Of a stretch of DNA of 64,000 bases, positions 1 through 64,000 are shown piece after piece. The first letter of the stretch is position 1. Each line of letters starts with the position of its first letter. The notes beneath the pieces are model-generated. The model searched no databases and had not been told where the DNA came from. It worked only from the letters and a program-made list of their open reading frames with translations. The position numbers and the translations under genes were made by a program. Origin of the DNA: Cenococcum geophilum (Eukaryota); the NCBI GenBank assembly GCA_050273025.1, contig CP158635.1, positions 4,712,001-4,776,000 of the forward strand, in the 5' to 3' direction.

Positions 1-77
1 CCGTTAACTACATTACTAGAAAAGTAAAGATAGATATAGTAGAAGTATATAATTATTTACTTTAAAAAGTTCCAAAA

Positions 78-100
78 ATGCTAAGACTATCTAGCGCCAA
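78..100 (+). repeat. Left arm of a 23-bp inverted repeat flanking the ankyrin gene
   Basis: ATGCTAAGACTATCTAGCGCCAA versus the reverse complement of 3296-3318 (ATGCTAAGACTGCCTGGCGCCAA): 20/23 identical, and all three differences are transitions. Confidence 0.75.
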
Positions 101-347
101 TCTATCTGCGGAAGGAATACGTAAATCAAGGCGTCAAACCTAACGAATAAGCTTCCGCTTTACGACGGTAAGTCTATTATGCCGTAGAAGTCCAATCACT
201 GATTGTCGACCCTTCTGTGACTGGACACGTCGACCCTGCGAAACTAGGCGTAGCACATCGCCCGATTACATGGCTTCATTTCATTTGCCTAATTCCGCTG
301 CCTGAAAAGCGTCCTAGCTCTTCTTGAATCTCAACATAATCCTCGAG

Positions 348-2996
348 ATGGATCCCTTTTCAGCGTTAGCAAGCATTGTCGGCGTTGCGGACGTAGCTGC
401 GCGGGCCTCTACTACAATTTGGAAAGTGATAAATGAATGGCGAGATGCACCAGCTCAGCTAGGAGAATTACAGGAAGAGATCCGTGAGTCGCGTCGACTT
501 CTTGACCATCTCCAAATGGTATGCGAAGCGGCTAGCAATCAATCACCAGATGCATCGACGGATATCTTCAAAGAGCTCATCGCTACACAGCTTCTCAAAG
601 CGAAGTCGGCCTGGACCGATTTAGAAGGAATCTTGAACTCGGTCTTGCCGCTCCCTGCGGCTGGTAGGACTCGCATTCGCAAGGATAAGTGGATGACCCA
701 AAAAGGAAAAGCACTGCGCTTGCAAGGCGTCCTGAAGGAGGTCCGCTCGCAGATACTGGTTGCTCTAAGTCTTCAGGGAATGTATGGATGTGAAGTTTCT
801 GTGTTTGTCGCTCTTGGGTTTTTCTGACACCCTTAGTTCACATGACCTTCAGGCAAATTCAACGTCGCTCCACCGACATGATGAAACAATCGCGCGATTG
901 GGGTCTACATCGGTCCATTTGACCACTCTCTCAACCCAAATAGAGACACTTCAGTGAGTTCACCTGTCGAAAGGCCTTCAAGGTACGGGCTGGTGATATC
1001 GAAAAAATCCCCCAAAATCCTCGGTGTTCTGTCTGCTTTCTCTCATTGGCACCCCGGGCGCTTGCATTGGCAGTAAGAAGCCGAGTATTTGCGGTGATTT
1101 GGCTGTTCATACACGTTACTAGCGGACTTCGTAAAATCCAACTTGGACGCCCGCTATGTCCGCGTCCGACCACCTAGAATCGCATTATACACTGACTCTT
1201 GCACAGGCTTCAGAGCGCTGACACAAGGGCCATCGTTCGAAATCATCATAATGCCACGATAGCTGGCTTCGAAACAATGTCGACTCGTTTTGCTGAAATA
1301 TCGGCAATCTTGCAAATAGTCTTGCAGAATCAAAATCGCATTGCTTTATCATCGAGTCCTCCAGCAGCCCGGTCAAGTCTTGCCCAATCTGTGGTCCGAA
1401 CCGAGAACAATTTGGAACCAGCATCTTGGAATCAGCGGTGTCGCGAAAACTCGAGCTCCTTCAGATTTGATCGGAGAGCACTTTGCAATTGCGACTGCAA
1501 GTGCCACTGTCACGCACACAGAAATATTTCTCGAATTCAGATTTCAGCCTTGAAACGTTTCGCTGGCACCCTGTCCGTGACCGTTTCGGGAATATCATTT
1601 GGTGGACTCATCGCGTGCAATGACCCCACTTGTCGCAGAGCTAGCATTAAGTCCTTCGAGCTCTTGTACTCTTTCCCGGCGTGGCTGATGAACTTATCCA
1701 TCTTCATGTTCTTCACCTCGTCCTACGCTGGTCCCACAGTGGGTCTAGGACTACGGCGGAGAGTAAGGTGGGTCACTGAAACAGGGGTGCGCAGCATGCA
1801 CTGGTATGTAGATCGGGGAGACATGTCGGCAGTCAAAACAATGCTTGAACAGCACAGAGAATCCGTGCAAGATGTCGAAATCGGCTTAGGACGATCGGTG
1901 CTGCACCATGCGCTGAGCCACGGCCACACAGAAGTAACCAAACTTCTCCTCGCGGCCGGTGCAGACCCATTCATGGAGGATGACTACGGGCGGCCAGCGA
2001 TTCAACTTGCGGCACGTTCATTGATCAGACATACTCACTCCCCGAGCCGCCATCAAGAGCTCCAGGATATGCTGCCCTGGTGGACATATGTTGAAGAGTG
2101 TGACTTTTCACATATACACCGAGTGGTCCTTGGACTCCGGCCGCTGACTCTACAGGAAGAACTCAGGACTCCTGTCTACCGCGCACAAATTCATCTCAAA
2201 GATAACACTGGATCAACCCCGCTGCACTGGGCTGTCTACAGGAACGACTTCGTCAGCGTGCAAGCTCTGCTCCAGGCTGGTGCGGATTTGAACGTGATCG
2301 ATAACGGTGGCTACACACCACTGCTGCTAGCTTGTCGAATCAATGCACTGCAATGCGCCCGAGTGCTTCTCGAAGCTGGAGCTGACATTCACTTATACAA
2401 CCGTCACGGACACTGCCCCGTCCACGAGGCGACTCTCATGGGCGACGCCGCTCTTCTATCTTTGCTTCTTTCATATGGAGCTGACGTTAACGCCCGGAGA
2501 CCGCCACTGATGTGCAGCGCACTCGGGTTCGCCGCTGAACATAAGAACGCGGGTGCGGTTGCATTCCTGCTATCGCATGGCGCGAACATCAACGGTCAAG
2601 ACAACGCGGGAGACAGCGTTGCATCTCGCTCTGAGACTGAACGCTCACGAGTGTCTGGAACTCCTCTTACGCGATGGCGCAGATTGCACAACGGTGAACA
2701 AAAACGGTTTCACTGTGCTACACGAGGTGGCTTTGAATCTTGATGCCAAGATTGCAGATATTATGGCGCGAGCGAACCTGAAGGGAGTCGATGCAGTCGC
2801 TCGAGATGCCAAAGGAAGAACTGCGCATGATCTCCTCGATAGGAGGGTCGACATACCGCATGACTTTCGCATTTCGTTCGCTAAGCTTAGGGAGGCCGCG
2901 AGGATTGCAAACGCATATCGAAAAACGGGAATTGAGGGTGACAGTGACAGTGACGACGAGTTTGTCGATGCTAGGGAGACGATTGAGCAAGAATGA
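348..2996 (+). CDS. HeLo-like/fungal STAND N-terminal domain + Cys/His-rich linker + ankyrin-repeat protein (NLR-related architecture without NACHT). Exons 348-781, 837-953, 1207-2996; frameshift near 2610-2615 (possible pseudogene or sequencing error)
   Basis: ATG at 348 gives MDPFSALASIVGVADVAARASTTIWKVINEWRDAPAQL, the typical MDP(L/F)S...DAP helical N-terminus. Intron 782-836 (GTATGG..CTGAC..TAG) and intron 954-1206 (GTGAGT..CTGAC..CAG) splice in frame into ORF 1199-2743. The linker contains CNCDCKCHCH. Ankyrin motifs: GRSVLHHA, GSTPLHWA, GYTPLLLA, GHCPVHEA; the repeats continue in another frame (ETALHLA, GFTVLHEV, GRTAHDL) to TGA at 2994-2996. Confidence 0.85.
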
Positions 2997-3295
2997 CATG
3001 TACTTAGCCTCTTCGAAACTTGTCGATAGTATCAAGTATAGTGGATTGACTCCTTCACCCCAGCCAGTTAGAGCCAAGAGAGACTAGTTTAAACAGTTAT
3101 AGCCTTCGAGTGACCTGTCGAAAGCTCTGCTATATTCTGGAGGGCGCCGACCACTCACGAGCGTGGTCCAGATCTTAGTGAGAGGAGCGAACCATTCCCC
3201 AGGTAACCTGTTGGCCAAGCTATGCTTATGCCACGGAGCTTGACCGAAGCAAGAGCGATGTCGCGCCTGTGCAGCGGAAGGCGCCCTTCTATCCC

Positions 3296-3318
3296 TTGGC
3301 GCCAGGCAGTCTTAGCAT
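3296..3318 (-). repeat. Right arm of the 23-bp inverted repeat flanking the ankyrin gene
   Basis: TTGGCGCCAGGCAGTCTTAGCAT, inverted relative to 78-100; lies at the GC-to-AT transition. Confidence 0.75.
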
Positions 3319-4160
3319 ACTAGAACAAGTCTGCAAATCCTCGATCGACTACTTTTATTAATACTTTTATTATATAGAAATAATATATACACACTCATTC
3401 AAGGTTTATTATAGAAATTAATTTATTATTTAAATTTTTAATAAATTTTTAGTTTTAATTATGTCTATACAAACGGCTATAATATAATCGCCCGCTAAAG
3501 AACCCTGATTAAATAGCACGCCCTTTAGAAATACATCCTATTGTAGTAGTGTGATTTGGCCTCCTCGATTTAACATCTAGATTGTGCGTAGCTTCGAGAG
3601 AGTACAGGTGTCGGGAATGAGGCAAGCGATCGTCACATGCCGCCGCGGCGCTAGCGTGGCGAGGAGCCTTAGGCTCCTCACCCTTCCTTATTCCAATCAA
3701 TAAGCTTTATCAACTAACATCACTATAACCTACTCAAGTAGTCGTTATTAGTGAGTCACCCTATATAACTAATACTAATCAGCGGTTAAATATACAGTTA
3801 ACTATAGAGCAGCTAGGTTTTTAAATAGAAGAGACAGTCTTATATAGGGGTGCTATATACGCTTATATAGAATGGATCCCGGCAATACTATACTACCTTA
3901 GACTTACGGAAAACTAGTAATAGAAGTATTACTAAGTACTAGGAGATACTAAGTTGCGTCTATTATATAGAACAACCACGTTTATAAAGATTTAGTTAAG
4001 TACTTTAGATTAGAAGTATTACTAAACCTAAGGTCCTAACTTAATAACCAAAACGCGTTAAATAACCACGTTTATAAAGATTTAATTAAGTACTTTAGGT
4101 TAGAAGTATTACTAAACCTAGGGTCCTAAGTTAATGTCTAAAACGCGTTAAATAACTACC

Positions 4161-7100
4161 TATAAGGGCGCGGAGAGACTTTAGAGAAGATTTGAAGGAA
4201 CGATATAAATTCTATCTAAATCTAAGGGTATATAGCTCTCGCTAAGAACAAGACGTTGCGTAAAGAAGAGAAAGGAATAATAAGAGAATTATATAATTAA
4301 ATAGTTAGGGGCTTGGTGGTTAATGCGTGCGCATATATATACGCGGTTTTTAACAGACTTTAGTAATTTAATTAATCTGGCAGATTTTAGTTAAAGCGTC
4401 GGAATTTATCTGTTAAGTGTTTTACTAAGACATTCCTACTATAACTGGGCTAGTCCTGTTATAGTACCCCCCCTTTTAGCCGAAGGTTTAAATAATTTAA
4501 TTTTAGTTAAGACTTATAACTTATCGCGTGTTATGTTTTCGCGTTGGGTAGCAGTATAGGGTTTTGCCAATTCTATCGTTAAATAGACTAATTAGGATTT
4601 TCTATCCCCGGGATAGAAAATCGCTATTAGCTTAGTTAAGGCGGTAAGTAGAACTAATATTTTTATAGTAGGTCTTAGTAAGGCGGATCTAACTAATTAG
4701 ACAACTTTAATAGGTGGTTAAAGTTCCTTAACATCTTACGTATTATATAATTGTATTATAGGATGCAGAGGATATAAGTGGATACCAGCCCTTTCAAAGC
4801 CTAGAGGACTGGTAAAAGAATAAGGGTAAAAGGATAAGGAAAGAAGGGGGCAGAGTGAGATTGTCCACGAAGCGCGGCCAGTTGGCTTAATATGCAGACT
4901 TGAAGGCAGGTAGAAGGCGAGCCGCCGGCGCTCCGATGTCGGAACGCTGCCATCTCTCCAGCGCGGCCCGAGGTGGGGTTTTCTCTAAGTTAGAGTTTTT
5001 CCTATAGAAGGTATTAGCCTGCGTGGACCCACTAGGGGGACCGGGACGGGCGGTAAATTGAATTTATTATTAATTGTATTATAAATATCGTAACGTATTT
5101 TAAGTCTTTTTTAATTTTAAGCTTCCTGCTATTATGTTTTATATATTCGTGTTAGGTAGTAATTATTTTCTTTTATATTATATCTATCTAGCCGGAGTAG
5201 GCCGCGAAGGATAGTCCTTATAGAATTCTTTTACTAGGGAAGGCGTATTAGTTTTAATCTAGTTATATGTTTCCTAAGTTTATATTTTATATCCTTCCTA
5301 TTTAACGAGAAGTTTAAATTATTTAGATTATGTCTTCTATTATATATTGTTAATTAAGTTAATTAAGTAAGAACTATTACCGTTGTTAACAATTATGGGA
5401 GGTAGCGGTGGTACTTTGTAAGTTATAGGTTTACCCTTTAAGGGTTATAGTAAGTTTACGTAAAACATTAGATGTATTTTTATCTTAGTTAGTAGTTTAA
5501 GTTTATAAGCGTACGGGCTTAGTTTCTTCTTAACTTGGTATAGACCCGTAAACTTCTAGTCTAGTTTCTTTAAAGGTAGTTAAGTCTTTAGGTTTTATAT
5601 ATTTAGGTAAACTATATTACCTTCCTTAAAGTCCTACGCGGGAGCTCGTCCTTTATTTACATGCTATTCCTATACTATTTAAGTATACGCTAATTTACTT
5701 TATAATAGTTCCGTTAACTGCTTTATTTAATTAACGAAGTTATATACGTTAATTAGTTAAATCCTCTTAATTATTGGTCCTATTATATTGATTTTAGGTT
5801 ATAGTTTAAATCTAAGTTAAGGGTCTTATCCGTAGGTTACGTAGAACGGCGTTACGCCTATTAATTCGTTTCTTGTATTATTTGCAGTAAACTTAGCTAA
5901 TAGTAGCCATTTCTCCCAGTTGTTTTATAGGTAGGAGCAGTATATTTATAGGTATTGTTCTATAATCGCGTTTACAATTTCGGTTTAACTATCTATCTCT
6001 AAATAAAATGTAGTTAAGAGTTGTATTTGTATACTTAATTGTTTATATAGGGCTTACTAGAAGTCTAAAACGAACTAACTTCCGCGGTTGAATATTATTA
6101 AATTAGGAAGTCCGTATAGCTTAAAGATGTACTTAATAAAACATTTAGCTACTAATATTGCATTAATTGCGTCTATAGGAATTATATGTCGCATTTTCGT
6201 AAAACGGTTAATAACTACTATAATATTTGTAAACCTATTACTATTAGGTAGGTCAACTATAAAGTTAATTAAGATATCTCGCTATCTTTATATTAGAATT
6301 GGCAACGGTTAAAGTACTTCTTGCTTCTTTATATAAGAGGTCTTCCTACGCACGCATATTCTATATACTCAAACTTATTTTTGTATATAGTTGTATATTA
6401 TAGGCCAGTAGTATACTTATTAGATAATTTTATAGGTCTTTATACGGCCAGGATGCCCTATTATAGGGGAATCGTATATAAATTCGAGTATCTTAAATCG
6501 TAAGGGTTTAGAATTTGGGACTACTATCTTCTATTAATAGTATAACCGATTATTACGGATTTCGCATTTAGTGAGTGTAATATTCTTATATTGCTGTTTC
6601 CTTATTTAAATCGCTTTTATTATATCTACTATCTAGGGGTTGTTTTTATATTTATGTTCTATTAATTTATTAATTTCTATATCCTACTTATCGATTTCTA
6701 ATTTATTCCTATTAAGCTCCGCGTCTAGGAATATAGAGCGTAGTTTCTTAAAGTGTTTAGGGAGCAGTAGAATTTGTGATTAATTTATAATCCGTTTGTT
6801 AGAGGCGTTTATAGGTAAGTTCTATAATTATTATATTAATAAGTTAGGCTTTTGGTTAAGTTTGCTAGGTTAGTATATAATCTTAAAGTCGAATTATAAA
6901 AGGTATTCGGCCTAATAAATTTGGCGCTACGTTAATTGCTTTATAGTTATAAAGTACTATAGGTTTTTATAGTCCGTTAATACGCGTATTAGAAATAATG
7001 ATCCTTTAAGTTCTAGGCGCCATTATTTGAAGTATCTAATAATTATAAGTAGTTCCTTATTATATATCTTATAGTTCAATTTAGTAGGGGTAAATTTCCG

Positions 7101-10100
7101 GAAGAGGAAGGCTACTAGGCGTAGTTTGTTATTTTTATTGTACTGCGATAATACCCCTCCTAGTGCATAATTAGACGAGTCTGTTTTAATAATGCATTTA
7201 AGGTCCAGATTAAAGTAGGTAAGAATTAAAGCAGTTATAAAATAATATTTTAGGTTATTAAAAGCTTGTTTATATTTAGTAGTCTATTTAAATCTTATAT
7301 TCTTCCTTATTAAGTTTACTAATAGCTAAATAATTTTTAAGAAGTGATTAATAAATCGACGGTAGAAATTTGTAAATCCTAGAAATCCTTAGATGTCTTA
7401 TATACTACTAGGACTTTCCTAGTTTATAATTATAGTGATTTTCTTAGGGTCTATTTTAATTCTGTTATAGGATATAATTAGGCCTAAGTACATGACTTTA
7501 GACGCATGGAACTTGCATTTTTTAATATTGCATTATAAGCCCGCGTCTTATAGGTGTTTAAAAACTATTTAGACGTACTTCTAATGCTTAGAAAGCGAAA
7601 ATAAATAGATTAAGATATACGCGGTAACAAATATATTAAGGAATTCGCGAAGCGTATTATTAATGTATTACTAAAATGTACTAGGACCGTTCTTTACGCC
7701 AAACGGCATTACTAGGTATTTAAAAAGTCCCTATTATATGCGGAAAGCTATATACTTCTTATCTCCTTCGCGAATACGGATTTAATTAAAGGCAGCAACT
7801 ACGTCGAGCTTTATAAAGTATTGTGCTTTCGCTAAGCGGTTAAGTATTTCTTAAAGCAGAGGAATTGGATATTAGTTTCGAATCATAATTATATTTAGAG
7901 CTTAATAATTAACATAGAATCTTAGGCCTTCTCTAGGTTTCTTAACGAATAGTATAAGTAAGGTAAATAGTAATTAACTAGGGCGAATAAATCCTTTCTT
8001 TAGGTGCTCTTTAAGGTATTATTATATTATAAGTAGCTCTTTTTGCGATATACCGTATAACGGGCCGAACTTTAGCGTTATACTAGGTTTAAGTTCTATC
8101 TTAAAATCGTGCTCGTCTTAATATAGGGGTAGTTAGTTTACAAATTGTCTCTTAAACGTATTAATTAAATTATAATATTCTTTAGGTATAAGAGGTTAGG
8201 GGTTAATATATTGCTTCGGTTTTAACGCCTTCTTAATATCTTCTAGTATTATAGTAAAGATCTTATGGTTTTATTTTTTTGCTAATAAATAAAAGGGTGC
8301 GGCTTGTATTATACAAAATTTAAAAGGTTTTAATATATTATCTTTACATTCTTTACCGTAATTGGCAGTTATAACTTTATTATATTAGCTTGAGGTTTAT
8401 AGTAAAGGCAATTTATATTATATTATATTTAAATAGTTATATATATATTTATAGGGTAAGTGGTATTTTAAGTAATAACTTTAGCAGTAGGTTGTACGGG
8501 ATTTTAGTATTTCTTTAACCTAGCTAATTAAAGGGTTATATTATTTTAGCTATCTATATTTAAGTATTACCTTATAATACTTTAAGGGTGTTATAAATAG
8601 GGAAATATATTTAAGGTATTTATTTATCCGCATCTTTATAAGAGCGTAGTACGTTAGTTCGCCGTATATTAAAGGCTTGCTATTAAAGCCTTATAGGCCT
8701 TAGGGCTTATTAAGTTTCTTTAAATTTAAGTGTTAAGTTTTCGCGTAGTTTATATTAATAAAGCCTATGCTAGTAGCTCCGCTGTCTATAAGGATTTATA
8801 CTTCCTTCCATTTTCTAAGTATTTAAATTTTACTAAGTATATTAAGGGAGTTATGTTATATATTAGCGCTAAAAGAGCCTAGATACTTATGCTCTTCTAC
8901 TTCTTATCCTAAGGCGCGACTTAGCCCTAGGATAATTTATTTTCTAAGTTAACTAAAGGTAAGATGCTTTATAGCAACTAAGTATAATTTATAGAATAAG
9001 TGCGACTTAAGGACCGAGAGGAGCTACGGCGGATCTTTTTAAAAGGGTAAGTTTAGCAATCCCTTTTTTTATATATCTAAAACATTCTCTATTTACAGCT
9101 TATATTCTTTATTTATTAATTCCTAAGGGTGTATAGGATTAGGTAGTATTAAGGTCTATAAGGTTATATATAGGGCTTTTAGGTCTTAGAGACGGATCGC
9201 GCTTTAGGGTATATACTAGTTTTATAGAGTTTTAAGCGCGAGGTGTAGTTGGCTTTAGGGAATAAGTCTATTTATTATATTAAAGGTCCTTATTAATTCG
9301 TTAACATATTATAGCAAATTTGGGTAAGTCCTTTAGTAGTTCTCTACCTACTAACTGTGCTCTAATTTTATCTAAAATAGCTTAGTGGAGAGTAGCAACT
9401 CTAGCGGCTTTATTCTAATTTAGTTTACTAATAAGGCCTAAAAATTCCGAAAAGAAGCTAGTAAAGTCTTAGTTCCGTTATTATAGGTTTTTAAGTTTAG
9501 TAACAGCTATATATTTATAGCTGGCGTTATTATATATTTATTCTAGTAGAGAGATAAAGATTTTAAAATTAATAAAGGGGCCGTTATGGAAGAATGGGTC
9601 TATAGTTTATATAGCGTCTTTATTTAAACGGGATATTCTATAGCTAATCTTACTAGCTTTAATAGGGTATTAGTTATAGTTTATTAAAAGTTTAAGACGG
9701 AGCTTAGTTATAAAGGGACATAGGTTATTTTAATTTTTATTAAACATTAGAGGGTTAGGGAGCTTTTTAGATTTTATAGTAGGTACTAGGTTTATTATAG
9801 GTATAGGTTAAGCTACTATTACTAATTCGGGGTTTATATTTAATGGGTTAGGTTTATATATAGTTATTTTAATTTTATTTACAGGTATTGCTATTAGGGT
9901 CTTTAACGCGAGTACTTTAGCGTTATAGAGTTCTTTGCGTATTACTTTAATTAATTACTAATACTAAGCTTCTAGTATAGTTTGTTACTAGGCTAAGGCG
10001 TCCATAAAGGACTGTTATATTATAGTTATTTATTCCCTAACTAGGGCCATAATGGTTAACGTGGCGGATTTAAGTTCGTTTACTATTTTAAGGGTATTAG

Positions 10101-10419
10101 TATTAATATAACGTAATATAAGGGCGCGGAGAGACTTTAGGGAAGATTTAAAGGAATAATATAAATTCTATCTAAATCTAAGGGTATATAGCTCTTGCTA
10201 AGAATAAGACGTTGCGTAAAGAAGAGAAAGGAATAATAAGAGAATTATATAATTAAATAGTTAGGGGCTTAGTGGTCAATGCGTGCGTATATACGCACGC
10301 GGTCTTTAACGGACTTCGGTAATTTGATTGATCTAGCAGATTTTGGTTAAAGCGTCGGAATTTATCTGTCGAGTGTTTTACCGAGACATTCCTACTGTAA
10401 CTGGGCTAGTCCCGTTATA
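4161..10419 (-). mobile_element. Ty3/Gypsy chromovirus G1 (complete, RIP-inactivated), inserted in the gag of A1
   Basis: ~303-bp LTRs at 4161-4463 and 10117-10419. Perfect TSD CTACC (4156-4160, 10420-10424). Minus-strand polypurine tract at ~4465-4480. Minus-strand gag (~9000-10050, zinc knuckle ~9050-9090), protease DSGA (~8780), RT MPFGVKNGP (~7685-7710), RNase H (~7180), integrase (~5850-6450), chromodomain LVKWEGY-like (~5290-5320). Confidence 0.93.
4588..4634. promoter_or_regulatory. Palindromic motif GATTTTCTATCCC-C-GGGATAGAAAATC with CCAAT-like flanks, also present in Copia 3' UTRs
   Basis: 13-bp perfect inverted arms at 4596-4622; the same ~45-bp motif occurs at 18242-18287, 21686-21731 and 54762-54807. 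The regulatory role is inferred. Confidence 0.55.
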
Positions 10420-12524
10420 CTACCTTAACATCCTCTATATACCTTTATAGATCTTAGGATTATAATTAATACCTAAATCCACCTACACATATTTACTATT
10501 ATAACATTACCCTATCTAAAGAAGTATAAGAAGGATATTAACCTAGAAATATAGAATACTAATATAATTAACTTTATAAACGCTAAGCAATAGGACCTAA
10601 ATAGATTCTTATTATACTATATAGTATACTATAAAGATAGTAAATATAATAATACTATACTATAGTACTATATAAGGGAGGACTTTATTAGATAGATAAA
10701 GGAAATATAGACTCCTATAAAGAAGGATATTATATAAGACTTCTATAACTTCTTATAGAAGTATAGAGTGTTTATACCTATAGATAGGGGTACTATTAGA
10801 GATAATATTTAGGAGTAGGTTATTAATATAAAAGAAGAGTATAAATAAACTCTATAAGAGATTAAGTACTAACTATATACTATAAGGAAGCTTAACTTAT
10901 AATAGAATCTAAGTAATATACCTCTAGAGACAAATCTACCTCCGCCTTTAACTCCTCTATATCTAATTTAACCTATTACTTTAATATTAGATACTATACC
11001 CTAACGAGAGTAGGTATAGGATCCCATTGCTTTATAATTTAATAACCTTTAGACTCTACCGACTAGACCTACGTCCCTACTACAGCCTATAATATAACTC
11101 CTACCTTCTCTATCTTAATCTTAAATTAGAGGTAGTTTAAAATTACTTATAGAGCTTGCAAAGCTCTATTTAAATTAGGAGAAAAAGTTTAGCGAGGAAT
11201 TATATAATGTTCCCAATTTAAAACTATATATCTTCTATAACTATTACTAAAAGATAGGAATAGAGTCTAATTAATACTATAACGCCTATTCCGTTATACT
11301 TAAGGGCTAAGCTAGTACCTTCTATTATAATTATTTGGTAGGAAAAAATAGAATTTTAACTATATAATATATAAGTTAGGATACTACTTTAAAATAGAAG
11401 AGAATAAGTAGCAGTATATATTAGAATAGAGAGAGACTACCTTTTTAAGGATTATTACTACAAACCTAGGTATTCCTTGGCTTAATTATCTTTAAAAGCT
11501 CTTTAATTAACTTTAGATAATTTAGTATAGTCTATCTAAATTATATTAAGAGGACTTTAGCCTATATAATTAAGTTATTAGCGTATACTAAGGTGTTAAA
11601 GAATATAACCTTACCCTCTTTAACCCTATAAATACTTATAAAGAAGTATATACTTAATTAAGATCTTTAATTAGTACCGCTCTACGCTCTTAAAAAGTAT
11701 AGTAATTTAACGCCTAACTTTAGTCTACTTTAATTAACCTAAATAACCCGGCTAACTAATATAACTATAACTAGACTAATTAAATATATAGTGGTTATAG
11801 TAAGGACTACGGTAGAGGATATAATTAATATTAACTATAAGGTAACCGTAGAGGTCCTTATAGAAGTTTATTTTAAAGTAATTACTAAAAGAAGTACTAT
11901 ATTTATAAGAAGCTAAATTACTAGTTAACTAGGTACTCTTTTAATAAGTAAAAGGAGGTATATAATAAGTTTTGCTAAAGTATAAGAAATATTAGAAATT
12001 GCGAGGTTACTATAGCCTACTTCTAAAGCTTCCTAGTTTAATATAAAGGTATAGAAGATCTTAAGGGTAAGGTTAACAAAACTAAATAGCTTCTTATAGA
12101 TATAGAAATTAAGGACCACTCTTCTAACTAATACTTTACTAAGTATAGTAAGGTAAATAGCTTATAAACTGTTACTATTCTTAATAACCAATTAACGCTC
12201 TATTCTATCATAAAGTTAGATATCTTTAATAGGCTAAAGGAGAGTTCCGCGTTCTCCTTTAATAATAGATACTTAGCAAATATCTTTTATAGTATTATAC
12301 TAGATACTAGAGCCGCAGGAGTATCTATAGTAGGAGAACCTTAAGTTTAAGCCCTTTAGTAGCTTAATAGCTCTATTTAGATTAACTATTTAATAGTAGG
12401 CTAATATATAATTCGTTTTAGTAAGGGTACTATAATCTCTCTTAGCATAATTAGGGTCTAAACCCCCTTAGGGTATATTACCTTTCACGTTATTCCTATA
12501 AATACCTTATTTCTATTTTATATT

Positions 12525-15500
12525 TGTTGGGAATGAGGCAAGTTGCCGTCACGTGATGGCAAGTTGCCATCACGTGTCGCCGCGGCACTAGCGTGGCAAG
12601 GAGCCTTAAGTTCCTCACCCTTCCTTATTCCATTTAAATAAGCTTTATTAACTAATATTACTATAACCCTACTTAAGTAATCATTATTAGTAAGTTACCC
12701 TATATAACTAATACTAATTAGTGGTTAAATACACAGTTAACTATAGAGCAGCTAGGTTTTTAAATAGAAGAGATAGTCTTATATAGGGGTGCTATATGCG
12801 CTTATATAGAATGGATTCCGGCGATACTATACTACCTTAGACTTACGGAAAACTAGTAATAGAAGTATTACTAAGTACTAGGAGATACTAAGTTACGTCC
12901 ATTACGCAGAACAACCGCGTTTACGAAGATTTAGTTAAGTACTTTAGGTTAAAAGTGTTACTAAACCTAGGGTCCTAAGTTAACGTCTAAAACGCGTTAA
13001 ACGACGTCCAAAACGCGTTAAACAACATCTTAAATTGCCTACCTCTTAACAGTAAACCTACGAGATCCTATAAAACCAAAAAATCCTACCTACCTTTAAC
13101 GTATAACACCCCATTAATTCTATACCTACTATAGCATTAACTTACCCAAAGAAGTATAAGGAAGATATTAACCCAAAGATATAGAATAAAGCTATAATTA
13201 ACCTTACAAACGCTAATAAACAAGACTTAAATAGATTTTTATTATACCGTATGGCATATTATAAGGATAGTAAATATAATAATACCGCGCTATAGGAATA
13301 TATAAAGGAGGACTTTGTTAGATAAACAAAGGAAATATAGGCCCCCGTAAATAAGGATATTATATAAAACTTCTATAACTTCCTTTAGGAGAATAAAGTA
13401 TTTATCCCTAAGGACGGGGGTACTATTAGAGATAATATTTAGGAGCAGGTTATTAACGTAAAAGAAGAGCACAAATAGACTCTATAAGAGATTAAGCACT
13501 AACTACACACTATAAGAAAGCTCAACTTATAATAGAATTCAAGTAATATACCATAAAAGACGCGTTCTAATTCCATTACTCTAGGCACAAGTTCTTCCAT
13601 TCTATATCCATCGCCTCTACCTCTATCTTTAGTTCCCTAGAATCCACTAATTTAACCCATAACTTTAACTACTATCTCTTAACACGAGCAAGTATAAAAT
13701 CCTATTACTTCGCGATCTAATGACCTTCGGACTCCACCGACTAGACCTATATCCCTACTACAGCCTACAATATAACTCCTACCTCCTCTATCTTAATCTT
13801 AAATTAGAGGTAGTTTAAAATTACTTATAAAGCTTACAAAGCTCTACTCAGATTAGGAAAAGAAGTTTAGTGGGGAATTATATAATATTCTCAATTTAAA
13901 ACTACGTATCTTCTACAACTATTATTAAAAGGTGGGAATAGAGTCTAATTAATACCATAACGCCTATTCCGTTATACTTAAGGGCCAAGCTAGTACCTTC
14001 TATTATAATCGTTTAGCAGGAAAAGAATATAATTTTAACCGCATAATATATAAGTTAAGATACCACTTTAAAATAGAAGAGAATAAGTAGTAGTATATAT
14101 CAGAATAGAGAGAGACTACCTTTCTAAGGATTATTGCTATAAACCTAGGTATCCCTCGGCTTAATTATCTTTAAAAGCTCTTTAATTAACTTTAAATAAT
14201 TTAGCATAGTTTATCCAAATTATATTAAGAGGACTTTAGCCTATATAATTAAGTTATTAGCGTATACTAAGGTATTAAAGAATATAACCTTACTCTCTTT
14301 AATCCTGTAAATACTTACAAAGGAGTATATACTTAATTAAGATCTTCTATTAGCACCGCTCTACGCTCTTAAGAAATACAGTAATTTAACGCCTAACTCT
14401 AACCTACTTTAATTAACCCGCCCAACTAATATAATTATAACTAGACTAATTAAATATATAGTGGCCGGGGTAAGCAATATAGTAAAGGGTATAATTAACA
14501 ACTATAAGGTAAAGGTGGAGGTCCTTATAGAGGTTTATTTTAAAGTAATCGCTAGAAAAAGTACTACGTTTATAAGAAACCAAATTACTAGTTAACTAGG
14601 CATTCTCTTAATAAGCAAAAGGAGGCATATAATAAGTTTCGCCAAAGTATAAGAAACGTTAGAAATTATAAGGCTACTATAGCTTACTTCTAAAGCTTCC
14701 TAGTTTAATATAAAGGCGTAGAAGATCTTAAGGGTAAGGTTAATAAGGCTAAACAGCTCCTTATAGATATGGAAATTAAGGAGTACTTACCCAACTAATA
14801 CTTTACTAAGTATAATAAGGTAGATAGTATACAAACCGTCACTATTCTTAATAACTAATCTACGCTCCACTCTATTACAAAGTTAGATATCTTTAACAAG
14901 CTATAGAAAAGTTCCACGTTCTCCTTTAATAATAAATACTTAGCAAACATCTTCTATAATATTATGCCAGATATTAGAGCCGCAGGAGTCTCTATAGTAG
15001 AAGAACCTTAAGTTTAAGCCCTTTAGCAGCTTAATAGCTCTGTTTAGATTAACCATTTAACGGTAGGCCAATACATGATTTGTTTTAGCAAGGGTACTGC
15101 AATCTCTCTTAGCACAATTAGGGTCCAAACCCCCTTAGGGTGCATTACTTTCCACATTATTCCTATAAATACCCTATTTCTATTTTACATTAGAGATATA
15201 GACAAATTAGGTATTAAGCTTAATAACCTTAAAAATATACTTATTTAGGAAGATAATCGGGTACCCGTTATACGCAAGTAGGGTTACCCCTAGTTACTCC
15301 TTTATTAACTAGAAAAGAGTGTTACTTAGAGCCACTTAACTAAGTCAGAGTTACGTTAACTATACCATCGCTTTAGCCACCTATCTATTTACTAACTGCT
15401 TAGGGTCCTTTAGCAAGTAGGCTATAAAGTTAAGGTTAAGGCGATTAAGTATCTTATAAAGTACTACTATTACTACTAAATAAACCAGAACTTCCCTAGC

Positions 15501-18500
15501 CGATTTAAGTTTAGCCTTAAAGATAACTACAACTTTAACTTCTGTATTATTATTAACGTTATATACCTTAGCGGCAAGCCAGTACTCTAAGTTATTAACT
15601 TCTTAACCTCCTTCTAAGCCGCACGTTTTTTAAAGGATATATCAGCTAAAAACGCATAGGATACCCTATAATTATACTAGATTAATATCTACCTAGGACC
15701 CCCTAATTAAATTATCCATAATATAGAAAAGAACTTCTTATCTATAGAGTTCTAATAATAAATAAAGGCAATGGCAATTAAGGTTAAGGAAGTCCCTATT
15801 AAGGCACATAATAGTATTAAAAAAGTAGAACAATACCACGCGCTATTACGCCGCGTATATAAGATCATCTCTTTAGAACTAGAGGATACTAGTAAAGAAC
15901 TTACCTTGCAAATGGCTATTAAAGCTATTAATAATTCCGCTAGCCCAGATAGACTCGTACCTACATTACTAGTCTTTAGCGCCTACCCTTAAATAACTAA
16001 CGATTCTCTACTATCTCCCTCTATTGTGTAATAAGCTAAGGCTATTCATAAGGCAATAAAGGAGGTATAACGTCTCTACGCTATATGCTAGGTTAACAAT
16101 ATATTAGAAATAAGAAATAGCCTAAACACCTTAACTACGCTTAATCTGCCATTTTAGTCTAAGGTACGCGTATAGCGTAAAAAGGGAGGATAGTTAGGCC
16201 TACATTAACTTATTATAATTAATAGTTAAACTTATACTATTTAGATGCCTTACAGACCCACTTAATTCCGTTTAACTATTATTAAGCCTTACTATAAAGA
16301 TAACAGTTCTAAGCCTTTGCAGGATACTATAAAAGATATCTTAGAGGAAAGCCACAATTAATATACTCTAGAAGGCGACCACAATCCTAATATAATTATA
16401 GTAGATACGCCGCAACCATAACGCGGTAGAGGTCGCCTAAAGGGATTACAAAATTACTAATATCTTATTAATTTTAAAGAGCAATTTATTGCCGCCATTG
16501 AGAATAGAGTTAAGCTATTAATGGCCTTTATAACAGCTAAGGAGAAGGCTAACTTTAAACTCGCAAAATAGCTCTAAAAAGAAGGTTGTATTATAACTCC
16601 AGGAGCTCCTTTCTAAGCATCTAATAAGTAAAAGATTGATAGTCTTATTGCAAGAGGAGTCTTTAAGTTTAAGAAGTATAACCCTACTAAGTTTAATAAA
16701 GTTCGCATCTTTAAGTTAAGAATAGTTAACGAGATTAAAGGCAAAGCTACTAACGCCCTATTTAAGAAATTAAGGCTTATTATCTAAGGCTATAACAATA
16801 ATAGTAAGGAGGTAATTCTTATATAATCTCCTATAATTTAACGAGCCAGTTAGCAAGTTATTATTATACTAGCTCCCTCCCTAATAAAGAATAGAATGGT
16901 AGTTTATCTATAAGATATTACTTAGGCCTACACCTAATTAGAGATGTACCTTTAGCGCTTAATATTAGCATACCTCCTAGAGTAAATTCGCCACCAATAC
17001 TCTAAAGATATAATTATAGTTATGCTTAAGCCATTATATAGAATTACAGAGGCAGGAACTTACTAGTAGGCTACCTACAGCAAGCACTATAAAGAGAAGC
17101 TTTTAATAACTACTTCTATATTTAATCTATACTTCCTTATTATAACTACAGGAACTCTATTTAGAATTGTCGGCATATAAACTAATAATATAATTATCTT
17201 AGGAGACGACCAATTCTTAGCTCTTAAAGAGGACGAGCTAGTAAAGGTAAATCTTATAGCAAAGCTAAAGGAAAAGCTTAATTTAACAACACTATTACTC
17301 TTTAATAGATATATCCTCTCCCTAAACAAGGATTCTATTGCTTTATGCCAGAAGGGTTAAGGTAAAAAAATTAACGTTATTAACATTAATTCTCCAAAAC
17401 AAGGATATATAGAGCAACGCGCTTGTAGAGCTTATATCGCTTCTATCTATTAACCTAAGGCTTTATTTAATCTCTTTATTACCGCTTAACACTAGGAACT
17501 AACTAAGGATAACGTTCTTGCCCTAAATAAGCGTCTTTTCTAGTAAATAAACCATCTTAATCGGGGACTACTCTACATGCCTATTAATCTTCCCACCGCT
17601 AAGCTCTTTATATTTGTTAATAGATTATTTATAAATAATAAAGATTTTAGCTCCTAGCTAGGATATAAGATTATTATTACAAACGAATCTACTAGAGAGA
17701 ATAACTTTATAATCTATAGCAATCTTATCTATTAGAGCTTAACCAAGAGTAAACGCGTTACTTAAAGCGTTCTAGCGTTAGAGATATATAAAATAGTTGG
17801 CGGAGTTAATATAGTAATTGCAATTGGAACTACCCTAAAGATAATTATAGATTGACTCGAACTTTCTATTATCCCTATAATTATATACACCAACTTATAT
17901 TCCCTCTATAAGTATTTAGTTAAGCTCGATACCACAAAGAAAAAGCGCCTTATAATTAATATTATAGCACTTTAATAATCCTATAAGCGTTAAAAACTCT
18001 TTAAGATTTAATAGATTAATAGCTAAGATAACCTAGCAGATATAATAACGAAGGCGAACCCAAATAAGGCACTAGAGACGTTTGTTAATATAAATACTCT
18101 ATATATACGAGTTAAAGGTTAGGTTAAAAGGGAGTCCCTAGAAATTTCTTAGTTATATAAGGTCTTAAGATATCTAGGAACTTTAACCGCCGGTTAAAGT
18201 TATCTAATTAGCCAGATTCTATAGACCCTAACTTTAACCAGCTAATTAGGATTTTCCATCCCCGGGATAGAAAATCGCTATTAGCTTGCTTACTACTAGC
18301 GCCTTAGCGGCCCTCCGAATAAGATGCCTACCTATAACTCCTAAGTAAGAGAGCTACGTGCTAAGAGGCAAATTTTAGGATAGCGAGACTTATATTATAA
18401 TGGCAATAGTAAGTAAGGAGGATTTATATTTGTTATAATAGTTAAGCAGTATTTATATATAGATGGCAACTATAAAAGAAGAGTTGCTAGTATTGGGAAT

Positions 18501-18699
18501 GAGGCAAGTTACCGTCATGTACGGTAAACTGCCGTCACGTGATAGCAAGTTGCCATCACGTATTGCCGCGGCACTAGCGTGGCGAGGAGCCTTAAGTTCC
18601 TCGCCCTTCCTTATTCCATTCAAATAAGCTTTATTAACCAACATCACTATAACCCTACTCGAGTAGTCGTTATTGGTGAGTCACCCTGTATGACCAACA
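12525..18699 (+). mobile_element. Ty1/Copia LTR retrotransposon A2 (full-length, same family as A1), inserted into A1 in the same orientation
   Basis: LTRs 12525-12713 and 18491-18699. TSD ATATT (12520-12524, 18700-18704). A1 resumes at 18705 with the sequence that follows the equivalent site in A2 (~15190). Gag-PR-IN-RT-RH order; AT-hook-like RGRGR(P)KG at ~16420-16445. Confidence 0.94.
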
Positions 18700-21600
18700 A
18701 TATTAGAGATATAGATAAATTAGGCATTAAGCTTAATAACCTTAAGGATATACTTACTTAGGGAAATAATTAGATACCCGTTATATATAAGTAGAGTTAC
18801 CCCTAGTTGCTCCTTTATTAACTAGAAAAGATTATTACTTAAAGCTACTTAACTAAGTTAGAGTTACGCCAACTATACCGTTGTTTTAGCCACCTATCCA
18901 TTTACTAATTACTTAGGGTTCTTTAATAAGTAGGCTATAAAGTTAAGGTTAAGGCGATTAAGTACCTTATAAAGTACTACTATTACTACTAAATAAACTA
19001 GAAGTCCCTTAGCCGATTTAAGTTTACCCTTAAAGATAACTATAACTTTAACTTCTATATTATTATAGATATTATATATCTTAGCAGCGAGCCGGTACTC
19101 TAAGTTATTAACTTTTTAACCTTCTTCTAAGCCGCGCGCTTCTTAAAGGATATATTAGCTAGGAATGTATAGGATATCCTTTAATTATACTAGATTAATA
19201 TCTACCTAGGACCTCCTAATTAAATTATCTATAATATAGGAAAGAACTTCTTATCTATAGAGTTTTAATAATAGATAATGGTAATAGTAATTAAGGTTAA
19301 GAAAGTCCCTATTAAGGTATATAATAGTATTAAAAAAGTAGAGCGATATTACACGCTATTACGCCGCGTATATAAGATTATCTCTTTAAAACTAGAGGAC
19401 GCTAGTAAAGAACTTACCTTATAAATAGCTATTAAAGCTATTAATAATTCCACTAGCCTAGATAGACTTATACCTATATTACTAGTCTTTAGCGCCTACC
19501 CTTAAATAACTAATAATTCTTTACTATCTCCCTCTATTATATAATAAGCTAAGGCTATTTATAAGGCAATAAAGGAGGTATAGCATCTCTATGCTATACG
19601 CTAGGTTAATAATATACTAGGAATAAGAAATAGCCTAAATACCTTAACTACGCTTAATCTACTATTCTAGTCTAAGGTACGCATATAGTATAAAAAGGGA
19701 GGGTAGTTAGGCCTATATTAACTTATTATAATTAATAGTAAAACTTATACTATTTAGATACCTTATAGACCTACTTAATTCTATTTAACTATTATTAAGC
19801 CTTACTATAAAGATAATAGTTTTAAGCCTTTATAGGATACCCTAAAGGATGCCCTAAAGGAGAACTATAATTAACGTACTCTAGAAGGTAACTATAATTC
19901 TAATATAGTTATAGTAGATATACCGTAACTATAACGCGGTAGAGGTCGCCTAAAAGGATTACAAAATTGCTAATATCTTATTAATTTTAAAGAGTAATTT
20001 ATTACCACTATTAAGAATAGAGTTAAGTTATTAATAGCCTTTATAATAGCTAAGGAAAAGGCTAACTTTAAGCTTATAAAATAGCTCTAAAAGGAAGGTT
20101 ATATTATAACTCTAAAAGCTCCTTTCTAAGTATCTAATAAGTAGAAGATTAATAGTCTTATTATAAGAGAAGTCTTTAAATTTAAGAAATATAACCGTAC
20201 TAAGTTTAATAATATTTATATCTTTAAGTTAAGAATAGTTAATAAGATTAATAGTAAAGCTACTAACGCCCTATTTAAGAAATTAAGGCTTATTATCTAA
20301 GGTTATAATAATAATAATAATAAGGTAATTCTTACGCAATCTCCTATAATTTAACGAGCTAGTTAGTGAGTTATTATTATACTAGCTCCCTCCTTAATAA
20401 AGAATGGAATAATAGTTTATTTATAAGATATTACTTAGGCCTATACCTAATTAGAGATATATCTTTAGCGCTTAATATTAGTATACCTTCTAGAGTAAAT
20501 TCGCCACTAATACCCCAAAGATATAATTATATTTATACTTAAGCTATTATATAGAATTGCAGAGCCAGGAACTTATTAGTGGACTACTTATAGCAAGCAC
20601 TATAAAGAGAAGCTTTTAATAACTACTTCTATATTTAATCCCTACTTCCTTATTATAACTATAGGAACTCTATTTAAAATTATTAGTATATAAATTAATA
20701 ATATAATTATCTTAGGAGATAACTAATTTTTAGCTTTTAAAGAAGATAAGCTAGTAAAAGTAAATCTTATAGTAAAACTAAAGGAAAAGCTTAATTTAAT
20801 AATACTATTACTTTTTAATAAATATATCCTCTTCCTAAATAAGGATTCTATTACTTTATACTAGAAGGGTTAAGGTAAAAAGATTAATATTATTAATATT
20901 AATTTTCTAAAGTAAGGATATATAGAGTAACGCGCTTATAGAGCTTATATTACTTCTATCTATTAACCTAAGGCTTTATTTAATCTCTCTATTACTACCT
21001 AATACTAGGAACTAACTAAGGATAATATTCTTACCCTAAATAAACGTCTTTTCTAGTAAATAAACTATCTTAATTAGGGACTACTCTATATACCTATTAA
21101 TCTTCCTACCGCTAAGCTCTTTATATTTATTAATAGATTATTTATAAATAATAAAGACTTTAGCTCCTAGTTAGGATATAAGATCTTTATCGCAAACAAA
21201 TCTACTAGAGAGAATAACTTTATAATCTATAGTAATCTTATCTATTAGAGCTTAACCAAGAGTAAGCGTATTACTTAAAGCGTTTTAGCGTTAGAGATAT
21301 ATAGAATAGTTAGCGGGGTCGATATAGCAATTGCAATTAGAACTACCCTAAAGATAATTATAGATCAACTTAAACTTCCCGTTATCCCTATAATTATATA
21401 TACTAACTTATATTCCCTCTATAAGTATTTAGTTAAGCTTAGTACTATAAAGGAGAAGCGCCTTATAATTAATATTATAACCCTTTATTAATCCTATAAA
21501 CAGTAATAACTCTTTAAGATTTAATAGATTAACGACTAAGATAACCTAGTAGATATAATAATAAAGGCAAACCTAAATAAGGCTCTAGAAATGTTTATTA

Positions 21601-22952
21601 ATATAAACACTTTATATATATAAGTTAAAGGTTAGGTTTAAAGGGAGTAAGAGTATAATATTCTATAAACCCTAATTTTAACTAGCTAATTAGGATTTTC
21701 TATCCCTAGGATAGAAAATCGCTATTAGCTTACTTATAGCTAGCGCCTTAGCGGCCCTAATATAATATCTACCCATAACTCCTAAGTAAGAAAGTACTAC
21801 GTACTAAGAGGTAAATTTTAAGACAGCAAGACTTATATTATAATGGCAATAGTAAGTAAGAAGGGTCTATATTTATTACGCTAGTTAAGTAGTATTTATA
21901 TATAGATAGCAGCTATAAAAGAAGAGTTGCTAGTGTTGGGAATAAGGCAAGCGATCGTCACGTGCCGCCGCGGCGCTAGCGTGGCGAGGAGCCTTAGGCT
22001 CCTCGCCCTTCCTTATTCCAATTAATAAGCTTTATTAACTAATATTACTATAACCTACTTAAGTAGTTGTTATTGGTAAGTTACCCTATATAACTAATAA
22101 TAGGTCTTCTATAGTTATATAGATCAGCCTAAAGCCTTAAAGTCTTTAATAACTTAGCCAGGGCCAATAGGCACATAGTTTTCCTTTAATACACTCTTTT
22201 CTTCTCTTTTTACCAACTATACTATAACTTCCTATCTACAAGAGCTTATACCCTTCTATATATTTTATAGTATTTTATATAGAGATAATGGCAAGCTCTT
22301 TAAATTAGAAGTCTAGTGCTCTATATATAGGAGACGTATAGAAACGATCTAGAACTATAAAAGAACCAATAAATAGAGGGACGTGTAAAAAGGGAGGCAA
22401 AAAGTATAGATATATTAGTAACCGGTATATAGCTACCGCTATAGAAATAAACTAATAATATCTACCAAGTTCTCTATATGGGAACAGTAGTCGGCAAACA
22501 GCTATAAAAAGGCAAGTACGTAGTATAGTAAGATGGAGGATAAAAGGAAGGACTATAGGACATTAGAAACGGTATAGAAAAGTCTTTTATTTTTTATTTA
22601 CTATATTTATAATAGTTTATATAATTATACTCGCATATATAGGAGCTAGCTTTAAATTTATAGAAATAATAGCAATAGAACTAGTAAAGGGATTATTAGA
22701 GATGTTAGGCCTATTCTATAATAATAGTAAAGGCGCTAAAAAGGAAGAGGAGAGTAAGCAGCCTATTAAACCGCAAAGCTCTCCTAAACTAGGGGATATA
22801 ATACTAACTTTAACTTTCGTAGCGTTAGGGACTAACGACCCTTATTATATAGAGGATAAAGGTTATAAGGTCTATCTACCTATTTATTAAAAAAAACTGC
22901 AAGTTTATTATCTTCTAATAGATTATTAATAGCATAAGATAAGGTATATATT

Positions 22953-23100
22953 ATAGCCTAGCCAATACCCGCTCTAGGAACCTCTAGAACTCCTTACTTT
23001 ATAGGATAAAACGTATTACAATTTATTAAATAATATAAGCAACTATATATCTAATTCTATATTATAGGCAAGGTCCTTAAAATCAGACTCTATACTTATA
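22953..23100 (+). pseudogene. Gag N-terminus relic of another LTR retrotransposon (G0), probably the substrate into which A1 inserted
   Basis: RIP-reverted reading resembles PMPAPGTPGTPYFxGQNVSQFIEQYEQLC, a PGxPGxPxFxGxNVxxF gag start seen in fungal Gypsy-like elements; interrupted at 23124. Confidence 0.5.
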
Positions 23101-23123
23101 CGTGGTAAGGCCTATAAACCTAC

Positions 23124-23641
23124 TATTACAGATGCTATAAGTACGATGTTACGACTACTAGGAGAGGAGTTAGAAGCAGCTAGTTTATAAATGGAAGCAC
23201 GGTCTAGGATGGAGCCGGTAGAACTATATAACGAGGAATGGTAACCAAGGTCATATAATAAGCTCTATAAGCTCTATAAGATCTATAAGGTCTATTATAT
23301 ACCTTATATAGCGAAGGGATTTCTTAGGCATATAGATGTGTATTTAAGAAGGACTATAGTCCCTACCTTTATAGTTCTCTCTTTATAGTAAATCTTAGAA
23401 TATAATTAGAGTTAATCTATTAGGCAACTTACTCTACTATTACTATTATTAATTATTTACTCCTCTTACCTATATACCTAGCCCATTAATAAGCCTACCG
23501 TAGTATTTCCTATAAGGCTTTATTATATATTTACTACTACGGTTATAGTATATAAGGAATAATAAGTTAATATAATACTACTTAAAGTACTAGTTATAAC
23601 GCTATCTACGGCAGTAATAACCTTAGGTAATGGAGACACTA
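23124..23641 (+). mobile_element. 5' LTR (23124-~23527) and gag start of a G3-related Gypsy (G4), truncated by G2 insertion
   Basis: Colinear similarity to the G3 LTR (shared AAGCACGGTCTAGGAT and AACGAGGAATGGTAACCAAGGTCATA) and to the G3 leader and gag start. Confidence 0.85.
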
Positions 23642-26600
23642 TGTTACGGCGCTGGTAGAAAATGTGGATTATGGTGGATATAGTTACGTAAGCTTACGTG
23701 ACCCGAGGATCGCATAAGACGCCAAATAACGCTACTATTCTTCTCCTTTCCTTTCTCTAGCTTTAGATTCTCGTTTATAGATAATCTAATCGTATAGGCT
23801 TGCGCGACCCTTTTGCCGTACTTATATCTTAATTAACTAAGTCGCTAATATTATCTAAAGCTTAAACCACCCTTTCTTCCTAAGAGGGAACTTAAATATA
23901 TCTATAGGACCACGAATAGGACCCTAAGGATATTACTAGAACTATAAGGACAGAACCTAAAGGAAAGAATAAAATCCTAAGGAAAAGACCTATAAGACAC
24001 GCACAGACCAGAACCCCTAAAGAAATTACCTGGAATTACCTAATACCCCTACTACTATACTACGAAATATAGTAGTAGGCAAAGCCGCTATAGGACCTGT
24101 AAACGCCTTAGATAAAGAAATAATTAATGTTTTAACCCCCTAGGCGGAGCTCGCTGTAACTAATACTAAAATTAAACGGCTATAAAAACTGCTTGAAACT
24201 AGAGACACCTCTATATCTAGCGATAACCCAGTAAATAGACTTGCTACGGTCCTTAAGGCCCTAGCCTAATATACAGTATTAGTACTATCGCGGTCCGCGA
24301 AAGTTATAGATCCCCTATTGCTTATAGATAGAGCCAACCCTATATTTAATAATTAGAAGCTTTAATTATAAGATAAGCTTAAAGTTAATATAGACTACTT
24401 CCCTACTACTTAAGCTAAAATGGCCTACGTCTTCGGCCGTACCGGCGGAGACGTATAGACGTATCTACGTCCGCAATACGCCCAGGACTTAGTAGAACCC
24501 TTCCTCTCTAAGGAAGAAATAATTAACTACCTATCTTCTATCTATAAGGACCCTTTTAGGGTATAGAACGCCCGCTTTAGCTATAAAAGTCTAAATATAA
24601 AAATAATAGACACCTTTTTGGCCTTCTAGACCCGCTTTTTATACCTAGCCGGATAAGCCTAGATTCCCTAGGAAGACCTACTTCTAGACCTCTTTAATAA
24701 GCTAACCCTAGACCTATAACAGGCCGTACTACTAGCGTTTACTACCATATAGACATTAAAAGAACTTACGGACTACTGCCTAGCTATTAATTAAGGCCTC
24801 TATTAAATTAAGATATAAGCTAAACAGATAAGGGCTAGGAATCCCTTAAATTAAGCTATAAGTAATATAAGAACGGCCCGTAACGCCCTAGTATAACCTA
24901 TAACGCCTACCGCACCAGCTATACAACCAGCAGCTAGCCGTATAGCTACCCCTGCCGTAGGCCTAGTATACACCCAGCCTATATATAGCGACCCCTATTT
25001 ATAGGCCCTTAGTAATTAAGGAGCTTACTTCTTATACGGTTAAAAAGGCTACCCTATAAGGAACTGTCCAATAAAGGTAAAAGCGGATAAGGTTTTATTA
25101 ATCTAGGAGGATAATATAGAGTTAGAAAAAGAGGAACCCTAGAGAAAGACTCCTCTCTAGGGTTAAAAGGGATTAATATGTTATATGTTAATTTGGGTCA
25201 GCTAGTTAGTAGAAGAAGCTGTACTATCCCTTATACTTTATTCCGTAATAGATATTAAGTTTTAACCTCTACCTTGGCTAACTCTAGAGTAAATGCCTTT
25301 ACCCTAATTAACACCTAATATGCCGTAAAGCTAGCTGACTTTCTTAACGCACCTATAGAAGACCTGCCTAAGTAAATTCCTATTCGCGGGTATAAGGGAT
25401 AGGTAGGGCAACCTATTATAAGTATTTTGCGAATATACCTTTGCGTTAATAGGCGAAGGCAGTATAATATCCCCTTCCTAATTACGGACCTTAGAAGCTA
25501 TAATATAATCTTAGAGAGGAAATAGCTAGCCTATTTAGGCTTATAGCTTAATATATAAAGTAGATAGCTTATCTAGCCTAAAACCCTACCTCTAACCCCT
25601 TCTTTTATAAAAGAAATCAGCATTATAATAGAAAACCTTGTATAACCCTAGATTAATACCATTTACTAGGCAGACGCTATATATAGGGACTAGGCCTTTA
25701 AGAAGGATATATAGCTTAATCCGCAATAGATCCGTATACTACGCTGCCTATAGGTTACCTATGTTATACCTCCTATAGCTAAGGTATAGGAAGTTAAAGT
25801 ATAGGAGGTTAGTAAAGAGCTAGTTAAACTCCCTATAAGAAACTAAGCTACTATACGACTATAGGGACCTATAAGGAACCTTAGACGTTATATAGAACTT
25901 ATAGACTAAAAGGAGAGCTTATAAAAAATGGAATATAAGCTAAGGAAGACTATAAACCCTATACCGCAAAATACGGCCTAATAAAAGTCCGTAAAGAAAC
26001 CTACGGACCTCCTATTAGTCGATATCTGCTATATTAGCGCTATAGGATTCTACTAGAACTTAGTCTAACCTAATACCATTACCTTTACTACTAGCTTATA
26101 TGAAATTAATTAAATAATTAAGGAAAAGGAAAGTAAGCTTATAGATAAGGAACTAGTAGAAAGGAAACTACCTTATTAGTACTAAGAGTTTAAGGATATA
26201 TTCTCTAAGGCAGTATCTAATATACTTCTACCTTACTAACCATATAACTATAAGATTAAGATTAAGCCAGATAAGGAAAATAACCTTAGCTATACCCCCC
26301 TCCGTAAATAGTCTATTGCCGAACTATAGGCTACTAAGTAGTACCTTATTAATAACCTAGTAAAGGGGTTTATTAAGCCTAGCCAGGCCCCTTTTACCTC
26401 CCCTATTCTCTTTATAAAAAAGCTAAATAGAGGACTTCGCTTCTATATTAACTACTATAAGCTTAATAATATAACCCGTAAAGACTATTATCCGCTACCC
26501 CTACTTAATAAGACACTGGCCTAAATGAATAGAGCTAAGATATTTATAAAGCTTGATATCCGTTAGGCTTTCTACTAAATTAGAATAGACCCTAGATCTA

Positions 26601-28166
26601 TAGATCTTACTATATTTTAAACTTAATACGGATTATATAAATATAAAGTACTCCCTTTTAGACTAACGGACCGGCTATATACTAACGATATATAAATAAT
26701 GTACTCTTTAACTACCTTAACAACTTCTATACGGCCTACCTGGATAATATTATAATTTACTTTAAAAATGAGTTAGAATATAAGGAGCACGTCTGTAAGG
26801 TCCTATAACGGCTCCATAAGGCCGGCCTCTAGGCCGATATTAAGAAGTTAGAGTTTAGTATAAAGCGTATAAAGTACCTAGGGTTTATTATTAGTATAGA
26901 TGGAATTAAGGTAGACCCGGAAAAGACGGCTGTAATTAATTAGTAGGAACTACTACGGACTATAAAAGGGATATAGTTATTCCTAGGCTTCTATAACTTC
27001 TACCAACGCTTTATTAAGAACTATAGTAGAATTACTTAGCCCCTTAGCCGCCTTACTATAAAGGACTAGCCTTTCTACTTTAATACCGTATATAGGTAGG
27101 CTTTTAATAAGCTTAAGAAATGGCTAGTCTCCGCTCCCTTACTTACCTACTTTAACCTAGAACGGCCCTTAATGCTAGAAACTAATACCTTAGATAGTGT
27201 TATTACTGGCGTTCATTCCTAGAAGCAGACGGATAGAGAGTAGTACCCTATTTCTTACTACTTAAAGACTATAATAGATGCTAAGCTAAACTACCTAATT
27301 CATAATAAAGAAATGTTGGCTATTATCTCTAGCTTTTAGTACTGGCGAGTATAGCTAAAAGGGACCCCTAAACCTATCTAAGTATTTTTAGATTATAAGG
27401 CCTTAGAATATTTTATAACAACGAAAGCCCTTATAGCCTAGTAGGCGCGTTAGGTAGACGTCCTATCTTAGTTTAACTTTCTAATTATATATAGGCTAGG
27501 CGCTACTAACTATGCGGACGCTTTTATAAGGCGTAAACAGGACCTAAATAACTAGATAGCCGCGAAGATCTTATTATAGACCTAGACACTACTATAACTA
27601 GAGTACCTTAACCCTTAGATATGGGAAGAACTAAGTATGGACCCTATAGGCGCTAAGATATATCCTATTAACCCTATAGAACTTAACCTTATTAATAAAC
27701 TACTATAAGCGAACCGTACGGACCCTTCTCTATAGGAGTACCGCGAAAAGGCAAAGGATATTACTAGCCTATAGTAGTAGAGGAACAGAACTTACGGACC
27801 CGGCTTATTGCTAAAGCATATACCTAGGTCTCTACAGCCTACCCTAGAAAAAATAAGACCCGTAAGATTATTAGTGACTAATACTACTAGCCCGGAATAG
27901 TTATAGATATTAACCGCTACGTATGGAACTGCGATGACTACCATAAGTCTATAATTCTACAAGATAAGACCTTAGGACTATTAAAGCCACTTCCAATACT
28001 AGAACGCCCCTAGTAGTATATCTCTATAGACTTTTATAAACTACTAGTAGACCGTAACAGGTACGATATAGTTATAGTCCTAGTTAACCGTTTTGGCAAA
28101 CGCCCGTTCTTAATTCCCTATTATAAGAATATTAATACTAAGGAGGCGGCCTAACTATATATCTAC
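23642..28166 (+). mobile_element. Ty3/Gypsy retrotransposon G2, 3'-truncated within integrase
   Basis: Starts TGTTACGG (LTR to ~23850). Gag with CxxCxxxGHxxxxC knuckle (~25025-25070), protease (~25280), RT (GLRFCIDY ~26430; YLD[D] ~26737), RNase H (~27175), integrase (PLPIPERPW ~27985), ending abruptly at ~28166. Confidence 0.88.
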
Positions 28167-31100
28167 CTCTGTCTAGTCTAAGAAAAAAAAACTAAGGGCC
28201 TAATATTATATTTATATTATACTAACTATCTCACGCACTATGCTATATTTTATATACCTAATATTTCCAATATAGTGTTAATATGTATACGGTTATATAT
28301 ATTATGCTAGCTTGGCTAGATATGCTAGATAACTTAACCTAAGTAAGTAGGGCTTAAAATTAAAGAGCCCCTTTATAATTTTTACTTTTCTTCTCTCTCT
28401 TATTAATAATTTATATTAGTACTCTTTCTATAGGCCATTAAATATATCTTTAATACTAATATATTAAACTAATACTATTCTCTACTATAGCTAAATCATC
28501 TAATATATAGGTTATTGCAGCGTCTAGTAGCTAGGTGCGACTTATATCCGCTTTATAATAGTGGTATATAGCTAATAAGGTAGAGCCTATAGTCTTAGTA
28601 AGACTTATATATGTCTAAGGACAAATCTAATAGTAATAAGATTCCACTGCACCCCTATCGCCCTTAAGATACTCGTTGCCGTAGGACTAATATAACTTAA
28701 TATAAGCTTAAATCTGCCACCTATTCTAAGTTATTGGTTTAGAAAACAGTAAGGCCTATATACCTAGCATATAGATTAACTATTTACCTATATATATAGG
28801 GTTATTATAACATATTGCCTAATAAACGCCATTATTAACTAAGTACTACTAAGGACGGAAGTACTAACGGTATAAAATAATTGAGATATAAACCAAAACT
28901 ACTCTAGCAGGGAGTATAACGGTAGGCTGAGTTTAACTCTATACTCGCATATACACCTATACTAGCCCACGCTAGGCTGCTTATATTGGCTATAGTTATA
29001 ATAGGCCACTTTAATTCTTCCTATAGACTCTCTCTATAGCTAAAAAGACAAAAGTTGGGCGTTAACGCACTAATTATTAATACTTGGCGAAAGGCTAGTT
29101 TAAATAATTGGGGGCGTATATTTAATAATGTTTGGCCTTTACCTAAACCAAAAGAAGCTTATAGGGCAAGTCTCTAAAATCTATACCTCCTACTAGTAAT
29201 ATTTAAAGTACTACTAATACAGTATATATCGCAAAACTATAGTTATTTAACTATATCGGCGACTTTAGATTATATATTCTAAGTAATGTTTATATAGTCG
29301 TATATATATATTATCTGTTCCTTAATACACTAAATACCTAAGCTCTAGTCTTTTAACTACTTAAAGATAATATATTTATATGCGTATATCTAAAGCTTAT
29401 AAGCCCTACTATATACTCTTAAAGTTTACCTACTAATAATAGAAGGGGAAATAATGATTTATAGCACCCGTGATTATTAAGTATATTACTTAATACTTTT
29501 TTAACCCAAACTTAAAAGGCCTAGCTTTACATCCCTAGACATTTAAGTATTTTTACCCACTTTTGGCTTATACTGTTATACTAATTACTACTTATATTTA
29601 ATATATACTTACTAAATATAAAGAGGGACGTCCGTGGTAAATAGTTAAAGTAGATATAATAGGAGAACTAAACGGTATAAGTAATACTCTAATCTACCTA
29701 TATATTATAAGATATTAATTTATAAAGTAACGTATTATTAAATCTGGAAGATATAGGACGCGTAAGCTTTTAATAGAAAAGTTAAACTACTATAGGTAAT
29801 AGCTAGTCTTATTTAGAAGCAGATATACAAGACTAGCAACCTAGTTAAAAATATATATATAGTATATAATCTATACGCAGATAATACCAATAATCTAGAT
29901 AAGCTTAAGCTATATATAACCTAGTACGAGTTTAAGTTCTTAGTAATAGATGGCTTTCCTATCTCTAGTAACGATAACTTAGGGCCTACTAGTTCTTCCT
30001 CTTTTACTTATATAGATAAGGTAACGCTAGTAAGAAGTAAAGATTTAGTTTTAGATTAAAGAGTAAGTAAAAGCGTATTTTTAATTATTATATTAATAAC
30101 TTAACTAGGGCACTTTACGCTTAACCCTAATCTCTTCGCCGCTAACAACTATAGATAGCCCGCCTATTTAAAACTATAAGGCTTCTCGCTTTAGGGTTGC
30201 TTAGTACTATAACTTAGATAATAAACCGTATATACTTAATATACTATATATAATAACACCAGATAGACTGCGAAACTTACTAGGTGTTAAAGAAGAAGAT
30301 TTTCTTTAGTATACTCTTAGAATAAGGGAAAAGCTACTAGATAATAGTAGATTTAACGTATTTTTAGAGTCTATATAGTAAAAGGGAAATAGCAATATTA
30401 AAATAAGGCTAGAATTACCTAAAGATGATAACCTAGATGTGTAGTTACTTCCTCTAAGGTATATAGATAATATTTCACTTTCTAAAATATTATAATTATT
30501 ACAGTTATAAAAAATATTGCGATTATTGCAGTTATAGAAAATATTGCGACTATTATAGTTATGGGAAATATTATAACTATTATAGTCGTGGGAAATATTA
30601 TAACTATTGCAGTTATAAGAAATATTGCGACTATTGTAGCTATAGGAAATATTGCAACTAGTGCAATTGCGGGAAACATTATAAATATTGCAACTATTAC
30701 AGTTATAGGAAATATTACAATTATTACAGTCGTGGGAAATATTATAACTATTGCAGTTATGGGAAATATTACAACTATTGCAGTCGTAGGAAATATTGCG
30801 ACTATTGCAGTTATAGGAAATATTGCGACTATTGCAGTCGCGGGAAATATTACGACTATTGTAGTTGCGGGAAATATTACGACTATTGCAGTCGCGGGAA
30901 ATATTATAAATATTGCAGTTATGGGAAATATTGCAACTATTGCAGTTATGGGAAATATTGTAACTATTGTAGTTATAGGAAATATTGCGACTATTACAGT
31001 CGCGGGAAATATTATAAATATTGCAGTCGTGGGAAATATTGTAACTATTGCAGTCGTAGGAAATATTGCGACCATTGCAGTCGCGGGAAATATTATAGGT

Positions 31101-31297
31101 ATTGCAGTCGTAGGAAATATTACAATTATTATAGTTATAGGAAATATTATAATTTTAAGATATAAGGTTGCTAAAGTGGCCCTAGGCTAGCGTAAAGAAG
31201 TATATATAAGCAGATTAGCGGATCTAGCTAAAATGACCCCAGGCTAGCCCTAGGCTAGCCCCTAGCTAGCCCTAACTACTCTCCCGTTTTCCTAACG
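28167..31297 (+). mobile_element. Right-hand remnant of a CMC-like DNA transposon (Y) with a degenerate ORF (~28490-30480) and a subterminal tandem array
   Basis: Ends ...TTTTCCTAACG at 31297, resembling X's right terminus ...TTTTCCCAATG; Copia sequence starts at 31298. A 27-bp array precedes the end. The relic ORF has a PSNVHxxxH-like motif (~29280) weakly reminiscent of CMC transposases. No left TIR found. Confidence 0.5.
30484..31160. repeat. 27-bp minisatellite (consensus GGGAAATATTGCGACTATTGCAGTCGC), roughly 25 copies
   Basis: Directly visible periodicity; explains the stop-free ORFs 30482-31075 and 30561-31190. Confidence 0.95.
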
Positions 31298-32199
31298 CTA
31301 AGTATAGTAAGGTAGATAGTATATAAACCGTCGCTATTCTTAATAACTAATCTACGCTCCATTCTATTACGAAGTTAGATATCTTTAATAAGCTAAGGGA
31401 GAGCTCCGCGTTCTCCTTTAACAATAAATACTCGGCAAACGTCTTCTATAGTATTATGCTAGATATAGGAGCTATAAAAGTATCTATAGCAGAAAAACCT
31501 TAAGTTTAAGCTCTTTAATAACTTAATACTTCTATCTAGATTAACTAATTAACGGCAGGCTAATATATATATCGGCAAAATATAGTACCCTACCAATGGC
31601 CTCAATGGTTAGTGGTTAACGCAATTGGCGCGTAGTTAAGGGCATTTAGCAACTCGACCGACTAGCCTATGTCGTGTTTTTTTAATACGCAGCCTGCGCG
31701 CAGCCTGCGCGTAACCTACGCGCAACCTACGCGCAACCTACACGCAACTTGTAACTATAATTGTATTTAGAGCTATCTACCTCTTTTATACTAATAGTAT
31801 ATTTTAGATAATAAACAAAGGCTACTTTAAAGCTATTTATAAGGCTAGCAAGGCAAATTATATACACTTCTTTATATAATCCATTATATTATTTTAGACA
31901 ATTTAATATAATATCCCAACTATTTTATAATATATTCTAAAAGCATAAGACCTTTCCTGCTCTCCCTACGACAATAATATACTATAAGTATTTAGCTTTG
32001 CTAGTATAGTATATATATATAGCCAAAAAGTAGCTACTAAGAGTAGCAGATATAGGCCGAAAGAAAGGTAGATTAAGAGCTAGTATATATAATAAAGAAG
32101 CCGCAGTTATCCTATAGAAGAGTATGGAAAGTCCTATACCTAATCTCCTACTAAAAACTCTACCGGCTCCTCTATATTAGAGTCCAGAGTATATATTAT

Positions 32200-33870
32200 A
32201 AACTTTATATACTACTCCTTATTCTTAATTAAATTTAATATTACTTTTCCGTTACTATACTAGCCATAGCTGTCTTCTATAAGGCTATAATACTGCTTAA
32301 ATTATATAAATAACTTATTAGATTTAAACCTTTCTGGCCTAGGCTTGCTGGTTCCTATATTTAGGATAAAGTAGTATACTAGGGCGGAGGATATATATTC
32401 TACTAAATTTAACGAACTTAGCTAGTTCTAAAAGTTAAATTAGCAAATATTATAGTAGTAGTAGGGCCCTAGATTTTCTAGCTTACTCTAGGGCTTTCCC
32501 TTTAAGATAGACTTAGTGGACTAGTCTAGCCTACTTTAGAGCTCTCTATTTAGGATAGACTTAGTAAACTAGTCTAGCCTACTCTAGAGCTCTCCCTTTA
32601 AGATAGACTTAGTAGATTAAATAGTATAGCCTAGCTTACCAATAAATAGCCTAAGTTAATAATCGCGTCAGTTTTGTTGTTGTTAAGGCTTATAAGGAAC
32701 CTCTCTCTTACATTATTACTTAGATCCGCTATAAGGTTATTAAGGTCATCTTTATATAGGTCCTTAATAATTTCTATAGTTAATTAATCCGGTATTAGGC
32801 CCGTAGCATATTTAATAACTACGGGCTAAAGCCGCAGCTAGATTTTAGATTGCCATTTTCTAGATATCTGGTTCTAGCTGCCTAAGAGGTTAGCATAGGC
32901 TTCTATAATGGGTTAGAGAATAATAATAGGTAGTAAAACACCGGATATATACTAACCGCTAATAATAGTGCTATAAAAGTTATCTATTTCCTTAAACCTA
33001 GTTCTATACTCCCTAATTATATAATATATTACTATTAAAATAAAAGTAATAATATTACCGGTAAGCTTTTTAAATATATTATAAGAGTAGGGTAATTAGG
33101 TAAGGCTGTTTCTTCCTCTACCGTAAAATATACTAGCTATGCTAGCAACTATTGCGTTAGAACGGAAGCGGTTATTACTTGGCTATTAACTCTTATTAGC
33201 ATTTTATTAAATAGCACAGGCAAAATACCTTTATATAATCTAGCGCAATAAAATTATAATTAGTTAGTAGTTCCACGATTAGTTTAGGCACGTTGTTAAA
33301 CCCTAGCCTATATACCTCCCTTACAACTATACAAGCCTTTATAATTGTGTAGTTCCTAAAGTTCCCTATTACGTTAAATAGCTATATATAATATTAAGAT
33401 TATTAGTAAATAATTTAATATAATATTTTTAGTATATAGATACCTTATAAGCGGATACCGGGTTAGGAATATAATTAGCTTTTTTTTATACTGCTTTTAG
33501 CTGCTTTAAAATAGCTTCTAACTATGCCTTTTTTATTATATCCTTAATAAGGCCTAGAAAGCGGTCGAACTATAGGTTAATAAGATACCCGTTATAAGTC
33601 CTAGAGTTAGTTACTAGCCTTACTAGTAAAATGGACCTATAAAGCGCAAATATGGGCTTATATCTCTTAGGTAGGTTTTCTTTTATACATCGCCATTATA
33701 ATGTCTAGAGGTACTCTTTTCTTGCCTATATTGCGGTAGTTAGGTTAAAATCGTTATAGTCTAACTCGTCCTTACTTTCCCTAGTACTATTTAGGTCCCC
33801 TTTAGATTAAACACTAGATTAGTATACTCTATATTAGAGGGAGGTTACTTATTTTATGGACGAAGCTATA
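32200..33870 (-). pseudogene. RIP-degraded ORF of unknown function in X (cargo 1)
   Basis: Long minus-strand frame starting MASSM-like at ~33870 with stops mostly RIP-type; acidic N-terminal stretch; 48-bp tandem repeat (x3) at ~32480-32620. No family recognised; boundaries approximate. Confidence 0.35.
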
Positions 33871-34199
33871 TTAGGGTTTAGGTAAATACGGCTTACTAGA
33901 GAGAATATAAAGCTAAATATTGGTTATTTACGCAATAAGGTTTAGATTAGGCGCGTAGGAGAGTATTTTAAACTAGTATGCAATTGTTTATGCGGTAAGG
34001 TACGGATTGGGCGCGTAGGAGAGTATTTTAAACTAATACGCAATCGTTAAGAGCCGGAGGTATATTGCGAAGATGCTGCTTTTTATAGCGGTGGGCGGTT
34101 AGATAGTAAAGAGAGTGTTTTATTTACTAGGGCTCGCCAAGTGCTAAATAGTAGAGGAGACTATTAAGTATTGCAGTTAGACTCTGGTTATGTATAAAG

Positions 34200-36760
34200 G
34201 TATAACCTACCTTAACTAAAAGATTGGGACTTCGCGTTTTTAACTAAGCTGGTTCTGCTGCTAAATCATTAACAGATTTAGTAGATTTATTAATATTTAG
34301 TTGCTATTATTTCGTAGAAGAAGCAGGTGTAGACTTGCAGTCACTATCCTTATTATTAGAGATTACCCTTTTTAGCCGGAGGCGGCTATATATATTCTAT
34401 ATATTGTTAGCTAGCTTAATATATTATATATAACGTTAATAGGGTCTATTGCATGCCTACTCCTTTTTATACCTAAATATAACTAGACCAGAGTCGCTAT
34501 TTTTATTATTAAATATTACCCTTTTAAGCCAGAGGCGGCCATATATATTCTATATATTGTTAGCCAGCTTAATATATTATATTTAACATTAACGGGGTCT
34601 ATTACGTGCCTACTCTTTTCCACGCCTAGATATAACTAGACTAGAGTTATAATATTGCTTATTCTAGCTGGGTTCCACGTGCTCGTTTTAGCTAGGTTCT
34701 ATATACTCGTCCTAGCTAGGTTCTATATACTTATTCTCTATTAGCGCGTTCTTCTTTCTGTTAGCTAGGACATAGGCAACTCCTAGCAGTAGGCTAGGTA
34801 AAGACGTAAGGTTAATTATACTAGTTGTCCTTATTTCCTTATCCTACGTTAACTTAAAGTAGGGTTCTTGCTACTAGTTTAAGTATTCAATAACGCGTTT
34901 TTATGTTTACCTACTATAGTAACACTCCTATATTTGCCTAGTTAGTAGAAGGTATAGCTTATAGCTAGAATAGGTTACCTTATAGCTGTTTCTATAATGT
35001 TTAGGGCGTATATAGATTAACAACCTAAAAGAATATATACTAGTATAGTATATATTGGACTAATGGTAGTATTAGTAGGAGTATTATTGCTATAGTGCTT
35101 GCAAATAACTTAAATAGGGGTGCATTTATTATAATTAGCTGCTAGTTCTAACCGGTTACGGTTAAGCCATAACCGTAACTTATTAACTCGCGTTAAGTTA
35201 ATAGTTAAGAAAACATTATTATATAGTTAAAGATTATCTAATACTATTTGCTATTATACGCGAAACTGTTTTATTTTATTAGTATATCCCTTAGTAGATA
35301 CGGTATGCGTGTATAAAAGGTTAAACGTTAATCCTAGCAACAAAAGCAGTAGGCTAGTAAGGCTTGTGTTTGAATTTAACAGGGAGGTACCTTATTAAAC
35401 CACTTTACCTACCTAGGGCGCTGGCTTTTAGATCCTGTACCTTATTCCAGTCTACCTATACTAGGTTTAATACCCGTCTCACACTTAAAGCAAAGCTTAT
35501 CCACCTTATCTATATAGCTCGCCAGTGTAGATAATGCTAGGGTAGGTATAGGCGGCATATAGGACAGTAATTACACTTTTACACAGTTATATCGCTATAT
35601 TCTACACCCTTATATAACACCTAGTATTTCTACTATAAATATCCAACGTTATTCTTCCACGTCGTTAACCCCGCCAGCCTATAGTAAGCCCAACCTATCC
35701 CCTATACATATATCGCAACAGCAATTAAATTTAGTAGAATAGTAAGGAAAGCGTAAGTATAGATATAAGGATTGGGTGTCAGATACTAAGAGCGAGCCGG
35801 GAATAGTATTAATATATATTACCCCAACAAGTTTACTAAAAAGAATGGGTATAAACCTTAGGCTTTATTGTCTAATCCCCTTAGGCGTTTTAAGAATGCC
35901 GGATAAGTTATAAGAATATCTTAGGTTATATTATTCTAAGACTCCCTCACCTAATAGTACACTAAGGGGCTCTATTAAGCCGTTTACCTTTATATATAGT
36001 AATCTATTAAACTAGTAAGTATTCCGGATAAAGTAGTGGCTTTAAGGCGCATAATCCATGCTGCGGTTATAGTTGCCTTCGCCTTTTTTATTACGGGTTA
36101 AGGCGTAGAGTAAGGGCTCTTTTTTAACTAGGAGAGGTTTTTTGGGATAGCTATAGGTTAAGTATCGCCTTAGTATTAACCTGTTTACTAGTTCTACCTA
36201 TTCTTATATATATAGAGTGCGAGTTATCTAGTAAAGGCAAGGGTACGGAAATAGAGGGTAAGTAATTGTATTATTCTTGGCTGGCAGCGCAGACTGTAAA
36301 TACGAGTTAGTAATACTAGCTTAACTTTAAGTAGTAACCTACTTATTCTTCTTTATTCTATTATAAATAAAAACCTATCTATTTCTTATAGAAATATATC
36401 CTTAACTATACTGCGCTATTTCTCTTTATTTATAAGCTGAATTCGTCCTCTAGCTATCTTATTGCTAATATAGTAGCAAAGCGTTTCGCTTTTAAGGTTA
36501 AAGTTAATATCCTAGCCTAGTATGTCTATAAATGTATTAAAGCTTAGATTATTAACGTATATATCTAGAGCATTATTCTTACTAGTCGCTAGCTTTTAGG
36601 TTAGGATAATTATTAACTCTTCGTTAGCTGCCCGCCGGATTAGTATTATTATTATTCTATATAACCTTAATATTCCCTCCTGCCTTATTGCCTTTAGTAT
36701 GCCGGCCGGTAGATAATACGCGATGGCGGAGTGTGGGAGTACTAGGTTGCCTATTATAAT
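34200..36760 (-). pseudogene. RIP-degraded ORF of unknown function in X (cargo 2) with a Cys/His-rich central region
   Basis: Minus-strand frame MGNLVLPHSAIAYY... through DLSFxTFxDILGxDIxF, then CxKCxYCPIC (~35550-35590) and CTPIxVICKH (~35095-35125). A 153-bp tandem duplication at ~34351-34650. Boundaries approximate. Confidence 0.4.
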
Positions 36761-37399
36761 TTGCCTAGTAGGAGCCGTTTTGTTTATTTAACGCGTCGCG
36801 TTATGGCTATAGCGCTAGGCAAGCTATTTAATATATTTAGTATGTAGGTTTTTAGGTAAACCTAGAAACACAGATAGGAATTCATTAGAGATTTTATTTA
36901 ATATTTGCCGTATTTATACCTTACTTATAAGGGAGCGTAGTAGCTATTTAAGGAGCCCGCGCGTCGACATTTTAATTTTAACATCATAGTAGATCGTATT
37001 GTATTATTCGTTTATAAGCCCTAGATCTCGCTTAAGAGTGTCTTTAGTATTATAGCTTAGGTCTATTATTAGTGCTATAATTCTAGAAGCGTTAGGGGAG
37101 GTATAGTAGGAAAGACGTCTTAATTACGCGCTAAGACCGATGTATAGAATTATATAGATAGGTATATTGTTTAGTTATTATATAAAACAATTGGTTAAAT
37201 GTCTTATAAGAAATAAATAAGCGTATTAGCAAACACTTCTTCACCCGCTACACCACCCAGACTTATAACCTCCTATCCCTTTTACATCTCCGTCTATAAG
37301 CTTAATTCAGCACCCAGATTTGTTAATACTTTTTTTTTATATATTTTTTATATATTCATTATATTATACTATATATAATAATGCGCATACAGCCTCTAG

Positions 37400-38600
37400 G
37401 CTATAGTGCTATAGTTCTATATACATAAATCCTTTCTAGGCAGCTTAATATATACTAGTAACTATATTTACCAATACTTTAAGACGCCTAGTCAGTCCAT
37501 AACTAGTAAAGCCTAGTTAGCACAATTAGAGGTCCCAACCTCCACTAAAATACTTAATATCCCTAATAAGGGCTAGAATATCATTAGCGAAAATAAAGAT
37601 ATTCTACTGTAAGTTAATAAGATCTTAGGTCTATATAGCTCGATAAAGGAGTATCTAAGCTCTTAATACAATCTTTTAAGAGAAGATATAATTAAACCGT
37701 TAAGAGAGGTAGTAGGTTAAATTAGAGCAGACCCTTTTTAGTTTACTAGAATCTAGATATAGTAATAGAGTCAGTATATATAAATAGGTAAGCATGCTAT
37801 AATTCTAAAGCAGTCATCCCCTAATATCTGCAAGGTCTATACTAACTCAGTAATATTTTCACCTTAAGGGCTAGTAATCTGCGTGGCGTTCTCACTTAGG
37901 AGAGTAAGGAAGATAATCTATTAGAATTAGTTAAAAAGACTAATCGCCGGGTCTCTAGTTGCTTTAACTCCTAAGATTAATAATTTTCAAACAAAATATA
38001 TACTTATAATAGTGGCGGCAAGACTATTAGCCGTATTAGAACAGAATCCCCTAGAGGTTAACTTATTCTTTAAGACCTAAAGATATTAAGATTGACTTAT
38101 CCGTATTATAGACAATAGTTAAGGAACAAACTAGATTTTACGAAGTTAGTTACTATACTATATTGGCATTATAAAAGCTAATAAGAGAGCCGTAAGTGTG
38201 TAATGTTTTTTAAATAAGAAGATATCTAACCACCAATAGATTCCCGTTATTAGAATACCTTGTTTAAGTTTAATAAAATATTAAAGCACTATAATATGTT
38301 ATAAATAAGCCTTATACGGATCTTAGTTTAATTATAGCTATTAAGGATACTTCCTTATTTAAGAATATTTACATTCTTAAAGACTGGTTAGATATAACTA
38401 CTATAGGGCTTAATAAATCTCAAGCCACTATACTAAAACGAGTTCTTATAAAGCGTCTTGCAATAATCTAAAGACCTCTAGGCACTAGAAAAACGTAGCT
38501 TTAAAGGCATTACTCAGCAATATAACAATAGGAGATCCCCCTGTTATTGTTATATGTTATATAAACCATACACTAGACTAGTTCTTTAGGTATATTGCTT
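37400..38600 (+). pseudogene. Intron-containing 5' fragment of an Hrr1/SAD-3/ZNFX1-family SF1 (UPF1-like) RNA helicase, RIP-mutated
   Basis: YNLLREDxIxPLREVV (~37670-37715); VAFSLRRV..W..SKRLIAGSLVALTP (~37885-37972); AARxLxxLEQNPxEVxLF; EP|FPLSEHLV across intron 38192-38239; a second intron at 37788-37834; Walker A LAIIQGPPGTGKT (~38457-38496, RIP-reverted); motif Ia DPPVIVxCYTNHALDQF (~38533-38585). Ends before motif II. Confidence 0.85.
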
Positions 38601-38769
38601 AAAGTAATATATACTTTATAAAATTTCCTAGTACTTCTAACCGTCTTAATACTATCGCTTATACGGATAGACGATATTACACTATATTAGGCGCCAGGGC
38701 CGTAGAAGTAGGAAGAAGAGAAAGCGTTAGGGCTCCCTCTTTTTATATCTTATATTTTATTTTTTTATA

Positions 38770-39140
38770 TTATCTCATATTGTCCTACCATTGTCCTGCC
38801 ATTGTGTCATATTGTCCTATATTATCCCATATTATCCTACCATTATATTACATTGTCCTGCTATTATATCACATTGTCCTACTATTATATCACATTGTCC
38901 TGCCATTGTGTTACATTGTCCTGCCATTATATTATATTGTCCTGCCATTATATCATATTGTCCTATTATCGCCCTACCATTATATTATATTGTCCTGACA
39001 TTATCCTACTATTGTCCTACTATTGTATCATATTGTCCTGTCATTGTCCTACCATTATGTTATATTATTCTGTTATTATCCTGCCATTATATTATATTAT
39101 CCTATCATTGTCTTATATTGTCCTGCTATTGTCTTAGTAC
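38770..39140. repeat. ~21-bp minisatellite (ATTGTCCTGCCATTATATCAC-like)
   Basis: Visible periodicity; source of spurious ORFs 38780-39210. Confidence 0.9.
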
Positions 39141-40214
39141 TGCTATATACTTTTTACCATTTACTAAGATTATAGTTATAGGTATTTATCGGCCAGGATC
39201 CGGGCAGTAACTCTTGGCAGTAATTTTACTACCTAAATCTCTTATAGATTAATCGATTGGCGTAGAGCCGTTACATTATAGTAAAGCTATATCTAAGCAA
39301 TCTATATCGTAATCCTTGGCATAATATTACACATAGAAATATTTAATCGTTAGATTTAGGAAGGTGTTTATATTTTAATTAAATTTATAAAACTATAACT
39401 AAGGGCCTTTACAGCGCAGTGGTATGGTAAGTTCTATAATCGCTTTAGTTTAGGGTTGCTCAGTCACTATAGGAAAGTCGTAATACTTAGCATAGTGTTA
39501 AACTTAAGGTACCTCGCCACTGTAGTGGTAGAGACATAGCAGATTAACTACTTACTAAAATATAGCGCCCCCGTTGCTGTAGTAGCCACTGCAGTAACAG
39601 AGATACCCCATATTTATAAATTTAGATTCTATATACGGTATAGCTTGCGAATTTAACACGCTTGCCGATCTAGAGGAGCTTTTAGATTAGAAAGTCGCTA
39701 GATTAACCGAATAATCGCGTTAGAATTAGATTTGAGCTTTAGCTTAGATATATTCTACGGCCTTTAAATTTAATCTAAAGTCGCAACCAAATATTCCCTA
39801 AGATTTAATACAGGGATCTCTCCCTAAGGATCTGGTTTGATCGTAAGGTTTAGAAAGGGGTTATAATTTAGTTAAATTTATAAAATCACATTCTAAAGTC
39901 CTTATAGCGTAGTGGTATAGTGCGTTCTACCTCTTACTATAATTTAGAGCTAGCCTAACGTAATTAAAACTCGACGTAGAAGAGCCGATATGCTTAGTAT
40001 ATAGTGCTGAGATTTCGTTAAATATATAACTTTAGGCGTTGCAGGATACGTATAAAAATACGAGCTCAATTTAGAGCCTTACTAACGCCTAATTTAATAG
40101 AAAACGACCTTCTTTTTTAATATTTTTAATATTTTTAATGCGCGATAAGTGGGAATTAAACCTGCCACGCCTGGGAGTTAAATACGCGACGTCCAATTGC
40201 TCAATCTGGCTAGG

Positions 40215-40450
40215 AGGCTCAGCGGCAATATAATAGGGCTCGATGACATAATAAGGCTCAACAGCGATACAATAAGACTCGGCAATATGATGAGACTTAA
40301 TAATATAATGAGGCTCGGCAACGTAATAAGGCTTAGCGATATAATAAGACTTAACAATGCAATAAGGCTCGGCAACGTAATAAAGCTTAGCGGTAATGCA
40401 ATAAAACTTAATAATATAATAAGTCTTAGCAACGTAATAAGGCTCAGGGC
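40215..40450. repeat. 18/21-bp minisatellite (AATAAGGCTCGGCAACGT-like)
   Basis: Visible periodicity; source of spurious ORFs 40089-40460. Confidence 0.9.
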
Positions 40451-41529
40451 CGGGCAATAAGGGGAAGATTTAAGGTTGCTTGGTTACTAATACCTAATAG
40501 CAAAATCTAACGGTATAGTACTACTATTGAGGTATTCTAATACGGGTAGGTTATATAAAGGTTTCGTCCGTAATATATCTAACATATCCCAAAAGTCTAC
40601 CTTTTGCTTATCTTTAAGGTTAAATTTCTAGCCTGTAATAAATTAAATGTTATAGTTAGTAAGAGCATAATAAATAACAGCATATTTTGCCCTGTTGTTC
40701 TTAAAACCGTTAAATACAAAGTAGTAGGTAGTCTATTAACTTATATCTATTAGTGCCGGCTAATAAAGTGCCTTTAAAACATACTAATATTAATAATAGC
40801 CCTTTTATTTTACAGCATAATAAGCTTAATAGCAACAGGGTTTCGGTCCTTATAATTAAGCATATTTATCTAGCGGAGCCAGGTTTACCAATTATTCTAG
40901 TCAGCATTATGTTATAGGTTAATTTAATATCTTATACCAATAAAAAAAGGCAGGAGGCAGATTAAATAAAATAATTAGGATACGCTTTTCTTTGCCATTA
41001 GGGATTTCGTATAGACGTCATATAGTGTATAGGTAGGAGCTGGTAGTCGTTAAGACGTTATAGGCAGTAGTGAAAGTTTTACACGGGATAGTAAGATCTC
41101 GAAAACCACTACTAACGGTTCCCCCTTATAGCAGACAACTACGTATATGCGCTATAACTGTGCAATTAGTAGACAAAAGCGGTAGTTATAAACGTCAGTT
41201 TGTCTGTTCTAATGCCGTCTTACTTTTTATAACAATTTAAAATATAGAGGGAGCTTTAGTTACAGGATGATCCTCTTACGTACTAATTAGGCTTTTAGAA
41301 TAATAAAGATGGCATATATATATAGTCTGTTAGTAGAAAGGATACACCTTAATAAGAATTATTAATATATATTAGGAACGAGAGTTAGTAGGGTTATAGG
41401 CTAGATTACTTAATAGGTATTAAGGTAGTTAGTAGCCGGAGTAATATTAATCTAAACAAAATTTAAACTTTTTAAGGTTTAGTTAGTTATAAGGTAGTTA
41501 ATACTAAGATAATATATTACAAAATATTA

Positions 41530-44500
41530 AATAGTTGTATATTGTCTATATATATATACATTATACTAAGACATACTCTTATTATAGGGGGTCGCTGCTC
41601 TAACTGCACTAGCTATACTATTTCCATTATATCATCATTAGCCTACTAAGTAGGTTGGGCTTTAAATACTTCATAGAACTTATTAATCGTTATCCTTTTA
41701 GTTATTATACGCCTCGCTAATATAACCATATTAATTAGGTTCCACTTATCCGTACTATACGTTATTAACGCAGTAACTACTAGCGCTAGCTGTCTAGATC
41801 TAGCAGCTTAGCCGAATACTTACACCTCTATATTTACTATTATCGCCAGTTTAAGCAAATGGACTCTATACATAGAGACTAAATTTAAACCCTCTCCTCT
41901 AACTCTTTAGTTAATAATAAGAAACTAGACTATGTTATTCTAGTAAGGACCGCCTATTAGAATACGAAACGCTTTATAGATATCCTCCTGGTCTTTTAGG
42001 GATATCCTAAACTCTATCTAGCAAATAGTCGAATATTTAGACTGGCCGAGCCTTTTATAGAAATACTATATTATATTATTAGTAACAGTTTACCACTAGT
42101 CTAATAGCTAACTTATAAGGCGTAATAGCGTATATACCGCTAGTTCGTAACTGCTAAACAGTAGTCTCTTATTAGGATTCCTTTTAAGTACTTTATTAAT
42201 GTATTTTATAATTCCATTTAGTTTCCCAGAGTTAGTAATTATACTTTAATTCTTCTAAAGTGGATTCTTATCTAAAGGTTTATCCTATTTTTCACTACGG
42301 AACTTATTAACTATCTACCTCGGCTTTATTCTAACTTTTGTTTTATCCTTCTACTACGCATCCTACCACTTATCTCCTACCTTAGCCAGGCTTAGAAAGA
42401 TAGTAAAAATTTTTAATAAGCGACCGGCTCCCTCTAGAAATTAATCCATATTAAAGACGGGTTCTTCTCCTTTTCTTTCTTTAGCTTTCTAGTGTCTAAA
42501 AGCTTTATTTAGCTGTTTAAAAGCTTTTAAAGATGCTCCACGCCAGAGCTTCTTAATATACGGTTTAAATATTAAATTATTTATTATATAGCAGTCTTGG
42601 TAGATAACTAGTAGTAGCTTATTAATTACTCTCCTATTAAACCATTGGTCTTCCCCTATCCTGCGTATAATTAAGACCTTTATAATTAAAAAGGAGCATT
42701 CTTTAAAGCCTATAATAACCTTATTTAAAAAAGAAGAGTAATTAGCTACTCCTAGCTTTTTATATTTAATTAACGCTTTAATATTATAATTATTAATTAA
42801 TTTTACATTTGGGGAATCCGTCTAATTAGGGGCCCTAAAAATTTCTAAGGCGGGAATTAGACTTATAAAACCTTCGCTAGTTAGCGTACTGGAAGTAAAC
42901 ACTACTAAAGGTTAAGAGGTGTAGTAGGTTATTTTACTATTGCTGTCCTTATAAGACTGGCCCAGGCGTTAAAAGTAAGGAAATACTACTTAATCATTAT
43001 ATACTTGTTTAGCGATTTTTATTAAATAACCTGTCTCTAACCTGTCTATATAGAACTTATCGGTAAAAATCCCACTAACGATATAACGAGGACCACCGTC
43101 TCTATGGAGATTAAAAATAGTTTTATACTGTTCCTAAGCGGTTTAGGTTATTACCTAAGTTTATAAGGTTATAATTATAAGATACAAAGCCAATCTTAGA
43201 TCTATTTTCCACTAAACCACTTTACCTTCTCCTTTATATTTTATAGGTTTAAGAATATCCCTATCTTTATCCGTAAAATTGTACTTCTTTATACTAGACC
43301 TAATAAAAGCCGTATAGCGCACGCGGACTTATAGTTTACCTTTAGGAATAAAATTATTTAGTTCTAAGGTCTTAAACCATAATTTAACGTCTTCAACCGC
43401 TTAGGGTAGTAGATTCTGTCTAGTAATGTATATAGTTAGTCCTACTAGCCGGTTAAGAAATTTTCTAGCAATACTTCCCTTAATACAACAGCACTGTAGC
43501 ATGCCATCCATTTAACTTAGGCATTAGGCGTTAGGCGGCTGCGGGTATTTATTTATACTAGGGGTAAGATAAAGACTTTCATCTCTACCTTTTTAATTTT
43601 TCCAATTAAGCCAGTTAAGGTTAATCTTGGTTATTAATACGCCAGTATACCAGATTAAAAGCATTTAAAGTATCTTACCTAAACCTATTATATCCGCAAA
43701 AAAGGTCCCACTTAGGGTTATACAATTAAAAAGAGTATAGGTAACACTAAGCAGCTAATATATTTATATAGCTTTACCCTTTTTTATACCGTATAAGTGG
43801 AAGGTTACGTCTTAAAGAGTGTTGCAAATAGTTAACGGAAACGAGAGGAACTATAGCGCCTTTACCCATAATATTGGGTTGATATATACTTCTCGCACGT
43901 CCTTTAGGTAATTAACTTCCTAATTAACCTCCTTAATTTTATCCTTATGTTTATCTTCCGGTTCCTTATTAGTCGAAATAGGGTTAATTAAGGCGTTAAA
44001 GTGGCGGCGCTCCTATATATGGTTAAGATTAATTTCCCTAATACAAATTAGGTTAGGGTTATTATTTATATCCTTAAATAATATATCGATAAACATTTCG
44101 CGATTAAACTTTAGCTATTTATTATACCATCCTTTCATTTCATCCCATAGCATTATCTTAAATGTTTATACTTTGTCTAGATCCATGCCTTTTAAAAGCT
44201 CTAATTTATCTAGTAGGGGCTAGTCTTTACTACTACGGGTCCAGCTATAAGCAGTTTTAATTATAGCTAGCCATATAGCTAATAATGCATTAGTAGGTAT
44301 AGGTGGCGTAGACTTTAGGGTTAATATAGGCTTTAGATTTAACTGCTTAGATATAAGTGGCGTGGACTTTAGGGTTAACTACTTATAACTACTTTAACCT
44401 AGAACAGGTATGTCTGTTCTTCTCCTAGTTAGCACCGGTCGTGCAATATTAAAGTTAGAGTTAGACTTAGAATTACTCTTATTAAATCTTGTACCTATAA

Positions 44501-45407
44501 ACGTACGTTAGATAACTCTATATAATATTATACAATCTTATAAATTATAAAGTCTCTTACGCTTTATAATCCGATTGGGATCTTTAACTCTAATTATAAT
44601 TATATTAAGTCCGGCCTTCTTTATAAAAAGCACTATAAATACTAGGTTTATATAGTTAAGAATTAGTGTACTAGTAGTTAGATCTACTATAGTCCAGCCA
44701 TCCCTATATTTATCCGCCAAGAAGTTTTCACTTATCGCGGCCTATAGCTTGTTATATCCATAGTAATATATATTAATTTTCTCTGAAGAATCAGATAATA
44801 GATGCTTATGCTCAGTTTTTAATGCGAATCCGTATAGAATGGGGGCCCTAGTAAATGGCGTTTTATCTAGGTAACTATATACAGCAAAGCTCATTTTATA
44901 GAATAGTATAGGTATAGTATTTGGCTATTATAGGGCTTTAATAGACAGATTACCGAGTACCTAGGTAGCCTTAGAGGTTGCCCTTAATCTAAATAAGTTA
45001 ATAGACTGCTCTCTAGAAGACAAGGCGCCACGCTTTTAAATAGCATTAGTTATTATAACCTCCACGCCTCTACGTCTATTGGTCATTACGTATTACTATA
45101 TAGATTTTTTGGCGGCAATAGCGAAAGCTTTAAACTCTAATAGTAGATTGGATCTCTTAAACACGTGCCCATACTTAGTATCGAGAAGGTCAAAGACTAT
45201 ACGCTTAACTCCATTTTGTATAGGTCTAGACGTTAGCAACCTACCGCTAAACGCTTTATTAATTTCGCTAGTACAGTATTAGAGGATTTCGCTATATGTT
45301 TTTTCGTTAATTATAAGTCCTTACTACAGCTTTAGACCACTTATTTGCGATAAGTTCTTATTAGTTATAGTAGTTAAGTACTAACTAGATTCTAAATATA
45401 GCGCCAT
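41530..45407 (-). pseudogene. SNF2-family (SF2) helicase/ATPase cargo gene of P, RIP-inactivated
   Basis: Minus strand: motif I GTFFADxMGLGK(T)L (~43670-43710); degenerate motif II/III region (GHLIKN-like ~43015-43035, FLTxTPG ~42960-42985); motif V GEGLNL..V(H)LLEP (~41850-41898); motif VI QVFG(R)AARSGQ (~41790-41823). Candidate ATG at 45407. Confidence 0.8.
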
Positions 45408-45889
45408 TATTATAGTTAGGGACCCTATATATTTATAAGCGGGTAAAAGCTTAATATAGAATAGTATAGAGTAACTTATAAAGATAGTAGAGCGGATAAT
45501 ATATTAGATAATTAGCAATAATATAACAAAATAATCCTAACAGTTATAATAAGAAGGTGTGCTAATAGTGTTAACTTAAGATAATAGCGGATGCTAATAA
45601 GAGCGATTTAAAAGTGATGCGAGAAATAGAACGGAATATAAGTCTTAATATAAGAAGTAAGATAAGATACAAGCTTTAATATAGGCAGTAGAATAAAATA
45701 TAAGACTTAGAGTAAAAAACGGAACAAAAGGTGCGTAGCAAAATAAGATATAAGATTTGCGCTACTAACTAAGTAAATAACAATAAAAGAGCTAATAATT
45801 CTATTCTTTATATTATAACTAGTTAGTAAAGCAGCTCTAGAGAGGTAGGGAAATAAGTTTAGAACAATCTAAGATATTAAAAAATGTTT

Positions 45890-46183
45890 AAGATTGTACG
45901 AAAAAGTAAAATATAATATGGTATTTTATTCCGTAAGTGTAAGGTAAGGTAAAATGCATAGTAAAGAGAGGTAGGGGGATAATCCAAGACATTATAAAAG
46001 GTCCAAGATTGTATAAAAAAAAGTGAAATATAATATAGTATTTTATCCTACAAGTGCAAGATAAGGTAAAGTGCATAGTAAAAAGAGGTAGGGGGATAAT
46101 CTAAGACATTATAAAAAGTCTAAGATTATATAAAATAAAGTAAAATATAATATGGTATTTTATCCCATAAGCGTAAGATAAGG
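45890..46183. repeat. ~120-bp tandem repeat (about 2.5 copies) in the divergent intergenic region of P
   Basis: AAGATTGTA…GGTAGGGGGATAATC…CATTATAAAA unit recurs at ~45890, ~46005 and ~46122. Confidence 0.85.
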
Positions 46184-46647
46184 CTTTAGGATACCCTTTT
46201 ACCTAAAGTACAACCCATTTTTAAGCTATATCACTAATAAAGCAACTTTTTTTTAGGTAAGCTGTTACGTCTACTACACAAGTAACCTAAAACTAGTATC
46301 CTAGATCCTACTTATAGCTACTACACCTCATATTAAAGATATTCGCTAGACTTATTTATATATAGGTCCCGTAGTCCAAATTACATATTAAGCTATCTAC
46401 AACACAGCTATTGTCACTCTAGCCCTATAATACCGTACTCTCATTTATGCGCCTTTTTTTTCTATTTCCTGCCATTATCCGCTTAATCTTTTAAACTTCC
46501 ATAGCCGCCTAAACCAATACTACAGCCTCTTTGTCTTCAAAAACACAACTATATTAAGCTTAGCTCAGCCTTAATTTCTCTTTAAAAATACGGCTACGTT
46601 AAGCTTACCTCGGCCTTAATTTCTCTAAACACACACTACCTAGAAAT

Positions 46648-47443
46648 ATATCCCGCCTTACACGACTACCATAAGCTCTACCTATAATATAGCGTCTAGT
46701 GCCCTAGCGCAGAGCAGGCTCTCTTAAAAGCCGCATTATAATACCTTCTAGAGACTAAACACCTAAAGCTTCTTTAGCCGCTATAAATAAGGGAGATGCC
46801 AATATATAGATCGACAGTGGTATACTAGGTGGAGATAGCCCTAATCTTCGCGAGCTAGGGTAGGATATTAAGGTCAAGCTAGCCGATCTATAGACTAACC
46901 TAAATAACCCATTCTTTTCTGCTAAATCATTCGAAGAGCTCTAACTATATTTTAGCTCTCTGCACCCTAGTAGTATATAGGCTCGTGCTAATATATCTAT
47001 TTAACAGGAAACTAGAGGTGTTAAAAGGAATTCTAAAAATAAACTTTTAAAAGCTATTAAAGATAAGCAGTTAGCCTACGAGACACGGGCTTTCTATTTA
47101 GTTACTTCGCGGGCTTTAAATCATCTATATTATTACTAATACCCATTATCCAGCCTAACCCTTTAGCGTTACCCTAATAACAAATATAAGACTTCCAGGC
47201 GGCAGCTTAAGTTAAATATTAGTTAGAACTCTATATACCTAAGACCGGATGTTATAGTTCTAAGTGCTAACTTATTCAGTTATCTTAACTTAACTAGCAC
47301 TACCTTTAATCCTCCCTTTTTTCTTACTATGGCTTATATAGAAACAACGGAATTATAGGTCCGAATAGCTAATATTATCAGGCTCTGTAACATTAATAGT
47401 AAATAATATCTTCGCTATAGCTATAGTCCTATAGCCATCGCCT
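46648..47443 (+). pseudogene. Accessory ORF relic (~260 codons) upstream of the Plavaka transposase
   Basis: A single frame (SRLTRLP…IDSGILGGDSPNLRELG…) whose stops are RIP-type TAA/TAG; no family recognised. Confidence 0.4.
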
Positions 47444-47814
47444 AAGAATACTGTATATTGTTATTTAGACAAATAAAGGTTTTTTAGGTACTATTAAGTC
47501 TTTAGTTTATAGTTTAGCTACTTTAGACTCTTTTAAGTCCTTAAACTTGGTGTTAAGCTCAGTATTAAGCTAGTCACACTTATACTTTAGCGTCTAGTTT
47601 AGTTGCCTTAGACTCTTAAGTCCTTAAACTTAGTATTAAGCTAGTTATACTTGCGCTTTAACATAACTAGTTCTAGCGAGAAAATAAGAGGTATACTCTT
47701 AGTAGCTATAAAGCTAAGCCACTTAGATTAAATACTAGCAATTAACCGTTAGTACTATAACACGCACTCTTTACACCTAGAAATAATACCACATTGTTTA
47801 ATATATAATTAGCG

Positions 47815-50800
47815 ATAATATAGCGGAGCTATCTATAGTGTTTTTATACCCCCAAGAGTTACAGCGGCCTTTACCGACACCTACGGTGCTATAAAAGGCG
47901 GCTACCTAGCCACTAACACGTCTACAAAAAAACACGTAAAAAGAGATACAACACTTACACGTTTATTACGGCCCAACTACTCATAATTCGCGATTAATTC
48001 TACCACTCTAACTAGTTAGATAACACGCAATTACAACTAGATGGTATAAATACGGATACTAATAAGTACGCTCTAGTAGCGGTAGAATATGAGTAGAATG
48101 CCCACCTAGTGCCTCTATACAGTATACTACATTAAAAAAGCGTCCTATTGTTATTATTATTACTTAAAGTAAAGACATTTAAAGCAACTAAGAATATAAA
48201 GGCAGGTAAACCAATTTCATGCAAGACCAATAATAATATATAGTAAGTTAACTAGATAATTTTAGATATTACTATATAATAACACAATAATAGCTAAAGT
48301 ATACTATACAATCCTTTTTATTCAGAGTTTAATTACGCCTTTTTAATATAGCTGTACCGCATTTGCTGCATAAAGGGAGACGTTAACGCACTACTTAAAG
48401 ACACCCGCCTTAGCCCACTTTATAGCCTACTTAGCTTTTAATCTATAAATTAATAGGAGGAACTAATTACCGCTATTTTATTTAGCATATAAGATAAACA
48501 ATAGCTCCAATTAGAGTATAAGATAGAATTAAATATTAAAGGCTCTAAGCAGAGGAAATACTATATTCTTTACTAGGATATTATAAATATAATTACCTTT
48601 CTAATTAGCTATTGACCCTTTAAAGATACACTAGCATATACACTAAAGAGACTCTATAATACCGACAACCACTAAGTCTATAATAAGCTATACAGCGGTA
48701 ACTAGTAGTAGGAGATATAAGGCAAGGTTCCTAGCGGTGCTATAGTAGTTCCTATACTTATAGCAGTTAATAAGACCTAGCTAATAATACACTATGGCGA
48801 TAAATCGGCCTGGCCGGTATATCTTACTATTAGTAATCTTAACCAACAAGTTTAACGCCAACAAACATCCCCTATAAATATTCTTATCGGTTTTATACCA
48901 GTTATTAAAGAAAAGGATAATAATATAAAAAGTAAAGCATATTATAAGGCGATAAGAACTATACTTAAATATAAGTCCTACTTTAGTATTCTAACGCTAT
49001 ATTCTATAAACTAAAATATAATAGCAATTAAGCATCTTACAGAAAGCGGCATAGACCTTTAATATGCGGATAATTTTATGCGATAATGTTATCTAATTAT
49101 ATATAGAATAATAGCAGACTATAAAGAACAAGTGCTGCTTATAGGTATTAAAAGCCAACAGCACTGCACTATATGCTAGGTCCCCCCTTTAAAGCGTAAA
49201 AACTTAACCAAGAAATAATACCCACTATACACCCATAAGGAGACGAGAAGATAAATTAAACGCCAGCAACTAGAGAACATTCTTCTATCCTTAAATAACT
49301 AGGTACACCCAGTAAAATATTTCGCGTAGCACCATCGCCTATTTAACATCTATAAGGGTATAATAGTAGATGTTCTATATTAGCTTCTAAAGGGTATCAT
49401 TATATGACTTATTAAATGGGTACGGAAACTGGTAGACGATGTCATCTAGCTAAAAAGAAAGAGAAGAGGGATAAAGACAACTATAACAAATATATCTGCG
49501 GAGGCTTAGCTTAATTAGCGTTTTAAACAAATCCTGGCTTTTATAGGGCTAAAACGGTTTAATAATCTATTATTTAGTAAAGTTACTTAATAGACAGGTA
49601 ATAAACAAAAAGCTATAGTTCGTCAACTTATTACTATACTAGCCCTACTACTATCGTCTAGGGAACTATATACTATACATTTTACAAAAGCCGTATACAA
49701 CTTCGTTATTATAGCTTAGTATTATACCTATAATAAGGAGACACTATAATATATACACTACGCCCTATATTAAATTAATATACTTAAAGGCGTATTTTAA
49801 AGTTTCCGTTTAAAGGCAAAGGATTCTAATACGGGCCATTTTAATATACTAAAATTCCATGCCCTTATATATTTTAAGGAAAATATCCGCCTATACAGAT
49901 GCGTAAATAGGTACTACACTAGCGTAAATAGCGAAGCTAGACACCGTTACATTATTAAGGCGTTTTATAACTTAATAAATAAACGGGATTTGCTATCTCA
50001 AATCTACTCTTATAATTTAAGACGGGTAGTAGTACTAGTAATAGAAAACGAAATAGCTTTCACAAATAGTAATTCTGTACTATAGTCTTCCCAGCGTCTA
50101 GAGGTATAGGTTACTTAACTAATATAGCATTTAGCAGTTATAAAGCTTTAGTGGCCTTTAAAAGATATAAATAGGGCAACAGATCTTATCTAGAGGCGTC
50201 TTAAGTTAAAGACGTGGCTTTATATATCTTATATAGTAAACTGCTACGAAATCCCAGGGTTTCTAGACGGTATTACAGTATTTATCTAAAAGTGTAGGCA
50301 AAAACTACAAGGTAAACGTGCCTAGAACTTTAATATAGACCAGAAAGAGAAGGATCCTTTATAGGTTAAGCGCCTACTTATTAAAATATATCCATCTATC
50401 CGCTATTAAAAACGAGACGGAAAAAATACAACCAACCTTAAGGCCTAAATTAGTGAGGTAGTACGTTGCACACTAGATTGGCAATATTCTAACTAGTAAA
50501 GGCGTAATTATATATAGGTTTAAGAGTATATAGATAACGACGACCGTATTAGAAAGGGCCGCATACCGTTAGGTGGAAGACTTATAGGCTAGCTTCAGCT
50601 AATTGTTACTATTCTAGATATTAAAAGGTTAGATAAGTACGGTGTATACGTATAATATACTAGAGCTATAGTAGAGCTACTTTAGCCATTAAATCATAGA
50701 CTGCCGCATCTAATATACAGCATGGTTAAGGTAAAAAGGTAGCCGCGCTTAAGTGTAAATACTAGGCAAGTACTTGGAGGTGGTCGCTTTTATTTAATGC

Positions 50801-50970
50801 CATCTATTCTATAAAGCGCGCATATTGTTCCAGCCACTACTTCTTATCCAGATTTATACTATATCAATAATTATATTAATTAGGACCAATATAATACTCT
50901 ATACTCAGACAACTTTCTTAAAAAAGAAACCCGCATCGCGTTATTATATAAAAGCTAGGATAAATAGTAA
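47815..50970 (+). pseudogene. Plavaka transposase, RIP-inactivated
   Basis: N-terminal C2H2-like CxxC…LYRHLRCH (~47830-47893); VPILxAxDKT…GDKSAWPVYLTI(G)NL (~48748-48840); LIGFIP; IADYxEQVLLxGIK…HCTICxVP (~49111-49185); VDVLHQLLKG (~49365-49395); HFNIPKFHAL (~49837-49866); HIVPA…YYINNYIxWDQYNTLY (~50820-50902). Confidence 0.9.
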
Positions 50971-50994
50971 AAGTAGCTAAGCTAGTATAGAACC

Positions 50995-51500
50995 TATATA
51001 AGACTATATAGGACTATATAAGATTGTATAAGATTATATAAGATTATATAAGATTATATAAGATTATATAAAATTATTTTAATCCTAATATATATTATAA
51101 GCTAGCATACTATAGGCTAAGAAAATAATAAAAATTCATTTGCGTAATTAGCATACAACTTTAAAATAATATATTACATTACCTTAATTGTATGTCAAGG
51201 AATATGCAGTTAGCTTTTAAAGTTATTAAGTTAGTTAACTGCGTATTATTTAAATTTTAAGTTGGTTAATTACATGTTAAGGAATATGCAGTTAGCTTTT
51301 AAAGTTGTTAAGTAGGTTAACTACGTATTATTTAACTTTTAAATATATTAAGTTGGTTAATTGCGTATTAAATTAGTTAAGTTACATATTAAGTTAGTTA
51401 ATTGCGTATTAAGTTGGTTAAGTTATATATTAAGTTAGTCAATTGCGTATTAAGTTAGTTAATTACGTGTCGAGTTAGTTAAATTGCATGTCAATTACGC
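50995..51500. repeat. Subterminal repeats of P: 10-bp AAGATTATAT array (~50995-51080) and ~20-bp AAGTTAGTTAATTGCGTATT array (~51170-51500)
   Basis: Directly visible tandem units just inside the right TIR, as expected for CMC elements. Confidence 0.85.
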
Positions 51501-54500
51501 GAAACGCGAAAAATAAAGTCTACTTAAATCTTATCCTGTAAATATTTTCCCAATGCAATACGTTTTAGCAAGGGTACTATAATCTCTCTTAGTATAATTA
51601 GGGTCTAAACCCCCTTAGGGTATATCACCTTTTATGTCGTTTCTATAAATACCCCGTTTCTATTTTATATTAAAGATATAAATAAATTAGGCGTTAAGCT
51701 TAATAACCTTAAGGATATACTTATTTAGGGAGATAATTAGGTGCCCGTTATACGCAAGTAGGGTCACCCTTAGTTGCTCCTTTATTAACTAAAAAAGAGT
51801 ATTACTTAAAGCTACCTAACTAAGTTAGAGTTACGTCAACTATACCGTCGTTTTAGCCACCTATCTATTTATTAATTGCTTAAAGTTCTTTAGCAAGTAG
51901 GCTATAAAGTTAAGGTTAAGGCAATTAAGCATCTTATAAAGTACTATTATTACTACTAAATAAACCAGAAGTCCCCTAGCCGATTTAAGTTTACCCTTAA
52001 AGATAACTACGACTTTAACTTCTATATTATCGTTAACGTTATATATCTTAGCGGCAAGCTAGTACTCTAAGTTATTAACTTCTTAACCTTTTTTTAAGCC
52101 GTACGATTCTTAAAGGATATATTAGCTAGGAACGCATAGGATACCCTTTAATTATACTAGATTAATGTCTACCTAGGACCCCCTAATTAAATTATCTATA
52201 ACGTAGGAAAGAACTTCTTATCTATAGAGTTTTGATAATAGATAAAGGCAATAGCAATTAAGGTTAAGGAAGTTCCTATTAAGGTATATAATAGCGTCGG
52301 AAAAGTAGAGCAATATTATACGTTATTACGCCGCGTATATAAGATTATCTCTTTAAAACTAGAGGATGCTAGCAAAGAACTTACCTTATAAATAGCTATT
52401 AAAGCTATTAATAATTCCGCTGGCCTAGATGGACTTATACCTATATTACTAGTCTTTAGCGCCTACCCTTAAATAACTAACAATTCTCTACTATCTCCCT
52501 CCGTCGTGCAATAAGCTAAGGCTATTCGTAAGGCAATAAAGGAGGTGTAATGTCTCTACGCTATAGGCTAGGTTAATAATATACTAGGAATAAGAAATGG
52601 CCTAAATACTTTAACTACGCTTAATCTACCACTTTAGTCTAAGGTACGCGTATAGCGTAAAAAGGGAGGATAGTTAGGCCTATATTAACTTATTATAATT
52701 AATAGTTAAACTTATACTATTTAAATGCCTTATGGACCCACTTAATTCTATTTAACTATTATTAAGCCTTACTATAAAGATAACAGTTCTAAGCCTTTAT
52801 AAGATGCTATAGAAGATACCCTAAAGGAGAGCTACAATTAACGTGCTTTAGAAGGCGACCATAATTCTAATATAATTATAGTAGATAAGCCGCAACTATA
52901 ACGCGGTAGAGGTCGCCTAAAGGGATTACGAAATTACTAACATCTTATTAATTTTAAAAAGCAATTAATTGCTGCCATTAAGAATAGAGTTAAGCTATTA
53001 ATGGCCTTTATAACAGCTAAGAAAAAGGCTAACTTTAAACTTGTAAAATAGCTTTAAAAGGAAGGTTGTATTATAACTTTAGAAGCTCCTTTCTAAGTAT
53101 CTAATAAGTAGGAGATTTATAGCCTTATCGCAAGAGAAGTCTTTAAATTTAAGAAGTATGACCCTACTAAATTCGATAGAGTCCGCATCTTTAAGTTAAG
53201 AATAGTTAATAAGATTAAGGGCAAAGCTACTAACGCCCTATTTAAGAAATTAAGGCTTATTATCTAAGGCTACAACGACAATAGTAAGGAGGTAATTCTT
53301 ATATAATCTCCCACGATTTAACGAGCTAGTTAGCGAGTTATTATTATACTAGCTCCCTCCCTAATAAAGAATAGAATAGCGGTCTACCTATAAGATATTA
53401 CTTAGGCCTATACCTAATTAGAGACGCACCTTTAGCGCTTAATATTAGCATACCTTCTAGAGCAAATTCGCTACTAGTATCCTAAGGATACGATTATAGT
53501 TATACTTAAGCTATTATATAGAATCGCAGAGGTAGGAACTTACTAGTGGGCTACCTATAGCAAGCACTATAAAGAGAAGCTTTTAATAACTACTTCTATA
53601 TTCGATCCCTGCTTCCTTATTATAACTATAGAAACTCTATTTAGAATTGTTAGCATATAAACTAATAATATAATTATCTTAGGAGACAACTAATTCTTAG
53701 CTCTTAAAGAGGATAAGCTAGTAAAGGTAAATCTTATAGTAAAGCTAAAGGAAAAGCTTAATTTAACAATACTATTACTCTTTAATAGATGCATCCTCTC
53801 CCTAAATAAGGATTCTATTACTTTACGCTAGAAGGGTTAAGGTAAGAAGATTAACGTTATTAACATTAATTCCCTAAAGCAAGGATATGTGGAGTAACGC
53901 GCTTGCGGAGCTTATATTGCTTCTATCTATTAACCTAAGGCTTTATTTAATCTCTTTATTGCCGCCTAATACTAGGAACTAATTAAGGATAATATTTTTA
54001 CCCTAAATAAACGTCTTTCCTAGTAAATAAACTATCTTAACTAGGGACTACTCTATATACCTATTAATCTTCCTACCGCTAAGCTCTTTATATTTATTAA
54101 TAGATCGTTTATAAATAATAAAGATTTTAGCTCCTAGTTACGGTATAAGATTATTATTATAAACAAATTTACTAGAGAGAATGACTTTATAATTTATGGC
54201 AATCTTATCTATTAGAGCTTAACTAAGAGTAAGCGCATTACCCGAAGTATTTTAGCGTTAGAGATATATAAAATAGTTGGCGGAGTTAATATAGTAATTA
54301 TAATTAGAACTACCCTAAAGATAATTATAGATCGGCTCGAACTTCCCGTTATCCCTATAATTATATATACCGACTTATATTCCCTCTATAAGTATTTAGT
54401 TAAGCTTAGTACTATAAAGGAAAAGCGTCTTATAATCGATATTATGGCACTTTAGCAATCCTATAAGCGTTAAGAACTCTTTAAGATTTAATGGATTAAT

Positions 54501-54835
54501 AGCTAAGATAACTTAGTAGATATAATAATAAAGGCGAACCTAAATAAGGTACTAGAGACGTTTGTTAATATAAATACTTTATATATATAAGTTAAAGGTT
54601 AGGTTAAAAGGGAGTCCCTAGAAATTTCTTAGTTATATAAGGTCTTAAGATATCTAGGAACTTTAACCGGCGATTAAAGTTATTTAATTAGTTAGATTCT
54701 CTTACTAAGACTTTTTAGGGAGGGGGGAGTATAACATTTTATAGACCCTAACTTAACCTAGCTAATTAGGATTTTCTATCCCCGGGATAGAAAATCGCTA
54801 TTGGCTTGCTTATTACTAGCGCCTTAGCGGCCCTC

Positions 54836-57800
54836 TATTACGAACGCTTTAAGTACGATGTTATAACTACTTAGAGAAGAGTTAAAAGAAGCTAGTTAGT
54901 TAATTCAAGCACGGTCTAGGATAAAGCCGATAGAGCTATATAACGAGGAATGGTAACCAAGGTCATATAGGGTAATCTGTATAATCTATAGGATCTATAT
55001 AATCCGTAACGGAGCAGATAAAGCATACGTACATCATATACAAGAAGGATTTTATAGGAGTACGGTTGTGTATTTAAGGACCCTTAATCCCTACCTAGAC
55101 AGTTCCTTCCTTATAGTAATTCTCAGAATACAATTAGAGTTAATTTATTAGGCAACCACTCCACCAGTTATTATTACGTTGTTAACTTTTATACTTACAT
55201 TTTTTATACACCTAGCCTAATAACAAGCCCACCGTAGTTCCTACTATAAGGTTCCGTTATACAATCACTACTATAGTTACAGTATTAAATATAGAAAGTC
55301 GAATAATATGCTACTAAAAGCACTAGCTATAACGCCATTAACGGCGGCAACTACTTCGAGATTAGGCAACGACACTAGTATAGCAGACACTAACTTATAG
55401 CAACTAGTAACGGTCGGACAACTATAAGAGATAGTTGACTAGTTAACAGAAAATAATGCGACGTTAGAAAATAGGATTAATGGGATAGGCGTAGTAAAGG
55501 TTAAGTTACTATTAATCGAAAGGTACTTAGGAGAGAGATTAAAGCTTAAAGGATTCCTTATATAAATGCACTTTAAGGTAATATAGGAAGGAGTAAAGCT
55601 GGCAACACCTATAGATCAAATAGCCTATATAGGACTATTCTTAATAGGAAGGGCACTTAAGTGGTTTAAGCCTTACCTTACCAAGATATAAGCGAATGGC
55701 ATAATAACTACTAACTAAGAGGTACGGTTTATATTCTTAAGCTAGAATAGATTTATAGAACGACTTACACAAATATTTAGAGACCTGGAGGCAGTAACTA
55801 TGGCGGAAAGAAAACTCCAAGACATTATATAATAAACCTTAGCAATTAAGTATATAACGCAATTCTAGACGTTATTAATATAAGTAGAGTGGAATAATAG
55901 GGCGCTTATAGTATAGTATAAGCAAGGACTTAAGGCTAAAGTCTAGGACGCGATTATCCTAATGGAAGATGCGGACACCCTAAGGGAACTAATAGATTAG
56001 GCGATTAAGATTAATAATTAGATCTACTAAAGGGAATAGGCTAAGAAAGGCTAGGATAGAGTTCTATAGTTATATAAGGCGTAAGGTACGCAACGGTAAA
56101 AGCTAAGTTAGAAACTATGGTATAGCGCAGAGCTAATAGACCTAAGTGGTACTAGAGAAGCCTATAAGAGATAGGGTAAGAAACTATAAAAACCCAAAGG
56201 ACAAGAATTAAGTAATTAAAGGTCTAAGGAGCAGAGGCTAAACTAGGGATCTTAGTAGTAAAAGACGTTTAGGCGGACTCTATAGCAAGAAAAATGGTTT
56301 AAAGAAGAAGCTTATATAAATTACGGAAAATAGGGTTATTACGTTAGAGACTATAGAAGTAGGTAAAGTTACTACGTAGTAAAAGGGATAAGACTAGCAG
56401 ACAATATATATGTATAGAGGGACGACAATATGCTATAAGGAATAAAAGAATGTTTAATTAAAAGTTTTACATTCTGTTATAATAACGCATGCCAAATTTA
56501 TAAGGACGCTAAGTATGGTGCAAGCTATTAGCTATAGGAGCTATTACTTATAGAATATAGAGGAACCAATAAACTAGTTCGCAGATCGGATATTAAGGAT
56601 AATAACTTTAACGTAGGTAAAATATTTCATAACAATAAGGCAACGAAAGCGGCTTACTAGGGGCGCGCAGACCTTAGAGATATTATACCAGAGGTAGAGG
56701 ATAATTCCACTATAGAATAGGGAACATTAGTAGGGATTAAGACCCCACTAGACACGATATCTATCGCTTTACAAGACGTAAGAGAAGTAGGATAGCGAAC
56801 TACTTTGGCACTTAATAAAGGCAAAAGGCTAAAAGCTTAAGACTCTTATAATAAGATGTAAGATGACTAAGATTCTTAAGATAAGATAAGGCAAGCTTAA
56901 GGACCTATAATAGATAATAACCGATAGAGCAGAGCAACGGCTTAGTTTACTAGTAATATATAAATAAGCTTAGGACGAAGTTTCCTAAAGATATAAGACT
57001 CTTAAGACGAGATAAGTGAGATTTAAAACTCTTAAGACGAGATAAGAACACTAAGTAAGCCTAGTTAGACTAAGGCTAGAGTAAAGCTTAAGATAGAAGC
57101 AAGCTTAGAATTAAGAATCTAAAGGGGTTAAGAATTCGGAGTATAAATAAAGACACCTATAAACAGGAAACAAGAGGCTTTCTTATAGATTAGAGAATTT
57201 ATAACGTAAACAGTAATTAGATTAGGAGACGAATATATAAACCTAGAAGACTTACTAGTAAAACACGGCGTTTAGACTAAAGATTAAAAAGTTAATACTA
57301 AGATTAAGAAGTATAAAGACTTTAAGGATTTAAGCGCAAGACGCAAACTAAAAGAAACTATAGAAGAATTTAGATAGAGAATTATTGTATAGTAAGAACA
57401 GAAACTAGATAAGAGATCTAGTATATTAGGACGTATAAGGGACAGAGCGCTAGTATAAAGAATTACTAATAGGCCTAGGGTAGGCACATTAAGAGCTAAG
57501 TGGCTTACTAAACTAGAAGATAAAGAGGATCTAGGAATCCCTACTAGGTTCAAAAAACGATATATAAAAGGCTGTTATAATATAGTAATAAGAAGATACT
57601 TCCTTACGGACAAGCCGTATATACTCTAGTAGCTATACTAAAAGTAGTATAGACAACGACATAACGATAAGTGGGAAGATTTCTATATGTGGTTGGATAA
57701 GAAAGTTATCTAGGACCACCTAATTACAAAAAAGACTATGACTTACATTAAGGGAGCCTTAATTATAACGTTAAAGGATCTAAAAGAGCGTTTAGAGGAC

Positions 57801-60800
57801 TAGAGAAGCGAGAGATATATCTTAATACCCGTAAATAAAGTTATAACGTTTAGATCGGTATAATAGAGGTTTAAACTTAAGGATAAAGACGAGCTAAGAG
57901 TTAACCTAAAGCACCTAGTATACTATACGCTATTATAGATCGTATATGTGGACGACATATACAAAATGCATAAAAATCCGAAAGAAAAGAATCGGAAATA
58001 CCCTATAAGAATATATTGGATAATAGACGAGCGATAATATAGGAATGCTATATATATATATAGATAGCATCCAGCAGAAGTCTAAGAAGAAGGAAGTTTA
58101 GTACTTTAACTAGGAAGATTCCTTACGGAAGAATACTTAGATAGATAATAGTGGTAGAAATGCCTAGAGAATACGTATCTATAGTATATTAAAAATAAAA
58201 AATAAACTAGGTATTAGCTAAAGAGTAAGCTAAGTATAATAGGATTAAGTAGCTAATAGTTAGGAAAAGTAGAGGCCTATAGGACTAGAGGGAGCTAGTA
58301 GTAGAGCCTTAGACCCTTAAAGGAATTTAAGGATAATACCTAAATTTATATGGCAAGATTAGCAGTTTAAAGCGCTAATAGATAGTAGAGTAACGCAGAA
58401 CTATATTTTACTAGTAGTAGTTAAGAGAATGGGACTACCTTATAGACAGAAGGAGCAATCTTACCTATTAGTTACGATTTTAGGAGATCCAATAGCCTAT
58501 AAAGGAGGGATTATTAATCTTAAAATAGGACCTATTTAGATAACTATTAAAGGGAGACAAATTAAGATATCTTTTAATATCCTACCATTAGGACGGGATA
58601 AGGCAGTATTAGGTATACCTTAGTTACAGAAATATAATCTAAAGATCGATTAAATTATAGGTTAAGTCGATATTAAGGATACTTAATGCTACAAAATGCG
58701 ATAATAAGCCAAGTTAGTATAGTACTAAGTAGGGGCGACCTATAAAGAAATAGAAAAAGGACTAAGTTATGTACTAAGAAGATACTATAAGTATAGTAAG
58801 AAACTATGGTTACCGGAAAGTAAAAAGCTGTTAAAGTATATAGTATAGGACTATAAAATAGAATTAGAACCAAAAATAAGTCTAAGGTTCTTTCTAATCT
58901 ATAAGCTTACTAAAGAGGAAGGTAGAGTACTAAAAGAGTTTATCTAGGAAAACCTACAAAAGGGATACATTAGACTATCGCAGTTATTAGCAGGATATCT
59001 AGTACTATTTGTACTAAAGAAGAATAGTAAACTAAGGCTGTGTATTAACTATAAATAGTTAAATAGCATTACTAGGAAGGATAGGTATCCTTTACCCTTA
59101 ATTAGCGAGATCTAAGATAGGATAGGTAATACGTAAATCTTTATAAAGATAGATCTAAGATAGGCGTACTATTAGATTAGAATTAAGGAAGGCAACGAAT
59201 AGAAGGCAGCCTTTAGGTCAAAGAAAGGACTATATAAACTATTAATTATGCAATTCGGGCTTATAAACGCACTAGCGACGTTCTAGAAGCGTATTAACAA
59301 TGTATTAGGAGAATACTTAGATAAGTTTATTATAGTATACCTTAACAATATTATTATCTACTTAATAACTAAGGAAGAATACGGGGAATACGTTAAATGG
59401 GTCTTAAAGAGATTATAAGAAGAATAGATGCTAGTAGTAATTAAGAAATGCAAGTTCTTTACTAAGAAGACCGATTTCGTCGGATTTATTATTAAATTAG
59501 GCCAACTTAGTATAGATCTAAAGAAAATTGAGGCTATAGCGAATTGGCAAGAACTAGAGAACGTTATATAGTTAAGATTATTTTTAGGGTTTTGTAATTA
59601 CTGCAGAAGGTTTATAGCGCAGTAGTTAAAGGATATTAAACCATTTACGCGGTTAACAAAGAAAGAAGAACTATAGGTATAGGGAGAGGAATAAAGAGAA
59701 CTCTTTAAGAAAGTTAAAGAGTTGTTTACCTAAGAGCTAGTTCTTAAGATCTATTAACTAGGATTAGAGACGGTTATAGAAATAGATGCATTAGACTATA
59801 TACTAGGGGCGTACTTTATACAGAAATATTAAAATAGATGGCACCTAGTAGTATACTATAGTTGGAAGATAATACTACCAGAATTAAACTATAACATTTA
59901 TAATAAGGAGTTATTAGGTATAGTTATAGCACTAAAGAAATAAAGAGCATTCTTATAAGGCACGGAAAAACTATTTATAGTTAAGACGGATTATAAGAAC
60001 CTAATAGGATTCTTAATAACAAAAAAACTTAACTAAAGACAGGTTAGATAGGCAGAGATACTTATAGAATACCATTTTAAGATTTAGTATACTAAGGGAA
60101 CAGACAATATATAAGCAGATGCTCTAAGTTATAAGGCTAAACTATAAAATAATAAAAAGCTATTAGGGGCTTTACTATAAAAAGATATAGATAAATTAAT
60201 TAAATATAATTATCTGAAAATTATAGTAACTTAGGAGAATAACGAGTTAGAAAGAGTTTATAAGTTACTAGGAAGCTTTTAAGTATAGAGAATTCTAGAA
60301 GTATAGCTAGAAGATCTATAGACGGATATATATAAAAATTATAAAGCTAAGTATATTCTAAGAAGCATAGTAAAATAATTTATGGAAGAATTCTATAGGG
60401 GATTAACTTAAGGATATAATAGGGCTATAGGCTTAGTGTTAAGACTCTAAAAGGAGTATATTATTAATAGAATCTAGGGCTTAGCGTAAAAAGTTATAAA
60501 AGAATATTTAGATTACTAAAGGAATAAACTAATAAGATATAAGCTATATGGAGGGCTATAACCTATTAAAACACTAGAGAGACTATAGGAGGTCATATTA
60601 TAGAACTTTATTATTAAGTTGCTAAAGTTAAAAGACCCTATTACTAGATAAGATTATAACACAATCTTAGTAATAGTAGATAAGCTTATAAAGTGGGGAT
60701 ACTTTATAGTATATATAGAAGAAATCTTAGCGGAAGATATCGCTAGAATTTATATTAAAGAAGTGTTCGTAAAATATGGAGCACTAAGTAAAATTATATT

Positions 60801-62810
60801 AGATAGAGATCTAAGATTTATAGTAGTATTCTAGGAAGTATTCTTAGTAAAGTAAGGAGTTAGAGTAGTAACTTCTACCGTATATTATCCGCAGACAGAC
60901 AGTTAAACGGAAAGATTAAATTAGATACTAGAGCAGTATTTAAGGTACTATATTAATTATACACAAAATAATTAGGTATTACTATTACTAGTTATATAGT
61001 TCGCATATAATATAACACCTTAAGAAGGAATAGGCATATTACTATTTAAGGCAAATTATAGATATAAGCTAAGGATATTATTATTACTATAATAAGCAAA
61101 GAAAACGAGTAGTATAGTTAAAGAAAGGATAAAGACGTTAATAAATCTTTATACAGACCTTATAGAATTAGTAAAGAAAGTATAAAAGAGAATAAAAAAG
61201 TACTATAATGCTAAGAGATCTAAGGGACCAGATCTTAAGGAGGGAGATAAAGTATAGCTACTATATAAAAATTTTAAGAGTTAACGACTAAGTAAGAAGT
61301 TAGACTATGTTAGACTAGGACCTTTTAAAATTACATAGAGGATTTTACTGGTTACGTTTAAGTTAAACCTACTAGCTAAAATAAAGATCTACCCTATATA
61401 GTATATTGCAATGCTAGAGCCAGTATATAGGAATATTAAGCCACTAGTTTATAAAGCAGATACGTATAGAGGATAAAAAGAAGATAAATAGTAAGTTTCG
61501 AAGATCGTTAGTTATAAGGATATTAACGATAAAATATAGTATAAGGTTAAGTGGATAGGCTACACTAAGACTACCTAAGAGCTACTAGAAAATTTAAAAA
61601 ATGCTATAAAAAAGGTATAGGAGTATTAGAAGAAATTAGGTTAGGTAGTATTAATAAAGAAGGATTGTTAAAGAATAAGTTACCTAAGGGGGACCTAAGA
61701 AGAGTAGTTGCCGAACTACTTAGATCTATTTCCTTCTTTATTAGAGGAGAATCCGTTTTTTCATTACTAAGTTCCTATAAACCCTATTCTATAAGTTTCC
61801 ACTCCTTAAAATATACCTTCTTATACACCTTCTTAAGACGGATTAACTAAGTAGATGCCGCTAGATGAGACTTAAGGGCCCGTTGCTAAGTATTAGCAGC
61901 CTCCCGTTTAGCGTCCCGGAAATAGCGTAGTTCTACTAAAGTAATAGATAGTTTATTATTTAGCCGCGTAGTAGTAGATTAAATATAAGACGCTAAAATA
62001 AATTAATTAGGGAACTAAATAACTACTAAGAGTAATAGGTCGCGTATATTTAGTATTAGAGATAAAGCGAACGTTATAGGATAAATAAATATTTGCTTTA
62101 GTACACTCTAAGTAAAAAAATGGTTATCGCGAAGATAGGTTCGCTAATATAATATAGATTAACCCTTCTTTTAAATAACGAGAATATGGAGACGGTATAA
62201 TCTTACTAAGAGATAATATTATAGTAATAGTGCGAATACGACGAGCAGTTAAGGAAGAAGAAATTGCTTTAGGTATAATAAGTAATAATATTAACTAAAT
62301 TAATTAGATGGACCTTATACCTCTAGTAAACAACCTAAAGATATTAGGAATCTTTAAGGATAAAGATAGAGAGGAGGGAGATAGTATTATAAACGCTTTA
62401 AGTATAATATTATAACTACTTAGAGAAGAGTCGGAAGAAGCTAGTTAGTTAATTTAAGTATAGTCTAGGATGGAGCTAATAGAGCTATATAATAAGGAAT
62501 AGTAATTAAGGTTACGTGGGGTAATCTATATAATCTATGGGATCTATATAATCCGTAATAGAGTAAATAGAGTATACGTATATTACGTATAAGAAGGATT
62601 TTATAGGAGTATGGTTGTGTATTTAAGGACCCTTAATCCCTACCTAGATAGTTCCTTCTTTGTAGTAATTCTTAGAATATAATTAGAGTTAATCTGTTAG
62701 GCAACCACTCCACCAGTTATTATTACGTTGTTGACTTTTATACTTGCATTTCCTATATACTTAGCCTAATAACGAGCCTACCGTAGTTCCTGCTATAAGG
62801 TTCCGTTATA
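54836..62810 (+). mobile_element. Ty3/Gypsy chromovirus G3 (complete, ~8 kb, RIP-inactivated), inserted in the 3' UTR of A3
   Basis: 426-bp LTRs at 54836-55261 and 62385-62810. Perfect TSD CCCTC. Polypurine tract AGAGAGGAGGGAGA (~62368-62381). Gag from ~55307, protease (~58380), RT (LRLCIDY ~59032, QFGLxNA ~59250, YL[DD] ~59338), RNase H (ETDAS ~59778), integrase, chromodomain YxVKWxGY (~61540-61565). Confidence 0.94.
61605..62276 (-). pseudogene. Antisense ORF in the 3' region of G3: six-cysteine zinc-cluster-like motif plus coiled coil
   Basis: RIP-reverted minus-strand reading MPKAISSS..ARRIR…MPSPCSRCxKEGLxCxxxxxxSSRxPxxCxECTKANxxxxCDVRS, then a helical region (ELRxFRDAxREAA); meets the pol end tail-to-tail. 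Confidence 0.6.
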
Positions 62811-63197
62811 CCCTCTAAAAAAGATACTTATCTATAACTCCTAAGTAAGAGAGCACTACGTGCTAAGAGGTAAATTTTGGGACAGCGAGACTTATATTAT
62901 AATAGTAATAGTAAGTAAGGAGGATTTATATTTATTATAATAGTTAAGCAGTATTTATATATAGATGGCAACTATAAAAAAAGAGTTGCTAGTGTTAGGA
63001 ATAAGGCAAGTTGCTGTTACGTATAGTAAACTGCCGTCACGTGATGGCAAGTTGCTATCACGTGTCGCCGCGGCACTAGCGTGGCGAGGAGCCTTAAGTT
63101 CCTCGCCCTCCCTTATTCTATTAATAAGCTTTTTAACTAATATTACTGTAACCTACTTAAGTAGTCGTTATTAGTAAGTTACTTTATATAACTAATA

Positions 63198-63589
63198 ATA
63201 ACTAATACCTTATTAAAGCTAGTAAGATTAGCTATAGAATATCTTATTTAAGTAAAGACACTACACGAACTATAGACCTATTCTTTTATAATAGCACCTT
63301 TATTAATTTTGAAATCTTTATCTCTCTATTAAAATAAATATATAATAACACTAGTTATAAATATATAGCTATTACTAAACTTAAAACCCTATAATAACGG
63401 AACCGAGACTTTACTAGCTTCTTTTTGGAATTTTTAGGCCTTATTAGTAAACTAGATTAAAATAAAGCCGCTAGAGTTACTGCTCTCTATTAAGCTATTT
63501 TAGATAAAATTAAAGTATAGTTAGTAGGTAGAGAACTGCTAAAGGACTTACCTAAATTTGCTATAATATATTAATAAATTAATAAGGAC
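63198..63589 (+). mobile_element. Gag fragment of a G1-related Gypsy (plus strand), the host of A3's 3' end
   Basis: 63375-63589 closely matches the reverse complement of G1 ~9286-9500 (CTAAACTTAAAA..ATAACGGAAC..GACTTTACTAGCTTC..AATAAGGAC). Confidence 0.85.
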
Positions 63590-64000
63590 TGTTCGTACTA
63601 ACTTAATAGCACGAGTGAGTCGTATCCACGGGCACGAAATACATGTAGTATTGTATGCTTGTTTGGATGGTGACTATCAATTATATAAAGCAGACTACGT
63701 GGTCTATATACTGATGCACCTCCCCCCTAATTAGTTAGTGCTTTATAAGTGCACCAGACGCGTAAGCAAGTGGTTAGTGCACTAAACGCGTAAACGCGTA
63801 AGCACGCGTTTGGTACAACAGGTGCTGTAATTATATACTAGCAGTACTTAAAAAATAAAACCACCTGTGTACAGCCTCCGTAATTGCTTTAATAAAACCA
63901 TAGAACATAAAGGAAAATACATAGAAAATCTCCCCTAAGGTGCCGTCTAGGCTGCCTTTTAAACGGTACCTTAAGCTAGCCGTAAGTCCTGCTTACGGTC
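63590..64000 (+). mobile_element. Start of another LTR element (candidate LTR 63590-63820), running off the window and less RIP-affected
   Basis: Begins TGTTCGTAC exactly where the G1-like gag breaks; GTACAACA at ~63813-63820 forms an imperfect inverted end; many TG/CA dinucleotides retained. Confidence 0.6.

Follow-up and report, generated by a model that had tools for sequence, protein, structure and literature searches.

The window, meaning the whole 64,000-nucleotide stretch of Cenococcum geophilum DNA that was analysed, holds a degraded DNA transposon, element X, which splits a repeated host element and carries within it a piece of an Hrr1/ZNFX1-type helicase gene (Table 1). A self-BLAST of the window collapsed to purines and pyrimidines aligns 31296-31569 with 14804-15077 at 98% and 51553-54700 with 15073-18220 at 99.6%. 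In the junction alignment a second, unbroken copy at ~14804-18220 thus matches both flanks, so the DNA from 31570 to ~51555 interrupts a repeated element. The initial annotation had described a Copia cleanly split by X. The clean split is borne out but the Copia identity is not, as the interrupted element yielded no Pfam families in the forward frames searched and no PDB matches.

Table 1. Features of element X and its surroundings (positions are those of the window).
Feature	Position	Strand	Details and basis
Element X, RIP-degraded Plavaka-type (CACTA/EnSpm-related) DNA transposon	31570..51555	+	19,986 bp; insertion junctions, inverted ends, transposase, contig depth
Interrupted repeated host element (flanks of X)	left 31296..31569, right 51556-54700	.	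self-BLAST
Candidate 2-bp TSD	left TA 31568..31569, right CA 51556-51557	.	junction alignment
Left terminal inverted repeat	31570..31583	+	TATCGGCAAAATAT, first C>T by RIP; end comparison
Short GC-rich repeats near left end	~31690-31745
Weak DUF6532-like stretch, uncertain	32948..33206	-	E 0.0083, 16.5 bits, below Pfam cut-off 24
Captured 5' third of host Hrr1/ZNFX1-type helicase gene	37207..38605	+	-6 of ATG to ~residue 392 of 1162; introns and nested insertion included
Former start codon	37213..37215	+	ATA from ATG by G>A; RIP-aware alignment to Glonium stellatum N-terminus and native ORFs; DNA alignment
Nested 139-bp insertion, helicase exon 1	37333..37471	.	native positions 7788-7796 of L002 matched on either side
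Retained intron 1	37788..37834	+	47 nt, GTAAGC...CTAAT...AAG
ZNFX1 N-terminal domain remnant (PF25396)	37832..38078	+	E 1.3e-12, 48.1 bits, cut-off 27
Retained intron 2	38192..38239	+	48 nt, GTAAGT...CTAAC...AG, phase 2
Walker A/motif I remnant	38472..38495	+	RPLGTRKT, from GPPGTGKT; alignment
21-bp minisatellite, adjoins capture breakpoint downstream	38750..39150	.	self-comparison
Plavaka transposase reading-frame remnant	48526..50967	+	814 codons, 51 stops, no frameshift
10-bp repeats near right end	50985-51084
Subterminal 41/82-bp direct repeats, right end	51184..51494	.	self-comparison
Right terminal inverted repeat	51542..51555	-	reverse complement CATTGGGAAAATAT; end comparison

The inverted ends of X are 14 nt long and read CATCGG[C/G]AAAATAT before RIP. 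Comparison of their first 16 positions gives 11 identities, or 13 matches when transitions are tolerated, and these counts are reached by 0.17% and 1.1%, respectively, of 200,000 random pairs drawn from the window. A RIP-tolerant form of the motif occurs just twice in the 64 kb, both times exactly at the junctions. The terminal repeats proposed earlier are thereby confirmed. X is flanked by TA and CA, and uninterrupted copies have TG and TA; C>T/G>A changes could produce all four dinucleotides from an original CG, which makes the accompanying 2-bp TSD possible without proving it.

The right part of X encodes the remnant of a Plavaka transposase, with a Pfam match to PF18759 at 48526-49422 (E 4.1e-42), which places the element among the CACTA/EnSpm-related DNA transposons. 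An intact relative of 629 aa (P0331) aligns without gaps to 49078-50964 at 69% raw and 99.5% RIP-compatible identity. The closest named relatives, from Suillus, are 24-28% identical to the X transposase.

The heavy RIP reported by the initial annotation is evident both from dinucleotide indices and from an excess of C>T/G>A changes over native genes. In all 30 two-kb intervals from 4001 to 64000, TpA/ApT is 1.33-1.95 and (CpA+TpG)/(ApC+GpT) is 0.22-0.71.

The helicase piece comprises ~1.27 kb of host sequence, located 5.6 kb inside X, and its 3' limit lies just past motif Ia. Searched against the whole window, a profile of 39 full-length helicase relatives matches at 37460-38656, confined to profile positions 31-400 of 1167. 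The piece had been called the 5' half of the gene; it is indeed the 5' portion, but the profile reduces it to a third. The helicase motifs first noticed there can be recognised despite RIP changes, as LLRED, KRLIAGSLVALTP, RPLGTRKT and CYINHTLD. The nested insertion in exon 1 is bordered by a 9-bp duplication, TAATACTTT at 37324-37332 and CAATACTTT at 37472-37480. In sequencing run X1, contig depth in the bin containing this insertion is ~6x that of the adjacent bins.

Intron retention, also proposed earlier, holds for two canonical introns. ORFs in native DNA (P0315 and others) run into intron 1 and then stop, and the window follows them codon by codon; tblastn of the relative P0156 breaks at the matching place in two metagenome contigs, L001 and L002. 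Intron 2 corresponds to a 16-codon gap in the P0156 alignment with splice signals exactly at both edges.

L001 and L002 carry full-length native helicase genes (residues 1-1162 of P0156, 78%). Their homology to X is limited to 37209-37332 and 37472-38602, and the rest of the native locus shares nothing with the element. DNA identity between the piece and these genes is 80%, with 191-193 changes in the RIP direction against 22-24 others; for L002, 191 of the differences over 1146 columns run in the RIP direction, 11 are transitions of the opposite sense and 11 are transversions. In a three-way alignment of 1250 columns, 204 of the window-specific changes are of RIP type and 26 are not. As ~90% of mismatches are C>T/G>A, identity to the native gene before RIP would have been ~98%, which points to recent capture at the DNA level. 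The closest named helicase is that of Glonium stellatum, to which the piece has a RIP-compatible identity of 85.6% (58% in a reverse-direction control), falling to ~72% for Mytilinidiales and ~66% for Pleosporales. With Glonium as the nearest named source, the host is probably one of the Gloniaceae. The piece lies inside the ZNFX1/Hrr1-like family, in keeping with the placement first suggested, and its putative orthology to Hrr1/SAD-3 follows source annotations. Together, these comparisons support DNA-level capture from the host lineage's own Hrr1/ZNFX1-family gene.

The opposite direction of transfer, in which an N-terminal module that was originally a transposon gene was acquired by the host helicase, is very improbable. 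Some DNA transposons do encode accessory proteins, but nothing specific favours such an origin here. Across Dothideomycetes, species represented in the best 120 of 984 hits mostly have a single full-length relative of matching architecture (PF25396, PF13086 and PF13087), the fragment ends within the helicase core and keeps host introns, and its ~98% identity without RIP is to native alleles of one lineage only.

The fragment is present throughout the transposon family. Contigs matching element X at 80% or more number 28,154 in run X1, 61,404 in X5 and 23,736 in X9. Contig depth is flat and high across all inner bins of X in these three runs, which represent three strains. In X1 the summed depth is 15.9k and 15.0k in the helicase bins against 13.9-17.7k in the transposase bins, values that are not a copy number but correspond to roughly hundreds of copy-equivalents; X5 and X9 show the same pattern. 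Variant sites within the piece are covered by 20 to 52 distinct contigs, and variant places in X1 comprise 2874 transitions and 55 transversions. The metagenome protein P0077 crosses the 3' capture breakpoint, with residues 1-31 matching the native gene and 1-58 the window. Equal depth of helicase and transposase in three strains, together with P0077, indicates that the fragment is a constant part of the family and not peculiar to this copy. These data also make it very unlikely, though slightly less so than the reversed transfer, that the piece is not cargo but a pseudogene or a segmental duplicate derived from the host gene, altered by RIP and lying by chance in a repeat-rich region. RIP-degraded regions are mosaics, no capture-specific ends are visible, and no recognisable domains were found in ~15 kb of X, all of which would suit a pseudogene. 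Yet a single pseudogene would have far lower depth than the transposase, P0077 continues from helicase into the same X-specific downstream sequence, the native locus has nothing else in common with X, and the piece sits well within an insertion with defined ends.

In our view X is probably one inactivated member of a Plavaka family of high copy number, bearing a transduplicated silencing-gene fragment as a passenger. Before the burst, an ancestor would have transduplicated genomic DNA from the RNAi helicase gene of Hrr1/SAD-3/ZNFX1 type, of which the host has one, starting 6 nt ahead of the ATG and continuing across both introns to just behind motif Ia. The element would then have multiplied with the piece aboard, and RIP-like C>T/G>A changes, mainly at CpA and CpG, would later have struck all or most copies. 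Both helicase piece and transposase are dead in this copy, and the piece presumably has no present activity. The sequence of these events, the way in which the piece was captured and its neutrality are inferred.

Some observations sit uneasily with a pure passenger. A random breakpoint would be unlikely to fall just 6 nt ahead of the start codon, and few genes belong, like this cargo, to a silencing pathway. The retained ORF start, the 6-nt limit and the shared orientation with the transposase may mean that what was kept could be translated or transcribed and is not random scrap. Less-mutated copies also occur in metagenomes (P0014, P0077 and P0331), and for a different part of X there are RNA reads from relatives with fewer mutations; the family may therefore not be dead everywhere.

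It is conceivable, although we regard it as rather unlikely, that the piece served as counter-defence, weakening host RNA silencing while the family was active and helping it burst to hundreds of copies before RIP. It might have yielded small RNAs targeting the mRNA of the native Hrr1/SAD-3-like gene, also at meiosis if unpaired, or a truncated decoy protein with the N-terminal ZNFX1 domain, motifs I and Ia and a short transposon-derived tail. The derivation from the ZNFX1/Hrr1-like family, the position and orientation of the capture, the near-identity to the native gene before RIP and the high copy number would all fit. Hrr1 is a component of the RDRC and SAD-3 is required for MSUD (PMC3759863 and bioRxiv 10.1101/220111, both in excerpt), and unpaired MSUD genes (sad genes) suppress MSUD (PMC7263685, in excerpt). 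Precedents are the rice CACTA miR820/OsDRM2 system (PMC3459959, in excerpt) and Plavaka TET/JBP cargo (PMC12730594, in excerpt).

Against counter-defence, the fragment is a single sense copy, with no inverted copy in the window for a hairpin. MSUD is not known in this lineage, and the closest described genus is reported to be putatively asexual (PMC12910237, in excerpt). This copy has ~22 stops in ~400 helicase codons and at least three frameshifts, and it shares 0/1266 and 20/1266 21-mers with two native alleles. One objection that the initial annotation raised against its own idea combined excessive divergence with lack of expression; of these, divergence applies to this copy, whose frame is destroyed. 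Judged by its stops, frameshifts and lost 21-mers, it cannot serve in counter-defence. Fragment capture by CACTA-type elements is, moreover, usually neutral, and the family was inactivated by RIP, a defence that is not known to need an Hrr1/SAD-3-type helicase.

Pack-MULEs, CACTA elements and Helitrons transduplicate host gene fragments, mostly from arbitrary genes. Like them, X acquired a partial gene, introns included, at the DNA level and then amplified it, but its donor is a core RNA-silencing factor and its 5' limit lies at the start codon. Among Plavaka elements, PlavakaB has termini 5'-CATCA..TGATG-3' and a TSD of 2-3 bp (PMC12730594). X likewise has PF18759, CATC.../...GATG termini (CATCG..CGATG) and possibly a short TSD. 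Some Plavaka/PlavakaB elements of fungi (CMCT clade), and other fungal DNA transposons, carry TET/JBP dioxygenase genes, for which an escape from methylation-based silencing is proposed; large elements with cargo proposed to counter silencing are a further likeness to X. The Plavaka/PlavakaB families described there come from Agaricomycotina, with complete accessory genes as cargo (PMC12730594), whereas X, from a Dothideomycete, bears a truncated piece of a host gene.

In Neurospora MSUD, too, a silencing gene that is present in an additional or unpaired copy could direct the pathway against itself, and the X donor belongs to the SAD-3/Hrr1 family by annotation (PMC7263685; PMC3759863). Those cases are experimental deletions or ectopic copies, whereas X is a natural transposon. 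Unlike in Neurospora, copies of X are ~20% diverged from the native gene, in a lineage without known MSUD.

The closest analogue is found in rice, where miR820, which derives from OsDRM2 and is carried by CACTA elements, represses OsDRM2 (PMC3459959, 2012). There the miRNA comes from a stem-loop into which the piece folds, with target cleavage and co-evolution demonstrated, in contrast to the sense copy without a hairpin in X; X resides in a fungus, would target an RNAi helicase and exists in RIP-mutated copies. In both systems an EnSpm/CACTA-related transposon carries an exon-and-intron piece of a host silencing gene, whose copies rise with the element, and the rice system is the established example of a transposon targeting its own silencer (PMC3459959).

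The element at 31570..51555, hereafter X, interrupts a repeated element cleanly, as one insertion. Self-BLAST of the window after purine/pyrimidine collapse, under which the transitions of repeat-induced point mutation (RIP; C>T/G>A) vanish, aligned 31296-31569 with 14804-15077 and 12137-12410 (98%), and 51553-54700 with 15073-18220 (99.6%). Since the two flanks thus correspond to one uninterrupted copy at ~14804-18220, the sequence between them, 31570..~51555, was inserted as a unit, a reading with which the junction alignment agrees. The ends of X (TATCGGCAAAATAT on the left and CATTGGGAAAATAT on the right, reverse-complemented) are identical at 11 of their first 16 bases and agree at 13 if transitions count as matches. 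A match this good arose by chance in 0.17% (identical count) or 1.1% (transition-tolerant count) of 200,000 random position pairs, and the RIP-tolerant end motif has just two occurrences in the window, one at each X junction. The present termini, TATCG... and ...CAATG, go back to CATCG..CGATG once C>T/G>A is reversed. The initial annotation described a transposon with terminal inverted repeats and a 2-bp target-site duplication. The inverted ends hold, and a Plavaka transposase now accompanies them; the duplication is compatible with the flanks but goes no further, as X is flanked by TA and CA and the uninterrupted paralogues carry TG and TA, so that a duplication of 0-2 bp fits. All four dinucleotides are derivable from CG by C>T/G>A, which makes 2 bp plausible rather than proven.

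Pfam six-frame scans, with stop codons written as the letter X, covered both strands of the element except 36400-36800 on the + strand and returned two real matches, PF18759 (Plavaka transposase) and PF25396 (ZNFX1). The transposase match (E 4.1e-42, 145 bits against a cut-off of 26.3) spans profile positions 33-325 of 325 at 48526-49422 (+). P0331, a 629-aa metagenome protein annotated by JGI as 'Plavaka transposase', aligns gap-free over its full length to 49078-50964, with 69% raw identity and 99.5% of positions RIP-compatible, meaning that C>T/G>A changes suffice to derive the observed codon from its residue. Unmutated frames of the same transposase family must therefore exist in nature; the P0331 cluster has eight members on contigs of up to 21 kb. 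The window copy of the transposase has 51 stops in 814 codons and no frameshift. In an account published in 2025, PlavakaB families have ends 5'-CATCA..TGATG-3' with 2-3 bp duplications, and Plavaka is grouped with EnSpm/CACTA, Mirage, Chapaev and Transib (PMC12730594). The pre-RIP ends of X fit this pattern but differ from the published consensus at the fifth base (same source). The transposase match and the PlavakaB-like ends together identify X as a Plavaka element.

Other signals within X are minor. The left arm has a weak DUF6532 match (32948-33206; E 0.008, short of the Pfam cut-off) that runs counter to the transposase, on the minus strand, and may be what is left of a second gene of the element. 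A match to LbR_Ice_bind (26.6 bits against a cut-off of 30) was dismissed as a minisatellite artefact, and Rfam gave no match on 31000-52000. X contains several internal and subterminal tandem arrays, one of which, with a 21-bp period, starts ~150 bp past the breakpoint of the helicase capture; those at the right end resemble the subterminal repeats of CACTA-type elements.

The identity of the interrupted element, initially annotated as a Copia, was not confirmed. The sequences on either side of X (28000-31569 and 51556-55400) match no Pfam family in the three + frames at E<=0.01, none on the best frame at E<=10, and no PDB entry. By eye, the frame of 51558 shows an integrase-like followed by an RT-like stretch. 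At least three large copies of the element lie in the window (15073-18220, 18700-21648 and 51553-54700), along with further shared blocks, and the regions 10496-22100, 51553-55360 and 62385-63590 form a nest of the same few repeat families. Immediately left of X, the interrupted element carries a 27-bp minisatellite of ~29 units (30407-31203) that makes open frames of 167-282 aa on both strands, none of them a gene.

The whole setting is heavily mutated. From 4 kb to 64 kb the window is AT-rich (GC 0.24-0.40), and in all 30 two-kb windows of this stretch TpA/ApT is 1.33-1.95 and (CpA+TpG)/(ApC+GpT) is 0.22-0.71, values that we take, by the usual thresholds, as a RIP signature. The window has 14 stop-to-stop frames of at least 110 aa, five of them within 1-3.1 kb and the other nine in or beside simple repeats. 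Normal composition together with long open frames, such as the 515-aa one at 1196-2743, is confined to positions 1-3100, which presumably represent host genes bordering the repeat block.

The second Pfam match in X, to the N-terminal ZNFX1 domain (PF25396, E 1.3e-12, ~37832-38078, + strand), belongs to a helicase piece at 37207-38605. With one frame of 37700-38650 as query, phmmer found 105 matches among 1.8 billion representatives at E<=1e-3, 31 of them at E<=1e-10, to proteins of ~1100-1300 aa. When 45 of these (>850 aa) were used in tblastn, and a profile was built from 39 (1000-1400 aa), only profile positions 31-400 of 1167 were found in the window, at 37460-38656. Positions 400-1167, the C-terminal two thirds, gave no match in the window by either tblastn (E<0.01) or the profile (--max, E<=10). 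The relatives are Dothideomycete proteins with PF25396, PF13086 and PF13087, mostly one per species among the best 120 of 984 matches. They carry the SF1 core (PF13086 + PF13087), of which the piece itself keeps only motifs I and Ia. The best PDB match of the family is human ZNFX1 (9q9z, E 2.4e-127), and several sources (JGI, NCBI) name the relatives 'helicase required for RNAi-mediated heterochromatin assembly 1'. According to the literature, Hrr1 of the Schizosaccharomyces pombe RDRC and SAD-3, which acts in Neurospora MSUD, are fungal homologues of ZNFX-1/ZNFX1 (PMC3759863; bioRxiv 10.1101/220111), and most eukaryotes have a single orthologue of the ZNFX1/Hrr1 family (bioRxiv 10.1101/220111). 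By annotation, that is, from the source names and the single-orthologue statement, the donor is putatively a gene of Hrr1/SAD-3 type.

Limits and internal features of the piece are listed in the table below. The proposal that the capture took place at the DNA level, with introns retained, is borne out by two canonical introns. This copy has private damage, with frame changes near 37750, 38072 and 38495 and ~22 stops in ~400 codons. Exon 1 is further split by a nested insertion, whose bin reaches ~6x the summed contig depth of neighbouring bins in X1, a DNA sequencing run; it looks like a very abundant short MITE-type element, and the length of its flanking duplication would suit a Mutator-like element.

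Coordinates of the helicase piece, its native counterparts and the tandem arrays of X (window positions unless L001 or L002 is named)
Feature	Position	Details
Native helicase gene, L001	10073-13764	
Native helicase gene, L002	7668-11368	
5' limit of homology	6 nt before start codon	former ATG now ATA at 37213; upstream sequences unrelated
Nested insertion in helicase exon 1	37333-37471	139 bp; 9-bp duplication TAATACTTT / CAATACTTT
Retained intron	37788-37834	47 nt, GTAAGC..CTAAT..AAG; ORFs called on native DNA enter it and terminate there
Retained intron	38192-38239	48 nt, GTAAGT..CTAAC..AG; 16-codon gap vs Glonium protein
3' limit of homology	~38605	behind ...HVAQ (~residue 392), just beyond motif Ia
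Tandem array of X	38750-39150	period 21 bp
Tandem array of X	40214-40447	period 18 bp
Tandem array of X	45861-46184	period 117 bp
Tandem array of X	50985-51494	periods 10 and 41/82 bp

The piece was probably captured recently from the lineage's own gene. Its relatives were scored codon by codon for RIP compatibility as defined above. The nearest named relative, a Glonium stellatum protein (1162 residues), is 55.1% identical to the piece but 85.6% RIP-compatible over 374 residues, against 58% in a reverse-direction control; other relatives score ~72% (Mytilinidiales) and ~66% (Pleosporales). Short ORFs from metagenome DNA reach 92-95%, and three metagenome loci were retrieved using them. Two of these, L001 (a 202-kb contig) and L002 (a 25-kb contig), hold a full-length gene that covers residues 1-1162 of the Glonium protein at 78% identity. 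X matches the DNA of these two loci only at 37209-37332 and 37472-38602 (80% identity, 1146 columns). Relative to L002, the window shows 191 changes of native C>T/G>A, 11 reverse transitions, 11 transversions and 16 gap columns; in a three-way alignment of 1250 columns, the changes private to the window comprise 204 of RIP type and 26 others. RIP set aside, the piece is ~98% identical to the native alleles, which are themselves 97.6% identical over the whole gene, and it is about equally far from each: at the 23 sites where they differ, the window agrees with L001 at 8, with L002 at 8 and with neither at 1, the remaining 6 being RIP-confounded. It is this pre-RIP identity, comparable to the distance between alleles, that indicates a recent origin.

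The RIP-type changes in the piece, counted against L001 and L002, affect 113 of 177 CpA, 68 of 124 CpG, 12 of 135 CpC and 11 of 167 CpT sites. The RIP pattern of Neurospora is dominated by CpA, and the joint preference for CpA and CpG seen here is unlike it. The native genes have normal indices in the shared 1.27 kb (TpA/ApT 0.59-0.60, (CpA+TpG)/(ApC+GpT) 1.25-1.30), the same as in the rest of the gene, and the idea that RIP had damaged them through this shared segment was rejected on these grounds.

Whether the helicase piece is constant cargo of the family or a pseudogene local to this copy was judged from DNA runs and metagenome proteins. Part of 37000-46999 is contained in 20 DNA runs from nine studies, covering several strains and one root metagenome. 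In three runs, from three strains, contigs matching X at >=80% likeness numbered 28,154 (X1), 61,404 (X5) and 23,736 (X9), and their summed word depth is flat across the 28 inner bins of X, the one exception being the bin of the nested insertion in X1. The two helicase bins lie at 15.9k and 15.0k in X1 beside 13.9-17.7k in the four transposase bins; the corresponding values are 13.5k and 10.4k beside 13.8-17.2k in X5, and 1.19k and 1.00k beside 1.07-1.28k in X9. Long contigs, presumably single-copy, have depths of ~40, 19 and 6.5, respectively. This would mean hundreds of copy-equivalents of the family. Since summed depth does not count copies, we rely on its flatness and, for the number, on nothing finer than the order of magnitude. 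Variant sites within the piece are covered by 20-52 distinct contigs, like the rest of X, and among the variant places in X1 there are 2874 transitions and 55 transversions. A 60-aa metagenome protein found on three contigs (P0077) matches the native gene over residues 1-31 and the window over residues 1-58, and thus crosses the 3' breakpoint into X-specific sequence. Two further metagenome proteins that match the piece (P0014, P0224) have RIP-like substitutions in common with the window. The native loci have nothing else in common with X. The flat depth, the crossing of the breakpoint by P0077 and the absence of other sharing with the native loci make the piece cargo of the family and disfavour a local pseudogene. 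The fragment is accordingly not confined to this copy, and its constancy, which the initial annotation had proposed to check, is supported by depth parity with the transposase in all three runs and by P0077.

Evidence on transcription is sparse. None of the RNA runs listed contains 37000-46999. In the RNA run X21, 2490 of the 2535 matched reads overlap X over just part of their length, and none reaches >=99% likeness; because the 80% threshold would exclude most reads from unmutated copies, X21 says little either way about expression. The few reads in the helicase region have G against A in the window (3 of 3 reads at 37845, 5 of 5 reads at 37907), which is what native mRNA would show. Separately, well over a thousand X21 reads match only ~40-50 nt at 41073-41127, a stretch with no Pfam or Rfam match. 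By eye, their overhangs are a G-richer, less RIP-mutated version of the window flanks, from which less-mutated relatives of that part of X seem to be transcribed.

A piece of a silencing gene on a transposon could have served counter-defence. The Plavaka element would have used the start-codon-precise, intron-containing 5' third of a Hrr1/SAD-3-type gene against its host. Its product would have been a truncated helicase acting as a decoy, or else small RNAs templated by it would have lowered expression of the native gene. By either route the family would have been able to multiply to hundreds of 20-kb copies before RIP, an RNAi-independent route, shut it down, and less-mutated copies in metagenomes might still act against the host. 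The nature of the donor suggests more than a random scrap, as do the 5' limit at the start codon, the orientation of the piece, which is that of the transposase, and the great success of the family. We nevertheless consider it an improbable explanation, also for the active past of the family. Elements of the CACTA type frequently capture gene pieces, and mostly to neutral effect. This family was disabled by RIP and not by RNAi, and MSUD is not known in this lineage, for whose nearest described genus a putatively asexual state is reported (PMC12910237). For this copy the probability of such action is close to nil, as both routes are closed: the reading frame is destroyed, 0 (L001) and 20 (L002) of 1266 21-mers are shared with the native genes, no exact run exceeds 20 and 38 nt, respectively, and self-comparison of the window showed nothing inverted relative to 37207-38605 with which a hairpin could form.

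CACTA-related elements are already known to transduplicate, and rice provides a case with a silencing gene as donor. New are the fungal host, the Plavaka lineage, a donor that encodes an RNAi helicase, and a start-codon-precise 1.27-kb piece in apparently hundreds of RIP-mutated copies. The searches made brought up no description of an RNAi gene fragment on a fungal transposon. The main text of the C. geophilum TE/RIP genome paper mentions no CACTA, Plavaka, EnSpm, helicase or RNAi; its supplements may list the family. X offers a natural fungal case that is well documented: a highly successful family of 20-kb elements bears a defined fragment, recently captured, of the gene for a core RNAi helicase. 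With the intact donor gene at hand for comparison, action through small RNA or a truncated protein is directly testable. Moreover, a host gene can have ~1.3 kb in common with apparently hundreds of RIP-targeted repeats and yet show no RIP signature, which bears on how RIP spares essential genes.

Few anti-silencing weapons on transposons are known, and the precedents for counter-defence include two of these. Rice CACTA elements carry miR820, which derives from OsDRM2 and both represses it and co-evolves with it (PMC3459959), and TET/JBP genes are carried by Plavaka and other fungal transposons (PMC12730594). In Neurospora, an unpaired silencing gene suppresses MSUD (PMC7263685). X has in common with the rice system that an element contains a piece of a host silencing gene, as established by DNA homology and the capture limits. 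It differs in that the rice piece yields its small RNA from a hairpin, whereas that of X is without an inverted duplicate in the window; nor does the small RNA-target pairing of the rice type hold for this copy, judged from shared 21-mers alone. If the piece were only a passenger, X would be an ordinary transduplication with an eye-catching donor; if counter-defence were true, rice CACTA/miR820 would have its first counterpart in a fungus.

Follow-up and report, generated by a model that had tools for sequence, protein, structure and literature searches.

A probable 20-kb Plavaka-group transposon, killed by RIP, with SNF2-like and ZNFX1-domain gene relics in Cenococcum geophilum

Positions 31570-51555 of the window (the whole stretch of 64,000 nucleotides analysed here) are probably a single copy, killed by RIP, of a ~20-kb Plavaka-group DNA transposon of the cut-and-paste kind, with an SNF2-like motor serving the element. 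Its three gene relics are a Plavaka DDE-type transposase, an intron-bearing SNF2-like gene and a ZNFX1-domain gene. The stretch flagged by the original prediction (41261..51540) is the right half of this element; the 10-kb left arm, which carries the ZNFX1-domain relic, had been missed. The outline of the element and its repeats is given below.

31570-51555, plus strand: whole element, a giant Plavaka-type DNA transposon, RIP-inactivated, 19,986 bp, delimited by homology with related metagenome copies
31570-31583, plus strand: left terminal inverted repeat, TATCGGCAAAATAT (L033 has CATCGGCAAAATAT)
51542-51555, minus strand: right terminal inverted repeat, reverse complement CATTGGGAAAATAT (most copies have CATCGGGAAAATAT)
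31568-31569 (left copy, TA) and 51556-51557 (right copy, CA), no strand: candidate 2-bp target-site duplication, from comparison of the flanks
51184-51489, plus strand: right subterminal repeats, 20/41-bp units, core TTAAGTTAGTTAA 10 times
38789-39082, no strand: internal tandem array of 21-nt units (Tandem Repeats Finder)
40271-40444, no strand: second tandem array, of 54-nt units (Tandem Repeats Finder)

On the right side, the terminal sequence is followed by unrelated flank in 15 loci, with the end at 51555, and the alignment ends of 12 loci fall at 51554-51560. The stop point ...TTTTCCCGATG is common to the 15 loci and the window, all of which read ...GAATATTTTCC[C/T][G/A]AT[G/A] with a different flank each time. 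Homology to metagenome copies begins on the left at 31568-31571 (L001, L033). Left ends are thus represented by the window, L001 and L033, with flanks that differ in each, and a foreign repeat (window 31298-31567) stops at 31567-31569 in L005, L029 and L040. The ends are 14-bp inverted repeats, 5'-CATCGG[C/G]AAAATAT...ATATTTTCCCGATG-3'. A RIP-tolerant form of the terminal motif matches the window at 31570 and 51555 only, and a search with this motif found no internal ends between the element's genes. Both ends are present in L001, 19,752 bp apart. The element apparently has a 2-bp target duplication, which rests on L001 and the window, the sole copies with both ends: L001 has TA on either side, and the window has TA on the left and CA on the right, one RIP-type change apart. 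No empty site was seen in the four runs. The subterminal core TTAAGTTAGTTAA occurs 39 times in the window, where 22.9 matches would be expected, and a cluster at 51226-51482 accounts for 10 of these. The transposase would bind the ends and the subterminal repeats, moving the entire 20 kb with its cargo.

Metagenome contigs contain 49 related loci. A representative library adds 56 short protein fragments, and four runs hold contig pieces with a likeness of at least 80% in the tens of thousands. Summed depth in the four runs is even over 37.6 to 50.9 kb, and seven loci besides L001 are colinear with the window to 31.6-33.9 kb, the limit of the sequence examined. Composition is of the RIP type throughout window positions 4001-64000 (GC 0.24-0.40, TpA/ApT 1.33-1.95, (CpA+TpG)/(ApC+GpT) 0.22-0.71), in agreement with the earlier impression that all parts were equally mutated. 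All 49 related copies are RIP-killed, and we found neither an intact copy nor a full-length intact relative. Near-identical copies would have burst before RIP destroyed them all; with every copy destroyed, nothing in the element works today.

The gene relics, their parts and the region between the divergent genes are as follows.

47818-50964, plus strand: Plavaka transposase gene relic, ~1,049 codons, Pfam domain at 48526-49422
41613-45410, minus strand: SNF2-like ATPase gene relic, ~1,240 codons, from a low-stop frame and a C-lobe profile
44495-44560, minus strand: probable spliceosomal intron, 66 nt, GTAAGA ... CTAAC ... CAG
43668-43715, minus strand: helicase motif I region, LSGTFFADIIGLGKIL in the window and LADIIGLGKTL in other copies, read by eye
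41790-42230, minus strand: C-terminal helicase lobe, with block IV (42111-42230), motif V (41880-41924) and motif VI (41790-41822)
37500-38600, plus strand: ZNFX1-domain gene relic, Pfam domain PF25396 at 37832-38077
45866-46183, no strand: 117-bp tandem repeat, 2.7 copies (Tandem Repeats Finder, 84% matches, score 468; self-BLAST)
46600-47400, plus strand: claimed '~260-codon ORF', conserved intergenic DNA with unsupported coding status

A Plavaka transposase had been predicted and is present. PF18759 matches the plus strand at E 1.8e-41, with 142.9 bits against a gathering score of 26.3, and a second search (E 2.7e-42, 145.6 bits) covers profile positions 33-325 of 325. The open frame closes at 50964 and has a candidate start at 47818. 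RIP reversal, which drew on about 15-25 copies, lowers the number of stops from 64 to 12 of 967 codons.

The long minus-strand gene also stands, as a low-stop frame running from ~45400 to 41600, in which 49 of 979 codons are stops before RIP reversal and 8 after it. All 18 aligned copies have a stop at the final codon, 41613-41615. Another in-frame stop shared by all 18 falls inside the probable intron, and in this region (query residues 222-227) all loci shift frame relative to the window. Among the 30 copies with enough flank, the SNF2-like gene is divergent to Plavaka in 22, and in 21 of those the distance from Plavaka to the aligned SNF2-like part is 2.7-3.4 kb; Plavaka was not seen in the other eight within the sequence examined upstream. 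Taken with the defined ends and unrelated flanks, this arrangement supports the earlier proposal that the two genes were amplified as one unit. A 2.4-kb region separates them and contains the 117-bp repeats, which had been predicted at ~120 bp; this shared spacer would drive expression of both genes. The third accessory ORF, of ~260 codons, is not supported: its frame retains 5-6 stops after RIP reversal, a neighbouring frame is its equal, and Pfam gives no family match for 46600-47400.

In the left arm, PF25396 is matched at E 9e-12 in the window, at 5.8e-14 in L006 and at 1.7e-8 to 8.9e-15 in all nine further copies, so that the ZNFX1 domain lies above the 27-bit cut-off in 11 of 11 copies. 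The relic has this domain in common with ZNFX1-type helicases, but no SF1 core was seen downstream. No Pfam match to an Upf1-like SF1 helicase core (AAA_11/AAA_12) was obtained in six frames of the window and L006, and after RIP reversal 39.1-41.5 kb shows neither an open frame nor helicase motifs. Downstream of the domain there is only a TNHALDQ-like stretch.

How might such cargo have served the element? Most likely the SNF2-like motor would have removed or shifted nucleosomes on the donor or target DNA, or acted against heterochromatin or silencing of the RNAi type, and the ZNFX1-type piece may belong to the same anti-silencing kit; Neurospora SAD-3 and fission-yeast Hrr1 are ZNFX1-family silencing helicases. 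That a remodeller would open heterochromatin or resist silencing is pure inference. We offer only as a tentative suggestion that the copy belongs to an undescribed ~20-kb PlavakaB-like lineage of RIP-competent fungi, in which an SNF2-type motor and a ZNFX1-type module are selected cargo for chromatin opening or silencing defence. It is also possible, though we would not call it likely, that the cargo was passive, i.e. that host genes or gene pieces were captured by a Plavaka element and amplified along with it, never being useful to it. CACTA and Mutator elements capture host DNA in this way. The SNF2-like gene fits such a history poorly, as its frame is full length and has few stops after RIP reversal, its intron has good splice signals, its terminal stop codon is kept in every aligned copy, and it stands head to head with the transposase over one spacer in most copies. 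Furthermore, relatives at 57-63% identity occur in other samples (L041, L043-L046), and more distant ones retain motifs V and VI. The ZNFX1-type gene, on the other hand, looks truncated in the copies, and this fits passive capture. The copies stem from one recent burst and show few transversion differences, which is compatible with passive cargo, as is the lack of a known intact relative. Purifying selection was not measurable: transversion differences gave no third-position excess in either gene (18/27/25; 4/2/3) in a test that had no power, and hence there is no evidence of selection keeping the cargo.

The minus-strand gene appears to encode an SNF2-like ATPase, although membership of the SNF2 family is only partly shown. 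A profile (A2) made from the C-terminal part of the window gene and nine related, less mutated fragments gave 32 matches in PDB at E<=10, all 32 of them SNF2-family and none from another helicase family (Sulfolobus SNF2/Rad54, ATRX, Fun30, Chd1, ISWI, Rad5, Rad26, INO80, Snf2 and DDM1), with four below 0.01 and the best at 1.5e-4. A relative, P0045, matches six PADLOC helicase models, among them HmaA (1.1e-6). HmaA and ZorD are labelled SNF2-type in that library, DrmD and DpdE are SNF2-type too, and BrxHI was matched as well, with no class assigned. Motifs I, V and VI are recognisable, as had been claimed. In motif I (LADxxGLGKT), 7 of 17 aligned copies still read GLGKT, and the remaining ones have GLGKI, a single C-to-T change from it; the RIP-reversed C-lobe reads SGKL..KRLLFSSY, FLIINRRVRGEGLNL and QVFGRAARSGQ. 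LADxxGLGKT and the SGKL..LLFSSY block are typical of SNF2.

Other evidence leaves membership incomplete. The suggested HMMER check with PF00176 (SNF2-rel_dom) found no match at E<=10 in the window and none at E<=5 in 18 copies. This may be due to RIP damage, yet the equally damaged transposase was easily found. PF00271 (Helicase_C) matches 2 of 18 copies, at best with E 0.047, and fragment P0027 with E 0.058, all below the curated cut-off. The SNF2-like gene of the window has no Pfam match at all, the window sequence alone has none in PDB, and whole-protein and N-lobe profiles retrieved nothing from PDB. Motifs II (DExH) and III (TGTP-like) were not recognised, even after RIP reversal; the sole motif II candidate, RVINK (possibly from RVIDE), follows motif I after ~350 residues, a long spacing. 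AlphaFold2, given the least damaged copy together with an alignment of 21 sequences, returned no usable model (mean pLDDT 27.6, pTM 0.17). In comparison with SNF2-family ATPases, then, the gene has a RecA-like lobe at its C-terminal end (blocks IV-VI) and the context of motif I in common with them, but it differs in its lack of a PF00176 match, in its unrecognised motifs II and III, in its long N-lobe insertions, in a ~500-residue N-terminal part without a family and in being carried by a transposon. The lack of a PF00176 match, the empty N-lobe profile searches, the unrecognised motifs II and III and the long spacing after motif I would suit a real gene for some other superfamily-2 helicase or P-loop protein with a C-lobe that happens to look like SNF2. 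We regard this as rather unlikely in view of the uniformly SNF2-family PDB matches, the SNF2-type models matched by P0045 and the two SNF2-typical sequence blocks.

An alternative to a transposon carrying cargo would be a host helicase-gene cluster multiplied by segmental duplication, with Plavaka merely adjoining. There is a precedent in X3X3R8 of Stagonospora (Parastagonospora) nodorum SN15, a RIP-degraded repeat with tandem Rad5/SNF2-like helicase genes that was read as an endogenous cluster (Hane and Oliver 2010, PMC3017866). The sharp, identical ends with inverted repeats and unrelated flanks (15 right, 3 left), the matching 2-bp flanks of L001, the absence of internal ends between the genes and the constant order and spacing in 21 of 30 copies make such an origin very improbable here.

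Least probable of all is the original outline, a three-gene element of ~10.3 kb with CACAGGATGA-type inverted repeats as its termini at 41261 and 51540, which is refuted by the copies; these place the ends at 31570 and 51555 and give a unit of almost twice the size with other inverted repeats. The proposed left terminus is the following site.

41261-41270, plus strand: claimed 'left TIR' TACAGGATGA, an internal site and no terminus

This sequence and its partner at 51531-51540, inverted to each other, are the sole two perfect matches to YACAGGATRA in the window, and 41420-41501 holds three weak copies of the subterminal motif; with one mismatch allowed, however, the window has 14 matches to YACAGGATRA against 12.9 expected, i.e. 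the chance level. In 13 loci a single alignment spans 41200-41320, in nine further loci the sole difference there is ~203 extra nt at 41254, and homology runs on to 31568. Summed read depth shows no drop at 41261 in the four runs, and none of the 49 loci represents a sub-family ending at 41261 with unrelated flanks. The claimed right end sits 15 bases inside the true one, at which 15 loci stop.

To our knowledge, few transposons carry genes directed against host silencing. The VANDAL anti-silencers are a known case; TET/JBP genes in fungal elements and a methylase/SET protein plus an oxygenase in red-algal Plavaka are others, and each has been informative on the arms race between genome and parasite. 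We found no literature description of a Plavaka with an SNF2-type gene and a helicase piece as cargo. If the suggested lineage with selected cargo is real, this would be the first cut-and-paste transposon family known with its own remodeller. With a cut-and-paste element carrying an SNF2-type motor and a ZNFX1-type piece, chromatin remodelling and RNA-silencing helicases would join the list of anti-silencing cargo, and the movement of 20-kb DNA elements through chromatin would become easier to study. In RIP-rich genomes, a repeat family that carries 'host-like' helicase genes may be mistaken for a duplicated host cluster, and metagenome copies can fix the true ends of such families, as here. 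One caveat is that the weight of these points is limited: every copy seen is dead, SNF2 membership is only partly shown, and the functional statements are all inference.

Three published repeats invite comparison. As described in the accessible part of PMC3017866, X3X3R8 likewise has many copies degraded by RIP, in a filamentous ascomycete, and RIP reversal shows Rad5/SNF2-like helicase genes and unknown ORFs in it. It differs in that it was read as a cluster with a Rad6-type ubiquitin-conjugating enzyme, and that part of the paper mentions neither a transposase nor inverted repeats; the element has no UBC domain by Pfam (window and L006). The giant Plavaka of the red alga Bostrychia (17-19 kb) carries accessory genes PAG1-3, for a DNA methylase/SET protein, a ParB-like 2OG oxygenase and an unknown protein (bioRxiv 10.1101/2025.02.11.637652). 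It resembles the ~20-kb element in size, in having several accessory genes with a chromatin or DNA-modification flavour, in tandem repeats by a cargo gene and in massive amplification followed by decay. The host kingdom is different, and the available portion of that text reports no SNF2/ZNFX1-type cargo, its single mention of SNF2 referring to host gene families. Finally, PlavakaB of Agaricomycotina, in the CMCT clade, has ends 5'-CATCA..TGATG-3' and a 2-3 bp target-site duplication according to Kojima 2025 (PMC12730594). The element ends, CATCGG..CCGATG (15 right, 3 left), appear to resemble these, agreeing in the first four bases and differing in the fifth. The element also sits in a RIP-competent fungus, which to judge by the RIP is presumably an ascomycete, and it carries genes for an SNF2-like ATPase and a ZNFX1-domain protein rather than TET/JBP. 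Shared with PlavakaB are the PF18759 transposase, the 5'-CATC/GATG-3' termini and, apparently, a 2-bp duplication within the 2-3 bp range; and some PlavakaB members carry a TET/JBP dioxygenase gene aimed at epigenetic silencing, an accessory gene to which the cargo of the element may be likened.

The element is a giant transposon that resembles PlavakaB and carries helicase-type cargo; all copies seen are dead. Its structure and the linkage between its Plavaka and SNF2-like genes are well supported; a role for the helicase-type cargo is something that we infer. Copies were collected by scanning metagenomes with the X-read protein, which yielded 49 loci, many on contigs of 20–100 kb, and positions 30001–58000 of the window were compared with these by BLASTN. 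At the right end, homology stops at 51554–51560 in 12 loci, despite 1.5–3.4 kb more of their own DNA. The terminus ...GAATATTTTCC[C/T][G/A]AT[G/A] is shared by 15 loci and the window, with a different flank beyond it each time. This places the actual right end at 51555, 15 bases past the position originally predicted (51540).

The left end proved to lie elsewhere than predicted. A terminal inverted repeat had been placed at 41261, yet a single alignment spans 41200–41320 in 13 loci, and 9 more differ by ∼203 extra bases at 41254. Independently of these copies, summed depth in four public runs (contig pieces of at least 80% likeness) shows no step at 41261; it is even over 37.6–50.9 kb in three runs and uneven in the fourth (X21), where it is low at 37.6–38.9 kb and 45.9–47.1 kb, and such summed depths of contig pieces are not copy numbers. 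An equally abundant but independent repeat family in the left flank (38.9–41.3 kb) is ruled out, since this DNA is colinear with the rest in the copies.

Colinear homology reaches 31605–32145 in five loci (L002, L015, L019, L024, L032) and 33.6–33.9 kb in two others (L006, L011), in each case the limit of the 10-kb flank compared. In L001, homology ceases at 31568 with 908 bases of locus DNA remaining beyond, and a second left end, in L033, begins at 31571. The left end is thus defined by two loci, L001 and L033, together with the window. The left terminus is CATCGGCAAAATAT in L033 and TATCGG... in the window, a difference of one RIP change, and the right terminus reads CATCGGGAAAATAT as its reverse complement. 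A RIP-tolerant form of the terminal pattern matches the 64-kb window only at 31570 (plus strand) and 51555 (minus strand); in L001 the pattern is found at both ends, which lie 19,752 bp from each other. The dinucleotides that flank the element, a candidate target duplication, read TA/TA for L001 and TA/CA for the window, the two copies with both ends. When we scanned in RIP-tolerant fashion for the counterpart of the right terminus, the true left end was one among several candidates, and it was the copies that decided, not the scan. With ends at 31570 and 51555, the element thus spans 19,986 bp. No empty site (a joint across the element) was found among the matches listed for the four public runs.

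The features discussed below, and those in the surrounding DNA, are as follows.

Features of the window
324–827 and 1199–2743: intact ankyrin-repeat protein gene of 514 codons (Ank, E = 8e-32) and a short ORF containing a PigL_N-type domain (E = 2e-6)
35682–36041 and 36197–36913, minus strand: two short frames (120 and 239 codons) that open after RIP reversal; no family match
37832–38077, plus strand: ZNFX1 domain (PF25396, E = 9e-12), the sole Pfam domain in six frames of 28000–41000
41613–41615, minus strand: stop codon of the SNF2-like gene, a stop in 18 of 18 aligned copies
44560–44495, minus strand: probable 66-nt intron of the SNF2-like gene, with GTAAGA, CTAAC and CAG signals
51557–54835: distinct RIP-degraded repeat of ∼3.3 kb that starts directly after the element; further copies at 15082–18315 and 18700–21648 (three window copies, 88–89% identical) and pieces at 54836–55262 and 62385–62811

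The first 4 kb of the window have normal composition and are its sole non-RIP part. From 4001 to 64000 the DNA is AT-rich (GC 0.24–0.40) and carries the RIP dinucleotide signature, with TpA/ApT of 1.33–1.95 and (CpA+TpG)/(ApC+GpT) of 0.22–0.71. To the right of the element, summed depth of the 3.3-kb repeat in the four runs exceeds that of the Plavaka element ∼40-fold, with the jump at ∼51.58 kb. The left neighbour, a repeat at 31298–31567, recurs in three loci (L005, L029, L040), where it stops at 31567–31569. A 27-nt tandem array of 24 copies (30485–31152; periods of 54 and 81 nt also scored) lies immediately left of the element, as part of this neighbouring repeat.

The Plavaka transposase was identified as predicted: with stops read as X, PF18759 matches the plus strand at 48526–49422 (E = 1.8e-41; 142.9 bits versus a cut-off of 26.3). 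The original Plavaka paper is said to be that of Iyer et al. 2014. Linkage was counted in the 30 loci that cover the beginning of the SNF2-like gene plus at least 3.9 kb upstream. The predicted divergent pairing recurs: 22 of the 30 carry Plavaka on the other strand, and its distance to the aligned portion of the SNF2-like gene is 2.7–3.4 kb in 21 of these and 9.3 kb in one. For the other 8, the DNA covered contains no Plavaka, and homology breaks off early. The tandem repeats described as ∼120 bp are likewise present in the spacer (117 bp, 2.7 copies, 45866–46183). A third ORF of ∼260 codons, proposed at 46600–47400, fared less well. This region falls within the 2.4 kb that separate the divergent genes, measured from candidate start to candidate start (45410 and 47818). 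After RIP reversal 5–6 stops remain in ∼267 codons, a neighbouring frame is equally good and there is no family match; we leave the region out of the gene list.

All 49 loci are RIP-damaged, with 3.2–8.0 stops per 100 codons in the SNF2-like frame. To reverse RIP, a script chose C rather than T, and G rather than A, at every position where two or more copies retain them. This raised GC from 0.325 to 0.446. Of the 979 codons of the SNF2-like frame, 49 were stops before the reversal and 8 after it; for the 967 codons of the Plavaka frame, the counts are 64 and 12. Clear opening was limited to these two frames. The RIP-reversed SNF2-like reading contains GGTFLADTMGLGKTLQ, SGKL...KRLLFSSY, FLIINRRVRGEGLNL and QVFGRAARSGQ, stretches which we take to be the helicase motifs whose names we give them. 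DExH and a TGTP-like motif are absent from this reading, and GLGKT is kept in 7 of 17 natural copies. One in-frame stop of the SNF2-like gene is lacking in no copy, and at residues 222–227 every locus departs from the reading frame of the window; together these observations point to the 66-nt intron. RIP does not produce transversions. Those common to at least two copies number 18/27/25 by codon position in the SNF2-like gene and 4/2/3 in the Plavaka gene, an even spread with too few sites to separate selected from passive cargo. The copies stem from one burst.

The copies vary just behind the SNF2-like stop codon. Besides the ∼203 nt at 41254, the window copy lacks ∼377 nt at 41486 relative to L001 and L002, and many metagenome contigs end at 41240–41490. 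The site seems to be either unstable or specific to a sub-family.

The assignment of the minus-strand gene to the SNF2 family was borne out in part. A frame with far fewer stops than the others runs over ∼45400–41600, and the C-lobe and motif I support the assignment, whereas the six frames of the window hold no SNF2-family Pfam match even at E ≤ 10, and the single sequence has no match in PDB by phmmer. Read by eye, the frame contains FADIIGLGKI and a helicase-like C-terminus. Searching 1.84 billion representatives with phmmer gave 56 matches at E ≤ 0.001 (36 at ≤1e-10), of 41–161 aa and 33–84% identity; the 10 of these 56 fragments that were checked are singletons on contigs of 575–1104 bp. 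The fragments derive from other mutated copies and from a few more distant relatives. A full-length intact relative was found neither in this search nor by word index.

Profile A2, built from the C-terminal 170 residues and nine related fragments (three of them less mutated), gave 32 matches in PDB at E ≤ 10, all of them SNF2-family ATPases. The best were Sulfolobus SNF2/Rad54 (1.5e-4 and 3.8e-4), ATRX (0.0065) and Fun30 (0.0088), followed by Chd1, ISWI, Rad5, Rad26, INO80, Snf2 and DDM1. P0045, a fragment from a distant relative (E = 1.2e-6 against the minus-strand query, phmmer), matches six PADLOC helicase models: HmaA 'SNF2 helicase' (1.1e-6), DpdE, ZorD, BrxHI and two DrmD. Pfam Helicase_C appears in 2 of 18 copies (best E = 0.047) and weakly in fragment P0027 (E = 0.058), the only Pfam match among the 56. 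Other profiles, which took in the middle and N-lobe parts (A4 and A5, middle pieces; A6, 18 full copies; A8, motif I region), yielded no relevant PDB match (A4: one GPCR, E = 0.25), and PHROGs gave no meaningful match for the gene. AlphaFold2 returned no usable fold for the RIP-damaged core of the least damaged natural copy (mean pLDDT 27.6). These data support SNF2 membership for the C-lobe and motif I only.

In the left arm, the ZNFX1 domain recurs in L006 (E = 5.8e-14) and in 9 of 9 further copies, and so is part of the element. A TNHALDQ-like stretch lies downstream. Neither an SF1 helicase core nor an open frame was found beyond the domain, which suggests a ZNFX1-type gene that is truncated or whose remaining part can no longer be recognised. 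All loci also leave the window's frame at residues 110–117 of this reading (window ∼37736); a further short intron like that of the SNF2-like gene, or else a private indel, may lie behind this. The open stretches at 35682–36913 may be a further cargo gene, and tandem arrays are present in the remaining left arm. Six loci (L009, L010, L015, L019, L024, L032) carry an inverted second piece of ∼200 nt, at ∼15770–15977 in locus coordinates, similar to 38140–38341 of the ZNFX1-type region. In L006, the start of the left arm (locus 13601–15200) is GC-rich and quite unlike other copies; another element probably inserted there more recently.

Large Plavaka elements with cargo have precedents. As far as the accessible portion of the preprint goes, red algae harbor giant Plavaka of 17–19 kb with three accessory genes (bioRxiv 10.1101/2025.02.11.637652), and SNF2 there refers to host genes. 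In Stagonospora nodorum, a RIP-degraded repeat with Rad5/SNF2-like helicases was interpreted as a host gene cluster, according to the extracts available (Hane and Oliver 2010, PMC3017866). Among the portions of open-access full texts retrieved, none describes a Plavaka with SNF2 cargo, and, by title and start of abstract, none of the open-access papers found is on a DNA transposon with SNF2 in fungi or CACTA. The retrieved part of Kojima 2025 (PMC12730594) distinguishes PlavakaA, with TGT..ACA ends and a 2-bp TSD, from PlavakaB, with CATCA..TGATG ends and a 2–3 bp TSD; some PlavakaB carry TET/JBP, and its Table S1 mentions neither helicase nor SNF2. The CATCGG..CCGATG ends and 2-bp TSD of our element come closest to those of PlavakaB.
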